A DNA stretch of 64,000 bases from an uncultured Parachlamydiaceae bacterium. Its GTDB lineage: Bacteria > Chlamydiota > Chlamydiia > Chlamydiales > Parachlamydiaceae. A program made the translations under genes and the position numbers. Position 1 is the stretch's first letter, and the number at the start of each line of letters is the position of its first letter. Shown here in pieces: positions 1 through 64,000 of this stretch. The stretch spans positions 32,001 to 96,000 of the forward strand of contig CAVVXH010000002.1 of NCBI GenBank assembly GCA_963752155.1, in the 5' to 3' direction. Below the pieces are notes generated by a model, which was not told where the DNA came from, made no database searches, and saw only the letters and a list, made by a program, of their open reading frames with translations.

Positions 1-2
1 CT

Positions 3-227
3 TCTAGAGGATATATCGCCAATGATGATCCGAAGTCATTGCCGCAAGTCGGTGAAACGGGAGAAGTGATCGCTACACTCAGGCCTGCAGGAAAAATTCA
101 AGTTAAGGATACGATATATGAAGCCTTGAGCCCTGGGAGTTTCATCGAAAAAGGGGAAAAAATTGTTGTGGTGGCCTTAGAAGGGAGTTCCATTATTGTT
201 GATAGATATCAAAAGGTAGAAACATGA
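3..227 (+). CDS. NfeD-family protein, C-terminal OB-fold part (5' end outside window)
   Basis: Frame is open from base 3. GEVIATLRPAGKIQV...YEALSPGSFIEKGEKIVVV is the NfeD C-terminal motif. Lies upstream of floA. Confidence 0.75.
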   Translation, partial: SRGYIANDDPKSLPQVGETGEVIATLRPAGKIQVKDTIYEALSPGSFIEKGEKIVVVALEGSSIIVDRYQKVET

Positions 228-703
228 TGGCCTATTTTTTATTGCTCTTAGGAATGGTTCTCATCTTCATTGAATTTTTTTTACCGGGCGCGGTGATGGG
301 ATCGATCGGAACCCTCTTAGTGCTGGCCAGCATCTATTTTTTTGCAGTACAGAATGAATCGACGCTAGCTTTGGTGATTTACATCATTGCTGTTATCCTT
401 CTCATGTTTTATTTATTTAAATTCGCTATTTGGCGTATGCAAAAAACAGCCTCTAAGCATACAATTGTCTCAAATTCGGCACAAACCGGTTATGTTGCTT
501 CTTCATACGATTCTACAGCTATTGGTAAACGTGGGATAGTATTGTCGGATCTAAAGCCGGGTGGGTATGTGCTTGTGGATGGTAAAAAACAACAAGCCAT
601 TTCAGTGAGCGGGTATGTTGCACAAAATCAAGAAGTTGAAGTGATTGGTGGACAAGAGGAAAGTCTTCTTGTTAAATTCATTGAAAAATCACACGAATCA
701 TAA
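224..703 (+). CDS. Short NfeD-family membrane protein
   Basis: Hydrophobic N-terminus with IEFFLPG; C-terminal GKRGIVLSDLKPGG OB-fold motif; in an operon with floA. Confidence 0.8.
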   Translation: MMAYFLLLLGMVLIFIEFFLPGAVMGSIGTLLVLASIYFFAVQNESTLALVIYIIAVILLMFYLFKFAIWRMQKTASKHTIVSNSAQTGYVASSYDSTAIGKRGIVLSDLKPGGYVLVDGKKQQAISVSGYVAQNQEVEVIGGQEESLLVKFIEKSHES

Positions 704-712
704 GGAATCATT

Positions 713-1726
713 ATGGGTAGTTCTGTTGTTAGTTCTGACTGGGGAATTGAAGCTTATATTCTTATTTTCCTATTATTGATTGTTGGACTATTTTTATTTA
801 GCATTCTTGCCAAATATATTAGTTTATGGTTTCAAGCCTTTGTGTCAGGGACGCGCATCCCCATTGCAAATATCATCGGGATGAGCCTACGTAAAATACC
901 CCCTAAAGTTATTGTCAATGCTCGCATCACTGCCTATAAAGCTGGTTTGAAAGATGTTTCTGTTTCTGATTTGGAAACCCATTTTATGGCTGGGGGTCAT
1001 GTCACAGAGGTCGTGCAAGCTCTTATTGCAGCCGATAAAGCAAACATTCCTTTGGATTGGAGACGTGCCACTGCAATTGATTTAGCCGGTCGTGATTTGC
1101 GCGAAGCGGTGCAAACTTCTGTTTATCCTAAGGTCATTGATTGTCCAAATCATGGTGGGTATATCACAGGAGTCTCTAAAGACGGCATTCAGATTAATAC
1201 GCGTGCTCGAGTCACTGTACGTACCAATATTGCTCAGCTTGTCGGAGGAGCTACTGAAGAAACGATTATCGCTCGTGTCGGAGAAGGAATCGTTAGTGCG
1301 ATTGGAGGTTCGGATACCCATTTACAAGTTTTGGAAGCTCCTCAAACGATTTCAAAAAGGGTTCTTGATAAGGGGCTGGATTCTTCTACAGCTTTTTTAA
1401 TTTTGTCTATTGATATTGTAGAATTGAATCTAGGGGAAAATATCGGAGCCAAATTGCGTGCAGATAAAGCTGAATCAGATAAGAGGATCGCTCAGGCAGA
1501 AGCTGAAAAAAGGCGGGCTATGGCTGTCGCCATGGAACAAGAAAACTTGGCTAAGGTGCGTGACAAAGAAGCTAATCTCGTTGAAGCACAAGCTGCAGTC
1601 CCCATTGCGATTGCCGAAGCATTTCGCACAGGAAATTTAGGAATTATGGATTACCAGCGTATTCAAAATATTGAGGCCGACACTAAAATGCGTCGAGCTA
1701 TAGCTGAGCCTGAAAAAGGAGCCTAG
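713..1726 (+). CDS. floA: Flotillin-like protein FloA (YqfA family)
   Basis: Motifs [38 protein letters not shown] and [15 protein letters not shown]; nfeD-floA gene order. Confidence 0.93.
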
Positions 1727-1727
1727 T

Positions 1728-2204
1728 GTGAACTTAGTAGAATTTCTGGGATTTATTGCAATGCTCTTTTTTTTATTGCATTCTGCAAGAAATACTAAAC
1801 GTAACAGGGTCGATCCTGACGTGGATGATGCAGAAGAGCAAGAACAGGCTAAGCGTCTAAGGGAATTTTTACAGGGTGTCGACACCGATATGAAGGAGAT
1901 CTCTGCTCCAAAGCCTAAGTCGACGCCTAAACCTCAAAGTGTTAAGCGGGAAAAGCTACAATGGGAGCATCAGGCTGCTAAACATCTTCAGAGATCTCAG
2001 TCCGACAGTGAAATCTACAAAGATTCTCCTGATCCTTATGCCATGGAAAAAGACGCCTACGCAATCACCAAAAAGAAAAAATCGCGAGCATTTTACCTGC
2101 GCCAAAAGCTAAAAAATCCTCAGGAGATGGTGATCATGTACGAAATAATGGGCTCGCCAAAGGCTTTGAAAAATGAAAGATCAAAACACTCCCTCCCTTA
2201 TTGA
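1728..2204 (+). CDS. Hypothetical membrane-anchored protein (position of YqfB after floA)
   Basis: N-terminal TM helix, charged body, C-terminal VIMYEIMGSPKAL motif; starts 1 bp after the floA stop. Confidence 0.6.
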   Translation: MNLVEFLGFIAMLFFLLHSARNTKRNRVDPDVDDAEEQEQAKRLREFLQGVDTDMKEISAPKPKSTPKPQSVKREKLQWEHQAAKHLQRSQSDSEIYKDSPDPYAMEKDAYAITKKKKSRAFYLRQKLKNPQEMVIMYEIMGSPKALKNERSKHSLPY

Positions 2205-2868
2205 ACGCTATCTAAAGCTGGTTGAAGAGATCAAAGAACAAGCTGTAAAATGTCATCGAAATCCACAAGACATAGCTTTAGTGGCCATTTCCAAAACACG
2301 ACCGGGGAGCGAAATTCAATCTTTATATAATGTTGGGCAACGTTTTTTCGGAGAAAATCGGGTGCAAGAATTGGTTGTTAAAGTAGCTGAGGCCCCGGCA
2401 GATACCGAATGGCATTTCATTGGGCCCTTACAAAGAAATAAAGTTCGAAAAGTGATTACCTTGAGTTCGCTCATTCATTCAGTTGATTCAGTGGAGCTTG
2501 CAAGGAAAATTTCGCAATGTAGTTTGGAAGCTTCAGTAACGACCAGAATTCTTTTGCAAGTCAATGTTTCAGAAGAGTCTACAAAGCAGGGGATGAGTGT
2601 TGTAGAGTGTAAAGCCGCTTGTGATAGTATTTTGGCTTTTCCAGGGATCACGATTGAAGGGTTGATGACCATGGCTCCGATGGTTGAAGACCAAAGCATC
2701 ATTCACGCTTGTTTTGCGGGCTTACGAGAGCTTCGAGAAGATTTGAAGCAACGTTATGGAGTTAATACGTTTCCACATCTTTCTATGGGAATGTCCCATG
2801 ATTACCGGATAGCTATTGCAGAAGGGGCCACTTTATTGCGCATTGGGACGGCTCTTTTTAAGCTTTAA
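2173..2868 (+). CDS. yggS: PLP homeostasis protein, YggS family
   Basis: Motifs LVAISKT, FGENRVQE, WHFIGPLQRNK, GLMTM, LSMGMSHDY and RIGTALF. Confidence 0.95.
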   Translation: MKDQNTPSLIERYLKLVEEIKEQAVKCHRNPQDIALVAISKTRPGSEIQSLYNVGQRFFGENRVQELVVKVAEAPADTEWHFIGPLQRNKVRKVITLSSLIHSVDSVELARKISQCSLEASVTTRILLQVNVSEESTKQGMSVVECKAACDSILAFPGITIEGLMTMAPMVEDQSIIHACFAGLRELREDLKQRYGVNTFPHLSMGMSHDYRIAIAEGATLLRIGTALFKL

Positions 2869-2873
2869 GCGCA

Positions 2874-2925
2874 GCAATTCCCGTTAAACTTTCGTGCCTG
2901 CGTGGCAGAGCCACAATTAGAATTA
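2874..2925. repeat. Truncated copy of GCAATTCCCG(C/T)TAAACTTTCGTGCC MITE/REP-like element
   Basis: 2874-2898 matches 6129-6153 at 24/25 nt; lies between convergent genes. Confidence 0.7.
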
Positions 2926-3669
2926 TCGATTTCGAAGCTTCGCTAGAAGCCTTAGGCACTCAACATATAGCCAAACTAATGTCACCATAAGTGCAAAGGC
3001 TCCATACCATTCTAAGTATTTGGGAGCTCTTCGTGCTTGTCCTTGCTCAATAAAATCAAAGTCTATGACTAAATTAAAAGCTGCAATAAGCACAACAAAT
3101 AAGCTGAAACCAATTCCAACCCAACCATTACCAAAAATATATGGAATCTGAACGCCAAAAAAACTTAGAAGAATGGATCCGATATAAACTACGGCGATAC
3201 CTCCTGTCGCAGCGAACACTCCCATTTTGAAGCTTTCCGTAGCCCGCACCAAACCTGATTGATAAGCCATTAACATGGCAATGAGGGTAGCAAAAGTCAA
3301 ACTGGCAGCTTGAATTGCTATTCCGTGAAACTGTGATTCAAACATTGCTGAAATGCCACCGATAAACAAACCTTCAAAAAGAGCATAAAAAACTGAAGTA
3401 ATAGAAGCCCAGGTTGGTTTATAAGCTGTTAGAATCGCTAAAATAAAGCCTCCAAACGCTCCTGTGATGGTTAAGCCTGTTACAGAATCCGGATTACCGC
3501 CTGATTTCATAAACTTTACCCATGTCCATCCTGCACTAAGCGTAGCTAACAGGATTAAAAGAAGTGTTTTTAACACAACTCCATGTATCGTCATTGTATC
3601 AGTCGTCGCACTGGCATATCCTCGACTGTCAAAAATGTCATTTTGTAAAACTGGATTGGCTGAACGCAT
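2923..3669 (-). CDS. Bax inhibitor-1/YccA-like membrane protein
   Basis: MRSANPVL...MTIHGVVLKT start, multiple TM helices, C-terminal APKYLEWYGAFALMVTLVWLYVECLRLL. Confidence 0.88.
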   Translation of the reverse strand: MRSANPVLQNDIFDSRGYASATTDTMTIHGVVLKTLLLILLATLSAGWTWVKFMKSGGNPDSVTGLTITGAFGGFILAILTAYKPTWASITSVFYALFEGLFIGGISAMFESQFHGIAIQAASLTFATLIAMLMAYQSGLVRATESFKMGVFAATGGIAVVYIGSILLSFFGVQIPYIFGNGWVGIGFSLFVVLIAAFNLVIDFDFIEQGQARRAPKYLEWYGAFALMVTLVWLYVECLRLLAKLRNR

Positions 3670-3765
3670 TGTAATCCTCCGTGGAAAAATAAACTTAATT
3701 TTACGAGATGTTTAATTAAGACGCAAGGTTTTGGTGATGCCTGCAGCAATTGCTGCTAATTGTAC

Positions 3766-5196
3766 TCAGTACTTGCAGTTAAATAGCATCTCTGAGAAGT
3801 CTATAATCCGTGCAAAATATCCTCTATCAACAACATCTTCCGAAACACCATTGACATGAATGAGCACAGGACGACAGGAAAAGCCTCGAGGAAGCTGTAA
3901 ACGATGAAGCTTTTCTTCCATCTCTTCAATGACTTCTATTCCCACCACTCCTTGTCGGAATTTGACTTCACACGCATATAAATCACGAAATCGCGTTTGA
4001 ATCAAATAATCGATTTGACATCCTCGTCTACGAATAGTCGCCTTTTGAAAATAAGTATTAGCGATCACCACATCTTCTGGTGAAATACCCAGGATCTTAC
4101 ATACGAGAAATCCATTGTTGATGATCAAATTTTCAAACTGCATTCCCATTATAGACAACCACCCATGAGGTAAACGTTGTAGATGAGTACTTTCGATTTG
4201 TTCTTTATGTGGAAGAATATACTTCATATAAAATCTTAAATAATTATCTTTAATCCGATAAAGGCTAGATTCTAATCGTTTTCCAGTTGCTATTGACCAA
4301 TTATAATCACGTGACAAAAAACCGGATTCCATTAAATCCCCTAGAGCTGTGCTCAAATCGCCTCCCCGGGATCTATCCAATTTTTCTGCGAGTTCTATGG
4401 TTGAAAGAGGAGAATTGATTAAATTTTCGACAATTTGTTTATAGAAAAGGCCTTGCTTTTGGAATAAGTCATGAAAAATTTGATCAAATTCACGGAAAAG
4501 CAATCCTTCCTGGTCAAAGCATAAACGTAGCAGGTTTGCTTCTGCAGATAGATCTGGACGTAATTCTTCAAGATAACGTGGGATTCCTCCTGTCACTGAT
4601 AAAAATTTAAACTTTTCGTAAGCGGAGATTTTTCCAGGACTCCCTTCCCAAAACAGATTACATTCAGGCAAGGATAGCTCTTCTAACAGAAGGCGAAGAG
4701 AAACTCGGCCAAAAAATCCTGTGCTGCTAAGGATGTTTTTGCTGATCCAAGCTGAGTTTGATCCCGAAAGAATCATTACAAACTGAGGATTTTGTTTAAA
4801 GTAACGATCCCATGCAGTCTTTAATTTGGGGAGGAATGTGGGATCATGTGAACCCATCCAGGTAATTTCGTCGAGAACCACAAGTATACGTTCTTTCTTA
4901 CATTCTTGAGCTAAATCGTAGAAAAGATTTCCCCAATCATCGCATCGATAAATTGGTAGTTTATATTCTTGAAGTTGCCGAAGAAATTCTTCTCTTTGTG
5001 TTTGTCCAGTGACGCCTGGTTCAGGGGGAATCCCCGATAAGATGTATGCTTTACTGAAGGCTGAGGCATATTCTTCAGCCAAACGACTTTTGCCTATCCT
5101 TCTGCGGCCACGAATCACGACAAGGCTAGAGCTCTTTTTTCGAAGGAGCCCCTTGAGTGATTCAATTTCCTTTTCTCTTCCAATGAATTTTGTCAT
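3766..5196 (-). CDS. AAA/archaeal-type ATPase with wHTH and C-terminal PD-(D/E)XK-like domain
   Basis: FIGREKE start motif (probable ATG at 5196), Walker A GRRRIGKS, Walker B VVLDE, GGIPRYL, C-terminal QIDYLI...CEVKF. Confidence 0.88.
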   Translation of the reverse strand: MTKFIGREKEIESLKGLLRKKSSSLVVIRGRRRIGKSRLAEEYASAFSKAYILSGIPPEPGVTGQTQREEFLRQLQEYKLPIYRCDDWGNLFYDLAQECKKERILVVLDEITWMGSHDPTFLPKLKTAWDRYFKQNPQFVMILSGSNSAWISKNILSSTGFFGRVSLRLLLEELSLPECNLFWEGSPGKISAYEKFKFLSVTGGIPRYLEELRPDLSAEANLLRLCFDQEGLLFREFDQIFHDLFQKQGLFYKQIVENLINSPLSTIELAEKLDRSRGGDLSTALGDLMESGFLSRDYNWSIATGKRLESSLYRIKDNYLRFYMKYILPHKEQIESTHLQRLPHGWLSIMGMQFENLIINNGFLVCKILGISPEDVVIANTYFQKATIRRRGCQIDYLIQTRFRDLYACEVKFRQGVVGIEVIEEMEEKLHRLQLPRGFSCRPVLIHVNGVSEDVVDRGYFARIIDFSEMLFNCKY

Positions 5197-5212
5197 TTTT
5201 ATCTCAAATATT

Positions 5213-5282
5213 TTCCCCAAAAATGACAAAATGGTATTTTTGGGGGTTTTTTTAATATTAGATGAATTCCCCAAAAATGACA
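5213..5282. promoter_or_regulatory. Direct repeat plus palindrome upstream of ATPase (candidate operator)
   Basis: TTCCCCAAAAATGACA at 5213-5228 and 5267-5282 (54-bp period); CCCCAAAAAT/ATTTTTGGGG inverted pair at 5215-5245. Confidence 0.5.
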
Positions 5283-5390
5283 TCTTAAAAATGATCTGAC
5301 TTTTTTCAATGTTACAACAACACTACAATAGATCTTAATTTTCGGTTCTGTCCCCGAAGGGCGAATCACAAGCCTACTCTCATCACTTAA

Positions 5391-5813
5391 TTAATGATCA
5401 AAAGGTGTAATACAAGGTAAGCATGAATTCTTATTTTTTCTATATATTTTAAAACTTCCATCGAGTGTTAAAATCTTTGCATGATCATGAAGTTCAGCCA
5501 TTCTGACTAGACAAGCATCTGCGAGAGACATGGGAACATTTTTATATTTATGAACGAATTGTTTTATTAATTTCGCCTCTACATTAAGATTAAATTCTGT
5601 CACTATTATATTTCGGTCTATCATTTCTAAAATAATTTCTCGCCCTTGATCAATATGCCGCGTCAAAAAGCAAGCTTCAGAAATTACAGCCTGACAGGTT
5701 AGTATGGGAGGAGAAATTTCTTGAAATCTAGTTTTAGCCCAACCATGGTACTTGTCTTTAAGATTGAGATAAGCGACTAAGGGACCGGTATCTAAAATGA
5801 TCAAATTTGTCAT
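5391..5813 (-). CDS. vapC: PIN-domain toxin (VapC family)
   Basis: ILDTGPLVA, VISEA, SLADACLV and ILTLD carry the PIN acidic residues; overlaps the upstream RHH gene by 4 bp. Confidence 0.88.
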   Translation of the reverse strand: MTNLIILDTGPLVAYLNLKDKYHGWAKTRFQEISPPILTCQAVISEACFLTRHIDQGREIILEMIDRNIIVTEFNLNVEAKLIKQFVHKYKNVPMSLADACLVRMAELHDHAKILTLDGSFKIYRKNKNSCLPCITPFDH

Positions 5814-6049
5814 TGTCCATAGCCTTCTAAATAGGTAGGATTTTCTGATAGATCTTCAGGCCCATTAATTGCTCCGCACAAATCCTTCGACAATGTATAT
5901 AAACTGTTATGAGAAGTTGATCTTTTTTGACTCAGGTAAAATTCTAAAGCTTGACGAATAAGATCTGATTTTCGCATTTTTCTTCTTTTAGACTCGCCAT
6001 CCAAGTTATTGGCCAGCTTCTCCGGACATTTAAAAGAGAGTGTTTTCAT
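5810..6049 (-). CDS. Ribbon-helix-helix (CopG-like) antitoxin
   Basis: MKTLSFKCP...KSDLIRQALEFYL RHH pattern; C-terminal GPEDLSENPTYLEGYG; coupled to the PIN gene. Confidence 0.8.
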   Translation of the reverse strand: MKTLSFKCPEKLANNLDGESKRRKMRKSDLIRQALEFYLSQKRSTSHNSLYTLSKDLCGAINGPEDLSENPTYLEGYGQ

Positions 6050-6061
6050 AAGTTTCTCCAG

Positions 6062-6104
6062 GTAATACCCCTATAAACACATTGTATTACTTTTTACAGT
6101 ATTA
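6062..6104. promoter_or_regulatory. Candidate TA operator (inverted GTAATAC/GTATTAC)
   Basis: GTAATAC at 6062-6068, GTATTAC at 6084-6090 and GTATTA at 6099-6104, just upstream of the antitoxin start. Confidence 0.4.
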
Positions 6105-6128
6105 GTCGAGAATCATTTTTTCGAATCT

Positions 6129-6238
6129 GCAATTCCCGCTAAACTTTCGTGCCGGTGTGCACGCGTGCGTGCCCGAGCCCGAAAAATTTCGTAGATTTTA
6201 CTAATTTTCGGGCATGGGCACGAATTAGCTGGAATTGC
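6129..6238. mobile_element. ~110-bp MITE/REP-like element with nested inverted repeats
   Basis: Terminal IR GCAATTCCCGCTAA / TTAGCTGGAATTGC (13/14); inner IR CGTGCCCGAGCCCGAAAA / TTTTCGGGCATGGGCACG; related copies at 2874 and 15108. Confidence 0.7.
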
Positions 6239-6319
6239 TTAAAAAAGGTCTTTTTTCCTGCCAAAAATGTCACAACTTGATATGATCCTAATTATGAGGA
6301 AATCTATTAACGAGGAAAT

Positions 6320-7399
6320 ATGGATATGAAATATTTAGTTTTATTTTTACTTTTAGTTACACCTTCAATCATCCTTTTTAGCTCTGTATCCAATGAAAAG
6401 GCTGATCCCAAAATTATTCCTGTAACAACTCCGCCGCCAGAAGAAAATAAAATTTACCCAATTGCTGTGATTGGTTCAGGGGCTGCAGGCACGATGGCTG
6501 TTAAAAGAATTGTTTTAAATAACGATGAAGTGCTTCTCTTTACTGGCGCTAAATCAGAAAGAAGGCGATCAAGAGGAAATTGGGTTAGAAAAGTCGATAA
6601 TATTCCAGGCTTTGAGAAATATTCTAGAACTGTCTTAGAATTACGCAATGAGTCCCTAAAGGAGCTGCTCAAAAGTGATTTAAGCCACAATCTTTTTGTC
6701 ATTGAAGACTCAATTACTGAAATCACAAAAGAAAACGAAATATTTAAACTCAAAGATCAAACGGGTCGCACGTTCTTTGTTAAGTATGTCATTTTAGCTA
6801 CCGGAATCATGGACGAACAACCACATATTCAAGAGAGTATTCGGCCAATTCTTGATTTTGCGAATGGTCAAACAGTCGCTTATTGCCTAATATGCGATGG
6901 GCATCGCAGCTTTAGAAAAAAGACTGTGATCATTGGACATTCCGAAGAGACTGCTGATGCAGCTATTCTTCTATCTGATAAATATTCATTAACAGATGTT
7001 ACGATACTTACAAATGGAAAACCTCCAGAATTTAATCGTCAAGAAATGTTAAATAGGAAAATTCAAATCAATGAAAATCCAATTATTGAAATACTTGGAG
7101 ATAGGAGTGATCAACAACTTACCGGCTTTAAATTACAAAATGGCGAAATTGTGGAAGCAGAAATGGGATTTGTTTCTTTGGGAATTAGGCCTAACAATCA
7201 ACTTGCTTTGCAGTTGGGAGCTCAGGTTGATGCTAGAGGACTCGTAATCACCGACAAAGACGGTGAAACTTCCATTCCAAATTTATTTGTAGCCGGCGAC
7301 CTGCGTGCACAAAGTATGAAACAAATTTACACTGCCTGGCAACATGCAGTCGAGTGTGCCCAGATCATTAATTGGCGCCTACGATCAGCAGTGGAATGA
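6320..7399 (+). CDS. NAD(P)/FAD-dependent oxidoreductase, thioredoxin reductase-like
   Basis: VIGSGAAG, VILATG, redox YCLICDG, TSIPNLFVAGD; hydrophobic N-terminal leader. Confidence 0.85.
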   Translation: MDMKYLVLFLLLVTPSIILFSSVSNEKADPKIIPVTTPPPEENKIYPIAVIGSGAAGTMAVKRIVLNNDEVLLFTGAKSERRRSRGNWVRKVDNIPGFEKYSRTVLELRNESLKELLKSDLSHNLFVIEDSITEITKENEIFKLKDQTGRTFFVKYVILATGIMDEQPHIQESIRPILDFANGQTVAYCLICDGHRSFRKKTVIIGHSEETADAAILLSDKYSLTDVTILTNGKPPEFNRQEMLNRKIQINENPIIEILGDRSDQQLTGFKLQNGEIVEAEMGFVSLGIRPNNQLALQLGAQVDARGLVITDKDGETSIPNLFVAGDLRAQSMKQIYTAWQHAVECAQIINWRLRSAVE

Positions 7400-7406
7400 T
7401 GCGCGT

Positions 7407-8909
7407 ATGCAAAAAATGCAAACCATCACACCTACCTACTCCTACTGGAAGGCACATTGGAATCAATTTAAAAAGCACTATCCAGGCTATATAGGGCTAT
7501 GGGTCGTCCTCGTATTTTGCTTAGTTGGAATCTATGCTCCCTTTTTAGCTTCCAGTAAGCCTTTGTTTGTCATGTACGAGGGCGTGCCTTACTTTCCTCT
7601 TTTTCGATATCTCTTTTATCCCGAATTTTTCACTAAACCACTTGACATTTTCTTTAATTTGCTCATGTTCACATTTCCTTTCATGCTACTCGGCATCTGC
7701 TACAGTCGCATAAAATATCGTGGAAAGGTATTTTTAGGGTTATGTGGATTACAAATTGTACTATTTATTTACCTTCTTTCCAATCCCCCTTCGGATCCTG
7801 CAAACAATCCAGAGCTCAGCCTCGAACGCAACTCAGTTTTAAAGAATCACCCTGAGAAATATTTCGATTGGAATTTCAATTTAAATCATATGAACGCCTA
7901 TGCAAAACTTAACCTACTCACAAGATACCGGCTGCAAAAAGCCCAATTTGAACAGTTACGACATGACCTTCACGAAAACCCTCAAACACTTTATTACACA
8001 GAGCAATTACGCCAGAAAGCGATCATCGAGCAAGAAAAGAAAAAACTGAAGGACTCACCTGAGTCCCAAAATTCAACTTCTTCTCAACAAGTTGAAACCA
8101 AAATAAACTACATTCAAGATCGAATGAAATGGATCGAAAATGAAAGTCAAAAACTAAATTTCATGCTAATGCCTCTCTTGAGCCATTTTCACTGGGAAGA
8201 TGATGCCGGAGGCGATCAAAGTTTAAATCAAAAACTTCCTTGGTGGGAACTTACGCGTACTAATCGAAAAGACCTCTTAGCGGCATTAATTTTTGGAGTA
8301 CGAATTTCTTTAGTTGTCGGATTTCTAGCCGTTGCCATAGCTTTAGCCATTGCTATCCCCATTGGGGCGACAGCAGGATTCTATGGCAGTACAATCGATA
8401 TGATTATTTCTCGAATTTTAGAAATTTGGGAAGCGATGCCAACATTTTTTATGCTATTAATGATGGTTGCGATCCTTCAAAGTAAATCCATATTTATTGT
8501 CATCGGAATCATAGGACTTTTTAGTTGGACAGGATTCAGTCGTTATTTACGAGCAGAATTTTTTAAACAACGCAATCTTCCCTATGTAGAAGCCTGCTTT
8601 GCTTTAGGTTACAAAAATAGCTATATCATGTTCGTCCATATCTTACCAAACGCCATGCCTCCTTTACTCACATTACTCCCATTTGCCATTATGGGGGCAA
8701 TCAGCAGTGAAGCTGGCCTTTCTTTTTTAGGTCTAGGAGAGGAAGGATCATGTTCTTGGGGAGTTTTGATGGATGAAGGGCGTGCAGCTTTTCCTGGAGA
8801 AAGTCATTTACTATGGCCTCCTGCAATTTTACTCACCACCTTGCTAGTCGCTATTGCACTCGTTGGCGATGCCCTTAGAGATACTTTTGATCCTAAAATG
8901 CAAAGATGA
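7407..8909 (+). CDS. oppC: Oligopeptide ABC transporter permease, chlamydial OppC type
   Basis: GVRISLVVG, EAA-loop YVEACFALG, HILPN, SEAGLSFLGLG, GDALRDTFDPK; long soluble insertion. Start chosen as the first ATG after the previous stop. Confidence 0.85.
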   Translation: MQKMQTITPTYSYWKAHWNQFKKHYPGYIGLWVVLVFCLVGIYAPFLASSKPLFVMYEGVPYFPLFRYLFYPEFFTKPLDIFFNLLMFTFPFMLLGICYSRIKYRGKVFLGLCGLQIVLFIYLLSNPPSDPANNPELSLERNSVLKNHPEKYFDWNFNLNHMNAYAKLNLLTRYRLQKAQFEQLRHDLHENPQTLYYTEQLRQKAIIEQEKKKLKDSPESQNSTSSQQVETKINYIQDRMKWIENESQKLNFMLMPLLSHFHWEDDAGGDQSLNQKLPWWELTRTNRKDLLAALIFGVRISLVVGFLAVAIALAIAIPIGATAGFYGSTIDMIISRILEIWEAMPTFFMLLMMVAILQSKSIFIVIGIIGLFSWTGFSRYLRAEFFKQRNLPYVEACFALGYKNSYIMFVHILPNAMPPLLTLLPFAIMGAISSEAGLSFLGLGEEGSCSWGVLMDEGRAAFPGESHLLWPPAILLTTLLVAIALVGDALRDTFDPKMQR

Positions 8910-9048
8910 TTGATTTTTAGAAAAAAAACCTTGCTTTTATGATAGTAATTTCTATATATATAATCATAAGGGGCTGTGAAACAAAAATTTGCACGATCCC
9001 AAACCTTAAATTGCATTTTTTGTTTTTTCTGAAAGTCTTGGTAATAAT

Positions 9049-10101
9049 ATGTCGCAACCCGATAGGAAATTTGAACTTAGAAAAGATCAATTCCTTCTGA
9101 ATGAACAACTCGTTCAGTGGGTACAAGCATTTGAGCCAAAATTCAGAAAAATTATTTATGGACACATAGCTCTACATGTTTCCTTCCTCTCGATAGGCAT
9201 TCTGGAATTCTTTTCTTTTACTTTTTTTTTCACTTTTTTAAAAGAATATTCTCTCATAGCGTTTGCCCTAGCACTCCTTTTTTTAACTCTATTTTCATAT
9301 TACATAGTGTATCTTTATAGTCAAACACGAAAACCGGAGCAACTTAAAGAGTTAAAAAATACGTTCTCCAATGGGGCTAGAGAAATCATTAATTACGATC
9401 ATGATATGACCGATTCCCATTTAACACTAGCTGATACTTTTTGTAAATTAGCTTACAGCCTAGATGGAATGGAATACACTCTTTTCAACCCTCCTAGAAT
9501 CTTAAAAAGGCTCTCTTCTTACTTTGAGAAATTGAGTTGTTGGGCTTATTGGCATGATGTTTATACAATAAAAGAAATGGTTCTCGTTGCCATGGTCGAA
9601 GAGCACATCAAACTCGTAAAATGCGATGCCGCAAATCTTGAAGCCCATACTGCACTTGCTAATGCCTATATTCTACTCTCAGCCTTATATATGGTACCTG
9701 AGGAAGAAGAGGAAAGAAGCCGTATGATTTCATCATGCTCTACAGAGGAGCTTAAGGAAAAATTTCAGGCTATTGCTAAGCGAGCTATTGAAGAATTCAA
9801 AATTTTAAAGGAATATTCTCCACATGACCCCTGGATTCATGAGCAGCTTGCCCATAGTTATTGTGACTTGCAAATGCCCCTAGAAGCTATCAGTGAATAT
9901 GAACAGATTTTAAAATTAAATTCAACAGACTCTGAAACATTATATAAACTAGGTATTTTGTATTTCCAACTTGGACGCAATGCCCATGGCTTAAAAGTCT
10001 ACGAACAACTTAAGCGCTTAAATTACAAAAAGGCCAACACTCTTATCGCTCATTATGGGGCTTATTCTGATTCAATATTTAATTTTAAAAAGGAAATCTA
10101 A
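9049..10101 (+). CDS. Membrane-anchored TPR protein
   Basis: Two N-terminal TM helices; C-terminal TPR-like helices (LAHSY...AISEYEQILKL; LYKLGILYFQLG). Confidence 0.7.
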   Translation: MSQPDRKFELRKDQFLLNEQLVQWVQAFEPKFRKIIYGHIALHVSFLSIGILEFFSFTFFFTFLKEYSLIAFALALLFLTLFSYYIVYLYSQTRKPEQLKELKNTFSNGAREIINYDHDMTDSHLTLADTFCKLAYSLDGMEYTLFNPPRILKRLSSYFEKLSCWAYWHDVYTIKEMVLVAMVEEHIKLVKCDAANLEAHTALANAYILLSALYMVPEEEEERSRMISSCSTEELKEKFQAIAKRAIEEFKILKEYSPHDPWIHEQLAHSYCDLQMPLEAISEYEQILKLNSTDSETLYKLGILYFQLGRNAHGLKVYEQLKRLNYKKANTLIAHYGAYSDSIFNFKKEI

Positions 10102-10931
10102 TGAATGTCCCTTCGGAACAAGAACTTGAAGAATTTTTAGCTACCGCCCTAGAAGCTGCAGCAGCAGCTGGAATTATTTTACGTCAATTCTGGGGAAAAA
10201 TATTAAATATACAAGAAAAAAGTCATCCAGGTGATCTCGTCACTATAGCAGACCACACGGCCGAAGAAAGAATTATCGAATTTTTGCATGATCGATATCC
10301 TCATCATGCCATACTTGCAGAAGAATCAGGAGCACGATATATTAGCGGTAATCCCGGTGAAAGTAAGTTCACATGGGCGATTGACCCGTTGGATGGAACG
10401 ACGAATTACACACACCAATTTCCCGTGGTGTGCGTTTCTATAGCTTTACTTCTTGACGAGATACCAATTGTAGGAGTTGTCTTTAATCCAATTACCGGAG
10501 AGCTCTTTCATGCGACGAAAGGGGGCGGCGCTTATTTGGATGCACTTCCTATCAAAGTTTCAAGCGTGTCCGAAATTTCCCGCAGTTTACTAGCAACAGG
10601 TTTTGCCTATGATAGAACTGTAAACGTGAATAACAACTTAGCTGAATTCTGTAAGCTTACACTTCTTTCTCAAGGTGTTCGTCGAATGGGATCTGCTGCT
10701 TTAGATCTCGCCTACGTAGCCGCAGGTAGATTGGATGGTTACTGGGAGACAAATTTACAGCCTTGGGATGTTGCAGCAGGCTCTCTGCTTGTGACCGAAG
10801 CAGGGGGCCTTGTGACTGATTATGACACATCTTCCTTCAAAATTTATTCAGGGCGCATTCTTGCCACCAATAATCTTCTTCATAAGGCTCTAAGCACTGT
10901 TTTAGAACAAGAAAAAAAATCGCCTAAATGA
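10101..10931 (+). CDS. suhB: Inositol monophosphatase family protein
   Basis: DLVTIAD, ILAEES, WAIDPLDGTTNY, RRMGSAALDL, WDVAAG. Confidence 0.92.
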   Translation: MNVPSEQELEEFLATALEAAAAAGIILRQFWGKILNIQEKSHPGDLVTIADHTAEERIIEFLHDRYPHHAILAEESGARYISGNPGESKFTWAIDPLDGTTNYTHQFPVVCVSIALLLDEIPIVGVVFNPITGELFHATKGGGAYLDALPIKVSSVSEISRSLLATGFAYDRTVNVNNNLAEFCKLTLLSQGVRRMGSAALDLAYVAAGRLDGYWETNLQPWDVAAGSLLVTEAGGLVTDYDTSSFKIYSGRILATNNLLHKALSTVLEQEKKSPK

Positions 10932-11683
10932 TAACGATTAAAATTCGCATATTTATTTCTTGGCTATTTATTTTTTTGATTTTTGCAAATTGTTGTGCTG
11001 ATTTCGAAGAGGTCGACAAATGGCTTTTACCTAAAGCTCATCCTGCTTCTACTATTTTGGATAAGTTAATAAAAAATTCTAAGATGTTTGACAGTTTAAC
11101 ATCTTTAGAGAAAAAGGGGTTCACTTCTGCAATTGAACCGGAAAACGTGAAGCCGTGGTCTATTTTTGTCATTTCTCATCCAAAACTTAAAGATTATTTG
11201 ATCAAAAAATATTCGAACGATGTTTCGAGTAAAAAGCAATTGGAGAACTATTTGGCAAGGCTCAGAGGAGCTAAAGTCATCGCAGATTATATAAAAGACT
11301 ATCAACTTAAACATATCGTTGTGCCCAAAAAATGGCTTTATAAGCTTAAGAATGGGAAAGAAAAAAATGCAAATTTTTTATTGCTTGTTGAAAAGCTGAC
11401 TATTTGCCCAGGTGGCTATTGGGGAGGGGAAACTCTAGAGAGATACCTCAACATGCCATTTTCAATGGTTGCTGAGCTATGTCAAATTCTTCACGCTATA
11501 AAAGGATGCGATGCGTGGCCGCAAAACCAACCTGTTACCTATACTGATAAAATTGCCTTTATCGACACCGAGCATGTGGGGTGTTCTCCAGGGGATTTTT
11601 TACAAAACATTGTACCTTATATAAATCCTCATTTCAAAGCGCATGCTCTACAGCTATGGGAGGAACTAGGTGAATGTCCCTAA
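10928..11683 (+). CDS. Hypothetical exported protein, possibly protein-kinase-like fold
   Basis: Signal-peptide-like N-terminus; YLIKKY, VVPKK, LLVEKL, DAWPQN and IAFIDTE occur in kinase-like order. Confidence 0.5.
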   Translation: MITIKIRIFISWLFIFLIFANCCADFEEVDKWLLPKAHPASTILDKLIKNSKMFDSLTSLEKKGFTSAIEPENVKPWSIFVISHPKLKDYLIKKYSNDVSSKKQLENYLARLRGAKVIADYIKDYQLKHIVVPKKWLYKLKNGKEKNANFLLLVEKLTICPGGYWGGETLERYLNMPFSMVAELCQILHAIKGCDAWPQNQPVTYTDKIAFIDTEHVGCSPGDFLQNIVPYINPHFKAHALQLWEELGECP

Positions 11684-11694
11684 AGGCCAATTAA

Positions 11695-12519
11695 TTATTT
11701 GTCTCGCTGAACAAATTGAATAAGACGACATTTATGGCTAAAGGGAGGATTTCGTGTGCTGTCAGTAAACACGTATATTTCTTCAGCATTTAGTAATTCT
11801 TCGTCAGAAGAATCAGAAGTGATAGCTTTTCGTGGCAGATTCTTTTTTTTCATGATCTCACGACTAAATCGCATTAAAATTCTACCTTGATATCGCCCCA
11901 AGTACTCAAACCTTGTAAAATCTGTAGCGATTAAAAAATCGTACATTCTACGGACATGAGATTCTTGACTCACGTGCCCCTCATAATACATCGTCTCTCC
12001 AGCAAATCGAGAGAGGTTGGCTATGACAGCAGTTTTATTAAAAAACTCAGAAGTATCCAAAACGGCAAGTAAAAGGACCGTGTCCACTTTTGGTAAAGTA
12101 GCTAAAAGAGCTTTATTTTCTATGTCGCCTGAAAAGAAATAGGCTCTTGAAATATCCAGTCGAGATGCATTTTCTTGAGCTCTTTTGATGCAATGAGGAT
12201 TGTACTCTACTCCATAAACTTTGAAGGCACCAAGTGTTCTGCAAGCAAGTAATACACCTCCATCATTGCATCCAAAGTCCATGATGAGCTTTCCTTCAAT
12301 ATCCGATGATCGAAATCGCAAAGCACGTTCGAGGCTTTCTTCTCGATTGCTTTTTTGGTAAGACCATTCAGGAGCACCGTAGCTTGGGTTTTCGACTGTT
12401 TGATTTTTCACACAGTCCTCTTGCGCATTATAACGATAGAGATTTTTTGACGTTGCTTTTATTTCGCTGGAAAAGAAGAGGGAGCTTAGGAGAGCCAAAT
12501 AGAAAATTAAACATCGCAT
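11695..12519 (-). CDS. Class I SAM-dependent methyltransferase with N-terminal signal peptide
   Basis: Motif I IMDFGCNDGG and VYGVEYN; probable ATG at 12519 after a GGAG RBS. Confidence 0.75.
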   Translation of the reverse strand: MRCLIFYLALLSSLFFSSEIKATSKNLYRYNAQEDCVKNQTVENPSYGAPEWSYQKSNREESLERALRFRSSDIEGKLIMDFGCNDGGVLLACRTLGAFKVYGVEYNPHCIKRAQENASRLDISRAYFFSGDIENKALLATLPKVDTVLLLAVLDTSEFFNKTAVIANLSRFAGETMYYEGHVSQESHVRRMYDFLIATDFTRFEYLGRYQGRILMRFSREIMKKKNLPRKAITSDSSDEELLNAEEIYVFTDSTRNPPFSHKCRLIQFVQRDK

Positions 12520-12711
12520 AATATATCTCCGAAAAAGGGCATTCAGTGAACACAATCTAACACAAGTCTATTTTATTTTCATTTTGTTGAATAACAAAAC
12601 CTGAGCCTATCTGGATCGGGAGTCAAATAACGTTTGCCAAATCTTTTTTTTGAAACCTAGAACCTAGAGGCTCCAATCTTGAAAATAGCCTTGCCATTTC
12701 TTCCTCCCCCA

Positions 12712-13460
12712 TTTCCGGATTCGAAATATGTGACTTCTAATTAAGTATGCACCCCTGATTATGGAAGTCACATATTTTGGCTCCGGAAAAGATTGAGTCA
12801 AAAGCATGATTCCGATGCATACGCATCAGGATAAGGATAAAGATAAAGATAAGGATAAGGATAAAGATAAGGATAAGGAAAAAGGAAATTAAAATTTTAT
12901 TACCTTATCCTGATGCGTATGCATTTCGAGTATATAGTTTGACACGTTCTGTTGCTACTGTGGATCAACGGTAAAAAACGATAAAAACGATAAAAACGAT
13001 AAGAACGATAAGAACGATAAGAATGATAAAAACGATAAGAACGATAAAAACTATAAAAACGATGGAAAAAGTCTGGTTGGGAAAACCGTAATCGTGGAAT
13101 TAAAATGTTGTGAAAGTTTGGTTCAATTATTCAACTATTTAAAAGTTTCTTCTGGAAACTCAACTTTAAATCGGTTTGTTACTAAATTTCCGACATAGGT
13201 AATTGGAATGACTTTCGTTTTTATCGTTTTTATCGTTGTATCGTTTGCATCGTTGATTACGTCTACATAAAAAAACAGATCCCGACAACGTCGTGAATGG
13301 ATGTTAATTTCCTTATCCTGATGCGAATGAATTTCGATTTTGAGTGTAGCCACGTAGCCTCTAAATAGTCTAAACCACTTTTCAAAGATAGTTTTTATAG
13401 TTTTTTATAATTTAGTGGTTCAATTTGCGCAATTTCTTAGCTATAACGATTTCACACAGT
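12712..13460. repeat. Composite repeat element, copy 1 (hairpins, 6-mer and 9-mer microsatellites, GxxExxY remnant)
   Basis: 14-bp IR at 12724-12737/12764-12777. 22-bp perfect IR at 12815-12836/12903-12924 around (GATAAR)n. About ten AARAACGAT units at 12974-13063 with inverted units at ~13215-13250. 13040-13380 is homologous to 32213-32650. Confidence 0.85.
13071..13211 (+). pseudogene. GxxExxY-family protein C-terminal remnant
   Basis: Translates across indels to VGKTVIVELKCCESLV..QLFNYLKVS..IGLLLNFRHR, the IVELK...QL.NYLK...GLL.NF pattern of this family. Confidence 0.65.
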
Positions 13461-13466
13461 TTACGT

Positions 13467-13560
13467 TAATCGGGCAAAATCTATCTAAATTTTATAGATT
13501 TTGCCGAGTTTAAACACTAATCAGGCAAAATCAATCCAAATTCCATAGATTTTGCTCGTT
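13467..13560. promoter_or_regulatory. Two tandem palindromes upstream of ATPase (candidate operator)
   Basis: GGCAAAATCTAT-N9-ATAGATTTTGCC within 13467-13510, and a degenerate copy at 13518-13560 (51-bp period). Confidence 0.55.
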
Positions 13561-13620
13561 TGGATTTTCAAATGGGCATTAACTATGTGTACAAAAATCT
13601 AAAAATTTGATATTATTAAG

Positions 13621-15096
13621 ATGAATCAAAATGAAGAGGTAACCATGTCTGATTTCTTTTTTGGCAGAGAAACAGAGAAAAAACAATTAAATGAGCTCTA
13701 CACATCAGACAGGGCTGAATTTCTGGCAATCTATGGGAGACGTAGAGTAGGGAAGACTTATTTGATTACTGAATATTTTAAAGATAAAGGGGTTTATTTT
13801 GAGATAACAGGCAGTAATAAAGCCTCAAAATCTGAACAACTTAAAAATTTCTATCGAGAATTCACCGCTCTTTTTTCTAATCAAGAAGCTAGAAAGCCTC
13901 CAAGTGATTGGGGAGAGGCTTTGCATCTTTTAAAAGAAGCCATTACCAAAATACCCAATACTCAAAAAGTTATTCTATTTTTCGATGAACTGCCTTGGTT
14001 AGCATCTCCAAGATCAGGATTTCTTGCCGCTCTAGATTATTTTTGGAATAGGCATATTTCTAGAATGAAGAATGTAAAACTGATTGTTTGTGGCTCAGCA
14101 GCTTCTTGGATGATTCACCATATTATTCAAGATAAAGGAGGATTATATGGACGGTTAAGTTATCAGATGCGCCTGGAGCCTTTTACTCTTGCCGAAGTCG
14201 AGCAGCTCTTATCTATAAAAGGAATTAGGCTTGACCGTAAACAACTTATCACTCTTTACATGGCAATTGGTGGTATTCCTAAATACTTAAATTTTGTCAA
14301 ACCAGGTTTATCTTCTTCTCAGTTAATAGATGAACTTTGTTTTAAGCCTCAAGGATTTTTATTTCAAGAATTCCCTAAACTTTTTGGATCTCTTTTTGAG
14401 AACGCAGAAAAGCATATTAAAATTATTAAACTACTGTCGAACAAACGATATGGACTTACGCAAACCGAAGTTTTGCATCTAGCTGGACTTCCTATAGGTG
14501 GCCATTCTTCCTCAATACTTGAAGAATTGGAAGAGAGTGGCTTTATCACAAGTTTTCCTGAATATGGAAAAAATATAAAGGACAAGCGTTGGAGGCTGAC
14601 AGATGAGTATTCATTCTTTTATCTTACTTGGATTGAAAATATGCGAAACAGTGTCTTACGCCACAGCGATCCTGAGTATTGGATGAAAGCTCAATCTTCT
14701 CATCAATGGTTGACTTGGTCCGGCTACGCATTTGAAAATATCTGTTTAAAACATATCCTAAACATAAAAAAAGCTCTAGGACTAGCTGGGATAAGTACTA
14801 TTGAATCCCAATGGTCTTTTAAAGGTAGTGAAAATGAAGAAGGTGCACAAATTGATCTTGTTATAGACAGAGCAGATAATTGCATTAATTTATGTGAAAT
14901 TAAGTTCTGTAACGATATTTTCGTGATGACAAAAAAAGATAAAGAAGCCCTCTTAAGAAAGCAAAAAGTATTTCAAAGAGAGACTAAAACTCGAAAAACA
15001 CTCTTTACAACGATTATTACGCCTTATGGGACAGAGGAAAATATCCATTATCTAGGAACTATTCAGAAACAATTGACAATGCAGATTTTGTACTAG
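13621..15096 (+). CDS. AAA/archaeal-type ATPase with wHTH and C-terminal PD-(D/E)XK-like domain (paralogue of 3766-5196)
   Basis: FFGRETE, YGRRRVGKT, FFDELPW, GGIPKYL, QIDLVIDR...CEIKF. Confidence 0.9.
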   Translation: MNQNEEVTMSDFFFGRETEKKQLNELYTSDRAEFLAIYGRRRVGKTYLITEYFKDKGVYFEITGSNKASKSEQLKNFYREFTALFSNQEARKPPSDWGEALHLLKEAITKIPNTQKVILFFDELPWLASPRSGFLAALDYFWNRHISRMKNVKLIVCGSAASWMIHHIIQDKGGLYGRLSYQMRLEPFTLAEVEQLLSIKGIRLDRKQLITLYMAIGGIPKYLNFVKPGLSSSQLIDELCFKPQGFLFQEFPKLFGSLFENAEKHIKIIKLLSNKRYGLTQTEVLHLAGLPIGGHSSSILEELEESGFITSFPEYGKNIKDKRWRLTDEYSFFYLTWIENMRNSVLRHSDPEYWMKAQSSHQWLTWSGYAFENICLKHILNIKKALGLAGISTIESQWSFKGSENEEGAQIDLVIDRADNCINLCEIKFCNDIFVMTKKDKEALLRKQKVFQRETKTRKTLFTTIITPYGTEENIHYLGTIQKQLTMQILY

Positions 15097-15102
15097 TACA
15101 CC

Positions 15103-15147
15103 AAACAGCAATTCTCGCTAAAATTCGGGGGAATTGCTGTTTTTTTT
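15103..15147 (+). terminator. Hairpin with U-tract formed by a collapsed copy of the GCAATTC element
   Basis: AAACAGCAATTC (15103-15114) / GAATTGCTGTTT (15131-15142) followed by a T run, between the convergent ATPase and murJ genes. Confidence 0.6.
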
Positions 15148-16692
15148 GTAAAACATTCTGACGATACTTGAAAAGGAACCCAACGCAAAAATTCCTGTAA
15201 ACAATACCGCCAGGGTCCCTAAATAAATCCCCTTCTCGAAGATGGAGTTTCCAATAGGAATCAGATCTGAGAGCCACCATGACGAAGCAGACGCAAGTAA
15301 CAAAGACCACCCAATTTGATAAACCCCTCCCCTCATTGCTTCGAGAAAGACTGTTCGTGTTAATGTATCCATTGAAGTAATTAAATGGCCTAGATTATAG
15401 ATCGAACTTAGACTTGTGGCTATAGCTATGCTAGGAGTCATCCAACCAAATCCAAAGATAAATAACATATTTAGGCATAGATTTAATATCATTGCATTGA
15501 CTGAAGCTGATGTAGGAATCCGATAATTATTTTTAGCGTAAAATATCGGGGCTGCAATAAGAACTAACGCCATGGGAACGAGGCCTAAAACATACCCCCA
15601 AAGACAATGCGTTGTACCTGCAATAGAGTCCTTTCCAAAGTCCCCGTAACCATACAAAAGATCAATGCTGCGACGACCAAAAAGAAGCAAGGCAATGGTC
15701 ATTGGCAAAATAAAAATAATGACGCACTCGATGGCACTTTTTAGTAAAAGGTGAGAATGAGCATCTTCAGATTTTTTAATTGCTCGCGTTAAAGGAGGCA
15801 AAAGAGCTCCCGAAAGTCCGATGCCAAATAAAGCCAAAGGCAACTGTTGTAGGCGTATGGCATACCATAGGTATGCAGGCCCGGAGCGATCAGCATACGC
15901 TGCAAAGAAGGTGTCACATAGGCTGTTTATTTGCGTGGCTCCAATACCGATCATTCCTAAGAAAAAGGGTTTCCAAAGTTTAAGTAAATCTTCAGAGAAA
16001 ACATTTTTTGGTAAAATTAAACTAAAGTTAGGTTTGGTATATTTGCACACGATAGAGATCACTTTGGGCAAAGTCACTAGCCATTGACAGCAACATGCTA
16101 AGACGATGCAAAGGGCTAGTTTCGGCATGGCTTGGGATGGAGTCAAATGGTGCAACAAAAGGACTCCAATGATCCAAATTGCATTAAACGCTACAGGAGC
16201 AATACTGGGAAGGAAATAGCTTTTTTCACATTGCAGTAAAGCTGCATTAAGCCCTGATAAACAGATAAAGATCAAGCTTGGCAGCATCAGCAAACTTAGA
16301 AATACGATCTCCTGGATCGATGAGGACCAACCTGTCAGATATCCTTGAAAGGCTCCGTAGCCTAAAAAGACAAATCCCACTAATAGACAAAGAAATAAGC
16401 TCAATACAATATAAAGATGGATGAACAAAGCTGTAGCTCTTTCGTGAGAGTTTTTCTGGCTTCGCAGAGTTTCAAAATGTGGAATGAAAGTGGATTGCAG
16501 AGTGCTTTCTCCAAAAAGACGACGCAACAAATGCGCTAAACGAAACGCTACAAAGAATCCTGCTAGGGCTGGATCGGTCCCAAAAGCAAAAGCCATGGCA
16601 ATATCTCGCAATAGGCCGCTTATTCGACTTAATAATGTGCCGGAAAAAAAGCTTGCGGCAGCTCGAACCATCCTTCTAGGAGAATCTTCCAA
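15118..16692 (-). CDS. murJ: Lipid II flippase MurJ (MviN)
   Basis: SRISGLLRD, AFRLAHLLRRLFGE, YAIRLQQLPLALFG; many TM helices. Confidence 0.92.
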   Translation of the reverse strand: MEDSPRRMVRAAASFFSGTLLSRISGLLRDIAMAFAFGTDPALAGFFVAFRLAHLLRRLFGESTLQSTFIPHFETLRSQKNSHERATALFIHLYIVLSLFLCLLVGFVFLGYGAFQGYLTGWSSSIQEIVFLSLLMLPSLIFICLSGLNAALLQCEKSYFLPSIAPVAFNAIWIIGVLLLHHLTPSQAMPKLALCIVLACCCQWLVTLPKVISIVCKYTKPNFSLILPKNVFSEDLLKLWKPFFLGMIGIGATQINSLCDTFFAAYADRSGPAYLWYAIRLQQLPLALFGIGLSGALLPPLTRAIKKSEDAHSHLLLKSAIECVIIFILPMTIALLLFGRRSIDLLYGYGDFGKDSIAGTTHCLWGYVLGLVPMALVLIAAPIFYAKNNYRIPTSASVNAMILNLCLNMLFIFGFGWMTPSIAIATSLSSIYNLGHLITSMDTLTRTVFLEAMRGGVYQIGWSLLLASASSWWLSDLIPIGNSIFEKGIYLGTLAVLFTGIFALGSFSSIVRMFYKKNSNSPEF

Positions 16693-16944
16693 GGGCTTTC
16701 CTTGACATTTGTTTAAGCTTTGCTTTGGATGTTTTCATCAAAATCCTCTTCATGATACACACCTAAATCTTTTTGGAAAATACCACTATTTTTTTTATTT
16801 AAGTTTCTCTTGATGCAATATTTTCCCATCGTTAAAATGACTTATCAGAGCCACGACTATGGCATTACAATGAGTTTTTTGCAAATATTTTCTTTCAAAT
16901 TTGCAATTTTCTCTATATTTTTAAAAATCCACTCGAGGTGAACA

Positions 16945-17982
16945 ATGATGAGCACTCACTCAAAATTAAATCCAATGAGCCAAGCGATACACGACAGCAA
17001 AAGTCAAAAACATCGGCAACTCCTTGGGCAATTGCAGGATCTTATAGCGTTTCTTAACAAAGTTGTCATGGGACAAGAAGAATTAGTCAATCGTTTAATT
17101 ATTGCTATCCTAGCCGATGGGCATCTCTTAGTCGAAGGGGCTCCAGGGTTAGCTAAGACTCGTGCGATTAAAGCATTAAGTCAGGGTATTCAAAGCAGTT
17201 TTCATCGTGTACAATTTACACCCGACCTTCTGCCTGCAGATCTCACAGGGACCGAAATCTATCGAATGGAAACGGGCAGTTTCGAATTCCAGCAGGGGCC
17301 TTTATTTCATAACTTAATTCTAGCAGATGAGATCAATCGTGCTCCAGCCAAAGTTCAATCAGCCCTTTTAGAAGCGATGGCAGAGCAACAAATCACTGTT
17401 GGTAAAAAAACTTACTCATTGCCAAAATTCTTTCTGGTGATGGCTACCCAAAATCCTATTGAGCAAGAAGGGACCTACCCTCTTCCAGAAGCACAACTCG
17501 ACAGATTTCTTTTAAAAGTTAACGTGGGCTATCCTGATCCTAAAAGAGAAATTGACATCTTAAATCTTGTTTTGAACGAGGCAAGTCACAGTGCCCCGGA
17601 ACATTCGACTTACGTCCGGAAATTGACTCAGGATGAACTTTTTGATGCTCGGGAAGCTGTCTTAGATATATTCATGGCCAAAAATATCCAAGAATATATT
17701 GTTCAACTCGTTTTGGCGACGCGCAATCCGGGAAAATATGGAAAAGAGTTTGCAGAATGGATTCAGTTTGGCGCTAGTCCTCGTGCAAGTATTGGTTTGG
17801 CTCGTTCCGCAAAAGCATTGGCTTTCTTGCAAGGAAGTGATTTTGTCGGTCCCGAACACGTACAAGCCCTGGCTCATGATGTGCTCCGTCATCGCATTAT
17901 TCTATCTTACCGAGCTGAAGCAGAAGGGGTTACTCCAGATCTCTGTATTAATGAACTGATTGCAAGAGTACCGGTGCCATAA
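16945..17982 (+). CDS. moxR: MoxR-family AAA+ ATPase
   Basis: HLLVEGAPGLAKT, QFTPDLLPAD, ADEINRAPAKVQSALLEAM, ATQNPIEQEGTYPLPEAQLDRF. Confidence 0.95.
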   Translation: MMSTHSKLNPMSQAIHDSKSQKHRQLLGQLQDLIAFLNKVVMGQEELVNRLIIAILADGHLLVEGAPGLAKTRAIKALSQGIQSSFHRVQFTPDLLPADLTGTEIYRMETGSFEFQQGPLFHNLILADEINRAPAKVQSALLEAMAEQQITVGKKTYSLPKFFLVMATQNPIEQEGTYPLPEAQLDRFLLKVNVGYPDPKREIDILNLVLNEASHSAPEHSTYVRKLTQDELFDAREAVLDIFMAKNIQEYIVQLVLATRNPGKYGKEFAEWIQFGASPRASIGLARSAKALAFLQGSDFVGPEHVQALAHDVLRHRIILSYRAEAEGVTPDLCINELIARVPVP

Positions 17983-17983
17983 A

Positions 17984-18916
17984 ATGATAAGCTTACAGAA
18001 AAAACGAACAGGCCTGCAATGCGTCTCTGTTGAGCTTTCAGAATTACTTCAGCTGGCAAGCAGTGCAAGGCAATTGAAATTATCAGCTCTACGCTTTGGC
18101 AGATCCCAAGGGGGCCAAAACTTGTCTCGATTTTTGGGACGTGGAATGGAGTTTGCAGAAAGTAGGCTCTATCTTGCCGGAGATGACATCAGAAATATCG
18201 ATTGGCGAGTGACAGCGCGTACTGGAAAAGCCCACACAAAGCTCTTTACAGTTGAAAAAGAAAGAGAAGTTTTGTTATGGGTCGACATGCGAGCATCAAT
18301 GCATTTCGCGACTCAGGGATCTTTTAAGTCTGTTCAGGCTGCTTTATTAGCGGGTTATATTTCGTGGAATGCCATACAAACAGGGAATCGTTTAGGCGGC
18401 ATGATCTTTGATGATTCTGGTCATATTGAATTTCGGCCAAAACTTGGGAAAAGGGGTCTACTGCCATTCTTGCAAGGAATTGCTGAAAAAACAACCTATA
18501 AGGAGAACTCAAATAAATCTTCCACCTGTTCTTCGATGGATGGACCGCTTGCCGGAATTACTCAAGTGGCTAATTCTGGAAGTTTAATCTTTGTCATCAG
18601 CGACTTTCGCAATCTCACTGCTGATGCCGAAGATCAATTGATTCAAGTCTCAAAATATTGCGATCTCTGTTTATGTTTTCTCTATGACCCTTTCGAGGCC
18701 TCTTTACCCAAAAACGGTTATTTTCCTGTTACTGATGGAATAGGTGAACTCCAATTAAATACGTTCAATAGACGTAGTTTAGAACAATACGAACAACAAT
18801 TTATGCAGCGCAAAAATAAAGTTGAATCGTTGACAAGACAACGACACGTTCATTTCATCGAATGCAGTACTCACGATGACTGTTTCGAGTTACTCAGCAA
18901 AAATTTTTGTAAGTAA
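17984..18916 (+). CDS. DUF58 protein
   Basis: GRGMEFAESRLY.GDDIRNIDWRVTAR and ISDF; directly after moxR. Confidence 0.9.
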   Translation: MISLQKKRTGLQCVSVELSELLQLASSARQLKLSALRFGRSQGGQNLSRFLGRGMEFAESRLYLAGDDIRNIDWRVTARTGKAHTKLFTVEKEREVLLWVDMRASMHFATQGSFKSVQAALLAGYISWNAIQTGNRLGGMIFDDSGHIEFRPKLGKRGLLPFLQGIAEKTTYKENSNKSSTCSSMDGPLAGITQVANSGSLIFVISDFRNLTADAEDQLIQVSKYCDLCLCFLYDPFEASLPKNGYFPVTDGIGELQLNTFNRRSLEQYEQQFMQRKNKVESLTRQRHVHFIECSTHDDCFELLSKNFCK

Positions 18917-18928
18917 AAGGAGGCAGCT

Positions 18929-19429
18929 TTGAATCGTTCCACACTCGCATCCATGCCTTCTTTAACGGAGCTTCCTCTAAGAGATATACATCTACCGTCT
19001 CCTATCTCTTGGTGGCCTCCTGCACTAGGTTGGTGGATCTTGTTTGCCGCATTCATCCTTATCTTGTTGATGGCTATTTTTTTCATTTGGTACTACTTTA
19101 AACCTACCTTGAAAAAGCAGGCTAAAAAGCAATTATGTGCTCTTGAAAATGGGTTACAACGTACAGGAAATGCCTCACATTGTCTCTCCGAAATTTCGAT
19201 CTTTTTGCGAAGCACTGTTCTTAGTCAGAAAGATCCAATGCCTCCTGCAAGTCTTGCAGGCCTTACCGGAGTCGCCTGGCTGACATTTTTAGATCAAACT
19301 CTAGAGACTCCTGAATTCAGTCAAGGCGTCGGTAAAATTCTATTAAAAGGTCCCTATCAGCCCCATGCTGAACAAGAGGACGTCATTCAATTAATTCAAC
19401 TTTGCCATAAATGGGTGGATCGGCTGTGA
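18929..19429 (+). CDS. DUF4381-type protein of the Bat operon
   Basis: LRDIHLP..ISWWPPALGWW and ASLAGLTGVAWLTFLD. Confidence 0.85.
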   Translation: MNRSTLASMPSLTELPLRDIHLPSPISWWPPALGWWILFAAFILILLMAIFFIWYYFKPTLKKQAKKQLCALENGLQRTGNASHCLSEISIFLRSTVLSQKDPMPPASLAGLTGVAWLTFLDQTLETPEFSQGVGKILLKGPYQPHAEQEDVIQLIQLCHKWVDRL

Positions 19430-20412
19430 TACAATTTGCTTGGCCTTACATATTTTTACTTAGTTTAGCTCCATGGGTCATTTATAGATTTTTGCCCCCA
19501 ATTCAATCAAATGAGAATGCGGCTTTGCGTGTGCCTGCAATGAAGGACTTCTCAATTATTCAATTTTCATCGCAAAATTCCTCCTCCATTTTGAAAAAAG
19601 GCTTTATTTTTCTCATCTGGCTAGCCTTGCTTATTTCAGCAGCCCGTCCGCAATGGGTGGGAAAGATCATCGAAATCCCTCAAAGTGGCCGAGACTTAAT
19701 GTTGGCTGTGGATTTATCAGGAAGTATGCAAATCAAAGATTTCAAAATCAAAGGGAAATTGACCGATCGTTTAACAGCCGTCAAAGTGATTGCAAGTGAT
19801 TTTATCGACAGACGCATTGGTGATCGGATAGGACTCATTTTATTTGGATCTCAGGCCTATCTACAAACGCCTTTAACCTTTGATCGATCAACTGTAAAGC
19901 AGTTGCTCATGGAAACTGCGGTGGGTCTAGCCGGCACTGAAACCGCTATGGGAGATGCTATTGGATTAGCCACTAAACAACTGCGTAGTACTCCACAGGA
20001 AAGCCGAGTGTTGATTTTAATTACAGATGGTAATAGTAATGCTGGAGAATTGACCCCTGCAAAGGCGGCAGAACTGGCTGAACATGAAAATTTAAAAATT
20101 CATACGATTGCTATTGGCGGGATGGAACAGCACATTCAAACACCGATGGGACAAATGTTGGTTCCCTCTGCAGAAATCGACGAAAAAACCTTGAAGCTCG
20201 TGGCAGAAAAAACAGGTGGAAATTATTTTCGCGCTTATAACACAGATGAGCTAGTCAAGATTTACCACCATATCGATCAGTTAGAAAAACGAGAGGAGGC
20301 AAATCAATACTATAGGCCTACCGAGGAGATGTATCAATGGCCTTTAATCGCTGCCCTCATCGGTTTAGGAGGATTGATGTTTTATGAATGGGTTCTTAGG
20401 AGGCAACGATGA
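19426..20412 (+). CDS. batA: VWA-domain protein, BatA-like
   Basis: AARPQW, MIDAS DLSGSM, DRIGLILFG, TAMGDAIG, LITDG; GTG start overlaps the previous stop. Confidence 0.85.
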   Translation: MIQFAWPYIFLLSLAPWVIYRFLPPIQSNENAALRVPAMKDFSIIQFSSQNSSSILKKGFIFLIWLALLISAARPQWVGKIIEIPQSGRDLMLAVDLSGSMQIKDFKIKGKLTDRLTAVKVIASDFIDRRIGDRIGLILFGSQAYLQTPLTFDRSTVKQLLMETAVGLAGTETAMGDAIGLATKQLRSTPQESRVLILITDGNSNAGELTPAKAAELAEHENLKIHTIAIGGMEQHIQTPMGQMLVPSAEIDEKTLKLVAEKTGGNYFRAYNTDELVKIYHHIDQLEKREEANQYYRPTEEMYQWPLIAALIGLGGLMFYEWVLRRQR

Positions 20413-22259
20413 ACGATTTTCATTTTTTACGCCCTACTCTATTTTGGCTGATCATTCCTTTTTTAGGACTCTTGTTTTTGTTAATCCGTTGCAACCGCGA
20501 TGGGAGCGTCTGGAACAAAGTTTGTTCTAAAGATTTACTTCCTTACATTCTTGTAAGAAAAGCAAAAAGTCATTTTCTTTCTTACTTCTTGATTTTAGTA
20601 ACACTTATTTTGTTGATGATTGCTTTAGCTGGCCCGACATGGCAAACGATCCCTCAAAAGCTCTTTAAATCAAAATCAGGCCTTGTGATTGCTTTGGATT
20701 TGTCTCCTTCCATGGATGCCGGAGACATTAAACCGTCACGCCTTAAAAGGGCGCTTTACAAAATCAATGACCTCCTCAATATACGTAAAGAAGGTCAGAC
20801 AGCATTGCTCGTCTTTTCTGACAACCCCTTTGTTGTGACCCCGTTGACAGATGATTTGGGAACCATCAAAGCCTTGCTTCCATCCTTAGACACAACGATC
20901 ATGCCCTCGGCAGGTCATCGTGTAAGTAAAGCCATTTCAAAAGCCTACGATTTACTTATTCAGGCTGGATTGTCGGACGGAACCATTTTGCTTATCACTT
21001 CAGAGTTGTCATCAGAAGAACTCAACAAATCGATGGAGTTTGCAACTCAACATGGTGTGAAAATTGCAGTTTTAGGTGTGGGTACAGAAGAAAGTGTTCC
21101 CATTCCAAAACCAAATGGAGGGTTTGTTACTGATTCCAAGGGCGCTTTGGTCATAACAACGTTAGCAAATGAAAACTTATCTCGTCTGGCAAAATCAGCT
21201 CATGGCAAATATGTAAAAATCAGTGTAGATGATAGCGATCTCAACACATTAAATAATCTCTTCACAGGAGGGCATCAACCCGATTCCCAGGACGAGATCC
21301 AAAATGCACAGGCAAAATGGCATGATCAAGGCTATTTATTCGTTCTTTTAGCACTGCCATTTGTTGCACTGCTCTTTCGTCGTGGAGTCGCGGGAGTCAT
21401 ATTGTTATTTATCCCACAACTCTTACAGGCTTCTACTTCTACTTCTAGTTCTTTATGGAAAACCCCTGATCAAGAAGCCGAACAATGTTTTCATCAGGAA
21501 AATTATCAACAAGCTAAAGAATTGTTTCAAGATCCTGACTGGTTGGGTGCAGCGCATTATCGTCTGCAAGATTATGAGGCAGCAGCCAATTTGTTCGAAA
21601 AGAATGGAACTACAGAGGGATTATTTAACTATGCTACTGCTAAAGCTAAATTAGGCGATTTCAAAAAGGCTCTTGAGATATATGAAGAGGTCCTAAAAAA
21701 ACAACCAGGCCATGAAGATGCTTTGTATAATAAAAACCTCATCGAAGAGTTCTTAAAACAACAACAGCAAGATCAACAAAATCAATCGCAAGATCAGGAC
21801 CAAAAGGAAAATCAATCCAATAAAAATAATCAGCAAGATTCAGGTTCTGAAGAAAAAGATCATTCTGAATCTAATTCTAAAGATTCTCAACAAAATAAAG
21901 ATCAAGATTCTCAGGATTCTAAACAACAGGATTCTCAAGACTCCTCTGACGAAAAACAAAAAAATAATGGTAAAGATCAAGATGTAAAAGAAAGTTCATC
22001 AGATACAAAGGATTTGCAAGAGCAATATCGCGATCAGATGAACGAAAAAATGCAACAACAAGATCAACAACCCTCTGACAAGGAAAATGGCAAAGACAAA
22101 TCAGAGCGAGAGGAGATGACTCCAGAAGAACAACAACGACAGATGGATGATCGATGGCTACAACGGATTCCGGATGATCCAGGTGGATTGCTACGACGTA
22201 AATTTCTTTACCAGTATAAAAATCAAATTCAAGAAAAAAATTCAGGCACTGTCAGATAA
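20409..22259 (+). CDS. VWA-TPR fusion (BatB/BatC-like) with Q/D/S/K-rich linker
   Basis: FHFLRP, ALAGPTW, DLSPSM, TPR segment, low-complexity linker, C-terminal WLQRIPDDPGGLLRRKF. Confidence 0.88.
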   Translation: MNDFHFLRPTLFWLIIPFLGLLFLLIRCNRDGSVWNKVCSKDLLPYILVRKAKSHFLSYFLILVTLILLMIALAGPTWQTIPQKLFKSKSGLVIALDLSPSMDAGDIKPSRLKRALYKINDLLNIRKEGQTALLVFSDNPFVVTPLTDDLGTIKALLPSLDTTIMPSAGHRVSKAISKAYDLLIQAGLSDGTILLITSELSSEELNKSMEFATQHGVKIAVLGVGTEESVPIPKPNGGFVTDSKGALVITTLANENLSRLAKSAHGKYVKISVDDSDLNTLNNLFTGGHQPDSQDEIQNAQAKWHDQGYLFVLLALPFVALLFRRGVAGVILLFIPQLLQASTSTSSSLWKTPDQEAEQCFHQENYQQAKELFQDPDWLGAAHYRLQDYEAAANLFEKNGTTEGLFNYATAKAKLGDFKKALEIYEEVLKKQPGHEDALYNKNLIEEFLKQQQQDQQNQSQDQDQKENQSNKNNQQDSGSEEKDHSESNSKDSQQNKDQDSQDSKQQDSQDSSDEKQKNNGKDQDVKESSSDTKDLQEQYRDQMNEKMQQQDQQPSDKENGKDKSEREEMTPEEQQRQMDDRWLQRIPDDPGGLLRRKFLYQYKNQIQEKNSGTVR

Positions 22260-22274
22260 CGTAAGGTATAAACT

Positions 22275-23897
22275 ATGAGAAAACAAATTTGCATTTACTT
22301 TTTGAGTGCATGGTGCAGTTTATTTCAGTTATGTGCAGAGATTACGCTCACGCTTGATAGGACGACTATAGGCTTTGATGAGGCTATCACAGCTAATTTT
22401 TCGTCGAATAGTTCCTTTAAAGGCCAGCCAGACTTTAAACCTCTGACAACTGATTTTGAAATTATATCAACCTCTCAAAATTATATGACTTCATCTATTA
22501 ACGGTAAAACGACCCTTGAGACATGTTATCAGCTTATCCTTAGACCAAAGCATGTTGGACACTTAATCATTCCTCCTATTTGGTTTGGAAATGAGCAATC
22601 TCCTCATAAAACGATCGAAGTCACAAATATGACTACAGCTAAACCTGATAACACACTTTTCCTTGAAACAAAGATAACCACTTCTCAACCTACCTATCCG
22701 CAAACTCAGATCATCTATACTGTTCGATTATTCCGAGCAGTCAATTTAGCTCAAGCAGGCCTCTCAGAGGTTAAAGTGAATGATTCAGACGCTATCATTG
22801 AAAAGTTAGGCAAAGATGCTGAATATGAATACATTCATCCAAATGGAATTAGATATATCGTTCTTGAACGTAGGTATGGGGTTTTTCCTCAACGTGAAGG
22901 AGAGCTGATTTTTTCACCTATAGTCTTTGAAGGGCAGGTGATTAAGGGGGGAAATTCCTTTTTTAACATGCATGCAGAATTCAAGCGTGTGACTTCGAAT
23001 ATTGAAAAAGTCACTGTTGCAGCCATTCCAGCACCGTTTCAAAAAAATGACTGGTTTGCGGCCAAAGATCTCAATTTAATTGAAGAGTGGTCTGCGAATC
23101 CGGAAAAAATAAATGTGGGAGAACCCATTACTTGGACCTTGACACTCACAGCTGAGGGATGTTTGGGCTCTCAAATTCCTGATATAACTTACAATTTGCC
23201 TTCAGGCGTAAAACAGTATATTGATAAACCTGAAGTTAGTAATAGCTCGGCTGCTAAAGGGTTTATCGGTCTTCGAAAAATTAAAACAGCATTGATTGCC
23301 ACCAAACCAGGGGAACTTATTCTACCGGAACTAACGGTCAAATGGTGGGATCTCAATACGAATCAATTGAGATATACCCACCTGCCAAGCAGGACAATTC
23401 AAGTTCAAGAGGGGGCTGTGGCTATGGAAACCCCATCCCTCGTTCAAGTTCCAAAACAAATTGAGATCGATACAGAGAAAGAGCCTGAAGCAAATACAGC
23501 AAAAAATGAAATTTCTACAGTTTTGCCTGGATGGGCATGGGGTTTAATTGGATTAAACAGTATTTGGATGATCCTCTTGTTCAAAAAAATCTATGAAAAA
23601 TTTTCGAGAAAATTCTGTAAAGATGAAAAAGATACCTTTTCAAAGAGGCAGGTAAAATCGCTTTTAAAGCAAGCTTGCCAGGAAAACAATGCTAAGCAGG
23701 CAGAGATTTACCTCCTCTCATGGACAAAACATCTATTTCCGGAGAATAACGTGACAAACCTCGCGCAAATCATCCATTACTTTCCTTCCCCAATGGATGG
23801 AGCTATCAATGAACTTAATCGAGCTTTGTATGGTCAAATGGATGCATCTTGGGAAGGCAAATCGTTATGGAATGCGTTAACAAGATGCAAACTGTAG
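22275..23897 (+). CDS. batD: BatD-family protein
   Basis: Signal peptide, beta-sandwich repeats (ERRYGVFPQREG; VKWWDLNT), C-terminal TM helix; last gene of the MoxR-Bat operon. Confidence 0.82.
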   Translation: MRKQICIYFLSAWCSLFQLCAEITLTLDRTTIGFDEAITANFSSNSSFKGQPDFKPLTTDFEIISTSQNYMTSSINGKTTLETCYQLILRPKHVGHLIIPPIWFGNEQSPHKTIEVTNMTTAKPDNTLFLETKITTSQPTYPQTQIIYTVRLFRAVNLAQAGLSEVKVNDSDAIIEKLGKDAEYEYIHPNGIRYIVLERRYGVFPQREGELIFSPIVFEGQVIKGGNSFFNMHAEFKRVTSNIEKVTVAAIPAPFQKNDWFAAKDLNLIEEWSANPEKINVGEPITWTLTLTAEGCLGSQIPDITYNLPSGVKQYIDKPEVSNSSAAKGFIGLRKIKTALIATKPGELILPELTVKWWDLNTNQLRYTHLPSRTIQVQEGAVAMETPSLVQVPKQIEIDTEKEPEANTAKNEISTVLPGWAWGLIGLNSIWMILLFKKIYEKFSRKFCKDEKDTFSKRQVKSLLKQACQENNAKQAEIYLLSWTKHLFPENNVTNLAQIIHYFPSPMDGAINELNRALYGQMDASWEGKSLWNALTRCKL

Positions 23898-23898
23898 C

Positions 23899-23917
23899 GC
23901 CCCATCTGGGGGCTTTT
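23899..23917 (+). terminator. Possible intrinsic terminator
   Basis: GCCCC-ATCTG-GGGGC hairpin followed by TTTT, right after the batD stop. Confidence 0.4.
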
Positions 23918-23953
23918 GAGTAAATCTACCAAATATAAAAATTAAACTTAAAA

Positions 23954-24316
23954 TTAATTAGGAATGACCTTAAAGTCTTTTGGTGAAGTAAGATATAAAA
24001 AACGATTTTTCTTTTCAGGCGTCCCTTGAATGGATATGCTGCATTCATCTCTATGAGCATCGCATGCCCGACGATATTGTTCAATTGTTAAAGGAATTCT
24101 AATAGAAGTAAATTTTCCTTTTTCATTTTCCCAGTTTACAATTATTAGTCTTGAATCTTCTTTTATTCCATTTTCTGATTCTTCTAAATCGTCTTCAGTC
24201 AATGAGCTATCCGCTTGTAATTGAATAATTCGACCTTGAATAACAATTTCTTCAGATTCTGAACAAGTTCTAAGTGTCTTAAATGACTGTTCAGTATGAC
24301 AGCGCTTTGAGCGCAA
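23954..24316 (-). CDS. Hypothetical protein, probably a C-terminal remnant
   Basis: 120-aa ORF with a weak TTG start and no clear RBS; the C-terminal part reads as a real protein. Confidence 0.4.
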   Translation of the reverse strand: MRSKRCHTEQSFKTLRTCSESEEIVIQGRIIQLQADSSLTEDDLEESENGIKEDSRLIIVNWENEKGKFTSIRIPLTIEQYRRACDAHRDECSISIQGTPEKKNRFLYLTSPKDFKVIPN

Positions 24317-24500
24317 CTGAGTATTTGGATTTTATCATACCCATAAGGTTTTTATGTCAAAGAACCATTAAGCCTGTCAGATCATAAGCCAACTCATTCA
24401 ATAGCAGAAGCCCCGCATACGTGATGTGCAAGATGTTATTTTTAAATATTCAAATGTGCACTTTGACGTCAATCAGAGTAGCACTTTTTATATATTATTT

Positions 24501-25049
24501 TTATTTTTTTAATGAAAGAGGTATGTTATGACTATTAACCAGTTGTTTCGCAATTAAATTAAAGATCTCAGGCAAAAAAACTTCCATGGAGCAATTTTTA
24601 TCTAGTTTTGCTAAATGCAAATGCTTGAATCCGGAAAGCATGTCAAACCATTCTTTAATTTGTGATGCTTTTAGGGAAGGGCCATCTCCGATAGGATGGT
24701 AACCTTTTCCAAAATATTTACATTTTGCTAACCGTGCCAAATGTGCAAAAGCTTGATTTTCAACCTGAACTTGAGCTGCTTTAGTTCCCAAAAGATTGGA
24801 TATTTCTTCACTTTTAATTAGTTGAATTTTATAGTTTCCTAATTGTTGTAACGATAGATTCATCATCCTTGGACAGTAATAGGATAATTTTCCTTCAAAA
24901 TCCATAAGATTACAGCAACAAGGATCAAATGCAGCATCCAAGCGACTAATGACTTTATGGGGTCCTTTCTTATCTTCAGATAATGTATTGGTTTCAAAAA
25001 GAATCCATTGACCAGGAACTAAACTTTCGGGTCCTATATAAGCTGACAT
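24501..25049 (-). CDS. Hypothetical protein, tandem paralogue A
   Basis: AGGAG RBS; shares GQWIxFETNxLxEDKKGPxKVI and a ~50-aa C-terminal block with the neighbour. Confidence 0.75.
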   Translation of the reverse strand: MSAYIGPESLVPGQWILFETNTLSEDKKGPHKVISRLDAAFDPCCCNLMDFEGKLSYYCPRMMNLSLQQLGNYKIQLIKSEEISNLLGTKAAQVQVENQAFAHLARLAKCKYFGKGYHPIGDGPSLKASQIKEWFDMLSGFKHLHLAKLDKNCSMEVFLPEIFNLIAKQLVNSHNIPLSLKK

Positions 25050-25105
25050 AAACTCTCCTTTAAATACGACTATTTTTGTCTGATTTTTTAATTCCTATAT
25101 TACCT

Positions 25106-25636
25106 TTATTTTTTTACTGAAAAGGGTATACTATGATTATTAACCAGTTGTTTTGCAATTAAATTAAAGATCTCAGAAAAAAAGAAATACATAGAGCAAT
25201 TTTTATCTTGTTTTGCTAAATACAACTGCTTGAATCCGGAAAGCAGGTCAAACCACTCTTTAATTTCTAATTCATCTAAGACTTTGTTAGGGTCAATCGG
25301 ATGAAAACACAATCCAAAATCGCTTTTGCGTGCTATCCTTTCTAAGTGAGTAAGAGCGAAATCATTTACAATCTTATTTTTATCTCCTAAAGAGACTAGT
25401 ATTTCTTCTTTAGTAAATAATATCATCTTATATTCTTCCTTCAAAGAGTCACCATCTACAGTTCGAGATGTAAAATCATAAGAGATTAATTTTCCTTCGA
25501 CATTCATAAGAGTGTAGATGTAAGTATAGAGAGGTTTGATAATAACTTTATAGGGTCCTTTCTTATCTTCAGTTAATTGATTAGTTTCAAATGCAATCCA
25601 TTGGCCTGGACATAAGCTATTTGGTGGTATATACAT
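25106..25636 (-). CDS. Hypothetical protein, tandem paralogue B
   Basis: Start at 25636 (MYIPPNSL) aligns with paralogue A; AAGGA upstream. Confidence 0.72.
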   Translation of the reverse strand: MYIPPNSLCPGQWIAFETNQLTEDKKGPYKVIIKPLYTYIYTLMNVEGKLISYDFTSRTVDGDSLKEEYKMILFTKEEILVSLGDKNKIVNDFALTHLERIARKSDFGLCFHPIDPNKVLDELEIKEWFDLLSGFKQLYLAKQDKNCSMYFFFSEIFNLIAKQLVNNHSIPFSVKK

Positions 25637-25809
25637 GAATATAAATCCTTGTTTGTAACTTAATTCAAAGCATTTATAGCATAAATTGACTTTTCTAGTC
25701 AATGTTTTAAAATTCGATGGTTTAAAATTCGACCTTGAAATACTAAGAAAAATTAAACGCAAAGCTAGACAGTTGCCTGCAGCGCCCCTTATCGGGGAAT
25801 AACAAATTT

Positions 25810-26487
25810 TTAAAGCGCCTTGGCTAGAGCACGAGCTATCACCAAATCCTCAGGTGTCGTAATCTTCAAATTACGATGACAGCCTTCAACTAACTGAACC
25901 GGTAAACCCATCTGTTCAATCAATGAGGCATCATCTGTGACTGTCAAATGATGCCGATTGGCATACTCAAAGCCCTCTTGTAACAATGAATAACGTACAA
26001 TTTGTGGAGTTTGAATTTCCCAAAGAGAAGAACGATCAGGTGTACAAACCACTTGTTTGTGCACATTACTTTCTTTAATTGTAAATTTCACCGGCAAAGC
26101 CGCTACAGCAGCACCATGTTCTTCAGCTGCGAATGCTACTCGCTGCACTAAGGGGGCGGTGATGAACGGACGCGCCGCATCGTGTACACAAACTAAGATC
26201 GGATTAAGTAACAACTCTTGCAATCCATTATATACCGAATCCTGACGCCTCCTTCCCGGCATAGCAAAGCTAAGCTTCGCAGTACACTTATCAATAAAAA
26301 ATAAATGGCGATATTCAGGAGAACACACAATCACTATTTCAATGATCTCGGGCATAGAAATAAACACATCCAAACTATGCTGAACAATAGGTTTATCTTG
26401 TAAAGACAAAAATTGCTTTGGCACAGGAGTGCCCATACGAGAGCCAATACCGCCAGCTAATAAGACAGCCCCTATTTTTAGTGACAT
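25810..26487 (-). CDS. ispD: 2-C-methyl-D-erythritol 4-phosphate cytidylyltransferase
   Basis: LLAGGIGSRMG..PKQF, RQDSVYNG, VHDAARP, QTPQ, TDD, NLKITTPEDL. Confidence 0.96.
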   Translation of the reverse strand: MSLKIGAVLLAGGIGSRMGTPVPKQFLSLQDKPIVQHSLDVFISMPEIIEIVIVCSPEYRHLFFIDKCTAKLSFAMPGRRRQDSVYNGLQELLLNPILVCVHDAARPFITAPLVQRVAFAAEEHGAAVAALPVKFTIKESNVHKQVVCTPDRSSLWEIQTPQIVRYSLLQEGFEYANRHHLTVTDDASLIEQMGLPVQLVEGCHRNLKITTPEDLVIARALAKAL

Positions 26488-26499
26488 TTTCCCTCAGCT

Positions 26500-29115
26500 C
26501 TATGAAAGGTGCTTGCTAAGCACTCCTGCCAATTTAAACATATCTAAGGGCTCAGAATTGCCAAATATTTTAGCGAGCTTTTCGTCCGGAACGATCAGTC
26601 GTCGATTTTTAGGATCTTGCAGGTTATGTTCTTTAATATAGACCCACAACTCTTTTGTGACTTCACTGCGGGAAAGCTCGGGTTTACCCACAACAGCCGC
26701 TAATTCTGGGGAAAGTTTTTGCGCAGGCATATTCGAAGTTTTACGTGCCTTTGCAGGTTTTTTATCAGCACTTACTTTTGTGCTGCTTTTGGTGGATTTC
26801 TTTGCCCCACTCTTTTCCTCAGTCTTAGTACTAGTTTTCTTTGACGCTGTTCCTTTCCCTTTCCCTTTTGGTTTTCCAACATAGGCTGTACGTGGATGAT
26901 CGATATATTTAGTTTCAAGCTGTTCTAAAGAATTTACTATGACGTCACATTCCGGAAAAGTTGAACAGGAATAAAATGTTTTGCCAAAACGAGACTTACG
27001 GGCAGTGATCTTTCCTGGACATCCCACAGCGGGACAATCCGGCATGTCTTCATTCGAGATGATGGTTTCTCCCTTTTTAGGGATATTGACCAACGTTTTA
27101 CACTCTGGATAACCTGTACATCCCAAGAAGGGGCCAAAACGACCATGCCGCAATTTCATTTCCTTGCCGCACTTAGGACATTTTTGATCCCAATCAAAAT
27201 CTTCAGCATAGTCTTCTTTATTAAAAGAGACTTCTTCGATAGGGGCGGAAAAAGAGCAATCGGGATATCTTGAGCATCCATAGAAATATTTATTTTTGAA
27301 CCAAATTTTTTGCAATTTGGCTCCGCATGTCGGGCAATCAATATCAGTTTGTATCTTTGGAACAAAAGCTCCTTTTTCAGCTAAATCCAAAGTAGGGCTA
27401 AACTGCTCCCAGAATTCACGTAAAAGGAGTTTCCAATCTTTGCCCCCTTCAGCAACTAATTCCAGACTATCTTCCATTTGAGCTGTAAAACCAATGTTCA
27501 TGATCTGTTGAAAATTAGCTTCTAATAATTCTGCAATGACTCGACCAAGTTCGGTGGGCTTCAGTCGACCACTTTCTTTGACAGTATAGTCACGACTTTG
27601 AATCTTATTCATGATCGTTGCATATGTGGATGGACGACCAATGCCCGATCTTTCTAATTCTTTGACCAAGGAGGCTTCACTATAGCGCGGTGGAGGTCTC
27701 GTGAAGGCCTGTTCTCCAACTAATTCTTGCAAGATCAAAAGCTGATCGGCCTCTAAGGGAGGAAGGATTTTACCCTCTTCGTCGCTTTCATCATCGTCAT
27801 TTTTTTCTTGGTAAACAATTAAATAACCTTGGAATTTTATTGTCGAACCTGTGGCTCTAACGATGATGTTATCTCCCGCAGAAATATCAGCCGAAACCGT
27901 ATCATAAATAGCAGGCATCATTTGTGACGCTACAAAACGTCTCCAAATCAGTTGATAGAGCATGAATTGCTCGCGCGTCAAAAATTTTTCAATCCTTTCG
28001 GGCGGATGGAGTAATGAAGAGGGGCGTATGGCTTCGTGAGCATCTTGGGCATTTTTTTGTGTTGAGAACACTTTTGCCTGTGGAGGTAGAAAGTCGGGGC
28101 CAAAATTTTCGAGGATAAAACCACGAGCTTCTTCCAAAGCCTCAGGAGCAATCCGTACAGAGTCTGTACGCATGTAGGTGATTAACCCTTCAGGCCCTTC
28201 GTTTCCTAAATCGATTCCTTCATAGAGTTTTTGAGCTACACTCATCGTCTTAGCTGAAGAAAATCCATGGTGGCGGCTAGCTTCCTGTTGCAATGTCGAC
28301 GTAATAAACGGAGGCGGTGGATTCCGTTTTTTTTCCTTCCTATCGACACTGATGACAACATAGGGGCCAGCTTTCATTCTGGCCAAAATCTCATCTGCAG
28401 TTTCTTTGTTACCGATGATTTGGAAATCTTTTCCTTCGACAGTTTCTTTTTCTACCCGTTTTCCATCCACAGAATAGAGGGAAGCTCTGAAAGTGCGACC
28501 TTCGGCTTCTCCCTTTAGAAGAGCTGCAAGGTTCCAGTACTCTACCGGTTTAAATGCCTCAATCTCTTTTTCACGATCGACGACGAGTTTTAATGCCACC
28601 GATTGGACGCGGCCAGCTGAAACAAATCCCTCTTTTCCACGTTGAATGCGCCTATTGAGAATTGGAGAAATTTTGTATCCGACAATTCGATCTAAAAGAC
28701 GCCTTGCCTGCTGTGCATTTACTAAGGATAAATCAATTTGGCGTGGCTGTTGAATAGCCTTTAGAACAGTTTCTTTAGTAAGTGAATTAAAGGAAATACG
28801 TTTAATAGGAATTTCTGGAGGCAAAATTTGGGCGATATGCCAGGCGATTGCTTCTCCTTCACGGTCGGGATCGGGAGAAAGATACACCGTTTTGCAAAGT
28901 TTAGCTGCTTTCTTTAGTTTGTTGATCACCTCTAATTTATCGGGCATGATGACGTAGGTCGGTTCAAAATCTTGTGCAATATCAATTCCAAATTCTTTTT
29001 CCGGAAGATCTCTGACATGGCCCACGGAAGATTCAAGTAGATAGTCATTCCCCAAAAATTTTCTCAAAGTTTTGATTTTTGATGGAGACTCTACAATGAT
29101 TAATATTTTTGCCAT
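26500..29115 (-). CDS. topA: DNA topoisomerase I with C4 zinc ribbons and C-terminal SWIB domain
   Basis: IVESPSK, DPDREGE, SAGRVQS, ITYMRTD, GIGRPSTY, three Zn ribbons, SWIB LSRSEVTKELWVYIKEHNLQDP. Confidence 0.97.
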   Translation of the reverse strand: MAKILIIVESPSKIKTLRKFLGNDYLLESSVGHVRDLPEKEFGIDIAQDFEPTYVIMPDKLEVINKLKKAAKLCKTVYLSPDPDREGEAIAWHIAQILPPEIPIKRISFNSLTKETVLKAIQQPRQIDLSLVNAQQARRLLDRIVGYKISPILNRRIQRGKEGFVSAGRVQSVALKLVVDREKEIEAFKPVEYWNLAALLKGEAEGRTFRASLYSVDGKRVEKETVEGKDFQIIGNKETADEILARMKAGPYVVISVDRKEKKRNPPPPFITSTLQQEASRHHGFSSAKTMSVAQKLYEGIDLGNEGPEGLITYMRTDSVRIAPEALEEARGFILENFGPDFLPPQAKVFSTQKNAQDAHEAIRPSSLLHPPERIEKFLTREQFMLYQLIWRRFVASQMMPAIYDTVSADISAGDNIIVRATGSTIKFQGYLIVYQEKNDDDESDEEGKILPPLEADQLLILQELVGEQAFTRPPPRYSEASLVKELERSGIGRPSTYATIMNKIQSRDYTVKESGRLKPTELGRVIAELLEANFQQIMNIGFTAQMEDSLELVAEGGKDWKLLLREFWEQFSPTLDLAEKGAFVPKIQTDIDCPTCGAKLQKIWFKNKYFYGCSRYPDCSFSAPIEEVSFNKEDYAEDFDWDQKCPKCGKEMKLRHGRFGPFLGCTGYPECKTLVNIPKKGETIISNEDMPDCPAVGCPGKITARKSRFGKTFYSCSTFPECDVIVNSLEQLETKYIDHPRTAYVGKPKGKGKGTASKKTSTKTEEKSGAKKSTKSSTKVSADKKPAKARKTSNMPAQKLSPELAAVVGKPELSRSEVTKELWVYIKEHNLQDPKNRRLIVPDEKLAKIFGNSEPLDMFKLAGVLSKHLS

Positions 29116-29119
29116 GATC

Positions 29120-30274
29120 TTACCTTATTTTCTTATAGACTTTTCCGGGGAACTCTTTAAGATGCCCTTTTATTACTAGTCCCATTAATAGCACATTTAG
29201 CGCAGAAATAGGTATTTTTGTTAGTAAAAAAATTTGTTCAACGGATAGTTCATGTGTGGGAAGCAATTGTAACACGGTTGCTTCACTTTTGTCAAGCGGA
29301 ATCGAAGATGATGACGATAAGGTCTGTGAAGGCACAAACGGTATATGGCCAAATAAACTTTCAAAATGAGAGACGATCTCTTGCGGACTTTCTACTAAAG
29401 TAGCTCTCTTTTGCTTGATCAAGGCGTGGTTCCCTCGAAAATTCTCGTTGTCAAGACGTCCAGGCAAAGCAAAAAGAGGGCGGCCCTGAGCTTCCCCTTT
29501 TTCCATTGTTATCATCGCGCCACTTTTTAACGGAGCTTCGATCAATAAAATTCCTAGGGTCATTCCACTCACAATCCGATTGCGTTGAGGAAAGTTCTGC
29601 TTGTCCGGGGGAGTTGACATCGGAAATTCACTAAGGATAGCCCCTTGGTTTATCATTCTCTCGGCTAGTTTGCGATTTTCAGCAGGATAAATATCGGCCA
29701 ATCCAGAACCAATCACTGCAATAGAGCGACCCCTCTCTAAGGCTCCGAAATGTGCTGCGGTGTCTACCCCACGGGCAAGCCCACTAATAATAGTAAAGCC
29801 TGACGCAGCAAGATCGCTTGCAAATTGATGAGCCATCTCTTGACCGTAAATACTCATTTGACGGGTTCCGACAATAGCAATCGAACGACGATCCTCTGGG
29901 AGGAGATTCCCTTGCAAATAGAGTAAAACCGGGGCGTCGGGAATTTCAAGTAGACGTTTAGGATAACGTGCAGAGGTATAGGGAATCAGTTCGGTACGAT
30001 GCTTGGCCACTAATAAAAGATTATTTTTCCATGAGGTGTCGGAAATCCAATTCTTCCATGTATTAGCAACCTTGGGCCCTACGAAAGGCAAGACTTCTTC
30101 GGGGCGAGCTGATAAAGCTTGCACCGCTGAGCCGAAATGATCGACAAGATGGCGAATTCTTATAGCTCCTAATGAGTCCATGCTCATTAAGATGGCCAAG
30201 GCTTCCCCTTCCTCTAGATCGTAGAGTGTAATTTTTCCTTTAAGAGGATGCTCTATGTCCATTGATTCATTCAC
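29120..30274 (-). CDS. dprA: DNA-processing protein DprA (Smf)
   Basis: AIVGTR, IISGLARGVD, NFPQRNRIVSG, SGAMIT; dprA-topA gene order. Confidence 0.95.
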   Translation of the reverse strand: MNESMDIEHPLKGKITLYDLEEGEALAILMSMDSLGAIRIRHLVDHFGSAVQALSARPEEVLPFVGPKVANTWKNWISDTSWKNNLLLVAKHRTELIPYTSARYPKRLLEIPDAPVLLYLQGNLLPEDRRSIAIVGTRQMSIYGQEMAHQFASDLAASGFTIISGLARGVDTAAHFGALERGRSIAVIGSGLADIYPAENRKLAERMINQGAILSEFPMSTPPDKQNFPQRNRIVSGMTLGILLIEAPLKSGAMITMEKGEAQGRPLFALPGRLDNENFRGNHALIKQKRATLVESPQEIVSHFESLFGHIPFVPSQTLSSSSSIPLDKSEATVLQLLPTHELSVEQIFLLTKIPISALNVLLMGLVIKGHLKEFPGKVYKKIR

Positions 30275-30508
30275 TTTCCCGTTGAAATCATAAAACTACT
30301 TTAACAGATTCCTAATTAAAAGCGAAGATGAGGTTAGACCTTTTCGAACAGAAAAACATGAAAATTCCCAGTTTTTTCGAGAATAAATTTCAGCTATTTT
30401 TTTTATCCCTAGAGAAAATTTGATTTTTTAGTACACAAGATTGACATTTGTCATTTATATGTAGTAAAATTAAACTGAAATCTCACTACACAAGAATGAC
30501 ATGAAATC

Positions 30509-32083
30509 TTATAAATCCGCACGAGCTATGTGGATTTCTACGACATCTAGTTCATCTTCTAAGTGCTTTAAAAGCTTATCGTCAATTTGATTGCTTTCCC
30601 ACAAGTCCAATATTTTTTTGCGTTGCGCTTGGATCACATAAAGCCTCGCAAATTCAACATGCCCCATAGAAGCATCTTTATCGTGAGCCATCTCCAAAAT
30701 TTGATGTTGAGATGTAAAATAAGCCTTTAAAAACTCAAATTCTTTTTCATTGATCTTTTTTGAAGAAAGCAAATGATTGAGCTTCTTTTCAGAAACTTTG
30801 ATGAGTTCATTTCTGATTTTTTCACTTTCACCATGTTTAGAAGAATGTTGAATATTTAATCTACGAATAAGATAGGGAAGAGAGAATCCCGGTAACAACA
30901 AAGTGATCAAAATCACTAGAAAAGTGATAAAAATAACTTCATTGCGTCCTTCCACTAGCGTTCCGTCTGGAAGTTTAAAAGGTAAAGCAATTGCTGCTGC
31001 TAACGAGACGATCCCTCGCATTCCTGACCATCCTACAATCACAGCATCTCTTAAAATTTGCGGACAAATGGTAGAAGACTTAGGTCTGTGAAGCGCTTTA
31101 AGATAGGCAATTCCACTTTTTGTAAAAACCCAAATCATACGTACAATAAGCATCGCAAAAGCTATCAACAAAGCATATCCTGTATACAACAAGATCTCTT
31201 GATTTGTCATCAACTGGGTAATTGCTTTTAATTGTAAACCTATCAGAATGAAAACAAAACAATTGAGAAGAATGGTAAAAATATCCCATGAGGCATATCC
31301 TAAAATTCTTCTTAAGGAAGAATGATGCGTTAAAAGTACTCGAGAGCCTATAAGGCCATTCACAACGACAGCTAAGACACCGGATACATCCATAATATTT
31401 GCTACAATATATGTGATGTAAGGAATCATGAACGAAAATACGACTCCAAGAACGGGCTCAAGGTAACGTCTTGAGAAAAATTGAAAGCAAAAGCCGAGGA
31501 CAAGTCCTACAAAAATTCCGCCGACAACCATTTGGACAAATTGTGTTACACCTTCAAAGAATGAAAATGTTCCTGAAAGAATCGCTACCACAGCAAGTTT
31601 GTAAAGCACGAGAGCAGAAGCATCATTAACTAAACTTTCCCCCTCTAGAAGGGTAATTAAACGGGTATTGATCGCAAAACGTTTAAGAATAGTTGTCGCA
31701 GCAATGGCATCCGGAGGCGATACAATGGCTCCAAATGCAAATGCAAGCGCCCAGGAATACTGGGGAAACATCCACTTAAAGAGTATCCCGATGATAAAGG
31801 TTGTAGCGGCAACCAACCCTAAAGCTAGAGAAAAAATGGCTCTCCAATTTTGTTGAAATTCACGATAGGAAATTCCGAAAGCTCCATAATAAAGAATTGG
31901 GGGGAGAACAATCACCAGCATTAGATTGGAATCAAAGTAAATATCGTTTAAACCAGGGATAAAACCTAAGGCCGTTCCTCCAATCACAAGCACTATGGGG
32001 TAGGGCAATTTGAGCTTTTGGGCAAGCCCTACGAGAAGAATGGCAGCAAATAGCAACATCAAGATTTTTTCGAGATTTTCCAT
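30509..32083 (-). CDS. Na+/H+ antiporter, CPA1 family
   Basis: LPPILY, SPPDAIA, LEGESLVNDAS, SGVLAVV, GMRGIVSLAAA. Confidence 0.92.
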   Translation of the reverse strand: MENLEKILMLLFAAILLVGLAQKLKLPYPIVLVIGGTALGFIPGLNDIYFDSNLMLVIVLPPILYYGAFGISYREFQQNWRAIFSLALGLVAATTFIIGILFKWMFPQYSWALAFAFGAIVSPPDAIAATTILKRFAINTRLITLLEGESLVNDASALVLYKLAVVAILSGTFSFFEGVTQFVQMVVGGIFVGLVLGFCFQFFSRRYLEPVLGVVFSFMIPYITYIVANIMDVSGVLAVVVNGLIGSRVLLTHHSSLRRILGYASWDIFTILLNCFVFILIGLQLKAITQLMTNQEILLYTGYALLIAFAMLIVRMIWVFTKSGIAYLKALHRPKSSTICPQILRDAVIVGWSGMRGIVSLAAAIALPFKLPDGTLVEGRNEVIFITFLVILITLLLPGFSLPYLIRRLNIQHSSKHGESEKIRNELIKVSEKKLNHLLSSKKINEKEFEFLKAYFTSQHQILEMAHDKDASMGHVEFARLYVIQAQRKKILDLWESNQIDDKLLKHLEDELDVVEIHIARADL

Positions 32084-32212
32084 ATCTCCACATCAGACTC
32101 TATTTTCATTTTATTTGCAATCTATACAGGAAAATTGGGCAGGGCACATGAAATTAGAAATTAGAACGATTTTTTGAAAATTATTTTGTGCCCGCGTGCG
32201 CATCTTATTACC

Positions 32213-32795
32213 TGATAAGAACGATAAAAACGATAAGAACGATGGAAGAAGTCTGGTTGTAGGAAAAACCGTAATCGTGGAATTAAAATGTTGTGAAAGT
32301 TTGGTTCGCGAACATCAGGGCGCAATTATTCGGCTATTTAAGAGTTTCTCAACTTCAAATTGGTTTGTTAATAAATTTCCGGCATAGGAAATTGGAATGG
32401 AAAAGACTGCAAAGCAATGAGGACTTTTCGACACTAATCTAGAAGAAATCTTAAGAAATCTGTGACGTACTGAGTATTCCACAAATTTTTTATCGTTTTT
32501 ATCGTTGTATCGTTTGTATCGTTGATTACGTCTACATAAAAAAACATATCCAGACAACATCGTGAATGGGTGTTAATTTCCGTATCCTGATGCGTATGCA
32601 TTCCGATGTTGAGTGTAGCCACGTAGCCTCCATATGGTCTAAACCACTGCGTGAAATCGTAACGGCTAAGAAATTTGCGCAATTTTTTGGTTATTACGAT
32701 TTCACGCAGTGGTTTAGACCATATGGAGGCTACGTGGCTACACTCAACATCGGAGTGATGAGCTACAATTTGCGCAATTTCTTAGCTGTTACGAT
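32213..32795. repeat. Composite repeat element, copy 2, with a perfect 61-bp-arm hairpin
   Basis: AARAACGAT units, GxxExxY remnant, inverted 9-mers at ~32486-32525, perfect IR at 32602-32662/32694-32754, extra partial arm at ~32767-32795. Confidence 0.88.
32250..32420 (+). pseudogene. GxxExxY-family protein C-terminal remnant
   Basis: LVVGKTVIVELKCCESLVREHQ, then after a frameshift AQLFGYLRVSQLQIGLLINFRHRKLEWKRL. Confidence 0.7.
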
Positions 32796-32936
32796 ACTTT
32801 ACATGTGCCCTGGTATTCTAAAATATTTGCGTAGCTTGCTAAAAATAGATTTGCTAATGTAACAATCTAAAATGAGGATATCTTGTGAAAAAAACCAACT
32901 TACGCTAAATGTATTTTTAATAACAGGGAGAGAATT

Positions 32937-33767
32937 GTGGATAGTACAAGTCGCATAGGGAGTGATTCAATTAATCTGTATGAATTACTAGATCCAAAAC
33001 GAAATTCTAAGAACGAGCCATTGATTAATTCAACGAGTGAATCAGAAAACAGTAATTCTGTTCAATCTACCAATGGATTATCGGCAAACCTATTTGAGTT
33101 TGTTTCAAAGATTATGATTGAACGTGTATTTTTCCAAAATATGGCTATTCCACAAGAACTCCTTCTCTATCTTGCTAATGATTTGATCAAAACTTTAGCT
33201 CCTCAAAAACAAGAAACTTTAAGTATGGCAAAAGAATGTACTTTGCTATGGAAAGAAATACGTGGGCAGAAATTAACTTTAGAGGAACAAAGATATCAAG
33301 ATGCACCAAAAAAGCTTGACGTAACAGCAGAAATTCTCAATGGACTAAAATATTCATCAATGGCAATTATGGGCCAACGCCTTTTCTCGTCAGTAACATC
33401 GGCAATACACCTTGGGCTATGGGAGCACATACCATCGATTGTAGGATACTCTAGTGCAATGTTTTTAGTACCTACAGGCATTGCTGATTCTATAGAAAAG
33501 GTGCTCCAATATTCCGGGTTGACTCAACATCAAAAAACTTTGATTCAACCATGGCTTAATGTAGTAGGAAGATTGGTTTTAGGCTTTCTTCCAAAGGTTC
33601 ATGCCACTCAAGAAGGGGTACATTATCATTATCCTTCATCAATTGGTTCGGCACAAACTTTCTCTCAAGGGCAAGTTTCCACTCTGTACGGAGACTCGCT
33701 CACTGTGGGTCTAAGTCTATCAATAAGACTTTCTTGCCAGCATAGGCTAAACCAGCCGCAAGGTTGA
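32937..33767 (+). CDS. Hypothetical protein, probably truncated at the ~33702 junction
   Basis: GGAGAG RBS and S/N-rich N-terminus. The last ~20 codons are antisense of the parA fragment. Confidence 0.6.
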
Positions 33768-33825
33768 TGCTAGAGGTCGTTTTCCCGCATCCTCCTTTTT
33801 GATTGGAGATGGCTATTTTGAACAT
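33700..33825 (-). pseudogene. parA: ParA/Soj ATPase N-terminal fragment (41 aa; absent from the ORF track)
   Basis: My translation: [41 protein letters not shown]. Deviant Walker A KGGCGKT and A' DLDPQ; AAGGA RBS. Confidence 0.88.
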
Positions 33826-33988
33826 TGATTGAGTCCTTGGGTTAAATGAGTCCGTAAGCCACCAATCTAATCCAGTCGCCTATTTAAGTAAACAGTGAAT
33901 TGATGATTTACTGGAATCAATGATACTGCTAAGATGAGGAGCATCTCAATAATGGTGATAGCAAATCGATACAAGAAGAAGGTAAGAA

Positions 33989-34162
33989 ATGGCTAAAAAA
34001 CCTGTTAAAGAATTGCCTGAGAAGCCAAAAAGGGCTCGAATTACTTTGGAATGTTCCCCAGAAACGAGAAAAGCGATCAGGATTAAAGCTGCACAAAATG
34101 ACAAGAGTATGAACGATTTCATTCTCTCGATAGTAATAGAAAAAATGGAAAAGAGTGAATAA
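33989..34162 (+). CDS. Small ribbon-helix-helix DNA-binding protein (57 aa; absent from the ORF track)
   Basis: My translation: MAKKPVKELPEKPKRARITLECSPETRKAIRIKAAQNDKSMNDFILSIVIEKMEKSE. Basic tail, then a beta-strand and two helices. Confidence 0.72.
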   Translation: MAKKPVKELPEKPKRARITLECSPETRKAIRIKAAQNDKSMNDFILSIVIEKMEKSE

Positions 34163-34202
34163 ATGCAGAGAGTACTGCTGTCAAATAGGGCCTCTTCAGA
34201 AT

Positions 34203-35135
34203 ATGGATAATGAGCAGTTAGTGATAGACGAGACGCTCGTGCGCCGCTTGGTGGCCAACCAATTCCCGCAATGGAAAGATCTATCAGTTAGGCCGGTCGC
34301 GCATCAAGGGTGGGACAATAGAACCTTTCATCTTGGCGAGGACATGCTTGTGCGCATGCCAAGTGCCGAAGACTATGCTGTGCAGGTTGAAAAGGAATAT
34401 AAATGGTTGCCAAAATTGGCACCTTTGCTGCCTCTTCTCATTCCAGTCCCTATAACAATTGGAGAGCCTGCTGAAGGCTATCCATGGAGATGGTCGATCA
34501 ACCGCTGGCTTCAAGGGGATATTGCTTCTTCTGCGCCCATAACGGATTTGAGTGACTTCGCGATCCAACTCGCGAAATTTCTTATTGCTTTGCAGCGCAT
34601 CGATATAACTGATGGACCTCTGGCTGGATCTCATAGCTTTTATCGTGGTGGATCACTAACAACTTACGACTCTGAGACAAGGCATGCGCTGGCCTCCCTG
34701 AAGGGAAAGATTGATGTCAACACTGCGTCTGAGGTTTGGGAAGAGGCGCTTGCAACAACTTGGAAAGGTTTTCCTGTGTGGGTTCATGCCGACCTCAGCG
34801 CTGGCAATCTGTTGGTGCAAGAAGGACGGTTGAGTGCTGTCATCGATTTCGGACAGCTGGCAGTCGGAGATCCCGCCTGCGATCTAGCTATTGCCTGGAC
34901 GCTGTTTAAAGGCGAAAGCCGGAAAGCCTTTCGAGCAATGCTTCCTCTCGACGCCGGTACATGGGCTCGAGGTCGTGCTTGGACTTTATGGAAGTTCTTG
35001 ATTGTTGCAGCTGGCCTCACGGATTGGAATGCCCTTGAAGCCACACAACCCTGGCGCATCATTGATGAAGTGCTTGCAGATTACAGAGACAACAAGGACT
35101 CAACTGCATGCTGGGCATTTTGTAACGCATTATGA
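34203..35135 (+). CDS. Aminoglycoside phosphotransferase (APH)-family protein
   Basis: GWDNRTFHLG, VRMP, WVHADLSAGNLL, VIDFG, GDPACDL. The ORF is also open from 34155. Confidence 0.9.
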   Translation: MDNEQLVIDETLVRRLVANQFPQWKDLSVRPVAHQGWDNRTFHLGEDMLVRMPSAEDYAVQVEKEYKWLPKLAPLLPLLIPVPITIGEPAEGYPWRWSINRWLQGDIASSAPITDLSDFAIQLAKFLIALQRIDITDGPLAGSHSFYRGGSLTTYDSETRHALASLKGKIDVNTASEVWEEALATTWKGFPVWVHADLSAGNLLVQEGRLSAVIDFGQLAVGDPACDLAIAWTLFKGESRKAFRAMLPLDAGTWARGRAWTLWKFLIVAAGLTDWNALEATQPWRIIDEVLADYRDNKDSTACWAFCNAL

Positions 35136-35224
35136 AGTAATCAATTAAATCGTTCTTTAGAAATTCTCAAAAAAATTCCGTCTTCAAGATGAAAAATATT
35201 TTTTTTGGGAATTTGAACGGACAT

Positions 35225-35693
35225 CCAACCATGTGGAAAAATGGAAAATAATAAATAAAACCATCCGGCTGGATGTCCAGCTAACCAGCTATCTGGATTT
35301 CCAGAAATAAAATAACCCAAATTAATGGAAATCTGTTACTCCAGGATGACAATGTTGGGTGGTTGTCTGGTTTTATGGATGTCCAGTTTGTTGGTTTATT
35401 GGTATAATGGCTGGCTTAAAAGATTTCCAGATGGTTGTCTGGTTTTCCGGTAATCCATTTACGTGTTTAACTGGAATTCCAGAAACCCAACTGTATTAAT
35501 TTAATTGACCTACATATAATTACCAATTTTGTTGCATTAGGCTAAGGATTTACAGGTTGATTTTTCTTCCATCTTTAAATCAAAATTTACAACGATCCTG
35601 TCTATTTATTCGAGATGAGTACGGATATTAAAATATGTTGCATTTCTGGATGGATAGGTGGTTTTCTGGTTTTCCAGCTATATGGGTTCCCAA
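35225..35693. repeat. Arrays of CCAN/NTGG tetramers at 8-bp period (candidate centromere or operator)
   Basis: In-phase boxes at 35261-35344, 35359-35490 and 35650-35693, with mostly AT-rich 4-bp spacers, in a ~700-bp non-coding gap. Confidence 0.7.
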
Positions 35694-35865
35694 CCACTGA
35701 TTATGCATCGAACTTCGATTCCAACTCTACCAATTCCAATATTCACTGCTTCTGTGACTCATAGTGAAGCAGAATGGCATTGATAAATGAACATTCCAGA
35801 GCAACTTCTACTTTCGCCACCTCACTCAACAATCAAAGCAGAAATCGTTCTAGTCAAAGATTTGA

Positions 35866-36738
35866 TCAGAAATGTTCAATGATGATTATTTTACCAGCAG
35901 CGCCTGTACCGCCTGCTCCTGAATTGGCTTGCGATGATATCCCTCCTCCACCACCACTACCGGCACCACCAGGGAAACCTCCATTTCCGCCAGTTCCTCC
36001 TGTCGTTCCAACTTTTGCTCCGCCGCCGCCTCCACCACCAGTACCACCACTAACTAAACCTCCAGTTGTAAGAGCAGAATTTCCATTACCACCGTTTAGG
36101 GTTCCTGTTTCTATTCCTCCGGACCCACCGGTTATCTTCACAATAGAATTTGCATTTGTAATATTGCCGCCGGTTCCCCCAGATCTTGCAGTGCTCGTAT
36201 CTCCGCCACCACCACCGCCTCCTCCAGTAGGTAATATATTACCTACTACTGCTTGTACGCTAGTTGATGAAGCTATAGTTCCACCAGTGCCCGTGCTAGC
36301 AGCAATTGAAGGAGCAAATTCAGTATATAAATTACCACCAGAAGAGGCAGAGGTGTTAGTAGTTGTCCCTGCATTTCCAGGATTTCCACCAGCACTTATC
36401 AAATTTCCAAATGTTGTGTTATTCCCCGATGTTCCAGCATTACCGTTTGTGTTATCTGTTGTTTGTGTTACACCACCATTTGCAGATGCTCCCACTGAAT
36501 ATGATTCGGTATCACCAAAAAAAGAAGCAGGAATCGTATAGTATCCTGCTCCTCCAGAACCTCCTCCTCCCCCACCGGAAGATACTGTAGATGATCCTTT
36601 TCTTCCAGAACCACCGCCAGCACCTCCACCCCATAAAAATACTTCAACCCACTGAGTACGAGAGTCCTTAGTCCATGTTCCAGAAGAAGTAAAGGTAGAG
36701 ACTTTAGTTGAACCATTTATACTATTGCGTAAAACCAT
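35866..36738 (-). CDS. Glycine-rich tail fibre/adhesin-like protein, paralogue 2
   Basis: TFTSSGTWTK...VEVFLWGGGAGGGSG...GAAGKIIIIEHF; at the distal end of the tail operon. Confidence 0.75.
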   Translation of the reverse strand: MVLRNSINGSTKVSTFTSSGTWTKDSRTQWVEVFLWGGGAGGGSGRKGSSTVSSGGGGGGSGGAGYYTIPASFFGDTESYSVGASANGGVTQTTDNTNGNAGTSGNNTTFGNLISAGGNPGNAGTTTNTSASSGGNLYTEFAPSIAASTGTGGTIASSTSVQAVVGNILPTGGGGGGGGDTSTARSGGTGGNITNANSIVKITGGSGGIETGTLNGGNGNSALTTGGLVSGGTGGGGGGGAKVGTTGGTGGNGGFPGGAGSGGGGGISSQANSGAGGTGAAGKIIIIEHF

Positions 36739-36750
36739 ATTTACCCCTTT

Positions 36751-37626
36751 TTAGAAGTGCTCGATGACTATTATTTTACCAGCGGATCCTGTACCACCAG
36801 CTCCTGAATTGGCTTGTGCGGATATTCCCCCGCCTCCGCCACCACCTGCACCTCCAGGAGTACCTCCGTTTCCTCCAGTCCCTCCTGTCGCGCCAGCTTT
36901 TGCTCCGCCGCCTCCACCGCCAGCAGAACCACCACAAATTAATCCACCGCTAGTCACAGAAGGATTTCCGTTACCACCATTTAGCGTGCCTGTTTCTATT
37001 CCTGCGGTTCCGCCGGCTACATAAGTAACACCATTTGAATTATTAATTGCCCCGCCAGATCCTCCAGATCTTGCAGTAACAGTATCACCACCGCCGCCAC
37101 CGCCACCTCCTGTAGGTGAGAAAGTAATTACTGCTGCTGTTGTATCTCCTGCGGTATTTCTTCCAGCACCACCAGGATTAGTTACAACGGAGGAAATAGC
37201 ATATGAAGTGTTTAATCCTCCACCGACACCATTGATACCTGATGAAGTTCCTCCGCCTTGGCCCGCACCTCCACCAACAGCTATCATATTTCCAAATGTT
37301 GTATTACCTCCGGTAGTTCCATTATTACCATTTGTCGCATCTACGGTTTGGGCTACTGCCCCACCAGCGCTAGCTCCAATTGTATAAGACTCTGTGGATC
37401 CAAAAAATGAAGAAGGAGCTGCAAAATATCCTGAGCCTCCAGAACCACCACCGCCACCTCCGGAAGATGAAGCGCTAGTTCCTTTTCTTCCGGAAGCTCC
37501 ACCACCACCTCCACCCCATAAAAATACTTCTATCCACTTCGTGCGAGAGTCCTTTGTCCATGTTCCAGAACTAGAAGTATAAGTTGTGATCTTAATTGAA
37601 CCGTTTATAGCATTATTTGTGGCCAC
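36751..37626 (-). CDS. Glycine-rich tail fibre/adhesin-like protein, paralogue 1
   Basis: MATNNAING start, polyglycine tracts, GSAGKIIVIEHF; aligns end to end with its neighbour. Confidence 0.75.
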   Translation of the reverse strand: MATNNAINGSIKITTYTSSSGTWTKDSRTKWIEVFLWGGGGGGASGRKGTSASSSGGGGGGSGGSGYFAAPSSFFGSTESYTIGASAGGAVAQTVDATNGNNGTTGGNTTFGNMIAVGGGAGQGGGTSSGINGVGGGLNTSYAISSVVTNPGGAGRNTAGDTTAAVITFSPTGGGGGGGGDTVTARSGGSGGAINNSNGVTYVAGGTAGIETGTLNGGNGNPSVTSGGLICGGSAGGGGGGAKAGATGGTGGNGGTPGGAGGGGGGGISAQANSGAGGTGSAGKIIVIEHF

Positions 37627-37642
37627 AAGTACTCCTTATTCG

Positions 37643-37945
37643 TTAGAAAGACTCTAACGCTCCTTGTAAATTTACAGATAAAATACTTGCTGCTAACCGT
37701 GCTTTAGCTTCGTTATAGGCGGCTTCTCTCTCAGCTTTGCTGGTATCATCCTCAGGAGGTTTCATAATAGAAAGAGGTCTTACATAATCCTGTAAGTTTT
37801 CCATCCAGATATCTCCCATTGCAGCTTCCTGGGTTTCTTTTACCACGTAACCTGCTGGCGGTTGCCATTGAGTCACTCCATCCCACATAATGACATTGGT
37901 AACCACATTTTTTTGATCTATGACTGCATATCTACTGCTCATCAA
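37643..37945 (-). CDS. Small tail-fibre-associated protein
   Basis: RYAVID..NVVTNVIMWDG..W.PP pattern; lies between fibre genes; AGGAG RBS. Confidence 0.55.
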   Translation of the reverse strand: MMSSRYAVIDQKNVVTNVIMWDGVTQWQPPAGYVVKETQEAAMGDIWMENLQDYVRPLSIMKPPEDDTSKAEREAAYNEAKARLAASILSVNLQGALESF

Positions 37946-37975
37946 TTTCTCCTTTAAAATATTTCAAACACGAGT

Positions 37976-38644
37976 TTAAACGACGGTCAAGTTTCCAACT
38001 GAACTTAGAACTCTCCATGTCGTATTGGCAACTACGCAAAGGCACTCTAAAGCATCTCCAGCGTCTGTCGAGGCTAGGCTTCCGCCAACTCCAGCAGTTG
38101 TTGCCACGTTTCCAAATTTAACTGTTTGGGATGCATTCTGTGCCAATAACCAACCGCCTGCACCATTTCCTGCAATTCTGAAAACGGTTCCTTGTGCTGC
38201 TGTGGCTGGGAGAGTCAAAGTGCATAAGGAGGCATTATCTGCTATATAGCCAGTATTAACAGCGATTGCTTGAGAAGTGCCAGTTACATCTACCCATGAA
38301 GAAACGCCGCCACTGCCACCAGAAGAGGCAGCCCATTTAACACCTGAAGTCTGAGAAGAATCGGCTGTTAAAACAAAATTGTCTGTTCCAACTGTAAGAG
38401 GGGTGAATGTACCTGCTCCTGTGCCAACAAGGATAACTCCTTTTGCTGTATAGTCAGCAAAGCCTATTAAAGTATCTGCTGCTCTGTTTGGGAATGTATA
38501 AACGCCAGCACCAGCAAATTGATTAGTGAGAGTGAAATCTCCACTACCATTATGTGTGACTGTTCTTTTGGTGGTTCCACCACCAATGCTAAATCCAACC
38601 GATAGGTTAGAGATGTCTAGGTTAACTGATGAATTGTGAGCCAT
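37976..38644 (-). CDS. Phage tail fibre-like protein
   Basis: [27 protein letters not shown] shaft motif; C-terminal [10 protein letters not shown]...WRV beta domain. Confidence 0.65.
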
Positions 38645-38838
38645 TTTTTGCCTCTTGTTAAATTTTAACGAAACTCATATCGAGTTGTTTTTACTGTTCT
38701 AGTGACATTACCAGTCGATTTCTGAAAATATTTGAGTCTTTGAATATATGAGTTTCTGTCTGAATTTTTTGAGGTGTGAAAATAGCCTATCTTCGAGCTA
38801 AAAATTAACACTGAGAAGTATATAGCCTCACATTCCTT

Positions 38839-39204
38839 TCATTTTTTAGAGCTGATTTGTTTTAATTTTTGTTTTGGTTTGTTATTTATTTTTGGCGCTT
38901 CCAGCAGTTTGACTTCTTGGGCGATGTATTGCTGGCTTTGAGTAATCAATTGGCTCAGGGAGCTTTCAATAACAAGAAATTTATTTCTCATTTCTTCTAT
39001 TGCTTGCTGAAGTGCAAATATGCGATTGACTTCGGTTTGCTGCTGGAGGAGCAATCTTTTAGGGGCGCAGTCTTTAATGACTTTTGGTTGACCCTGCCCA
39101 TTTTCTTGCCACCAAGACTCTAGATAATTGGGGCAATCTCTTTCCGAAGAACATAGTTTTGCCTTTACGAAAGGACAATTTTCACCGCATGAAGTGCATT
39201 CCAT
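38839..39204 (-). CDS. Hypothetical Cys-rich/coiled-coil phage protein
   Basis: Six Cys in the N-terminal half (CTSCGENCP..C..CP..C), then a heptad helix; co-oriented in the operon. Confidence 0.6.
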   Translation of the reverse strand: MECTSCGENCPFVKAKLCSSERDCPNYLESWWQENGQGQPKVIKDCAPKRLLLQQQTEVNRIFALQQAIEEMRNKFLVIESSLSQLITQSQQYIAQEVKLLEAPKINNKPKQKLKQISSKK

Positions 39205-39220
39205 TGAGTTACCTATTTAG

Positions 39221-39835
39221 TTAAGCTTGTTTTTGACATAAAATTCCTACGACTGCCAATGGCCTCCAAGTGGCTCCATGATTGTGGGGCTGAGAAGCTC
39301 CTATTGCATTTGAAGAACTATTCATCCCTTCTGTTGTTCCTTGTCTTGGTCGTTGATTTTTGGCTCCGTGGGCATAATGCGAACTCGTATTGCTTTGATC
39401 AGAACCAAAAAAGTACTGGTGAGTATGGTTCGGGATTTGATTAATGGTTAGGCCGACACCTGGCTGCTGCCAAGTTCCTGCTACGGTGTTACCTGCTGGT
39501 CCATAAAGACCGCCTCGAAGAGCTAAAACGCAATCCCCTAAAAAATTGATTGGTAGCCATCCATCTGGAGCAACGTTTTGATAAAACCAGCATAAAGTTC
39601 CTGCTGCAAAACCGACCTGATCAAATCTAATCTGATAGTTGCTTGCAGCGCGCCTTATCATAAAAAGATCGCTCGCCACAGCTGATCCATTAGGTAATGT
39701 TGGGAAGAGAGAAATATCAATCGTTCGAACTTTATCAATCGTCACTTGTTTATCGGTTAATCCTTGGCGAATGATCGTTGTATCCCCATCATCTGCAACA
39801 GAAGCGACTGGTAAGCCTGGAATTTGTACTGACAT
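39221..39835 (-). CDS. Tail collar/short fibre-like protein
   Basis: WFYQNVAPDGW collar-like motif; LTINQIPNHTH and QPHNH metal-binding tip motifs; AAGGAG RBS before the ATG at 39835. Confidence 0.7.
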   Translation of the reverse strand: MSVQIPGLPVASVADDGDTTIIRQGLTDKQVTIDKVRTIDISLFPTLPNGSAVASDLFMIRRAASNYQIRFDQVGFAAGTLCWFYQNVAPDGWLPINFLGDCVLALRGGLYGPAGNTVAGTWQQPGVGLTINQIPNHTHQYFFGSDQSNTSSHYAHGAKNQRPRQGTTEGMNSSSNAIGASQPHNHGATWRPLAVVGILCQKQA

Positions 39836-39843
39836 AAATCTCC

Positions 39844-40326
39844 TTAAGGTGTTGGGTACGTTTTTGTCTGGCCCCAAACAAGAATATCTGTAGCTGTGCC
39901 GCCATTAACGATTTGATTTCCTGCTAAAGTTCCTGCCCCAAGACTCAAGGTATTATTCGAAATGACCGTCAAAGTAGGAGCTAATCCTGGTTTTTTTGCT
40001 CCAACGGCAAAAATGTATCGAGTGGGGTTGGCTAAATCTACGGCGGTTAGAGTAATCAAAGTTCCGACTGTCCCGTCATAGGGGAAAAGACCTACTCCAT
40101 TTCCATCGGTCAAAATAGCTAATTCCTCCTGCTGTTTTAAGAAGGCCAGCCAGCGATTTGTGTATCTTCCCAACCAGTTGAACCAATTTCGAGGTGGAAA
40201 TTCTAAACGAGCCCAACCTTCTAATTTTTTTTCAGTAGGCGGTTCAAGAACGTTGTTTTGTCCTGATATTGGATCTACAACATCATTTTCTGCCCATTCA
40301 GGTAAAATTGTAGGTTTAAGCACCAT
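39844..40326 (-). CDS. Baseplate/tail-fibre attachment protein
   Basis: WA...GW...PPRNWFNWL fibre N-terminal anchor motif; follows the wedge genes. Confidence 0.65.
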   Translation of the reverse strand: MVLKPTILPEWAENDVVDPISGQNNVLEPPTEKKLEGWARLEFPPRNWFNWLGRYTNRWLAFLKQQEELAILTDGNGVGLFPYDGTVGTLITLTAVDLANPTRYIFAVGAKKPGLAPTLTVISNNTLSLGAGTLAGNQIVNGGTATDILVWGQTKTYPTP

Positions 40327-40336
40327 TGTTAACTCC

Positions 40337-41092
40337 TTAAGGTATTGGCGGCTGCGAGCCGTTAAACATGATGACTTCGGCTAATTGTCCAGCCCCTGTC
40401 GTATCAATAGGGATTCCAAATTCGGCAAAACCTCCGCCAAAAGTTGGATTAGTCACTCTGCCAGCTTGCACAGCTAGAAGATCGCCTGTATTAATTTCTA
40501 AATTTTCCAAATCAAATGGATTAGCTTCATTAGGTGCGACAAGAAGTAGATCTTCGACGGGGTCCCCGCTAAAAACAAAAGGAAGCGGAACATTGTAAGT
40601 TGCAGTAATGGGAGTGTATTGAACGCCTGCTGGACTGACAGATTGAATAGCAGTAACAAGTTGTTCGGGAGGATTTGGAAACACCAGACCATCAGTGGAC
40701 ATTTGAAAAGCTGCGGGATAATATTCATGGTAACGGATTTTATTCGCTTTTGTGAGGAATTTGAGAACGGTAATGACTTCTTCAGGTGTGCCATTTGCCT
40801 TATTTATAAAAATTTGAAACTTCAGTCTTTCTCTGTAATCTTCATCGGATTCATTTGGTAAACGCGCAAGACCAAGAATTTCACCAAGTCCATCCAGCTG
40901 CATTCCAATTGAGGTTTCCAAGGAGCGTTGAAATTTTAAGTCTTGATCGACATTGTCTATTTCTTGCATTGACGTGACAAAGGCACGAATAAATCTTTGA
41001 AAACGGCTATATTCTCCATCAACGAGACTTTGCTGAAATTGACCTGCCAAAAGGGCAATTGCTCTTTGAACGTGATTGGTTATTCTAACCAT
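40337..41092 (-). CDS. Baseplate wedge protein (DUF2612-like)
   Basis: GMQLDGLGEILGLAR...SDEDYRERLK..I..N..NGT and PAGV; downstream of baseplate J. Confidence 0.78.
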   Translation of the reverse strand: MVRITNHVQRAIALLAGQFQQSLVDGEYSRFQRFIRAFVTSMQEIDNVDQDLKFQRSLETSIGMQLDGLGEILGLARLPNESDEDYRERLKFQIFINKANGTPEEVITVLKFLTKANKIRYHEYYPAAFQMSTDGLVFPNPPEQLVTAIQSVSPAGVQYTPITATYNVPLPFVFSGDPVEDLLLVAPNEANPFDLENLEINTGDLLAVQAGRVTNPTFGGGFAEFGIPIDTTGAGQLAEVIMFNGSQPPIP

Positions 41093-41150
41093 GTCACCTC
41101 CTCAAACAGTAGGGTCAACCATTTTGTTGACGTTAGCATAATGGTTGTTA

Positions 41151-43139
41151 TCATACTGTCACCGTGATTCTTGTTAGATCAAAGACGGATATTTCATTTT
41201 CTGCGATAACGATATCTGCTGTACCAAATAGGGGAGTATCCCCTGGTTCATTCGTGGATGCAATTTGCATCACGCCGCTAGCGATTCCGGGAACACTAAA
41301 AATCTGAGCAAGGACGCGTTGTAATAGAACGTCTATGCCTATACCTAAAGTAGATCCATATGTGTTAATGGCTGCTGCCACTAAGTCTTGACCATTTGGA
41401 GGAAATACTTCCTCTGCATATAGGGTTAAGGCAACCGTAACCCAAATGTAGATTGGGGTGGGGCGGCTAAAATTGATGACTTGGAATTCACCTTGTGAGT
41501 CGGTGATGGTAAACGCAGTATTCCCGAATGTTTGGATACCTGCTGGTTTCGTGGTCCAGATTTTATTTGCGACGTCAGCATCAGTGCCTCCTTGTACGAC
41601 AGCTTCAAAACTTTTTGGAACTCTTCCGCCTTTAATAACCGCCGTTGCTTGTGAAGCTCCTCCGCTGACAGTGAAATCATTGGGGATCATTGTTACTTCA
41701 ATAGCGGTTGCCATATCCATAGTGATGGTTCTATTGGCTGTCCCGCCAACGGTTGCAGAAACAACTTCAGGTTGATTTTGAATCAAGGCAGCAATTACGT
41801 TCATGGTAGCTAAATGAGAAGTTGCAAAGGTGACGGTTGGCAATGTCGTACCATTTAAAACGACGACTATGGTATTTCCTGTGACCAAATCTTGATTTAA
41901 TACGATCAGAATTGGTTCTTGAGTCAATGTACTATTTTCGAAAACTAGAGCAGATATTACCCCAGGTACTTGCTGAAGCAACCTTGCTCTTATAGATTCA
42001 ACTGTGCCAGCTCCCAAGAGTCGAAGCGAATTGTTTCGACGTATTCTTAATTCGGCATCCGTTTCAATGAAACGTCCTGTCACTCCAGCCTTAAGGTTAT
42101 TTATTGATATCCAACCTGAAATGGGAGTGAGGATTTCGGTCAATGTATTGACAGGGGCAGCGATTGGACCAAAATCTTGGGATAGAAAAACAACAGGAGT
42201 AGATTGGGCAGTGATGCTTAAATTAGTTCCAACAGCAATGGAAAAAGGAACGTCTGACTCATCAGCATTGATGGTTATGGTTCCATCCATATTATCTATG
42301 GCCGCCACAGGTTGAATCCCAGCATTGACTACGGAAGCAAGGGCTGCTGTTAATGCGTTATTTGATGCTGGGGTTTGATAAGTAATTGCATAGGTAGGTT
42401 GGCTTGCTCCGCCAGTGATCACGATTGAATTGACTATGGCATTGAACCCAACATTTGGAATGATGGTGATAATATTTGGATTCGTTGGTGTTGCAGAAAG
42501 AACGGCAGGGGAAGTGGCAATCTGTGCAGCTAATAGAGCCAAAGTTGTGTTGTTATTCGTAGTAAAAGGTACCGCTGCTAATTGAACTCCATTGATGGTA
42601 GCAACTATTGAATTGGAAGTAACAAAACTCCCTGTAAAGGTGATGATAGGCAGCGAATATGAAAAGGCCTGATTGTTGATTAGAGCCGTATAAATTTGAG
42701 CTGCCAAAGCGCTAACTTGAATAGTTGCGGATGCTGCCTGTGTTCTTGTAATAATCGTGTTTTGTTGAGCAAAGAACACAGCTCCGGTATCGGGGATTCT
42801 AGCGAGGGCTCCTTGATTGATAAGAGTGCCATCTAATCCAGCGCAGACGCCTATAACTCTAGTTTGTTGAGCGGCAAGTCGAGTGATGCCATTTAATTGA
42901 ACGACGTTATCGAGGCTGATCCCTTCCGCGAAGTTGGGATATTGGCTGAAATAAACATCCTCCATATTTTCCCAAAGATCGGCTAATACTTTTGAAAATA
43001 CTCCGATTTGCTGGCCAAATATAGATTGCGGATCTAAGTTGATATCGCCAAATTCTGCGAGCAGCTGATTTTCTAAATCAGTTTGAATATCGACTAATCG
43101 TTTAGCTTTAAATCCCTGAGCGGTTAAACCAAATGTCAT
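41151..43139 (-). CDS. Baseplate J/gp47-like protein with inserted domains
   Basis: FGLTAQGF, AEGISLD, GRFIETDAELRIRR, VQGGTDADVA.KIW..KPAGI.TFG, INFSRP. Confidence 0.9.
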   Translation of the reverse strand: MTFGLTAQGFKAKRLVDIQTDLENQLLAEFGDINLDPQSIFGQQIGVFSKVLADLWENMEDVYFSQYPNFAEGISLDNVVQLNGITRLAAQQTRVIGVCAGLDGTLINQGALARIPDTGAVFFAQQNTIITRTQAASATIQVSALAAQIYTALINNQAFSYSLPIITFTGSFVTSNSIVATINGVQLAAVPFTTNNNTTLALLAAQIATSPAVLSATPTNPNIITIIPNVGFNAIVNSIVITGGASQPTYAITYQTPASNNALTAALASVVNAGIQPVAAIDNMDGTITINADESDVPFSIAVGTNLSITAQSTPVVFLSQDFGPIAAPVNTLTEILTPISGWISINNLKAGVTGRFIETDAELRIRRNNSLRLLGAGTVESIRARLLQQVPGVISALVFENSTLTQEPILIVLNQDLVTGNTIVVVLNGTTLPTVTFATSHLATMNVIAALIQNQPEVVSATVGGTANRTITMDMATAIEVTMIPNDFTVSGGASQATAVIKGGRVPKSFEAVVQGGTDADVANKIWTTKPAGIQTFGNTAFTITDSQGEFQVINFSRPTPIYIWVTVALTLYAEEVFPPNGQDLVAAAINTYGSTLGIGIDVLLQRVLAQIFSVPGIASGVMQIASTNEPGDTPLFGTADIVIAENEISVFDLTRITVTV

Positions 43140-43498
43140 GTTAGTAATTCCTGCGTTATTGTGATCTGCCCTTGGACAGTGTCCACAGAGAAAGTCACGG
43201 AATAAATACGCCGTGTATCGTCAAAATTACTTGTGAAACTGAGAATTTGGTTTACACCTCGAGTAGAAAGAATCTCTTGCTTGAGAACGCTTTCCATTCG
43301 AATTTGATTGGGGGATTTGATGAAAAAATCTTGATAATAGGAAACGCCTGCAGTGATATCTAAGAACCATTCTCCCAAAATAAAGCGCAAGCGAATAGCT
43401 AGATTTTGAGCGATCTGGTCTTGATCCTCAACGAATTGCAAGTCAAAATCTTGTAAGAGTAAATCGCCAGTTGTTGTGTCTAGCGCTATATCTTTCAT
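43136..43498 (-). CDS. Baseplate sheath-initiator (gp25/gp46-like)
   Basis: DIALD..TGDL, IAQNLAIRLRFILGEWFLD..AGV; upstream of baseplate J. Confidence 0.8.
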   Translation of the reverse strand: MKDIALDTTTGDLLLQDFDLQFVEDQDQIAQNLAIRLRFILGEWFLDITAGVSYYQDFFIKSPNQIRMESVLKQEILSTRGVNQILSFTSNFDDTRRIYSVTFSVDTVQGQITITQELLT

Positions 43499-43585
43499 GA
43501 AGCCTCGTTAACTCAAAAACGTTTCCTAATACGTTTACACATGGGTATTTGAGTTAATTAAGGCTATTGGATACTTGAGTAGTTT

Positions 43586-44236
43586 TTAAGGGATTGTACC
43601 CTTAAGAGCATCTATAGATGCTTTCAATGAGGCATATGTCGGCACAGTGCCTTGGAATATTGGGTTTCCAACTGCGGTTGTCACAGAGGTTGTCAAAATT
43701 CCTAGTATTTTACTGACAATATCGAGAACTTCTGTAGAGCTGTTCCCGATCGCCACTTTACCAGCAGTTTCAATTTGAATGTCACCACTTTCTTTGATTC
43801 TTATATTAGAGCTTTTATAAGTTAAAAGCACGTCCGAGTTGTTCTCAGCTAAAGAATTTTCTGTAAAAGGAAAAAGCCCCATGATTGCAACAGCATCGGA
43901 TAAGTCGAATTTCCTTGGATCGTTGGGTGCTACATTGCCTCCTACTGATTTCCAAAGATCTGTACTCCTTTCAATAAACAAAAGCAAGCAGGTGTCGCCT
44001 TGAACAACTGGGAAAGTCAAACTAGCACCGCCTGCTTTTGGAAAAATTACTGGGACATTACTTAAAATAGGCAAATCCAATGTTGTCCCATCTAAATAAC
44101 TCTTTTTCAAGGCCGGTTGAATTTCAGCTTTTTGTTTCGTATAGTCATAAGAAACAATGACTCCTGGCAAAGCGGTATGGACATCATAAAGCTGAAATTG
44201 AATTGCTTGTCTTAAAGCATCAGTGATCGTCGTCAT
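43586..44236 (-). CDS. Baseplate spike (Gp138/gpV-like)
   Basis: VHTALPGVIVSYD, LSNVPVIFP, FPVVQGDTCLLLF.ER, RKFDLSDAVAI.G. Confidence 0.85.
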   Translation of the reverse strand: MTTITDALRQAIQFQLYDVHTALPGVIVSYDYTKQKAEIQPALKKSYLDGTTLDLPILSNVPVIFPKAGGASLTFPVVQGDTCLLLFIERSTDLWKSVGGNVAPNDPRKFDLSDAVAIMGLFPFTENSLAENNSDVLLTYKSSNIRIKESGDIQIETAGKVAIGNSSTEVLDIVSKILGILTTSVTTAVGNPIFQGTVPTYASLKASIDALKGTIP

Positions 44237-44454
44237 TCTTCATCACCTTGTGCTATTGTTAAACAATCAAGGAGACCATCGCGGATTTTGGATAAAGCCC
44301 AACCTAATTCTTCTAAGCCATCATCGTTATTTAAATAATGATTTACAAACTGATCCCTTTTATATCGATCGCCCCAGCCACAAAATTCAATATTTAGTAA
44401 CTGGTCGAGTTTTTCTCTTATTCTTCCTAAATCTTCTAAACGTTCTGCTTTCAT
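44233..44454 (-). CDS. Small acidic hypothetical protein
   Basis: ATGA overlaps with both neighbours indicate translational coupling; ~73 aa. Confidence 0.55.
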   Translation of the reverse strand: MKAERLEDLGRIREKLDQLLNIEFCGWGDRYKRDQFVNHYLNNDDGLEELGWALSKIRDGLLDCLTIAQGDEE

Positions 44455-45314
44455 ACTAAAATCACTTCCATTATTGATCGCCAATTTGGACCGAATAAAT
44501 CTCCCTCATGCTTTATAGAAAATACCGCATAAGGTCCATTAAGTCCGATTCTTTCAGATTTGATATTAAGCCTATCACCAGGGAGAATATCAGGGCGAAG
44601 AGTGGTTTGAACGATATATCCAGTTCGAGGGCCATCCAGATAGACAGCCGCTCTCTTATCTGTATAGCGCTGAGGAATTCCGATCATGCCAGTGTCGGCA
44701 TTGATTTCTATGGCTGGTTTTGAAGTTGTTCCATATTGAGGAATGATTTGAAGCTTTCCATTTTGAACGCTCCATCTCAGACCGAGTCTTAAAACTGCTT
44801 TATCTAGGGCGTTTTTACCCATTCCAGCATATTCGAACCCTTGCTCATAAACAACATTGTCAGTAGCAGTAAACTCAGAAATAGATAGCCCAAGTTGATC
44901 GGCGATCGTTTGGACAACCTGACGGACTGGGACCTTTTCCTTGAAGCTAACGGTAATAGACTTCTGGTTAAGAATTCTTTCTCCGTCTCCGCAGTCAAGT
45001 GTAGTGACGATTTCTGGCTGATCATAGGCATGGCTGACTTGGGTGGTATTACCAATGAAAAGCAATTGTTCACCCGCGTCTTCTCGATACCCGGCGGATA
45101 AGATAACTTGGTCTCCATAATCTTTAATCCTGTTCCTATTTTCTTGACTGAGGTTCCAAATTTTTACAGATGCTGTATTGGTTGACCAGCTCAAATTCTT
45201 CTGAATAGAAAAGGAAATGCGAAGAGCTGACAGCTTAATTGAGCCAATATAGCCATTAAAAGTATTGTTTCTCAATCCAACTTCTACGGATGCTATTCGA
45301 TCAAACCTGGCCAT
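44451..45314 (-). CDS. Baseplate hub protein
   Basis: ISFSIQK..NTASVKIWNL, LSAGY, DCGDG, WSVQNGKLQI, TGMIGIP, HEGD..GPNW. Confidence 0.8.
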   Translation of the reverse strand: MARFDRIASVEVGLRNNTFNGYIGSIKLSALRISFSIQKNLSWSTNTASVKIWNLSQENRNRIKDYGDQVILSAGYREDAGEQLLFIGNTTQVSHAYDQPEIVTTLDCGDGERILNQKSITVSFKEKVPVRQVVQTIADQLGLSISEFTATDNVVYEQGFEYAGMGKNALDKAVLRLGLRWSVQNGKLQIIPQYGTTSKPAIEINADTGMIGIPQRYTDKRAAVYLDGPRTGYIVQTTLRPDILPGDRLNIKSERIGLNGPYAVFSIKHEGDLFGPNWRSIMEVILV

Positions 45315-45635
45315 TTAAGCGAACTCCCCGAGAGAATAATAGATGAGTTCAGTTACCTCGCCCATGTCTAGACGTTGAATTTTTCCTTCTCCTCCAATGA
45401 TATTTTGGCAAACGATATCTCCTGTGGGTTTGCCATCATTGACATATTGAGAGGTTAAGTTATAGTTAGCGACGACTTTTATCCCAAGAATGATGGGAAC
45501 TAAATCGCGAGTTAGAATATCCATGACCCAGTATTCATTCATTGCGTTCCATCTAAAAGATAAAACGAATGTTTTATTATCCAACTCAATTTGTTCTTGC
45601 CATTGGGCGGGTTCTTTAAAAGGAATAATTTGCAT
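45315..45635 (-). CDS. Baseplate plug-like protein
   Basis: IELD..FVLSFRWN..NEYWVMDI..GIKVV...LIY; position between the Dit-like and hub genes. Confidence 0.7.
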   Translation of the reverse strand: MQIIPFKEPAQWQEQIELDNKTFVLSFRWNAMNEYWVMDILTRDLVPIILGIKVVANYNLTSQYVNDGKPTGDIVCQNIIGGEGKIQRLDMGEVTELIYYSLGEFA

Positions 45636-46279
45636 TACACCACTCCTAAGATTAAATTTTTGCTGGCTAATACGTTAGGGAGAATCGTGGGTTGCACAGA
45701 GATCAAGGATTGCACGCCTACATTAATCCCGCTTGAGGCCTGATCTTTTAGACTATTGACAGGATCATTTTGAATCAGGGGATAATTGGCGTTGGAAGCT
45801 ACAATGTCTCGAGGAATTTTGTTTTGTACTCCACCGAAAACATTTCCTTGGTCAAGTTGCAATCTAACGCTTGTATCTATGATGAGCCTTTGTAATTCGA
45901 TTGTAAAAGTTAAAGACTGACCTGTCTTTATATCTCTGGGGACATCTAAAACGGTAATAGCCATGTTTTGATATACTTTTAAACCTGTGACCACGGTCAC
46001 AGGCTGCCTGGATTGATGAAGAGCGATGAGACGGTTAAATGCATCGATTGAGCGATTAAAAGGGGCAAAAATACTCAAAGGAGTATCTGAAACAAGGCCG
46101 ACCAACACTAAAACGTCGGGTTCGTTGATAATATGATCCGATATGATTGTTCCATCTTCAATCGGATAGTTCGTTACGCGCGAAGAGAAGCGATGCTCTT
46201 CCCGAATGGTAACATCTAGATCGATTGACCCAACTTTTGGGCTAGGATATTTTTTTCCAAATAGCAGAGATAAAACCAT
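45635..46279 (-). CDS. Dit-like baseplate/tube initiator protein
   Basis: DVTIREEH..SSRVTNYPIEDG..ISDH, VVTGLKVYQNMAI; follows the tape measure. Confidence 0.78.
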   Translation of the reverse strand: MVLSLLFGKKYPSPKVGSIDLDVTIREEHRFSSRVTNYPIEDGTIISDHIINEPDVLVLVGLVSDTPLSIFAPFNRSIDAFNRLIALHQSRQPVTVVTGLKVYQNMAITVLDVPRDIKTGQSLTFTIELQRLIIDTSVRLQLDQGNVFGGVQNKIPRDIVASNANYPLIQNDPVNSLKDQASSGINVGVQSLISVQPTILPNVLASKNLILGVV

Positions 46280-47385
46280 TACTCCACCTGAGGATTGTTG
46301 TTATAGATTTCCCTAATCTTATCTATGAAAGCATTGTCAAAAGCTTCATCGAAAGACTGGTGAATAGCGATTTGCTGCTGATCAGTCGTTCCTGGAGGAA
46401 TCTGCATATCGACTTTAGTATTGATATTGAAATTGGCTGGAAGCTTGCCTTGTTTTTGTTGTTCTATCAAGGCATTGAAAAAGAAGGCGTCTTCCTCGTC
46501 CACTTTTCTTTTAACCATATTAAGAGTTTCACCGCCGAATAATTTGGCAACTTCTTCGGTTATCGCATCCGCAATAAACGAAAAGCCCCCCTTAATTCCT
46601 TCTGTGGAAAAGACATCTGCAATCACTCCAAAGCCTTTAAAAGCATCTCCATTCAAAATCTGAGTGAATATTCCAAGAGCCTCAGTGATGGCGGGTAAGA
46701 GCTTAACTACGAAAACTTCTGTCAGTTGTGTCAGCTGATTTTTAAAAACCGCTAGATTTCGAGAATATTGACTTAGACTGGGGATTCCATCTTTCAAGGC
46801 CTTAGCATATTCGGTATGTTTTTCTGTCAGCAATCCAATGCTATCGCCGGCTGCCTTGGCGAAATCTATATATTTTTGGGCGTCTTTTTCACCAAAGAAA
46901 GCGACAGCAACCTTTAATTTATCTCGATCATTGCTGAGAGTATTAATATGCTTGAGGATGTCGATAAATAATTGATTGGCATTCTTCAATTCACCAGTGA
47001 AATTATCTCTAATTTCTATCCCTGTGTAATAAGCAATTTCTTGAAGCTGTCCCATTCCCCATTGAGCATCTTGAAGCATTTTATTCAAACCGGAAAGGGT
47101 AGCATCAAAATTGCTTGGATCAATTCTAAATTCTTCGGCAGCCTTTCTTAACTTGATAAATTCTTCGAATGAAATGCCAATACTCTTAGCGAGATCATTG
47201 GCATCCAATGTGGCATTTGCAATGTCATTGAAAAAGTCTAGGGTTTTAGCAACGAATGCAGTTGCAGCTGTTGCTGCAATAGCAAATTTTGTTTTAAAAC
47301 CTATGATTGTGCGATTAAATTGCTCAACGCCTCTTTGATCGACTTGAAAGCCTAATCTAGTGACTAATTCTCTAACGACTGTCAT
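46279..47385 (-). CDS. Tail tape measure protein (short, 368 aa)
   Basis: VVRELVTRLGFQVD N-terminus, helical composition, position right after the chaperones. Confidence 0.78.
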   Translation of the reverse strand: MTVVRELVTRLGFQVDQRGVEQFNRTIIGFKTKFAIAATAATAFVAKTLDFFNDIANATLDANDLAKSIGISFEEFIKLRKAAEEFRIDPSNFDATLSGLNKMLQDAQWGMGQLQEIAYYTGIEIRDNFTGELKNANQLFIDILKHINTLSNDRDKLKVAVAFFGEKDAQKYIDFAKAAGDSIGLLTEKHTEYAKALKDGIPSLSQYSRNLAVFKNQLTQLTEVFVVKLLPAITEALGIFTQILNGDAFKGFGVIADVFSTEGIKGGFSFIADAITEEVAKLFGGETLNMVKRKVDEEDAFFFNALIEQQKQGKLPANFNINTKVDMQIPPGTTDQQQIAIHQSFDEAFDNAFIDKIREIYNNNPQVE

Positions 47386-47641
47386 TTCTTCGACCTTTCC
47401 TTTTAGATTCTTCCATCAGGTCGAGTCGCATATCCAGCAAGGCATTTGCCCTCAACAGATCATCTAGATTCCATGTGCGCTCGATTTCCTCTAAAGAGGC
47501 TATTCCTTCTAATACTAACCGCCAGAGAAGGAACTCATCTTTTAATTCCGTATGGAGGTTTTTCTCGTATCTGGCTGACGATTCTGCGGCATCGGTGTTG
47601 CTTCCTTGAATAGGCCTCCAATACCGCTCTCCCCAAAAAAA
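47372..47641 (-). CDS. Tail assembly chaperone GT-type extension (-1 frame)
   Basis: Overlaps the chaperone in the -1 frame; WRLV..GIASLEEIERTWNLDDLLRANALLD; T TTT TTT heptamer at 47635-47641. Confidence 0.65.
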   Translation of the reverse strand, partial: FFWGERYWRPIQGSNTDAAESSARYEKNLHTELKDEFLLWRLVLEGIASLEEIERTWNLDDLLRANALLDMRLDLMEESKRKGRRNDSR

Positions 47642-48018
47642 GAACCGAAATTGCAATCTACCACGAAGGCCAAGACCTGCATCAAAGTTGGTAGATCGCC
47701 TGCAAATTCAACATCTATTACAGAATCGGTTAATTCCATTCCCTCTTTTCTGACTCCTTGGCATAGCTCAAGGACTAAACTTTCAAATGTTTTGTCATCC
47801 AATTGGGACATTAAAGATTCAATAGCTTTGACAGCTTCTCCTTTTGAAAAAGGAAGCCCGGCCATGCTTTGATCTTTGCCTCCAGGAAGGAATAATTGAG
47901 CCAAAGCAGGTCCAAAGATCCGCAAAAGCTTTGCCTTCATTCTTAAAGCTCTTCTAGCGGGTAACTGAGTACAGGTATAAACCGATCCATTGATTTGTTT
48001 TTCTCGTGTTTCAATCAT
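47542..48018 (-). CDS. Tail assembly chaperone
   Basis: INGSVY...LPARRA...FAGD...NFGSFF; lies between the tube and tape measure genes. Confidence 0.75.
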   Translation of the reverse strand: MIETREKQINGSVYTCTQLPARRALRMKAKLLRIFGPALAQLFLPGGKDQSMAGLPFSKGEAVKAIESLMSQLDDKTFESLVLELCQGVRKEGMELTDSVIDVEFAGDLPTLMQVLAFVVDCNFGSFFGESGIGGLFKEATPMPQNRQPDTRKTSIRN

Positions 48019-48452
48019 TAGACGTTTACTCCATTGCTACCAACGAAGACGTCCAGATCAACTAGATCAAGAACCCAATCGCGATTAGCTAAATCTTTAC
48101 CGAATTCAGAAGATGGATATTTCTTCACCCAGCCAGTAGCGCTGAAGTAAAGCGAATTCCCGCTCAAGTCTTTGATTAAGATAGGCACTACCCCTGCATT
48201 CGTTAACTCATCAATATTAGCAAATCCTGAAAGCACATCATTGCTAGGGCTTGATTGTTTTAAGGTTAGTGTCATACTTCCTGAGCGATTGTTACTTTTG
48301 ATACGCGTGCTTGTACCATCCGCGCCAGTAACTTTCGCCCATTGATCGTCATCTCTATCAACTGTTAAGAAAGTTCCATCAGCGAAGCCGCTCATAGGAA
48401 TCCCACCCACTGTAATAATGACCTGCTTAGGGTCATAAGTTCTTACTGACAT
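48018..48452 (-). CDS. Tail tube protein (DUF3277-like)
   Basis: TYDPKQV, GFADG, GADG, LKQSSPSN, IKDLSG; follows the sheath. Confidence 0.85.
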   Translation of the reverse strand: MSVRTYDPKQVIITVGGIPMSGFADGTFLTVDRDDDQWAKVTGADGTSTRIKSNNRSGSMTLTLKQSSPSNDVLSGFANIDELTNAGVVPILIKDLSGNSLYFSATGWVKKYPSSEFGKDLANRDWVLDLVDLDVFVGSNGVNV

Positions 48453-48469
48453 AATTATCTCCTAAGTAT

Positions 48470-50881
<2,412 letters not shown>

Positions 50882-50892
<11 letters not shown>

Positions 50893-51064
50893 CTTCTACC
50901 CCATACAACACGAGCACAGAATGAAGCTCGAAGCCTTGCTGATAATAGGTGTCATATTTGACATCGAATAACTTCCATGCATTGGCTGTCACTTCATTGA
51001 GGAAGTCATTGAGCCTGTCTTCTAACGTCATAAAAGAAGTGTCTGAAATAATTTTTGCTTTCAT
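50882..51064 (-). CDS. Small hypothetical protein
   Basis: 60 aa, AAGGA RBS, LEDRLNDFL...DVKY...SVLVLY; overlaps the next gene. Confidence 0.55.
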
Positions 51065-51081
51065 GGTTTTTCAATTCCTTT

Positions 51082-51438
51082 TTATTGTCCTTCGAGCCTT
51101 AAAACTAAGTATTTATAATGGTTTACCAGCCCCATTGCTGGTGCGTTTTGCCATGGAAAAACCTGAACCACTTCAAAAGTTTTTCCGAAGAAAAGAACAA
51201 GGTCGGGATTTACACTTGTGACCGTATTGATGAGGGTTGAAGTAAAAAGCTTATAGCCTTCTGAATCTCTTCTTGCCTCTGGCAGCTCCTGCATTTCTTC
51301 ACCCTTCATGGGCTGGATGCTGGAAGTTATTTGAGTATCTGTGTAAGCGCCATCAATCCAGCGCCCATTCGTATAACCTCCGCTTTGAAAGCGACGAAGT
51401 ATTACTGGAGAGCGAAAGATTTCAAATGGCGATGTCAT
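51082..51438 (-). CDS. Head closure/head-tail adaptor
   Basis: GGYTNGRW, SIQP..LPEARR, DLV.F.GKTFEV...W...HYK; neck-module position. Confidence 0.7.
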   Translation of the reverse strand: MTSPFEIFRSPVILRRFQSGGYTNGRWIDGAYTDTQITSSIQPMKGEEMQELPEARRDSEGYKLFTSTLINTVTSVNPDLVLFFGKTFEVVQVFPWQNAPAMGLVNHYKYLVLRLEGQ

Positions 51439-51917
51439 TTGAGTACCACCTTATAGCGCACTGACTGCACCATCTGACCGAAGTCAATTAAAGGTTTGGA
51501 GCTTTTTTTAATAGCGATAGTCCTTGGAGAATTGGGAGGGGAAACAATTGCACGGATTTTTTGAACAATTAGTTTTGTCATTAGCTGTCCTATCAATCCT
51601 AACGATTTTTCTGTTGTTCTTTTACCGTCCAAAATTTTAGTGTATTCGCCCTGTATCGCCTTGTTTATTAATGCCTTGTTCTCATCAAAGCTTGTAGACA
51701 TAAAGGGTCTGGCTGGAATTGTATTCGTCCCGAATTCATTCCCTGCTGCTATTTGAGGAATTGAAAGTCCAGCAGTTTGCTTCCGCTGTCCTTTTACCTG
51801 TGTCTTTGTGGCGGTTCCCTCTTGAAAACCGACCTTGACGTAGGAGCCATCGAGCAAAGCAATTTGCCGTTGGATTTCATCAAATCCTAGATCCTTATCC
51901 TTGACAACAGCACGCAT
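51435..51917 (-). CDS. Neck/tail completion protein (HK97 gp10-like)
   Basis: VKVG, NEFGT..IPARPFM, PPNSPRTI..K.SSKPLID.G. Confidence 0.78.
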   Translation of the reverse strand: MRAVVKDKDLGFDEIQRQIALLDGSYVKVGFQEGTATKTQVKGQRKQTAGLSIPQIAAGNEFGTNTIPARPFMSTSFDENKALINKAIQGEYTKILDGKRTTEKSLGLIGQLMTKLIVQKIRAIVSPPNSPRTIAIKKSSKPLIDFGQMVQSVRYKVVLK

Positions 51918-52308
51918 TGATCACCGCAAAATTAGGGGGTAAATTCGTTACAGTTGAACCGATGACGGTTCGTTTGATCAAATCTTTGTACAACCTGCCA
52001 TATTGGGTGGCATTCAGGATGGAAGAATCGGGCGAGATTGCAAGCCCAATGGACAGTTCTCCCTCGCTGAGATTAGTAGCCACTCCTGTTTGAGGACTGG
52101 TTTGCAATTGAAGCCAATGAGCCAAAAGATAGACGTAAGCTAGCACGCCGCAGCAAGATAAGACCTGTTCATTGACTTGGCATCTCAACAAACCAATCAT
52201 GGTATTGTAGTTAGCCAACTTCGTTGGATCGGTCGTATAGAACTGCGGTGCAATAACGAATAACGTATCAATTATCGTTTGACTTGGTATTGGATCCGAA
52301 ATGCTCAT
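51895..52308 (-). CDS. Head-tail connector (DUF4054-like)
   Basis: APQF, LLAHWL, SEGELSI, TQYGRLY; start placed at 52308. Confidence 0.75.
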   Translation of the reverse strand: MSISDPIPSQTIIDTLFVIAPQFYTTDPTKLANYNTMIGLLRCQVNEQVLSCCGVLAYVYLLAHWLQLQTSPQTGVATNLSEGELSIGLAISPDSSILNATQYGRLYKDLIKRTVIGSTVTNLPPNFAVINACCCQG

Positions 52309-52651
52309 TTTCCTCTTCCTCCGCTTGATGAGAAATTTTATGAAGCTGTTTTTTAGCTGCATCTACGACTTTGTCACGGCCATCTTCATCGATAATTCGA
52401 GTCAGATAGGCGTGGTCATAAATTTGAGGGATGAGTTTCATCATCTCCTTAACAGACTTCTTGCCATCCGCTTCCTTGTCTGAAGATTCGGGAATAATCA
52501 CGATGATCCCTTCTTCGACCCTATGTTGAAATAAAGGGTGAAGGAGGAGGGCTTTGAGTTCGCCCTCCGGAATCTCATTGATCCCTGGCATCAGGCGGCT
52601 GGTGAAGTTACAATAGTAGACGTTCTTACCGTTGTACTTGACTAAAGCCAT
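52268..52651 (-). CDS. Hypothetical head-associated protein
   Basis: LMPGINEI motif; starts at the capsid gene stop. Confidence 0.6.
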   Translation of the reverse strand: MALVKYNGKNVYYCNFTSRLMPGINEIPEGELKALLLHPLFQHRVEEGIIVIIPESSDKEADGKKSVKEMMKLIPQIYDHAYLTRIIDEDGRDKVVDAAKKQLHKISHQAEEEENEHFGSNTKSNDN

Positions 52652-53580
52652 TAGATTCCCTCCCCGATCGACAGTGAAAGTGGATAATAGATGATGATCC
52701 CGCCGTAACGAGATTCGCAGTTTACGATGAACTCAAGGCCACGTTCTTGAGGTGGATATTGAGTAAATGGCATTGGAATCTCCATCGTGAGCTTATCAGG
52801 GTTCTTCTCATAAGCGATCATGATGTCAACACCGCCAGGGCCTGCACCCTTCAATTCTGGAACCCAGTCCACAGTTGTGATGAACGGATTATTTTGAATA
52901 AAATATTCCAAAATCGTCGTATCGCTGTTAGCGGAACGAGGAGTTGAAGAGATCAACGTGTATTGATCGATAGGAAGAATCAACGTGTTAGGCATTTCAA
53001 CCCCATTTGTGAGGCCTACAATACCGTTGGACAATTGATTCATATCGCGCAAGATTTGATCAGGTGTTTTATTGACCCAAAGTGTAGAAGCGCCTGTACC
53101 ATCTGCAGGAACAGAAGCTGCTGGAATGTTTGGGTTATTAGTCAGACCAAGGATGTTGGAACCATTATCTCCAAACCAGGCAAGCTTATTCACCTTTTGG
53201 TCATTGGCTCTTCGAGTGGCGTTTGCCTGACGTTGTGTAAGACTTCTGCCTACAAACATCGCGGCTCTAATTTCCTGCATCGAATACCCATAGCTGGCTC
53301 CAATGGATTTCACTGGAGTGATGAATTCCTTACCGCGAATATCGCAACGAGGGAAGTCATCGGCATAGCTCGAAATGATTCGTGCAAGACCTGTTTCTTC
53401 AAACGATTGGTAAGTGATCGATTCCGCACCCGCACCAGCTTCTGTGCTAACAGGAATTAGCTTGATCGCTTTTAGCGGAGGGAATTCAATGTCGTACGAC
53501 TTTGATTTTATGGACTCGAGCTCACGAGCAAAGAACGCAGTCTCTGCCGAGTCGAGATTAACGCTTACAATTCTATCCAT
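52651..53580 (-). CDS. Major capsid protein (DUF2184/HK97-like)
   Basis: FFARELE, YGYSMQEIRAA, AWFGD..GLTNNPN, PNTLILP, RYGGIIIYYP. Confidence 0.9.
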   Translation of the reverse strand: MDRIVSVNLDSAETAFFARELESIKSKSYDIEFPPLKAIKLIPVSTEAGAGAESITYQSFEETGLARIISSYADDFPRCDIRGKEFITPVKSIGASYGYSMQEIRAAMFVGRSLTQRQANATRRANDQKVNKLAWFGDNGSNILGLTNNPNIPAASVPADGTGASTLWVNKTPDQILRDMNQLSNGIVGLTNGVEMPNTLILPIDQYTLISSTPRSANSDTTILEYFIQNNPFITTVDWVPELKGAGPGGVDIMIAYEKNPDKLTMEIPMPFTQYPPQERGLEFIVNCESRYGGIIIYYPLSLSIGEGI

Positions 53581-53592
53581 TTTACCTTCTCC

Positions 53593-54375
53593 TTAGTTCG
53601 GCAAGTTGATTTCTAATGTTGCAAGAGCACCAGCTGTAGCTCCAACGGTGTACCTTGCAGTTGGAAGGGCGATTGCACGGCCCCCATCTGAGTCCGCACG
53701 GAATCCACCAGGAAGCAGAAGACCATTAGCGGCAAATCTCCAGTACACTGGGCTGTCGCTTGTTAGGTTTTGTTCAGCTGCAACATAGATACGGCCTCGA
53801 GTGAGGAGAGATACGCAATCTCCTTGGAAATAAATCGGATTCCCAAATGATCCGAGCGGATTCAATGGGTTCGGTTTATTTTGAGTTCTTGCGCCTACTC
53901 CGTAGAATGTATCTTGAGTGGTGTTTGTTATAGTTGCGGTGGCTTGCGATGCGCCGGCTGTGACTACGAATGAGTTAACGACGGCGACACTTCCCTCTGT
54001 GGCTTTCACTGTGAGGGTATGGTTGCTTGGATCGCTCACGGCTGCAGAAGCAATGTGAGGTTGAGCCAAGATCGCAGCTGCAATGGCATTCATTGTGGCT
54101 AGACTGGAAACCGCAAACGTGATGGGTGCTAACGCTACCCCATTGACGCTGACATTGATCACGTTGCTCGTGACAAGGTCGGCACTTATGACAATGGTTG
54201 ATAGATTAGACTGGGGGAGGCGGACTACGTAATCTTGACCGATTACTTTTGCAAGTCCGAGCCCTATATTAAAATTCTCAAATGCTATAGGAGAAAGGAC
54301 GTTTTTAAAGCCGGAATCGGCTAAAAGACCTACGCTCCCGACATCCATTAAAAAGGGATAGCTTAGTTGTGGCAT
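53593..54375 (-). CDS. Head decoration/cement protein with inserted domain
   Basis: Lies between scaffold and capsid; GDCVSLLTRGRIYV...VYWRF...GGFR. Confidence 0.75.
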   Translation of the reverse strand: MPQLSYPFLMDVGSVGLLADSGFKNVLSPIAFENFNIGLGLAKVIGQDYVVRLPQSNLSTIVISADLVTSNVINVSVNGVALAPITFAVSSLATMNAIAAAILAQPHIASAAVSDPSNHTLTVKATEGSVAVVNSFVVTAGASQATATITNTTQDTFYGVGARTQNKPNPLNPLGSFGNPIYFQGDCVSLLTRGRIYVAAEQNLTSDSPVYWRFAANGLLLPGGFRADSDGGRAIALPTARYTVGATAGALATLEINLPN

Positions 54376-55655
54376 GGTATTTTACCTCCGGGCTTGTAAC
54401 CATTTTTCATCTTGTCGATCATTGCCTGGCGAGCCATGGCGGAATCAGCAGGTTGATGATCGAACTTAGTTCTGTATTCAACTGGAGTTGCAATGACTTG
54501 AGATGGGGCAGGGGTCATATCTTCGAGCAGAGCATCAAATCTCGCTTGAATATAGACTGCAGTTTTTCCATCTAAATTTACGTTCTTTTGGCGAGCCTTG
54601 ATGACTTCCTTTTTGATTTCCAGATCGGACATATCATCAATTCTAGCTAAGGTTTTAGAGTCCAAGACACTCTCTGCAACTTTTTGCAGTTTGACCCGCT
54701 CTTTAACCAGAGATCTGATAGATGCGGCGTCCATATTGTTGTATTTGTCGTTCTCTCTTTTTTCCTTGTCTTGTGGCTTTAAGGGAACGCGTTCTCCATT
54801 GGGAGCTTTGACAGGAGTTTCATGGGTTGCATAAGGATTTTCCTTAGACATGTAACCCACTTCTTTTTCTTCCTTTTCTTCTGCTTCGTCTTCCTCTTCT
54901 TTGAGGTCGACATCCCCATTTTTTATTGAATTAAGTTCAGCAGAAAGCTTGTCTTTTTCTTCAGCTATTCTGCTATTTTCTGCTTCGAGATTTGCGATGC
55001 GGGCAAGCAGCTGCTCAACTTGATTAGCTACATTGTCCTCCATCAAAATCTCGTCATCGTCAATTTTGACTTTCCTTTTAGCCATATTGGCCTCCTCTAT
55101 TAAGATTTCTTCTGCATCGAAACTATCTAATGCGATTCTTGCCTCGTTGCCTGCTCTGGCATTGTCAACAATGCTTAAGTGGTTGTATTTGATATTGGAT
55201 TGACGGAAGTTATAAGGCTGGCCGTTGTAGCTTCCTTCTTCCGGGATGAGATCGACGGTGTAACCGAGAGATAGTTCTCTACGGTTTTTGTCAGTAACGT
55301 CTTTAACGCTTGCAAGATCTGTAATTACTAAATTTGAAAGGACAAACTCACCGTCTTGGGTAATTGTTTCCCCTGTATAGCCAATGGCAAGACGCTTGGC
55401 ATTTTCAGCCGAGACAAGGCGTTCTTGAGGATGCCCATTTGTCACAGGAATCATTTTCATGGTGTCCAGACTGTCTATTTTAAAAACTTCGTCAGGATGA
55501 CGCAGTTCTTTGCGAATAGTTCCATCTGGGTTTTTATAGAGAAAAACACCCGTGCGGGTGACTATGGCATTGGCTTTGATGTACCCTTCATCTGTAATGA
55601 AGGCATCGCCTTTGACTTGTCCTCTATCAAAACGAGCAACATCATTTAATTTCAT
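54363..55655 (-). CDS. Prohead protease/scaffold (DUF2213)
   Basis: TDEGY, RTGVFLY, PVTNGHP, RELSLGY, NHLSIVDNARAG; acidic coiled-coil C-terminus. Confidence 0.9.
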   Translation of the reverse strand: MKLNDVARFDRGQVKGDAFITDEGYIKANAIVTRTGVFLYKNPDGTIRKELRHPDEVFKIDSLDTMKMIPVTNGHPQERLVSAENAKRLAIGYTGETITQDGEFVLSNLVITDLASVKDVTDKNRRELSLGYTVDLIPEEGSYNGQPYNFRQSNIKYNHLSIVDNARAGNEARIALDSFDAEEILIEEANMAKRKVKIDDDEILMEDNVANQVEQLLARIANLEAENSRIAEEKDKLSAELNSIKNGDVDLKEEEDEAEEKEEKEVGYMSKENPYATHETPVKAPNGERVPLKPQDKEKRENDKYNNMDAASIRSLVKERVKLQKVAESVLDSKTLARIDDMSDLEIKKEVIKARQKNVNLDGKTAVYIQARFDALLEDMTPAPSQVIATPVEYRTKFDHQPADSAMARQAMIDKMKNGYKPGGKIPCHN

Positions 55656-55792
55656 TTCTCTACCCAAAAATCAAAATGTTAAAATCACAACTTTTTCAAC
55701 TCGAATAAGTTGGTTAACTGGTTAGCTGGAGGTTGGGTAGAGGTGTATGGATTACTGGAAATCTTATTGGTTGGATAGATGATTGGTTGAGT

Positions 55793-56646
55793 CTAGATAT
55801 CTAAGAGTCCTTCTAAAACTGGAACAGCGACACATCGGCAATTTATATCAGTTCCCGGATGGCCAGTATCTTTCGGTGGATTATCCCAACGAAATTTCTT
55901 ACCATCATGGGCTTTGTGGGTAGAACGAACTCTTTCATCGCCTGCCGTTTGCCAGATGTATTCTTCGACACCTAATTCTTGCTGCCTAAGTTTTGTTAAA
56001 CTCGCATTCAATTTGGATGTCTGATCTCTCGCGATTAATTTCGCGCGCCGTCTAGTAATTCCGAATCTTTCTTGGATTGATTGAGTCATTGAGTGAAATC
56101 TGCTTCCTTCCTGCAAGCCCCTCTCGATGATCTGTGCGACCTGCTCGAGTTCTTGCTGCTGGAAGAGAGCGGATTAATTGAGCATTTTGGCTTCCGAACA
56201 ATTTTAACTGGTCTTGCAAGCCAAGGCTGGTCGATAAAAATATCAATCCCGAAAACGGAATTATTGATTCTATCGAACTGCCTTTTATTGTATCTGGCGA
56301 CTTGTACGCCAATTATTTTTGATTCCGCTATGGTTTCTTCAACTTTACCCTTTATAGCGTGTATTACAGAATTTATCAATCTTTTTAATGCATCAGAAAA
56401 ATCATCGCCCCTGGCCGGAGATGTTGGATAGAGCTGTTCCACCTCTAAAATCAGAGAGGGGAGTGCTGGGATAACGATTTCTTTGATAAGGTTTTTTAAT
56501 TCGTTTGTTAGAGAGAAAAGCACTCTCATATATTCTCTTTCCAGAGAAGATGGCGGATGCCATTTAGGAGGTTTTTTCATCTTTGCTGTTTGAAGCTTCC
56601 CCATGCGCCTCTGTTTAATTTTAGCAAGCTGATCAATAGAAACCAT
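55793..56646 (-). CDS. Minor head protein (Mu gpF/SPP1 gp7-like), split by two +1 frameshifts
   Basis: RAKLIARDQ, YIWQTAGDERVR..H, PG.DINCRC; three ORF pieces join if single bases at ~56220 and ~56158 are removed. Confidence 0.82.
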
Positions 56647-56648
56647 GG

Positions 56649-58107
56649 TTATACCTGTGAGCGATATCTGATTCCTGTAGGCATAAAATCAGGCCCAATG
56701 CCTGGAGGAGGGGTTTCTTGTGCTTTTTTCTCTTTTTCTAATTCAGCCACTTCTTCTGGATCAAAACCATTTTTACGGCCTTCAAGATCCACTTCAGTAT
56801 TCATAGACCAACGGTTGCCACCGAAACGAGAAACAGCCACTTCAGCAGGATCAAGAACTCCTCTGTCGAGATAAATGGCGTCTGTTTCCGCGACGATTTT
56901 TCTGACGATGGCTTCTTGTTCTTCGGTGTTTTGCCATAAGGGGACAAATTGGATGGACCAGTTGTCCGGTTCGATTGCCAGTGAAGGATCCATTTTTAGA
57001 GAGCATGATGTAGCGAGTAAGCTTTTCAAGGACTGGTTTAAGCTTGGATTCTTGTTCTTGCTTAACCATATCGTAAAAATTTCTGACATCGTTATCTCCA
57101 GTGGAGTTCATTCCGGCGGCGCTTCTTCCAAAAAGGAGGGATACTGGAATACCAGAGACCGCAGATAGAGCTAGCATAAAACGATCGAGAAGCTCAGGGA
57201 TGCCAGAGATGTTGGTTGAGGCTTTTTCATATTTCTCCTCTGCATCCAATATCATCGTATTGGTTGCGCCTTTGGTTAAATTGAGAATATCAAGCCGTTT
57301 CATGACCTGATTGTCAGCACATTGTGAAGCGATTAATTCCGCGAGATTGGGAATGGAAAGAGTGTAATTGACGAAGTCTTGCATGATAAGCCCTGCATTA
57401 GCAAAGGCCGTGGAGTAGTTACGAAGCTCATCGTAGATTGATTGAATAAGGGGATCGCCCCAACCATTATTGAAATTTTGCTGCCTTGGAGGCAGTATAG
57501 ACCAGTCTACACGTAGAATTCGTGAATGATGTACATAGAATAGAGCTCCTGTGCGAGTGTCATTGACCGTATAGACATTTGGATAGCCATAATTCGGGCT
57601 ATTCAGATCCTTTTCGAAAGTCCCATCTCTGCTGAAAGATTGATAGCGATCGAATACATGGAGCCATTTTATATCCCTAATATTTCTCTCGTCGACAGGC
57701 TCTTCAAGAGGTAAGCCATCGGCAATTCCCATCACGCAAAGAGCACCTCCATACAATCTGGCCCACCGAAGCAGAGTGATCAAATTGAAGTTGGCTTTGA
57801 TGGATTCCATTTTACGATTGATGTCTTGTCCTGAATCGCCCTCGATTTCCCATCCTTGCCTGACCATTTCGGATGGTACAATATCCATGATTCGGCGAGT
57901 GACGCCGTCAGATCGATACAATTGATCCAGTTCGGCTTGTTCGAATATTTTCTCCAGGCGAAAGTGAGCATTGACGTTCTTATCGCGCCCTCGCATGCCA
58001 AGCCCTGTCAGGACATTTATCCATCCATCAGTTTTGACAAATCCGTCATTATGAGGGACGCGACTTTGTTCTTCAGCGGATTTTTTCTCAAAATTATACG
58101 TACCCAT
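56649..58107 (-). CDS. Portal protein (DUF1073-like), split by one +1 frameshift
   Basis: DGW.NVLTGLG, ARLYGG, VHHSRIL, SGIPVSLLFG.S..GMN, YD; continues into F.PLWQ..E.E after removing one base at ~56975. Confidence 0.88.
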
Positions 58108-58318
58108 ATTCTCCCAAGATTTAGAAACTTCGATGATCTTTGCTTCTTTGGGAAATTGGGTATTAACGGCGAATAGAGTGCCGTTTTTGAGTAGATGGGT
58201 CTTGATTTAAGCAAATACTCTAAAAAAAGAGAGAATTGCTTAAAATTAATTTATCACAAGAATAAAAAAAATGATGCACAAAATTTCTTTTTCAGCATTT
58301 TTGTCGAATTCGAGCTTC

Positions 58319-59191
58319 TCAATTTTCGCTTCCAAGTAGTCCGGTATTTAATCGCAGCCAATCGTTAATCGTAGCTATAACTTGAGCAACAATTATTGGT
58401 AGATTATCAGAATTTTCTGCACGTAAATTTTTTAAATACTCGCTCCAATAATTTTGCACTTGTTTCATTTCATCCTCGGCATAAGTAATCGGCAAAGCAA
58501 GAGGGGTTTCTCGATGCTCAAATACCAAGCGTATAACTCCTTCTAGATTATGAAATGAGGGCAATTGTGAGGAAGATATCATAGAATAAAGGTCGTGAAA
58601 ATCTTTCATGCGGCTATTGAATGAGCCTCGATGGATAATGGTTTCTAACTTTTCAGCAAAAATAAATTCCTTGGGATAACAAGATAGCTTTACATTGCTT
58701 TCAAAAAGGACTCCTTTAGAATAGGCTGTAAGTGGAATCGAATATTCAACAGCATCGACAATATCTCCAAAGCCAATATCGATAGCAACTTTAAATCTAG
58801 TTTTTCCAAAATAGGCCATCATGGACACTTCAGCTCCTGGATATCCCATATGCGGATGTGTAAGTTCGCTTACCTTAATTTCTTGAAAGGCAAATCCATC
58901 TTTGAGGTCAATGTTTGCAATTTCCTCAAAAATATCTTTCAATCCAGCAACTTCATTACTGATCTTGCGTGCAAGAAAATCTAAATCATTTGTTTCTCTC
59001 CCAATTTCGATATATTTGGAGAGAAGAATACCACCTTTTAAGACAAAATGCTTACGATGTTTCGAATTAGCTAAACGTACTAGAAAGCGCTCCAGTGTGA
59101 GATTTTGCCAAAGATCGGCGGGATCTCGATTTTTTTCTTTTGCGATAGCTCGCAGTTTTGCTTTGAATGATTTTTCTAAATCTGATGTCAT
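58319..59191 (-). CDS. abiEii: Type IV TA toxin, AbiEii-family nucleotidyltransferase
   Basis: LERFLVRL, FVLKGG, RETNDLDF, IDIGFGD, AEKLE, NSRMKDFHD. Confidence 0.9.
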   Translation of the reverse strand: MTSDLEKSFKAKLRAIAKEKNRDPADLWQNLTLERFLVRLANSKHRKHFVLKGGILLSKYIEIGRETNDLDFLARKISNEVAGLKDIFEEIANIDLKDGFAFQEIKVSELTHPHMGYPGAEVSMMAYFGKTRFKVAIDIGFGDIVDAVEYSIPLTAYSKGVLFESNVKLSCYPKEFIFAEKLETIIHRGSFNSRMKDFHDLYSMISSSQLPSFHNLEGVIRLVFEHRETPLALPITYAEDEMKQVQNYWSEYLKNLRAENSDNLPIIVAQVIATINDWLRLNTGLLGSEN

Positions 59192-59783
59192 GTTGTATAT
59201 GATAAAATGTATGGGGTTATGTTAACACGCAATGTCTTTGCATATGCGCCTAATTTCTTAGGGTCTGGCTTGTATTTAGTGCTTTGAAAATATCTCTGAA
59301 TTGCTTTTATTGCAATTTCCTTGCTCAGATAGCGAAATGCATCAACAACGCAACGTTCTCTATCAAAAATGTGGACGTTATATTCACCAAGCGTCAATTT
59401 CGATTTTCCCTAGTTTAACATTGCGCATTCTAATGATTCTTGTATTTGGCCGCTTGGGAGGATAGGATTCGTGCGGTACAGCAATCCAAACTTCTCGCAT
59501 AATTTGATCCGTCAAATCATAGTAACAAAGCGCAGAAATTAAACAAATGACCCCATCGGGAATACTAACTGCGACTAATGCCAAGTTTTCCCACTGAAAT
59601 TCAACTTCTGGTTCATATTGAGAGAAGCGATAAGCTCCTGGATAAATCCTTTCTAAGGTGCCTCTTTTTACTAAATAAGCCAGAGCATGCCTAGGGACAT
59701 CCTGTTTTTCTGCCTCTGCTGATGTAAAAAGAGGGACATTGGATAAACGGCTCTAATTGTTTTAAGTACTTTGATTGTCTCAT
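59188..59783 (-). CDS. abiEi: Type IV TA antitoxin AbiEi, split by two +1 frameshifts
   Basis: Reconstructed MRQSKYLKQLEP/LSNVPLFTSAEA..LERIYPGAY..GVICLISAL.YYDLTDQI/..DRERCVVDAFRY; shifts at ~59746 and ~59398. Confidence 0.82.
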
Positions 59784-59797
59784 TCCTTAATTCTACA

Positions 59798-59830
59798 AAA
59801 CCTGCCCAATTAAGTCAAGTGGGTAGGTTT
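59798..59830. promoter_or_regulatory. Inverted repeat upstream of abiEi (candidate autoregulatory operator)
   Basis: AAACCTGCCCA / TGGGTAGGTTT (10/11). AbiEi proteins are known to repress through promoter IRs. Confidence 0.5.
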
Positions 59831-59940
59831 GGAGGAATTCGTGCAGGGAAAAAAGTCGGTTTTCAAAGAGATATTTTCTTGATCTTTATCATATGCTCAC
59901 TTATAATAAACGTGTTTAACTAGGAGAACATAGGAATCGT

Positions 59941-60387
59941 ATGACCGCAAAAGCTCATTCAGAATTCTCGTATCCTGAGGAAAGTCCAGGATTTTTGCTT
60001 TGGCAGGTTTCTAACCTTTGGCAGAAATTACAACGAAAAGCGTTATCGCAATTGAATTTAACACATGTGCAATTTGCACTGTTATCTGGAATAGGTTGCT
60101 TAGAAACTAAACAAGGGACAGTTAATCAAACGGATTTAAGTAAACATGTAGGGGCAGATGTCATGATGACTTCACAGGTTCTTCGCACGCTCGAAACAAA
60201 AGGATTAGTGGAGAGACATCGTGAGCCATCTGATCCTCGAGCCTTTTCTCTTTCTCTTACAGAGGAGGGAAGAAGCGTAACAAAAAAGGCCGTGAAAATT
60301 GTTGAAAATGTTGATGCTGACTTTTTTCAAAAAGTCCTGAAAAACAAAGCAGCATTAATAAATTTATTGAAAGAGCTGACAGGCTAA
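59941..60387 (+). CDS. MarR-family transcriptional regulator
   Basis: SPGFLLWQV, LTHVQF, SQVLRTLETKGLVER, DPRAFSLSLTEEG. Confidence 0.9.
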   Translation: MTAKAHSEFSYPEESPGFLLWQVSNLWQKLQRKALSQLNLTHVQFALLSGIGCLETKQGTVNQTDLSKHVGADVMMTSQVLRTLETKGLVERHREPSDPRAFSLSLTEEGRSVTKKAVKIVENVDADFFQKVLKNKAALINLLKELTG

Positions 60388-60735
60388 ATAAAAAATTAGA
60401 GGATTTAAATGAATTTTAACAGGAGATTTATTGCTCATTTTTAGGGGACGATGCCTAAAGATCGGTGAGTCTAAAATTACACATATCAGCGGAAGGTGGC
60501 TTCAAGGCCGCCTTACAGTGGCCAATACAAACAGGAAAATTGGCAGAGGTTCGGATTTAAGGATGAAATGAAAGCCTTAATGAAGCTGGAGCTGAAAGTA
60601 ATCGCAAACCCTAAAGGAACAGCGGTGAATTTGTCACTAGTTTAGATAAGCCCGATGACTGTGTATAACAGTAAGACCTAAACGGAACCCTACTTTCTTG
60701 ATGCGTTGTTTAAACAAATTCAAGAAGGGTAGGAA

Positions 60736-61052
60736 ATGAGCAAAAAAGATGAAAACGTACATTTTGTTTGTGCAATTTGTCATCAAAACGTGTTGCCATT
60801 GCAAAATGGAAGCTACCGAAATCATTGTCCCTTTTGCTTAGATCCATTCATGTGGACAACAAGCCTGGAGACAGAAGTAGTTCATGTAAAGGTGTGATGA
60901 TTGCTTGTCGACTGATTTATAATGGAAAAAAAGGTTGGCAGATCGTCCATAAATGCCAGCAATGTGGCATTGAAAAAGTAAATAAAATTGCAGATGGGTA
61001 TGTGCAACCCGATGATTGGCAAATCCTCATACGATTAAGCCAACAAATCTGA
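60736..61052 (+). CDS. RNHCP-domain zinc-binding protein (one-base deletion frameshift)
   Basis: MSKKDENVHFVCAIC..GSYRNHCPFC/LRSIHVDNKPGDR...HKCQQCG; shift at ~60840. Confidence 0.8.
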
Positions 61053-61061
61053 AACCCATGA

Positions 61062-61601
61062 ATGAGATGCGTAATGAATGATCAAAATACACTGATTTTG
61101 CAGATTCTCCGAGAGGAGGATCTATCAGAAATTATTAACACATTCAATTTTCCATGGACATCGCTTCAAGCGACCAAAGAAAAGTGGGAGCGTTATTATG
61201 CGGAGCAGCAAAGAAATGCTCGCACGGTTTATATAGCAAAAATTCAAGATGAGTTTGTTGGCTATGGTAGCTTACTGAGCATTTCAGAGTATCCAAATTT
61301 CAGGAATGACGGCATTCCGGAAATCCATGATGTCTGGGTTTCGGAGGAACATCGAGGAAATGGAATTGGCAAGAGATTGGTCCAATATTTAGAGAAACTA
61401 GCTCAACAAGAAAATCACAAGCAGATTGGGATTGGAGTTGGTCTTTATCAAGACTATGGGCGTGCTCAGAAATTGTATGTGCATCTTGGATATGCTCCAG
61501 ATGGTCTAGGTGTAACATATAAATATCAGTCTGTAGTGCCTGGAGAGCCTTATCCATTGGACGATGACCTCGTTATATGGCTTAAGAAGGATTTATCATG
61601 A
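61062..61601 (+). CDS. GNAT-family acetyltransferase
   Basis: EIHDVWV..EHRGNGIG, IGIGVGLYQDYGRAQKLYVHLGY.PDG. Confidence 0.88.
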   Translation: MRCVMNDQNTLILQILREEDLSEIINTFNFPWTSLQATKEKWERYYAEQQRNARTVYIAKIQDEFVGYGSLLSISEYPNFRNDGIPEIHDVWVSEEHRGNGIGKRLVQYLEKLAQQENHKQIGIGVGLYQDYGRAQKLYVHLGYAPDGLGVTYKYQSVVPGEPYPLDDDLVIWLKKDLS

Positions 61602-62036
61602 ATAAGATAAAAGACAGCGACTATCATTTTGAGTATCAGGAAGAGCCAATTCAGGAAGATGAACAAGTCCTCTTTGAAGGGATTACTGATGAAGCTGTGC
61701 TCGAAAAAGAAAATGGATCGAATAACCCCATTCGGGATTTTTATTAAAGACTCTCATGGAGTTGTTCTTGGAGGCGTCAATGGATTTTCATGTTATGGTT
61801 GTCTCTATGTCGACATGCTTTGGTTGAAGGATGAGCTACGCAAACAAGGCCTCGGGAAGAAATTAATGACGGAAGCCGAAAAAATCGGTTATGAACGACG
61901 ATGCACATTTTCAACAGTTGATACAATGGATTGGGAGGCCCTCTCATTCTATCAAAATCTTGGCTATAGCATCGAATTCGTTCGAAAAGGTTTTGAGAAG
62001 GAATCCAAGATGTACATGTTAAGGAAAGAACTATGA
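61598..62036 (+). CDS. GNAT-family acetyltransferase (one +1 frameshift)
   Basis: LYVDMLWLKDELRKQGLG, TMDWEALSFYQNLGY; the N-terminus MNKIKDSDY joins at ~61703. Confidence 0.8.
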
Positions 62037-63796
62037 GCACGGTCAATATTCGATCCGAAATTCACCAAATTGTTTCTGCAATAAGGTCTTTAGATAGTTT
62101 GGAGGATCAGCATATTCGTTTTGTGCTTGATTGGATCGAATCTGGAAATGAAATTTTTCGAATAGAAAAACCAGCGACGCCAGATACTCACTTGGTTGCT
62201 TATTTTGTCATTGCCTCACCAGGAATGGATCAGATTTTGTTAGTGGACCATAAAAAGGCAGAACTATGGCTCCCACCTGGTGGACATGTGGATCCAGGAG
62301 AGGATCCAAAAGAAACTGTCAGAAGAGAAGCTAAAGAGGAGCTTGGAATTGACGCTGAATTTTTGTCTGATGAACCCCTTTTGCTGACTGTGACCAAGAC
62401 AGTAGGAAATGTTGCCAAACATACAGATGTATCTCTTTGGTATCTACTCAAAGGTGATCCAAGTCAAGTATTGGATTACGATCCGAATGAGTTTCATCGA
62501 ATTCATTGGTTTGGGATCGACGAGATCCCATTTGAGAAATCTGATCCTCACATGAAACGTTTCATTGAGAAAATGCTACGGGATCAGACTTGGAAATCCT
62601 ATGAGTCTTCTGCATTCGATTATGCTAAAAATGTTGAGGACTTACATCCGCATAAGGAAGCTGAAAGATTTCTATCGTTGATTCCATCTGGAGGAACCAT
62701 CATTGATATTGGATGCGGATCAGGGAGAGATGCAAATAAATTTTCTGAAAGAGGATTTCATGTTACGGGAATCGATTTTTCTCCAAGCATGATTGAGATT
62801 GCAAGAAGCAACGCACCTAAAGCCACTTTCAAGATTATCGATATGCAATCATTGAATTTAAGAGATACTTTTGATGCTGCTTGGGCAAATGCTTCTCTCT
62901 TGCATATTCCGAAAATTCACTTTCCAAAAGTTTTAGAAAATATTTGTAGCATACTGAATGACAATGGGTTGTTTTATATCAAAATGAAACAGGGGAGTCA
63001 TGAAGGGATTGAGATAGATACTCGCTATGACAATCTCCCAAAATTCTATTCCTATTTTGAAGAAAATGAGTTGAAGCAACTGTTGACTGAATCTGGATTT
63101 GATCTTCTAGATGTATTTAAGACAGGAAAGGAATCGTCATATCAAACACATCCATACGTTCACGCCTTTTGTAAAAAGGTCTCCGTAAATTTACAAAGGA
63201 AACCATGTGATTGTATGAAAGAGTCCCTGCAAATTATTTACCTCAATGGACCTTCAAGCTCTGGTAAGACAACTCTTGCAAAGGCTATCCAAAAAGAATT
63301 TGATTTGCCATTTCTACATGTTGGAATCGACCGAGTGATTGGTATGATGCCGGAGAAACTAAATAATTGGGAAGGAGAGCCAGCCCCACTAGGTTTTAGT
63401 TGGAAAGAATCTGTTGATGAGACTGGACATCTTGTTCATGAAATCCAGACAGGTCCATTTGCCAGAAAAATTGCTCAAACCTTAGTGGAAATCGTCTTAA
63501 CGATGGCAAGAATGGAACATTACATAATCATAGATGATGTTTCTTTTGGAAAGTGTCAAGTAGACATATGGAAAGATGCTTTGAAGGACTATAAAACCAT
63601 TTGGATAGGCCTTAAAGCCCCATTAGACATTTTAGAGAAAAGAGAGAAAGAGAGAGGCAATCGCATGCACGGTTCAGCGCGTGCCCAATATTTTCAGGTT
63701 CACAAAGACGTCATCTACGATCATGAATTCGACACCAGTAAAGATTCATTGGAAACCATCTTCAATGCTATCAAGGAGCGTTATGTCAGAAAATAA
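62033..63796 (+). CDS. NUDIX hydrolase / SAM methyltransferase / chloramphenicol phosphotransferase-like kinase fusion
   Basis: Nudix box GGHVDPGEDPKETVRREAKEELG; IIDIGCGSG and WANASLLH; YLNGPSSSGKTT, IIDDV, REKERGNRMHG. Confidence 0.85.
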   Translation: MSTVNIRSEIHQIVSAIRSLDSLEDQHIRFVLDWIESGNEIFRIEKPATPDTHLVAYFVIASPGMDQILLVDHKKAELWLPPGGHVDPGEDPKETVRREAKEELGIDAEFLSDEPLLLTVTKTVGNVAKHTDVSLWYLLKGDPSQVLDYDPNEFHRIHWFGIDEIPFEKSDPHMKRFIEKMLRDQTWKSYESSAFDYAKNVEDLHPHKEAERFLSLIPSGGTIIDIGCGSGRDANKFSERGFHVTGIDFSPSMIEIARSNAPKATFKIIDMQSLNLRDTFDAAWANASLLHIPKIHFPKVLENICSILNDNGLFYIKMKQGSHEGIEIDTRYDNLPKFYSYFEENELKQLLTESGFDLLDVFKTGKESSYQTHPYVHAFCKKVSVNLQRKPCDCMKESLQIIYLNGPSSSGKTTLAKAIQKEFDLPFLHVGIDRVIGMMPEKLNNWEGEPAPLGFSWKESVDETGHLVHEIQTGPFARKIAQTLVEIVLTMARMEHYIIIDDVSFGKCQVDIWKDALKDYKTIWIGLKAPLDILEKREKERGNRMHGSARAQYFQVHKDVIYDHEFDTSKDSLETIFNAIKERYVRK

Positions 63797-64000
63797 ATTG
63801 AGTAAGCATATCGTAGTCCTGCCATACAATCCTGATTGGCCGAAGATATTTGAGGCAGAATCGCAGAAAATAAAAAATGCCTTAGGTGACAATTGTATAG
63901 CTATTCATCATATTGGTTCCACGTCTGTGCCAGATCTTTCTGCGAAACCGGTCATTGATATGATTTTGGTAATAAAAGATCCAGAAAAGGTCACTCAACA
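63783..64000 (+). CDS. GrpB (UPF0157) family nucleotidyltransferase-fold protein, partial
   Basis: My translation: MSENKLSKHIVVLPYNPDWPKIFEAE...IHHIGSTSVPDLSAKPVIDM; runs off the window end. Confidence 0.85.
   Translation, partial: MSENKLSKHIVVLPYNPDWPKIFEAESQKIKNALGDNCIAIHHIGSTSVPDLSAKPVIDMILVIKDPEKVTQ

What the first reader, a model, noticed from the sequence alone, without database searches (positions are those of the whole stretch)
35866..58107. Complete contractile-tailed virion operon in a Chlamydiota-like genome
Seen: a compact 22-kb operon with portal, minor head protein, protease/scaffold, decoration protein, capsid, neck, sheath, tube, chaperones, tape measure, full baseplate and several fibre genes, contiguous with topA-SWIB and dprA. 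Established: the characterised chlamydiaphages are small ssDNA Microviridae, and the TopA-SWIB fusion is a chlamydial hallmark. Inference: this is a tailed dsDNA phage, or a particle derived from one, in an obligate intracellular lineage where such phages are essentially uncharacterised. I recall phage-related genes being reported on an environmental chlamydial plasmid (Criblamydia), so relatives may exist. I could not verify that here.
Basis: partly seen in the sequence, partly recalled or inferred. Interest (0 to 1): 0.88.

Follow-up and report, generated by a model that had tools for sequence, protein, structure and literature searches.

The report
Tailed-phage genes on integrated chlamydial megaplasmid
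The 22-kb block really does encode a full contractile-tailed phage particle, and it belongs to a phage-plasmid hybrid already sequenced as the Criblamydia sequanensis megaplasmid, here inserted whole into a chlamydial chromosome.

Summary
Observation confirmed. Window 35866-58107 (- strand) holds a collinear myovirus morphogenesis module of the E217/Pam3 type, from portal to fibres.

It is not a stand-alone prophage. The block is 95% identical in DNA to the 89.5-kb circular plasmid of Criblamydia sequanensis CRIB-18. The whole plasmid backbone lies collinear in G000:C2:65704-159664, about 94 kb. It was opened inside its own parA and inserted into a host ankyrin/patatin gene.

The backbone combines two parts:
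- a ~44-kb phage genome; a free relative with terminal repeats exists;
- chlamydial plasmid genes: Pgp7/8-type recombinase, ParA and primase-helicase.

Copies with 94-100% identical capsids occur in 10 of 400 other genomes sampled from the phylum, in five families. Virion genes show dN/dS of 0.18 or less. The element tree conflicts with host families.

Portal, MuF and TerL are frameshifted here. However, rpoB is shattered in the same assembly, so decay cannot be claimed.

Phage genes on these plasmids are in print (2014, 2016, 2021) but were never analysed as a virion. The scan noted this phage-plasmid before on other DNA. Verdict: new member of a known kind.

The parts
56649..58107 (-). Portal gene. 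It reads as 418 aa (56851-58107) plus a C-terminal piece in another frame (56649-57089). There is a 1-nt extra base at 56974 relative to the C. sequanensis plasmid.
   Evidence: PF06381 E 8.6e-81 and phrog_146 E 5.9e-91. Frames. Indel. The extra base is absent from metagenome contigs X1 and X2. Relatives encode 485-521 aa.
55793..56646 (-). MuF-like minor head protein, in three frames as assembled, with extra bases at 56217 and 56156.
   Evidence: PF04233 E 3.8e-27; phrog_324 covers both pieces. Indels. Both extra bases are absent in X1, X2 and X19. Relatives encode 283-306 aa.
54363..55667 (-). DUF2213 head maturation protease/scaffold
   Evidence: PF09979 E 3.6e-40; phrog_530 E 1.2e-85
53593..54375 (-). 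Head cement/decoration protein (E217 gp24 / Pam3 gp6 type), carrying one copy of a ~100-aa inserted domain
   Evidence: PF22758 E 1.1e-18. Shared domain.
52651..53580 (-). Major capsid protein
   Evidence: PF09950 E 2.6e-72; phrog_264 E 2.9e-94. 100% identical to the C. sequanensis plasmid protein.
50365..52651 (-). Head-tail connector set: 127-aa protein, DUF4054-like adaptor, Neck1/tail completion, gp28-like collar, 60-aa ORF, tail terminator
   Evidence: phrog_1983, phrog_302, phrog_222 (E 6e-41), phrog_939, PF23961 (E 7.6e-22)
48470..50356 (-). Tail sheath (DUF3383) with an N-terminal insertion domain
   Evidence: phrog_205 E 5e-106; PF11863 E 1.3e-26. Insert.
48018..48452 (-). Tail tube
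   Evidence: phrog_280 E 4.5e-44; PF11681
47372..48018 (-). Tail assembly chaperone with an overlapping -1 frame extension. A run of seven T followed by G at 47635-47641 lies in the overlap and is a plausible slippery site.
   Evidence: PF21822 E 6.6e-25. Overlapping ORF. Heptamer.
46279..47385 (-). Tape measure protein (368 aa)
   Evidence: phrog_8125 E 5.5e-13. PF10145 scores below its cut-off. The free phage relatives have the same length, 359-360 aa.
40337..46279 (-). Baseplate: Dit-like, Pam3 gp18 plug, E217 gp41 hub, 83-aa ORF, central spike (PF18352), gp25-like wedge, J-like wedge (662 aa), DUF2612
   Evidence: PF21821 4.7e-31, PF22479 1.5e-18, phrog_196 1e-66, PF18352 2.7e-33, phrog_120 3.9e-30, phrog_6 2.3e-49, phrog_6277 2e-30
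35866..40326 (-). Fibre region: five small ORFs plus two tandem glycine-rich paralogues (36751-37626 and 35866-36738, 66% identical to each other)
   Evidence: PF21722 on both paralogues; weak tail-fibre PHROGs. Paralogy. The two distal genes have homologues only in G361 and the C. sequanensis plasmid.
34155..35135 (+). Aminoglycoside-phosphotransferase-family gene, cargo shared with the plasmid
   Evidence: PF01636 E 3.2e-40. It holds the same position in the C. sequanensis plasmid.
33703..33825 (-). 5' stump of the plasmid parA gene (41 codons); left junction of the insert at 33703|33704
   Evidence: tblastn 41/260 residues, 100%. Junction and 3-bp shared TGT.
32937..33703 (+). 5' part of the interrupted host gene. 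Its 3' part (ankyrin repeats and patatin-like phospholipase) resumes at G000:C2:159665.
   Evidence: The reading frame continues across the two flanks. An intact paralogue on C6 aligns through the junction. Pfam on the 3' part.
58319..59584 (-). AbiEii toxin and AbiEi antitoxin pair. The antitoxin reads as two short ORFs here. This is the first cargo upstream of the portal, as in the plasmid.
   Evidence: PF08843 E 1.5e-35. Homologues of 197-209 aa in relatives. Plasmid annotation.

Best explanation
The operon is the virion-morphogenesis module of a chlamydial phage-plasmid of the C. sequanensis CRIB-18 / 'R. massiliensis' pRm2 megaplasmid type.

Backbone, about 44 kb. It is a myovirus genome: TerS-TerL, portal to fibres, an exonuclease/RecT/HNH early region, a DNA methylase and DUF1064. 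Interleaved with it are chlamydial plasmid-maintenance genes. A Pgp7/8-type tyrosine recombinase sits between TerL and portal. A 548-aa protein, a primase-helicase, a 168-aa protein and ParA follow the fibres. Variable cargo sits at three fixed sites.

In this genome. The whole ~94-kb element was opened inside parA and inserted, by recombination at a 3-bp shared sequence, into a host ankyrin/patatin gene.

Shown: gene content, collinearity, both junctions, distribution, purifying selection, incongruent phylogeny.

Inferred: in its plasmid state the element builds E217/Pam3-like particles that package DNA by a T4-type terminase, and these particles explain how plasmids typed non-mobilizable move between chlamydial families.

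Not decided: whether this integrated copy can still make particles.
For: - Gene content.
- Identity to plasmid NZ_LK031773.1: 23,297 of 24,534 aligned bases (95.0%) across the fibre-to-portal block. The remaining backbone blocks are 90-94% identical and collinear in C2:65704-159664.
- Junctions: both fall at one point of parA and one point of a host ORF, whose frame continues across the flanks. An intact paralogue aligns straight through the junction.
- Free phage relative G405: 44,492 bp, 127-bp terminal repeat. Capsid 77%, TerL 67%, portal 62% identical, with TerL adjacent to portal. It has no recombinase, ParA, primase-helicase or 548-aa gene.
- All 7 chlamydial contigs with enough sequence carry the ParA/primase-helicase block beside the fibres.
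- The recombinase is 59% identical to that of the Waddlia plasmid, 57% to Simkania and about 50% to Chlamydia pGP8-D. 112 Chlamydia plasmid records match.
- Capsid found in 11 of 400 other genomes of the phylum, 10 of them at 94-100% identity, in 5 families.
- dN/dS is 0.00-0.18 for 22 virion genes in every pair with estimable dS, except one value of 0.57 at dS 0.01.
- The element tree pairs G000 (f1) with the Criblamydiaceae plasmid and G259 (f1) with G277 (f6), both with support 1.0.
- PLSDB types the plasmid non-mobilizable.
Against: - No particle, induction or packaging has been observed for any member.
- No lysis genes or clear repressor were recognised; there is only one weak CI-like match, E 3.5e-5.
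- The plasmids and contigs are 69.5-98.4 kb, about twice the 44-kb genome of the free relative. A whole plasmid probably cannot fit in one head.
- None of the 3 complete MAG contigs I tested has a terminal overlap. The plasmid state of the MAG copies is therefore inferred from size and content only.
- In this copy portal, MuF, TerL, the TerS-like gene, the methylase, the 548-aa gene and AbiEi are frameshifted as assembled, and parA is split.
- One relative (G245) shows no TerL on its whole 80.7-kb contig.
- MAG bins can hold mis-binned plasmid contigs.
Confidence: 0.85

Rival explanations
1. This copy is a dead remnant. After integration the packaging and head genes (portal, MuF, TerL, TerS-like, methylase) and the 548-aa replication-region gene were inactivated by real frameshift mutations, so no DNA-filled particle can form.
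For: At least 8 frameshifting indels relative to the plasmid fall in these six genes. The three in portal and MuF are absent from the metagenome contigs of X1 and X2, and the two MuF ones also from X19. Relatives have full-length genes. I saw no split gene in the 33.7 kb of host sequence in the same window. parA is certainly split.
Against: The same assembly has rpoB in at least 7 frame pieces and the start of rpoC in at least 4. Two of 3 class-I aminoacyl-tRNA synthetase loci are broken. Its completeness is 80%, against 85-99% for its two congeners and mostly 90% or more for the other listed genomes. Essential genes cannot be pseudogenes, so clustered indel errors exist in this assembly. dN/dS against the plasmid is 0.18 or less at dS of about 0.1, which leaves little time for neutral decay.
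Confidence: 0.3
2. The particle genes are domesticated. Because the replicon is too large to package, the particles act like a gene transfer agent or generalised transducer, moving pieces of plasmid or chromosome between chlamydiae that share a protist host.
For: The replicons are about twice the size of the 44-kb free relative, yet all virion genes are under strong purifying selection between copies that all sit on contigs of 69 kb or more. Cargo at the same sites differs between copies that are 95% identical. There is clear transfer between families and no conjugation genes. An exonuclease/RecT pair is conserved.
Against: The element keeps its own replication, partition and recombination genes, is patchy (11 of 400 genomes) and is not inherited with its hosts. 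These are traits of a selfish element, not of a host-owned agent. Capsid capacity is inferred, not measured.
Confidence: 0.1
3. It is an ordinary temperate prophage that integrated through its own integrase at an attachment site.
For: A tyrosine recombinase gene lies in the element, at C2:112330-113313.
Against: The recombinase is internal, between TerL and portal, in every copy. The junctions lie inside parA and inside a host ORF, with only 3 shared bases and no att-like repeat. The recombinase belongs to the chlamydial plasmid Pgp7/8 family.
Confidence: 0.03
4. The segment from 33.7 kb onward is an assembly chimera or contaminant joined to a chlamydial contig.
For: GC rises from about 0.33-0.42 to 0.40-0.46 at the boundary. 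The assembly has many errors.
Against: Both ends of the 94-kb insert lie inside one 350-kb contig, at a single point of the plasmid map. The two host flanks continue one reading frame, and an intact paralogue confirms that frame. The closest relatives are chlamydial.
Confidence: 0.03

Closest known systems
Criblamydia sequanensis CRIB-18 plasmid 1 (NZ_LK031773.1 / LK031773; Bertelli et al. 2014, PMC4208316, whole text read)
   Same: The backbone is the same in the same order. The fibre-to-portal block is 95% identical in DNA and the capsid 100% identical in protein. The recombinase, AbiE pair and APH gene hold the same positions, and the cargo sites are the same.
   Different: That copy is a free 89.5-kb circle with metal and arsenite resistance cargo. 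This one is integrated in a chromosome through a break in parA and carries other cargo (GNAT, NUDIX, APH, beta-lactamase-fold, LRR, PEP mutase, Ada). The paper says only that 7% of the plasmid proteins are 'of phagic origin'.
'Phage group' of chlamydial plasmid genes (Kostlbacher et al. 2021, PMC7846284, passages read) and pRm2 of 'Rubidus massiliensis' (Bou Khalil et al. 2016, PMC4791399, passages read)
   Same: These are the same plasmids. [quoted passage not shown] The 2016 paper counts 20 phage proteins on the 80.9-kb pRm2.
   Different: Neither passage describes a complete virion module, the myovirus type, free phage relatives, selection on the genes or a chromosomal copy. I did not read their supplements, which may list more.
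Pseudomonas phage E217 (PB1-like) and cyanophage Pam3 myovirus particles
   Same: The Pfam families built on their structures match the hub (gp41), collar (gp28), cement (gp24/gp6) and plug (gp18), beside a DUF3383 sheath. The particle is therefore probably a simple-baseplate contractile-tailed virion.
   Different: Only family-level likeness; no comparison with E217 or Pam3 sequences was made. The closest cultured phage by capsid is Faecalibacterium phage FP_Brigit, at 42%. That these families derive from cryo-EM structures is recalled, not checked.
Phage-plasmids such as P1, N15 and SSU5 (recalled)
   Same: One replicon carries phage morphogenesis and packaging genes together with plasmid partition and replication genes.
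   Different: The maintenance genes here are those of the chlamydial plasmid lineage. The replicon is about twice the size of its free phage relative. No lytic cycle has been shown.
Chlamydiamicroviruses (Chp1, Chp2 and others)
   Same: Viruses of chlamydiae.
   Different: Those are small ssDNA Microviridae with no tail genes (recalled; named in PMC5010888, passages read). Nothing is shared with this element.

Membership tests
Contractile-tailed dsDNA phage virion module (E217/Pam3-like) | HK97-type major capsid, portal, and maturation protease/scaffold | tested here: met
   PF09950 E 2.6e-72, PF06381 E 8.6e-81, PF09979 E 3.6e-40. The portal frame is broken as assembled.
Contractile-tailed dsDNA phage virion module (E217/Pam3-like) | Sheath, tube, terminator, chaperone with frameshift, tape measure | tested here: met
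   phrog_205 E 5e-106, phrog_280 E 4.5e-44, PF23961, PF21822, phrog_8125. Slippery run. The tape measure scores below the Pfam cut-off.
Contractile-tailed dsDNA phage virion module (E217/Pam3-like) | Baseplate hub, spike, gp25-like and J-like wedge | tested here: met
   PF22759, PF22479, PF18352, phrog_120, phrog_6
Contractile-tailed dsDNA phage virion module (E217/Pam3-like) | Terminase adjacent to the portal | tested here: not met
   TerL lies 26 kb away, beyond recombinase and cargo. It is adjacent in the free relative G405.
Phage-plasmid | Phage structural and packaging genes together with plasmid partition and replication genes on one replicon | tested here: met
   ParA, primase-helicase and Pgp7/8 recombinase lie collinear with the virion genes here and in 7 of 7 relatives.
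Phage-plasmid | Extrachromosomal circular state | tested here: not met
   This copy is integrated, with parA split. The C. sequanensis record is circular.
Phage-plasmid | Produces infectious virions | not testable with these tools
   There is only indirect support: dN/dS of 0.18 or less.
Chlamydial plasmid lineage (Pgp core genes) | Pgp7/8-type tyrosine recombinase | tested here: met
   50-59% identity over at least 95% of the length to Chlamydia, Waddlia and Simkania plasmid recombinases.
Chlamydial plasmid lineage (Pgp core genes) | Pgp1-type helicase and Pgp5-type ParA | tested here: inconclusive
   The primase-helicase matches 111 Chlamydia plasmid records, but only 6 records of any organism cover 80% or more of it. 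ParA was not compared with Pgp5.
Gene transfer agent | Host-owned, vertically inherited, and lacking its own replication genes | tested here: not met
   Patchy (11 of 400 genomes), the tree conflicts with host families, and replication genes are present.
Tailocin / contractile injection system | Tail module without head genes | tested here: not met
   Capsid, portal, protease, cement and terminase are present.

The most novel reading that the evidence does not exclude
The megaplasmids are working phage-plasmids. Their particles are the first tailed virions of chlamydiae and the vehicle by which plasmids without conjugation genes, or headful-sized pieces of them, pass between chlamydial families inside shared protist hosts. 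They would be a natural transduction system for bacteria that are very hard to manipulate genetically.
Probability: 0.3. Interest if true: 0.85.

Novelty: new member of a known kind. Interest (0 to 1): 0.55.

Why it matters
Only small ssDNA microviruses are characterised for chlamydiae. This window ties a complete tailed-phage particle module physically to a chlamydial chromosome. Unlike a MAG bin or a plasmid contig, that link cannot be a binning artefact.

The 'phage genes' glimpsed on chlamydial megaplasmids turn out to be a full myovirus fused with the classic chlamydial plasmid core. The virion genes are kept under strong selection in at least five families and have moved between families.

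This gives a testable route for horizontal transfer in obligate intracellular bacteria. Isolates that carry the plasmid exist, so particles can be sought directly.

Tried and rejected
- I first read the frameshifts in portal, MuF, TerL and the methylase as decay of a defective prophage. I withdrew this after finding rpoB, rpoC and two tRNA synthetase genes shattered in the same assembly.
- I considered an integron-like reading of the recombinase plus the one-way GNAT/NUDIX array. I dropped it because the gene orientation does not fit, and I made no search for attC sites.
- No terminal overlap in 3 of 3 complete MAG contigs (G245, G142, G361), so circularity could not be shown.
- The N-terminal part of the host gene has no match in 30 relatives, so an empty site in a relative could not be shown. 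An intact paralogue in G000 served instead.
- The two same-genus genomes are only 69-76% identical in DNA, too far for an indel baseline.
- Sequencing runs: 20 of 24 listed rows hold part of the stretch, in 15 studies, with a best share of 0.66. Contigs from an RNA library (X19) cover parts of the block, but the tool warns that this does not show transcription, so I make no expression claim.
- No lysis gene was recognised.
- Six full-text searches found no paper that describes these elements as a tailed phage or a phage-plasmid.
- One Pfam call on seven small ORFs gave nothing useful.
- timed out and was rerun.

Full report
**What is there**

From 58107 down to 35866 every ORF lies on the - strand. 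I scanned the 30 ORFs from 35866 to 56646. Eighteen match a Pfam family at E<=0.01, 15 of them above the curated cut-off. Twenty-five match a PHROG.

The order is the textbook order of a myovirus late operon:
- portal (PF06381, E 8.6e-81), MuF minor head protein, DUF2213 protease/scaffold, cement protein, major capsid (PF09950, E 2.6e-72);
- four connector proteins, tail terminator, sheath (phrog_205, E 5e-106), tube;
- a chaperone with an overlapping -1 frame ORF and a run of seven T followed by G in the overlap, then a 368-aa tape measure;
- Dit-like protein, plug, hub, spike, gp25-like and J-like wedge proteins, DUF2612, and fibre genes ending in two glycine-rich paralogues.

Several matching families are named after Pseudomonas phage E217 and cyanophage Pam3.

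There are three corrections. The portal and MuF are frame-broken as assembled. No terminase lies in or beside the block. The link to topA-SWIB and dprA (both confirmed) runs through an insertion junction.

**The rest of the element**

A search of the whole genome finds TerL on the same strand at C2:116380-117576. That is 26 kb upstream of the portal and beyond the window. A TerS-sized ORF, an N6/N4 DNA methylase and DUF1064 lie further upstream. Between TerL and the portal lie a tyrosine recombinase and about 21 kb of accessory genes. These include an AbiE pair, MarR, GNATs, NUDIX and APH genes, a beta-lactamase-fold gene, LRR, PEP mutase and Ada.

**Identity with a published plasmid**

The capsid is 100% identical to a protein of the 89,524-bp circular plasmid of Criblamydia sequanensis CRIB-18. 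The other 29 plasmid records that match are all below 60%. No phage record among 1,426 matches exceeds 42.4%.

DNA comparison shows the whole plasmid backbone collinear in G000:C2:65704-159664:
- fibres to portal: 23,297 of 24,534 aligned bases identical;
- recombinase: 90%;
- TerL to DUF1064: 91%;
- early genes: 94%;
- the block with the 548-aa gene, primase-helicase and ParA: 93%.

Cargo sits at the same three sites but differs. The plasmid has metal efflux and arsenite resistance there.

**The integration is real**

The plasmid map is opened at a single point inside parA. Forty-one parA codons lie at window 33703-33825, and the rest lies at C2...159664. Host and plasmid share only three bases (TGT) at the crossover.

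The host flanks on the two sides continue one reading frame of more than 1,200 codons. The downstream part carries ankyrin repeats and a patatin-like phospholipase domain. An intact paralogue on contig C6 aligns straight through the junction.

A chimeric assembly would not give two junctions at one plasmid point and one in-frame host point.

**What the backbone is**

IMG/VR holds a complete relative, G405. It is 44,492 bp with a 127-bp terminal repeat and 38.9% GC. Its capsid is 77% identical, TerL 67%, portal 62% and sheath 57%. It has homologues of the early exonuclease, RecT-like and HNH genes.

In G405 TerL abuts the portal. The recombinase, ParA, primase-helicase and 548-aa gene are absent. 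All 7 chlamydial contigs with enough sequence carry that four-gene block beside the fibres, and 6 of 7 show the recombinase.

The recombinase is 59% identical to that of the Waddlia plasmid, 57% to Simkania and about 50% to Chlamydia pGP8-D. Records of 112 Chlamydia plasmids match it.

The element is therefore a roughly 44-kb myovirus genome interleaved with the core genes of the chlamydial plasmid lineage, plus cargo. That is a phage-plasmid.

**Distribution and evolution**

The capsid is found in 11 of 400 other genomes sampled from the phylum. Ten are at 94-100% identity, in families f1, f6, f9, f16 and f30. One is at 52%.

In the named collection, 13 loci are at 94% or more. Five have chlamydial titles, six say 'uncultured bacterium', one says Verrucomicrobia, and one is a 3-kb contig of a Desulfobacteraceae bin. 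IMG/VR has 17 of 73 loci at 94% or more, and a graded series down to 41%.

The carrier contigs are 69.5-98.4 kb. One metagenome has an 88.8-kb contig spanning the block.

DNA identity between copies is only 70-82% outside the closest group. Yet dN/dS is 0.00-0.18 for 22 virion genes in every pair where dS could be estimated, apart from one value of 0.57 at dS 0.01. Many pairs are saturated.

A tree of six concatenated virion proteins makes the chlamydial copies one clade, sister to the free phages. It pairs copies across host families with support 1.0: G000 (f1) with the Criblamydiaceae plasmid, and G259 (f1) with G277 (f6). PLSDB types the plasmid non-mobilizable.

**How it most likely works**

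Shown: the parts list of a complete particle and packaging machine, selection that keeps it, and movement between families.

Inferred: the plasmid form replicates through the primase-helicase and is partitioned by ParA. The Pgp7/8 recombinase resolves multimers or mediates cargo exchange. On induction the late operon builds E217/Pam3-like particles filled by the T4-type terminase.

The replicons are about twice the size of the free relative. One head therefore probably cannot hold a whole plasmid. This leaves open whether transfer is by partial headfuls that recombine (an exonuclease/RecT pair is conserved) or whether the particle has another use.

**State of this copy**

Relative to the plasmid, this assembly has frameshifting indels in seven genes:
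- portal (one);
- MuF (two);
- TerL (one);
- the TerS-like gene (one);
- the methylase (two);
- the 548-aa gene (one);
- AbiEi, which is split into two short ORFs.

The three in portal and MuF are absent from contigs of two DNA metagenomes, and the two MuF ones also from contigs of one RNA library.

I first read this as decay. But the same assembly has rpoB in at least seven frame pieces and the start of rpoC in at least four. Two of three class-I tRNA synthetase loci are broken. Completeness is 80%.

Against the error reading, I saw no split gene in the 33.7 kb of host sequence in the window. I therefore leave the state of this copy open, at about 0.3 that the breaks are real.

**What is known**

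- Bertelli et al. 2014 (whole text read) reported the plasmid and noted that 7% of its proteins are of phage origin.
- Bou Khalil et al. 2016 (passages read) counted 20 phage proteins on the related 80.9-kb pRm2.
- Kostlbacher et al. [quoted passage not shown]
- Benamar et al. 2017 (passages read) give the P. massiliensis plasmid as 92 kb, at about two copies per cell.

Six full-text searches found no description of a complete virion module, a myovirus assignment or a phage-plasmid reading. I did not read supplements, and they may hold gene lists.

Two earlier notes of this scan, on other genomes, describe the same element and a ~90-aa domain inserted in its sheath, wedge and cement proteins. 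I confirmed that domain here.

**Verdict**

This is a real and correctly read feature. It is another copy, here chromosomal, of a plasmid-borne phage already in the databases and partly noticed in print, so it is a new member of a known kind.

Its value is threefold. It gives a firm physical link between the phage and a chlamydial chromosome. It gives the full anatomy of the element. And it makes the question of tailed phages and transduction in chlamydiae testable with existing isolates.

Noticed in passing
G000:C6:~9240-14000 (outside the window); also C11:321282-323116 and C12:22381-24050: rpoB lies in at least 7 frame pieces, the start of rpoC in at least 4, and two class-I aminoacyl-tRNA synthetase loci are split. 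The assembly has clustered indel errors, which fits its 80% completeness with only 22 contigs.
   Followed up: partly
window 49712-50020 (sheath), 42372-42656 and 41610-41906 (J-like wedge), 53914-54216 (cement): One ~100-aa domain is shared by the sheath, the wedge protein (twice) and the head cement protein, at 33-46% identity and E 1e-9 to 1e-20. Earlier notes of this scan reported the same on other genomes.
   Followed up: partly
window 58319-64000 and on to G000:C2:112320: A cargo island of about 21 kb lies between portal and recombinase. It holds an AbiE pair, MarR, an RNHCP-domain gene, several GNATs, a 587-aa NUDIX-methyltransferase-CPT-like kinase fusion, GrpB, APH genes, a beta-lactamase-fold gene, LRR, PEP mutase and Ada. 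The C. sequanensis plasmid has metal efflux genes at the same site.
   Followed up: partly
window 32937-33703 with G000:C2:159665 onward; paralogue at G000:C6:~286400-289700: The interrupted host gene encodes ankyrin repeats and a patatin-like phospholipase. An intact paralogue exists in this genome. The N-terminal part has no match in the 30 relatives searched.
   Followed up: partly
window 35866-37626; L022:281-5777 (G088): The distal fibre genes are the variable end of the module. The two glycine-rich paralogues have homologues only in G361 and the C. sequanensis plasmid. G088 has eight tandem ORFs of 167-273 aa there instead, one with a weak C1q match.
   Followed up: no
L047 (3,058-bp contig): A capsid 94% identical sits on a 3-kb contig of a bin titled Desulfobacteraceae. 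This is most likely mis-binning.
   Followed up: no
L016, L033, L034 (G289:C2): A genome of another family in the phylum (f38) carries a distant relative of the module (capsid 52%, portal 31%). This hints at a second lineage of tailed-phage genes in the phylum.
   Followed up: no
G000:C2:127574-129081 (L003:11574-13081): An ABC transporter in the second cargo region is split into ORFs of 168 and 338 aa. Relatives have 569-588 aa.
   Followed up: partly
G245:C3 (whole 80,697-bp contig): This relative shows no TerL, methylase or DUF1064 on its contig, although it has portal-to-fibres, ParA, primase-helicase and the recombinase. Either these genes were lost or the contig is cut.
   Followed up: no

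What the first reader, a model, noticed from the sequence alone, without database searches (positions are those of the whole stretch)
41630..54200. One ~90-aa domain inserted four times into head decoration, sheath and baseplate J
Seen: four alignable copies. Decoration ~53925-54200 (ISADLVTSNVINVSVNGVALAPITF..LATMNAIAAAI..VNSFVVTAGASQATATIT). Sheath ~49730-50005 ([54 protein letters not shown]). Baseplate J ~42378-42650 (FTGSFVTSNSIVATINGVQLAAVPF..VNSIVITGGASQPTYAIT) and ~41630-41912 (LNQDLVTGNTIVVVLNGTTLPTVTF..LATMNVIAALI..FTVSGGASQATAVIK). These insertions explain why the three proteins are long. Inference: the particle surface would be coated head to base with many copies of one module. 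It may mediate adhesion, uptake or protection in the eukaryotic host cell the particle must cross, by analogy with Ig-like domains on phages.
Basis: partly seen in the sequence, partly recalled or inferred. Interest (0 to 1): 0.78.

Follow-up and report, generated by a model that had tools for sequence, protein, structure and literature searches.

The report
Swappable plug-in domain coating chlamydial phage
One small protein domain is inserted four times into the head, tail-sheath and baseplate proteins of a phage-plasmid of environmental chlamydiae; it is predicted to share the fold of known outer phage-tail domains, also occurs in phages of unrelated bacteria, and likely works as an accessory sticky coat rather than a device made for eukaryotic cells.

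Summary
Observation confirmed: four copies of a ~92-aa domain (34-52% identical, z 11-24) sit in the cement protein, the sheath and twice in baseplate J of an E217/Pam3-type myophage module. It belongs to a ~94-kb integrated phage-plasmid of a Parachlamydiaceae genome. The predicted fold (six strands, one helix, pLDDT 95) is not Ig-like. It matches the outer sheath domain of myophages (Z 8-9), the T7-type nozzle fibre dock, Bas63 wedge 2 and the Bxb1 capsid and tail extensions, a published case of one domain shared across a virion. Two copies are nested inside older domains of that kind. The family has 957 clusters and no Pfam model. It also occurs in a Rhizobium phage, a Bacillota prophage and prophages of another phylum, which argues against a eukaryote-specific role. 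Added here: the head copy was exchanged by recombination as a domain-sized block (70% against median 97% identity; AU p=0.0015), and cultured Criblamydia sequanensis carries all four copies, so tests are possible. This chromosomal copy has frameshifted portal and gp7 genes. The scan found this domain four times before on other DNA. Function is untested.

The parts
53923..54201 (-). Domain copy in the head cement (decoration) protein, aa 59-151; the copy exchanged by recombination among relatives
49730..50005 (-). Domain copy in the tail sheath, aa 118-209, nested in an extra outer domain
42378..42650 (-). First domain copy in baseplate J (wedge 2), aa 164-254, nested in the wedge-2 domain that matches the same fold in Bas63
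41628..41915 (-). Second domain copy in baseplate J, aa 409-504, between Bas63 wedge-2 residues 317 and 324
53593..54375 (-). Cement protein gene, 260 aa (PF22758; core like Pam3, XM1 and E217 cement, Z 15-17)
48470..50356 (-). Tail sheath gene, 628 aa (DUF3383, phrog_205)
41151..43139 (-). Baseplate J / wedge 2 gene, 662 aa (phrog_6)
50006..50107 (-). N-terminal half of the older outer sheath domain that hosts the insert (aa 84-117)
   Evidence: matches the uninterrupted outer domain, probability 93%
49559..49729 (-). C-terminal half of the host outer sheath domain (aa 210-266)
   Evidence: probability 98%, E 5e-14
49271..49552 (-). Uninterrupted standard outer sheath domain (aa 269-362), aligned to the outer domain of solved sheath 9zdk gp76
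42651..42740 (-). N-terminal half of the host domain in baseplate J (aa 134-163)
42204..42377 (-). C-terminal half of the host domain in baseplate J (aa 255-312)
   Evidence: probability 97%
52651..53580 (-). Major capsid protein gene (PF09950), without the domain
56649..58107 (-). Portal gene, split by a frameshift in this copy (418 + 146 aa frames; one frame of 485-493 aa in relatives)
55793..56646 (-). gp7 / Mu F minor head gene, split in this copy (186 + 107 aa; 283 aa in relatives)
33704..64000 (.). Window part of the ~94-kb integrated phage-plasmid (G000:C2:65704-159663), running on beyond the window

Best explanation
The four segments are copies of one mobile ~92-residue domain, predicted to fold on its own like the outer domain of myophage tail sheaths, inserted into loops of the cement, sheath and baseplate proteins, where it would coat the virion and likely serves as a weak, many-copy attachment surface. 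Shown: the four copies, their spread to other virion proteins and other insertion sites in relatives, nesting inside older outer domains, purifying selection, and at least one domain-sized recombination of the head copy. Predicted: the fold and its outward position. Inferred: several hundred copies per particle (about one per capsid subunit, six per sheath ring, 24 on the baseplate); no need for it in assembly, since relatives lack it at each site; and the binding role, most likely to the surface of the bacterial host (here chlamydial elementary bodies), with the tail and baseplate copies possibly also touching fibres as same-fold domains do in Bas63 and T7.
For: Fold: pLDDT 95, six strands and one helix. 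Best matches are the P-SCSP1u nozzle domain (Z 9.9, rmsd 2.4, 84 aligned), A-1(L) sheath (8.9, 2.5, 84), T7 gp12 (8.6, 2.7, 86) and phiTE sheath (8.3, 2.3, 76); the top 14 of 50 rows are all outer domains of phage virions or flagellar proteins. In the whole cement model the core and the insert match different structures. Sequence link to a solved sheath outer domain: E 6.5e-4; in three distant prophages the family fills that domain's usual place in ~455-aa sheaths. Mobility: 957 clusters; of the first 100 scanned, 36 cement, 13 DUF3383 sheath, 8 T4-type sheath, 8 baseplate J, 3 terminator, 1 unrelated, 31 without a family; collar proteins too. Of 35 cements, 17 have it after residue ~58, 10 after ~120, and 8 have two or more copies. 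dN is below dS in every pair with measurable dS, yet dN is higher than in the host cores in most pairs. Head-copy exchange: lowest of 556 windows, 70% against median 97%; trees of domain and flanks conflict, AU p=0.0015. Precedents: the Bxb1 extensions are 47% identical, external and dispensable (PMC8704799); GbpA domains 2-3 bind the bacterial surface (PMC3257281; Z 6.1 to GbpA 192-291).
Against: No binding was shown. The four copies hold 2 Trp/Tyr in 372 residues (0.5% against 3.4% in the cores), unlike classical sugar-stacking modules. The Bxb1, flagellin and GbpA matches are at Z 6-7.5, a range the tool says may reflect a common arrangement, and a shared fold shows no function. Foldseek on the isolated domain found no PDB match at E<=0.001. 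Sequence similarity between the insert and the older outer domains in this genome is weak (hhalign probability 0.5-12%). The exchange may be a single event, and other parts recombine too (a 73% window in the portal). This copy's portal and gp7 are frameshifted, so it may make no particles.
Confidence: 0.48

Rival explanations
1. Protective or stabilising coat: the domain binds nothing outside but shields or braces the particle, for example against proteases in phagosomes or in the environment.
For: Lys+Arg 0.8% against 6.9% in the cores (p 8e-7), Asp+Glu 3.0% against 9.1%, Ser+Thr 23%. Stabilisation by extra sheath domains is proposed in PMC9230969.
Against: The same bias is in the older outer domains (Lys+Arg 0.4%) and in distant members (2.3% against 6.7%), so it may be general to such surface domains. 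A pure shield gives no clear reason for exchange of alleles at one site.
Confidence: 0.2
2. One reading: the coat mediates adhesion to, uptake by, or survival in the eukaryotic host cell that the phage must cross.
For: 10 of 400 Chlamydiota genomes carry exactly four copies, over five families; the four-site pattern was seen only in this clade and its uncultured relatives. The hosts are obligate intracellular bacteria (established knowledge; 4-10 nucleotide-transporter matches in three carrier genomes).
Against: Family members occur in Rhizobium phage RHph_N46, a Bacillota-labelled genome and 8 of 300 genomes of another phylum, several with cement plus sheath copies. A phage can enter a eukaryote attached to elementary bodies, as recalled for chlamydial microviruses (no call).
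Confidence: 0.13
3. Fibre or appendage dock: the domain is a protein-protein platform that holds tail fibres or other appendages on the particle.
For: In Bas63 the fibres anchor on sheath D2 and the short fibre on wedge-2 D2 (PMC12609058). T7 gp12 has an outer fibre dock of one helix and six strands (PMC6702177). These are top fold matches, and one J copy sits inside the wedge-2 counterpart.
Against: The element keeps its older outer domains in sheath and wedge, which could do this job. Hundreds of head copies would far outnumber any fibres (inference).
Confidence: 0.11
4. Nearly neutral passenger: a compact domain that spreads by recombination among virion genes because loops tolerate it, kept only foldable.
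For: Gained and lost at many sites; same-fold extensions of Bxb1 are dispensable in the laboratory; 0 of 400 other genomes of G411's phylum carry it.
Against: All four sites are kept across five chlamydial families while synonymous sites approach saturation; an extra ~92 residues on hundreds of subunits is costly (inference).
Confidence: 0.08

Closest known systems
Outer (extension) domain of myophage tail sheaths: D2 in Bas63, D3 in phiTE, SED in Milano; also in Sf14, A-1(L), E217, XM1, Mu
   Same: Predicted fold (Z 8.9 A-1(L), 8.3 phiTE, 7.4 Mu, 7.3 Sf14); profile match to the outer domain of 9zdk gp76 (E 6.5e-4); the family fills this position in distant prophage sheaths. Function is called 'not entirely clear' in PMC12609058.
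   Different: Here it is added on top of the normal outer domains, nested inside them, and also placed in the head cement and twice in wedge 2; 16-22% identity to the solved examples.
C-terminal extensions (CTE) of mycobacteriophage Bxb1 capsid gp14, tail tube gp19 and distal tail protein
   Same: One ~90-aa domain shared by head, tail and tail tip of one phage: 47% identical, external, dispensable (PMC8704799; CTE-like domains in the distal tail protein, PMC13252515). Fold matches to capsid 308-395 (Z 6.5) and tube 198-283 (Z 6.8), and to a third chain.
   Different: Terminal extensions on a siphophage, not loop insertions in cement, sheath and wedge; no sequence match found; Z values are middling.
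Ig-like accessory domains of tailed phages (Hoc, major tail, fibres)
   Same: Small domains shuffled among virion surface proteins and proposed to aid weak adhesion (as cited in PMC9230969).
   Different: The model has a central 13-residue helix and six strands, not an all-beta sandwich; no Pfam Ig family matched any of the 4 copies.
Fibre-dock domain of T7-type nozzle protein gp12
   Same: Best fold matches (Z 9.9 P-SCSP1u, 8.6 T7); described as one helix plus six strands on the outer surface (PMC6702177; that residues 150-248 are this domain is my inference).
   Different: A fixed single domain of a podophage nozzle, 12-15% identity.
Criblamydia sequanensis CRIB-18 plasmid 1 (NZ_LK031773.1, 89.5 kb)
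   Same: Sheath 99.7% identical, all four copies present, 94.8% DNA identity over 24.5 kb.
   Different: Free circle with intact portal and gp7 and the other allele of the head copy (72 of 93 residues identical). Its papers note phage genes but not virions or this domain (PMC4208316, PMC7846284).

Membership tests
Myophage sheath outer domain (D2/D3/SED) fold | Compact domain of about six strands and one helix that superposes on solved examples | tested here: met
   Z 8.9 and 8.3, rmsd 2.3-2.5 over 76-84 residues (predicted model)
Myophage sheath outer domain (D2/D3/SED) fold | Inserted after the N-terminal ~80-100 residues of the sheath, away from the tube | tested here: met
   In the window it is nested in an extra domain at that place; in L131-L133 it is the domain at that place
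Myophage sheath outer domain (D2/D3/SED) fold | Sequence-detectable homology to a solved member | tested here: inconclusive
   One hit at E 6.5e-4 (9zdk gp76); hhalign to the genome's own outer domains only 0.5-12%
Myophage sheath outer domain (D2/D3/SED) fold | Contacts retracted tail fibres (Bas63) | not testable with these tools
   Needs a virion structure
Phage Ig-like domains (I-set, FN3, Big_2) | All-beta sandwich without a central helix | tested here: not met
   helix at residues 33-45 at pLDDT above 90, in the isolated domain and in the whole protein
Phage Ig-like domains (I-set, FN3, Big_2) | Match to Pfam Ig-family profiles | tested here: not met
   0 of 4 copies at E<=0.05
Phage Ig-like domains (I-set, FN3, Big_2) | Shuffled among unrelated virion surface proteins (works like) | tested here: met
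Bxb1-type CTE domains | Same fold | tested here: inconclusive
   Z 6.5-6.8, rmsd 2.8-3.0 over 82 residues; three Bxb1 chains match, but the range is middling
Bxb1-type CTE domains | C-terminal position on capsid and tail tube subunits | tested here: not met
   All four copies are internal; capsid and tube lack it
Bxb1-type CTE domains | Dispensable for infection | not testable with these tools
   Relatives without the insert exist at each site, which is indirect
Flagellin_IN (PF07196) / flagellin D2 domains | Match to the Pfam profile or fold | tested here: inconclusive
   No Pfam hit; fold Z 7.5 to FliC 4nx9; one Atlas cluster at 0.90 with 22% PF07196
Phage-plasmid | Virion module plus plasmid replication and partition genes on a circular replicon | tested here: met
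   G129:C4 has a 55-base terminal overlap, ParA, primase-helicase, integrase, terminase and portal; the Criblamydia plasmid is a closed circle
Phage-plasmid | Makes infectious particles | not testable with these tools
   No virion report found in searches

The most novel reading that the evidence does not exclude
The head-borne copy is a swappable specificity cassette: alleles are exchanged between phage-plasmids under host-driven selection and decide which chlamydial elementary bodies, or which protist surfaces, the particle sticks to. That would let a tailed phage-plasmid ride into amoebae and move between chlamydial families, and would define a non-Ig superfamily of virion adhesion domains linking sheath outer domains, Bxb1 extensions and flagellin D2.
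Probability: 0.17. Interest if true: 0.7.

Novelty: new variant of a known kind. Interest (0 to 1): 0.36.

Why it matters
It defines an uncatalogued family (957 clusters; no Pfam family over its cut-off, no PHROG for the window copy) of a non-Ig domain that phages move between head, neck, sheath and baseplate proteins. It ties that family to the outer sheath domain whose function structural papers call unclear. The principle is known from Ig-like domains and Bxb1, so the surprise is moderate. The practical value is that a cultured amoeba symbiont carries an intact four-copy element, and that two natural alleles of the head copy exist, so both the function of these domains and the route of a tailed phage to an intracellular bacterium become testable.

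Tried and rejected
Pfam on the four copies: no family over its cut-off. PHROGs on 79 family members: two single marginal hits, none for the window copy. Foldseek on the isolated domain: no PDB match at E<=0.001; no Ig domain is among the 50 rows listed, which does not exclude one. ESM Atlas: unnamed clusters, one weak Flagellin_IN lead. tblastn of the whole cement in 50,697 phage records: no match. Homodimer prediction of the domain: no answer, score 0.00, not used either way. Tree of 99 domain copies: copies cluster by site rather than by phage (16 label changes against 59 shuffled), but with 92 columns deep forks are unresolved, so no order of insertion is claimed. Naming the phylum of G412 by marker families failed. 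Cluster look-ups gave no host names. RNA-labelled runs X19 and X20 look like one data set filed twice and are contigs, so they do not show expression. Positive selection on the domain was rejected: dN stays below dS. A tailocin or gene transfer agent reading was rejected: terminase, capsid, primase-helicase and ParA lie on the same element. The Bxb1 structure paper (PMC12124961) is not held, so that precedent rests on PMC8704799, PMC13252515 and the PDB matches. PMC3991601, PMC13419713 and PMC12582341 added nothing.
Full report
Observation. The region 35.9-58.1 kb is a minus-strand virion module of the E217/Pam3 type: portal, gp7, DUF2213 protease, cement (PF22758), capsid (PF09950), neck, DUF3383 sheath, tube, a 368-aa tape measure, baseplate and glycine-rich genes. 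The genome holds no fifth copy. Removing the inserts gives normal lengths for cement and baseplate J, but leaves the sheath about 90-110 residues long.

Host and element. The genome is in the same family as G007, whose matching contig is titled Parachlamydiaceae. The window also has a topoisomerase-SWIB fusion (a chlamydial hallmark, recalled). The terminase lies about 26 kb beyond the portal. A 70-kb relative, G129:C4, has a terminal overlap and carries ParA, primase-helicase, integrase, terminase and cargo genes. It maps to G000:C2:65704-159663 with the junction inside parA, so the window holds part of an integrated phage-plasmid of about 94 kb. Portal and gp7 are frameshifted here but whole in G129 and in the Criblamydia plasmid, and runs X1 and X2 agree with the relatives at those places. 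Decay and assembly error cannot be told apart. The tail block compared (C2:73855-84047) has no indels. The plasmid of cultured Criblamydia sequanensis CRIB-18 has a 99.7% identical sheath and all four copies; a note of this scan pointed me to it.

Fold. The cement model (38 sequences, pLDDT 89.9) splits in two. The core matches Pam3, XM1 and E217 cement (Z 16.9, 16.2, 15.2), and residues 55-156 match a different set. The isolated domain (79 sequences) folds at pLDDT 95.1 into six strands and a 13-residue helix. Against 48,161 chains the best rows are the P-SCSP1u nozzle (Z 9.9), A-1(L) sheath (8.9), T7 gp12 (8.6), phiTE sheath (8.3), FliC (7.5), Bas63 wedge 2 residues 137-226 (7.4), Mu and Sf14 sheaths (7.4, 7.3), a phicrAss001 capsid chain (6.8), Bxb1 tube and capsid (6.8, 6.5), FliD and GbpA (6.0-6.4). 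Values under 8 are middling by the tool's own note, and Foldseek gave no PDB hit at E<=0.001. The family profile hits the outer domain of solved sheath 9zdk gp76 at E 6.5e-4. In three distant prophages the family occupies residues ~103-190 of 454-462-aa sheath frames, the usual place of the outer domain. I therefore read it as a mobile subfamily of the sheath outer domain. Exposure is inferred from these homologues, not measured on coordinates.

Nesting. gp76 aligns to sheath residues 3-90 and 271-628. The halves flanking the sheath copy, and those flanking the first J copy, match the uninterrupted outer domain (hhalign 89-98%; controls under 1%). The first J copy falls between Bas63 wedge-2 residues 162 and 171, inside the stretch that itself matches the insert's fold. 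The insert resembles these older domains only weakly in sequence (0.5-12%).

Distribution. The four-copy profile finds 957 of 1.84 billion cluster representatives at E<=0.001, 283 at 1e-10. Of the first 100 of 150 listed, 36 are cement, 13 DUF3383 sheath, 8 T4-type sheath, 8 baseplate J, 3 terminator, 1 unrelated and 31 unassigned. Related loci add collar proteins and tandem copies (part of that output was cut from view). Of 35 cements, 17 carry it after residue ~58, 10 after ~120 and 8 carry two or more. Ten of 400 other Chlamydiota genomes have four matches each, in five families. Outside chlamydiae it is in the sheath of isolated Rhizobium phage RHph_N46 (residues 281-376, 80 bits), in the cement of a Bacillota-labelled genome (0 of 400 others of that phylum), and in 8 of 300 genomes of a phylum I could not name (two of the 8 are marginal, E 3e-4). 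Five of those were tested for nucleotide transporters: three had none and two had weak partial matches, against 4-10 matches, the best at E below 1e-195, in three chlamydia-like carriers.

Evolution. Copies cluster mostly by site, not by phage, so they are old and not homogenised. dN is below dS wherever dS is measurable, but in most pairs the domain changes faster than the host cores. The head copy shows a sharper signal. Against G037-type elements it is the lowest of 556 windows of 279 nt (70%; median 97%; next 84%); these three elements are near-identical and count once. In two other relatives the head copy and the first J copy are the two lowest windows, and in L017 there is no dip. Against Criblamydia it is again lowest (70%), with a portal window at 73% second. 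Trees of 22 sequences conflict: the domain columns reject the grouping seen in the flanks (AU p=0.0015; I chose the group after seeing pairwise identities). This shows at least one domain-sized exchange, not a hotspot.

Chemistry. The copies are poor in Lys/Arg (0.8% against 6.9%), Trp/Tyr (0.5% against 3.4%) and Asp/Glu, and rich in Ser/Thr. Conserved positions are mostly Asn, Gly, Thr, Ser, Gln and aliphatic residues. This argues against a classical aromatic sugar-binding site. The Lys/Arg bias also holds in distant members and in the older outer domains.

Mechanism. Most likely (0.48) it is an accessory, many-copy, weak attachment surface facing the bacterial host. The rivals are a shield or brace (0.20), a eukaryote-directed role (0.13), a fibre dock (0.11) and a near-neutral passenger (0.08). 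Copy numbers are inferred: about one cement per capsid subunit (recalled), six per sheath ring, and two wedge-2 chains in each of six protomers (PMC11972413).

Literature seen. Passages: PMC9230969 (extra sheath domains, adhesion or stability), PMC11972413 and PMC10811340 (outer domain D3/SED), PMC8704799 (Bxb1 extensions 47% identical, dispensable, external, function unknown), PMC13252515 (CTE-like domains in the Bxb1 distal tail protein), PMC6702177 (T7 fibre dock), PMC3257281 (GbpA), PMC7846284 ('phage group' genes on chlamydial plasmids). Passages plus section 13: PMC12609058. Whole text: PMC4208316. Not held: PMC12124961. No supplements were read; those of the Bas63, Bxb1 and chlamydial plasmid papers may bear on novelty. 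Searches listed no paper describing this family or virions of these elements, but the library lacks most subscription papers.

Verdict. The feature is real and well conserved, and it is a new variant of a known kind: a shuffled virion surface domain of a known fold, with Bxb1 and Ig-like domains as precedents. The scan reported it four times on other genomes. Interest 0.36.

Noticed in passing
window 33704 onward (G000:C2:65704-159663): A ~94-kb phage-plasmid integrated with its junction inside parA; large cargo blocks (GNAT, NUDIX, phosphotransferase genes) separate terminase from portal.
   Followed up: partly
window 55793-58107: Portal and gp7 are frameshifted in this copy, and the terminase large subunit frame is shorter than in G129 (398 against 449 aa); decay or assembly error is not resolved.
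   Followed up: partly
G037:C397 (L006); NZ_LK031773.1 (L135): Near-identical elements (sheath 99.6-99.7%) occur in genomes of other chlamydial families, which suggests recent cross-family transfer; mis-binning is possible for the MAG but not for the cultured isolate.
   Followed up: partly
L017-L041 against L056, L063, L065, L071, L079: Several chlamydial carrier contigs are 70-98 kb while related viral contigs are about 41-43 kb; whether the capsid can hold the cargo-laden circle, or packages pieces of it, is open.
   Followed up: no
window 35866-38644: Two tandem glycine-rich genes (PF21722) and a 222-aa gene end the tail module, vary among relatives and are candidates for fibres or receptor binding; a second homologue of the 222-aa gene is at C2:142283-143026.
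   Followed up: no
window 46279-47385: The tape measure protein is only 368 aa, which implies a short contractile tail.
   Followed up: no
window 58319-59191: An AbiEii-family toxin-antitoxin gene lies next to the portal; G129:C4 has two such genes.
   Followed up: no
window 34155-35135: An aminoglycoside-phosphotransferase-family gene (PF01636) lies inside the element's left end; the Criblamydia plasmid has one at the same place.
   Followed up: no
L021 / G413: A record titled Verrucomicrobia has several strong nucleotide-transporter matches and the chlamydial element; it is probably a mislabelled Chlamydiota genome.
   Followed up: partly
L128 (G956:C1:20706-26393): Two weak domain matches (E 3e-4 to 6e-4) lie in a 15,609-aa open frame, a hint that the fold also occurs in giant cell-surface proteins.
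   Followed up: no
L065: A related phage carries six copies: cement, collar, sheath and three in baseplate J.
   Followed up: partly

Follow-up and report, generated by a model that had tools for sequence, protein, structure and literature searches.

Portal and large terminase genes lie 26 kb apart on a phage-plasmid-like element in a Parachlamydiaceae genome

Where are the packaging genes of a tailed-phage cluster whose portal gene is preceded by a toxin-antitoxin pair and not by a terminase? The question arises in a window of 64,000 nucleotides (the whole stretch of DNA analysed) from an uncultured Parachlamydiaceae bacterium, assembly GCA_963752155.1, contig CAVVXH010000002.1, positions 32,001–96,000. 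The contig is called C2 here, and window coordinates are C2 coordinates minus 32,000. A first-pass annotation recognised no terminase, lysis, integrase or replication gene at 33.7–64 kb and proposed either that packaging and lysis genes sit elsewhere on the element or that the locus is a host- or plasmid-maintained head and tail module, GTA-like or a protein-delivery particle. The combined evidence points, at a probability of about 85%, to a trapped phage-plasmid of the family of the Criblamydia plasmid pCS, built from a small myovirus and plasmid modules, with terL displaced from the portal by a cargo bay. Coordinates are given in Table 1.

The window covers the leftmost third of an element of 93,961 bp (C2:65,704–159,664). 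Its tail module encodes Gly-rich fibres, baseplate, spike, hub, Dit, a 368-aa tape measure, chaperone, tube, DUF3383 sheath, terminator, collar and neck, and is free of frameshifts and 94–100% identical to pCS in amino acid sequence. The major capsid protein is 100% identical to that of pCS. As first described, the genes at 35.8–55.7 kb are intact, with no frameshift or stop relative to pCS. Terminase, integrase, lysis and replication families are absent among 43 window ORFs searched with Pfam and 38 searched with PHROGs, except for one secondary 'endolysin' match, phrog_1517 (E 9e-13), at 45,635–46,279. This match falls in the Dit gene and was rejected, since Dit-like and tail matches are far stronger (E 5e-31 and 3e-35). 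Terminase_3 (PF04466) gave just a weak match in a GNAT gene (E 0.08) and was also rejected. It had also been missed that parA of the element begins inside the window, with its first 41 codons.

Table 1. Positions of features in the window and, where prefixed C2, on the contig
Feature	Position	Strand	Basis or remark
Host gene 5' part, ankyrin/patatin/NB-ARC type, interrupted by element	32937..33703	+	Domain matches
Element left end: parA first 41 codons, cut by crossover	33704..33825	-	100% to pCS ParA aa 1-41; NF041546 E 4e-14
Arc/RHH-like small regulator and APH-family phosphotransferase	33989..35135	+	Cargo slot beside parA
Contractile tail module	35866..51917	-	Pfam and PHROG matches to Pam3/E217/KPP10-type families
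Head genes: adaptor, major capsid (PF09950), cement, DUF2213 protease/scaffold	51895..55667	-	Pfam, PHROG
gpF/Mu-F minor head gene	55793..56646	-	Pfam; three frames in assembly
Portal gene	56649..58107	-	PF06381; 485 aa in pCS; two frames in assembly
AT-rich gap, 211 bp, portal-side backbone edge	58108..58318		GC 0.318; pCS homology stops at 58,256
abiEii, type IV TA toxin (nucleotidyltransferase), intact, cargo	58319..59191	-	PF08843, E 1.5e-35
abiEi antitoxin	59188..59783 (about)	-	Two tblastn pieces vs annotated pCS AbiEi; three frames in assembly
Start of 22-kb cargo bay: MarR, RNHCP, GNATs, NUDIX-methyltransferase, GrpB	59941..64000	+	Cargo runs to C2:112.3 kb
Pgp7/8-type tyrosine recombinase	C2:112,330-113,313	-	
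lox/dif-like site	C2:113,503-113,526		Single copy
TerL	C2:116,380-117,730	-	PF03237 E 1e-24, PF17289 E 2e-17, TIGR01630 above cut-off
terS-position gene	C2:117.7-118.2 kb	-	Position only; no family match
terL, terS-position gene, ParB-methyltransferase, DUF1064	C2:116,380-120,023	-	
Phage early module	C2:142.0-150.3 kb		
rep candidate, primase-DnaB, 168-aa ORF, 3' part of parA (right end)	C2:154,482-159,664	-	

Beyond the window, terL, the recombinase, a primase-helicase and ParA lie on the same contig and strand as the portal. The terminase genes are 26 kb upstream of the portal, the recombinase 22 kb and the primase-helicase/ParA replicon 66–70 kb. The primase-DnaB fusion and ParA occupy C2:156–159.7 kb, and the adjacent rep candidate has no family match. 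The proposal that packaging genes sit elsewhere on the element was therefore correct, and the reported absence of terminase, integrase and replication families describes the window but not the element. A terL with replication and lysis modules past 64 kb had been named as grounds against a terminase-less module; the first two were found and lysis genes were not. Further cargo lies between the terminase and early modules. An integron-like cassette array was rejected: four regions over C2:89.5–152 kb, searched separately, gave no recurring intergenic repeat among the families listed, at most the five largest per region, and the lox-like site occurs just once. Of the 114 ORFs of the element that were scanned, none matched a relaxase or T4SS family.

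Long blocks of the backbone run collinear with the circular Criblamydia plasmid (NZ_LK031773) at 90–95% nucleotide identity, and most backbone proteins are 88–100% identical. Backbone order and identity, the recombinase, the lox-like site and a cargo bay between terL and portal place the element in the pCS family. All mapped elements have this backbone order in common, and their cargo is highly mosaic. The element carries virion and packaging genes (terS by position alone) together with replication and partition genes (parA being split here). pCS is circular and was typed as non-mobilizable, and five contigs have terminal overlaps of 55–77 bp (G137, G305, G174, G007:C52, G148); the present copy is integrated. 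Maintenance as a plasmid, suggested at first pass, is right for the family. TerL at ≥88% identity is found in 13 of 400 sampled genomes of the phylum, in five families, and also in a genome of a sixth (G049). The capsid gene was not found in either of two same-genus genomes (99% and 85% complete) and was found in 4 of 72 other genomes of the family. Most relatives are metagenome bins with fallible host assignment, and pCS is from an isolate. One relative (G148) has no early module, and two other genomes (G509 and G512) contain just a short contig or portal fragment of it.

The element interrupts a host gene. Homology to pCS begins at C2:65,704 and the host gene resumes at C2:159.66 kb. A 1028-aa paralog on contig C6 aligns over aa 63–304 at the left side (72%) and over aa 301–1023 at C2:159,654–161,813 (36%); it served for comparison, no empty site being found in G001 or G002. 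The pCS circle is opened at pCS 62,573–62,575, inside parA, with a 3-bp overlap at the crossover, and no att-type direct repeats flank the element. The junctions indicate entry into the host gene by a crossover inside the element's own parA, away from the lox-like site. Because it recombined there, the copy is probably trapped and unable to excise. That the assembler wrongly joined an episome to the chromosome contig is a highly improbable alternative. Close relatives are circular, the assembly carries many indels, and the best available sequencing run, which does not represent the source reads, contains just 0.53 of the words. Both junctions nevertheless fit a single crossover that cleanly splits parA and the host gene, and the longest word common to the two junction regions, 8 bp, is too short to mislead an assembler. 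Contig C12 of the same genome carries another small element remnant.

Nine frameshifts affect the backbone of this copy, including portal, gpF, terL, terS, methyltransferase, rep and abiEi. If real, these shifts and the truly split parA would make it a dead, decaying prophage remnant. The chromosomal copies in G158 and G241 are partial remnants lacking the capsid gene, and C12 carries a remnant too. Decay of this kind is unlikely here. Host genes of the assembly contain 24 shifts in 88 genes (36,809 aa), a few of which may stem from paralogs or antisense ORFs, and this background predicts 8.7 per 40 kb against the 9 seen. All nine, like most of the host shifts, belong to a single kind, and the backbone has no in-frame stop. 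Neither gpF shift occurs in any of the 8 compared relatives aligning there, and contigs of four other runs are without one shift in 4/4 cases and without the other in 3/4. An intact toxin gene beside a broken antitoxin gene should harm the host, so a truly broken abiEi next to the intact abiEii would be harmful. At 35.8–55.7 kb, zero shifts were seen against about 4 expected (P about 0.013). The frameshifts match the host-gene background of the assembly, yet could be real.

A terminase-less head and tail module kept by the host, GTA-like or a protein-delivery particle with AbiE replacing terL, would explain a portal with no terL within 26 kb, intact and selected head and tail genes, and the lack of a recognisable lysis gene. 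A 99%-complete relative (G034) has intact head and tail genes and no match to terL or the methyltransferase; its contig ends exactly at the expected terminase module, with no terminal overlap, which fits a gap or a deletion equally. Two further matches (G498 and G510) were rejected as a terL-less sub-lineage, being identical and apparently one fragmented assembly whose contig breaks off some 400 bp downstream of the methyltransferase. GTAs and extracellular contractile injection systems likewise have intact, selected particle genes in a chromosome and a short tape measure, and injection systems have no full head and portal. The present element differs from these: it carries a replicon and a terminase of its own along with a full head and portal, and its distribution is patchy and horizontal, whereas a GTA does not replicate itself and is fixed and vertical in its host clade. 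Capsid, portal and terminase are all present, unlike in a contractile injection system or tailocin. A short tape measure as GTA-like reduction was rejected, free relatives being equally short. TerL is conserved, with dN/dS of 0.02–0.03 against pCS and G148. Pooled virion dN/dS is 0.03–0.08 in 7 of 8 pairs, the eighth being saturated. Values of 0.02–0.08 indicate purifying selection on virion and terminase genes. The position of AbiE also varies between elements. The presence of terL on the element refutes the terminase-less interpretation for this genome.

The displaced terL is a family trait. The two genes are 3.5–26.3 kb apart in all ten family elements holding both, separated in 8/8 chlamydial-clade loci and adjacent in 22/22 more distant viral contigs holding both. 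Five free Pam3/E217-like myoviruses (G417–G421; IMG/VR, 41–44 kb) arrange their early, methyltransferase, terminase, head and tail modules as the element does, with TerL 66–77% and capsid 71–77% identical and a tape measure of 348–365 aa. Unlike the element, they have TerL abutting the portal and lack the recombinase, the lox-like site, rep/DnaB/ParA and the cargo bays. An O/DnaD-like initiator was matched in 3 of 4 free phages scanned, and none was seen in the element. The family probably descends from such a myovirus. A recombinase with its lox/dif-like site would have been added between terL and portal, and a rep/primase-helicase/ParA module beside the tail genes, with cargo bays expanding beside both. 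Relatives are circular episomes, and the recombinase probably resolves them through the single lox-like site. Since searches gave no conjugation genes and selection acts on the virion genes, spread between chlamydial families in virions is probable.

The AT-rich gap before the portal and the AbiE genes beyond it were described accurately. Its GC content of 0.318 compares with 0.428 in the virion module and 0.384 in the genome. A candidate motif at about 58,258–58,251 (minus strand) is conserved across elements and lies 92–154 bp 5' of the portal start in 13/13. It is likely a promoter for the portal operon, needed once that operon was severed from terL, and may alternatively be a dif-like site. 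In a sigma70 scan, sites were rarer than in shuffles and this motif was unflagged.

AbiE is variable cargo, the first gene pair of the 22-kb bay and no terminase substitute. To say that it occupies the terminase position is right positionally but misleading. The pair has the gene content of an AbiE type IV system, a two-gene abiEi-abiEii operon with a nucleotidyltransferase toxin. AbiEii is 81% identical to the pCS copy near the portal, and both abiEi pieces are 84–87% identical to annotated pCS AbiEi. A sigma70-like site by abiEi (59,818–59,790) has 10/12 matches; the promoter scan gave no excess over shuffles. At least one AbiE pair is carried by 8 of 11 elements, with dN/dS of 0.07–0.18 in unsaturated pairs. 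From this carriage and selection it is plausible that the pair could stabilise the element. Pairs are gained and lost at bay edges and probably help to maintain the plasmid or exclude other phages.

Neither the element nor the five free relatives have a recognisable endolysin or holin. The lack of a recognisable lysis gene reported for the window therefore extends to the whole element. Genome-wide searches covered three lysin families: PF00959 and PF01510 were found in 0/11 genomes or records, with positive controls detected; PF05838 (GH108) was also 0/11, with its control silent. No PHROG lysis match occurred among 54 selected free-phage ORFs. Because no lysis genes are recognisable, the element is classed as phage-plasmid-like, by gene content.

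Element genomes of 70–98 kb use a head module apparently inherited from 41–44-kb phages. The particle may, tentatively, be too small for the replicon, filling with headfuls of about 45 kb and transducing parts of the plasmid and, when integrated, flanking chromosome. The nearest free relatives are CheckV 98–100% complete, one with terminal repeats; their head genes make up the same set and their tape measure is similarly short. Among five solved capsid relatives, three have entries with 7 chains each, which suggests T=7, and the mosaic cargo is also consistent with headfuls. A head enlarged to about 100 kb would instead fit the 89.5–96.4 kb of 5/7 closed or complete elements despite different cargo. 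A single capsid protein can assemble into heads of different sizes, as P1 shows. A size-cap test of slot 1 against slot 2 was not significant (r = -0.53, p = 0.28, n = 6) and was only suggestive without G007 (r = -0.93, permutation 0.067). On this doubtful but possible account, environmental chlamydiae would share a tailed, lysin-less phage-plasmid that outgrew its head of about 45 kb. Headful pieces would move between cells of one inclusion or amoeba and be rebuilt by the element's own exonuclease/RecT pair, and a trapped copy such as this one would package the flanking chromosome in place. If true, this would be a GTA-like outcome by genome overgrowth and not through loss of the terminase, and would offer a natural means of delivering genes into genetically intractable chlamydiae.

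The missing terminase is thus an ordinary window-edge effect, and the family should interest specialists moderately. The closest known system, pCS (NZ_LK031773.1, 89,524 bp; Criblamydia sequanensis CRIB-18 plasmid 1), has the same backbone and gene order, a 97.6% identical recombinase, a distance of 25.7 kb between terL and portal, an AbiE pair close to the latter and an APH gene beside parA. It is circular with metal/arsenic cargo and two AbiE pairs, whereas the element is integrated via parA with GNAT/APH/NUDIX cargo and one pair. The cultured isolate CRIB-18 harbours an intact member, which opens virion production, head size and release without a known lysin to direct tests. On the phage content of pCS, Bertelli 2014 (PMC4208316) gave just 7% of proteins as of phage origin. 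Consulted sections of Koestlbacher 2021 (PMC7846284) and of the pRm2 report (PMC4791399) describe plasmids of C. sequanensis and P./R. massiliensis that bear terminase and tail genes. In the former, whole-plasmid transfer between families was inferred, with Pgp7/8 and ParA/Pgp5 as core genes; virion production, if shown, would explain such transfer for plasmids without conjugation genes. For 'Phage group' plasmids, those sections describe a putative prophage on two plasmids and do not describe a full selected myovirus set in six families, free 41–44-kb relatives or a split of terL and portal. Isolated chlamydial phages named in the consulted part of PMC5010888 are Chlamydiamicrovirus. No description of a tailed phage-plasmid of Chlamydiae was found in the literature searched, which mostly excluded subscription journals, and the main text of Pfeifer 2021 (PMC7969092), apart from its supplementary list, contains neither 'Chlamyd' nor 'Criblamydia'. 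The element differs from P1-like phage-plasmids in being known from genes alone, in lacking a recognisable lysis gene and in its obligate intracellular host. Like them, as that main text describes them, it combines structural and packaging genes with those for partition and replication, joins a conserved phage core to accessory genes that vary, and carries a resolvase with a single lox-like site.

By gene family matches, the minus strand of the window at 35.9–58.1 kb encodes the head and tail of a Pam3/E217-type myovirus as one complete module. A gap of 211 bp (GC 0.318) lies 5′ of the portal, followed by abiEii and a frameshifted abiEi. A motif inside this gap, 92–154 bp 5′ of the portal start, is kept in 13/13 elements and is read as a candidate promoter for the portal. 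Terminase, integrase and replication genes, listed as missing in the first-pass annotation, are indeed absent inside the window, save the 5′ end of parA (41 codons, 33,704–33,825). For the element the claim fails: terL, a recombinase and a replicon all lie outside the window on the same contig, C2 (assembly 3.13 Mb, 22 contigs, 80% complete), beyond 64 kb. A genome-wide search returned a single TerL above the family cut-off. The headline absence of terminase is a window-edge effect.

Features of the integrated element on contig C2
Feature	Position	Remarks
Cargo between portal and terL		22 kb; GNATs, APH-family kinases, NUDIX, beta-lactamase-family gene, Ada, DUF1016
Tyrosine recombinase	C2:112,330-113,313	50% identity to Chlamydia pGP8-D
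terL	C2:116.4-117.7 kb	portal's strand, 26.3 kb from portal
terS-position gene, ParB-methyltransferase, DUF1064, in this order		past terL; then another 22 kb of cargo
Phage early module	C2:142.0-150.3 kb	
Fibre-like gene	C2:142,283-143,026	in early module, far from tail genes; listed with window 37,976-38,644
Rep candidate, primase-DnaB fusion, ParA	C2:154.5-159.7 kb	
Element ends	C2:65,704 and 159,664	

The locus adds a new member, probably trapped in the chromosome, to a known plasmid family. By BLASTN, the element is collinear with circular plasmid 1 of Criblamydia sequanensis CRIB-18 (pCS, NZ_LK031773), with 90–95% identity across long backbone blocks and an identical (100%) capsid protein; three bays carry cargo unlike that of pCS. 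The circle was opened within parA, at pCS 62,573–62,575, and both flanks are pieces of one host gene, whose paralog on contig C6 matches the left flank at aa 63–304 and the right at aa 301–1023. The two sides of the crossover overlap by 3 bp, the junction regions share no repeat of more than 8 bp, and the putative recombinase site is 46–48 kb distant from each end, from which we infer that an illegitimate crossover trapped the element in the chromosome. By eye, an inverted repeat (window about 32,600–32,755; arms of ~60 bp) was found in the intergenic sequence directly left of the interrupted host gene. A related element has left a small remnant too, on contig C12 (79.7–89.2 kb), with an RHH gene, a piece of terS (90%) and an AAA ATPase; its contig carries one lox-like site.

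Gene order marks the split between terL and portal as a trait of the pCS-like family. The two genes are 3.5–26.3 kb apart in 10/10 elements with both, always with the recombinase between them. They are also apart in all eight chlamydial-clade loci of a separate set carrying both, of which two are possibly one element and one lacks a recombinase. terL adjoins the portal in 22/22 more distant viral contigs carrying both. Five of these are free phages (G417–G421; 41–44 kb, CheckV 98–100%, one with terminal repeats), which have the phage backbone in common with the elements but neither the recombinase nor the replicon module. Upstream of the recombinase, 16/17 element sequences have an inverted-repeat site whose arms are 6 bp apart, versus 0/5 free phages. 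An O/DnaD-like initiator was matched in three of the four free-phage candidates scanned, and pCS has merely about 250 bp at that place. Several long fibre or decoration genes occupy the early-module fibre position in free phages. Upstream of terS, G418, G420 and G421 all encode queuine tRNA-ribosyltransferase-like genes, and G420 and G421 also glucosyltransferase-like genes; these suggest DNA modification. Neither type was found among the element ORFs scanned.

AbiE had been assigned the terminase position. It does stand beside the portal, but terL is split from the portal family-wide and the distribution of AbiE is that of variable cargo. At least one pair is encoded in 8/11 elements and none in 3/11. 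The type found here occupies the portal bay in three (pCS, this element and G034) and a different bay in two (G148, G049), and a second type adjoins terL in six of the 11; only here does AbiE abut the portal gap directly. Locus L012 shares the neighbouring cargo genes at 58–97% identity, yet has no AbiE at that spot. A small ORF next to the pCS portal (pCS 87,258–87,626) has a 3′ part of 40 codons that occurs at 11 places in the genome under study and recurs in several cargo bays; this part is probably the terminus of a mobile cassette.

The genes at 35.8–55.7 kb of the window are free of stops and frameshifts, as first described, and dN/dS was computed for 20 pooled virion genes. Values were 0.03–0.08 in 7/8 pairs, the eighth being saturated, and 0.02–0.03 for TerL in the two unsaturated pairs. 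The element has no in-frame stops and nine frameshifts, all of one kind, in gpF (2), portal, abiEi (2), terL, terS, methyltransferase and rep; six were called from comparison with pCS alone. Assembly error is the likeliest cause. Comparison of 88 host genes with same-genus proteins gave 24 shifts, most of them of that kind, which predicts 8.7 per 40 kb, and contigs from four unrelated public runs lack the gpF shifts (4/4 and 3/4) and the portal shift (4/4). Counting against this explanation, a 20-kb stretch of tail and head genes is free of frameshifts (P about 0.013). Host coding sequence carries ~1 frameshift per 4.6 kb, e.g., at C2:190.9 kb (putA-like gene) and C10:232–234 kb, and pseudogene calls from this genome warrant caution. 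Fourteen public runs contain 0.34–0.53 of the words of window 52–60 kb, and the four aligned to it cover the head genes; the runs are mostly metagenomes from anaerobic digester, groundwater, hot spring, aquaculture, freshwater and wastewater.

A sample of 400 genomes of the phylum yielded TerL at ≥88% identity in 13, from five families, with two further genomes at 72–74%; G049 brings the carrier families to six. The capsid gene occurs in 3/103, 2/129 and 4/72 other genomes of three families and was not found in two same-genus genomes. Five contigs of 70–96 kb have terminal overlaps. In G148:C4, a circular member of 70,193 bp with terminal overlap, the phage early module is missing entirely, but the genes for head, tail and terminase are present and mostly 92–100% identical to pCS. 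Chromosomal remnants in G158:C1 (about 801–848 kb) and G241:C2 (about 1,652–1,661 kb) kept recombinase and terminase and lost the capsid gene. Relaxase and T4SS families had no match in a scan of 114 element ORFs that covered all but a few of the cargo ORFs, pCS is typed non-mobilizable, and the family would spread in virions. TerL of two chlamydial bins (G027:C424, G189:C3) has 72–74% identity, the same level as free phages, and a small early gene is matched at 45% in G421; together these hint that some free phages may infect chlamydiae too.

Head size and lysis are the questions that carry the interest of the locus. Searches for lysozyme and amidase gave no match in 11 genomes or records, the five free phages among them, so a family-wide lack seems likelier than a local loss. 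The elements are ~2× the length of free phage genomes, so either an enlarged head holds the whole element or particles carry pieces of it. Five complete sizes cluster at 89.5–96.4 kb, in favor of an enlarged head, with a weak size-cap test. Among five solved capsid relatives, three have entries of seven chains, which suggests T=7 and the DNA capacity that goes with it. The best candidate for a terminase-less particle is G034:C3 (80,697 bp), which has the replicon, the recombinase and an intact set of head and tail genes. TerL, terS, methyltransferase and DUF1064 were not found on this contig, which ends at the terminase module's place, and terL and methyltransferase were found nowhere in the 99%-complete G034 genome.

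The 2014 description of pCS (PMC4208316) counts 7% of its proteins as phage-like. The accessible text on the related chlamydial plasmid pRm2 gives 20 phage proteins and 48 ORFs in common with pCS (PMC4791399), and that of Koestlbacher 2021 a plasmid "phage group" with terminase and inferred whole-plasmid transfer (PMC7846284). Unclassified viruses predicted to infect Chlamydiales are mentioned in the available part of PMC12644861. No account of a family of tailed phage-plasmids in chlamydiae turned up in the accessible literature, although the supplement of Pfeifer (PMC7969092) may list pCS. In gene content, the element resembles a P1-type phage-plasmid.
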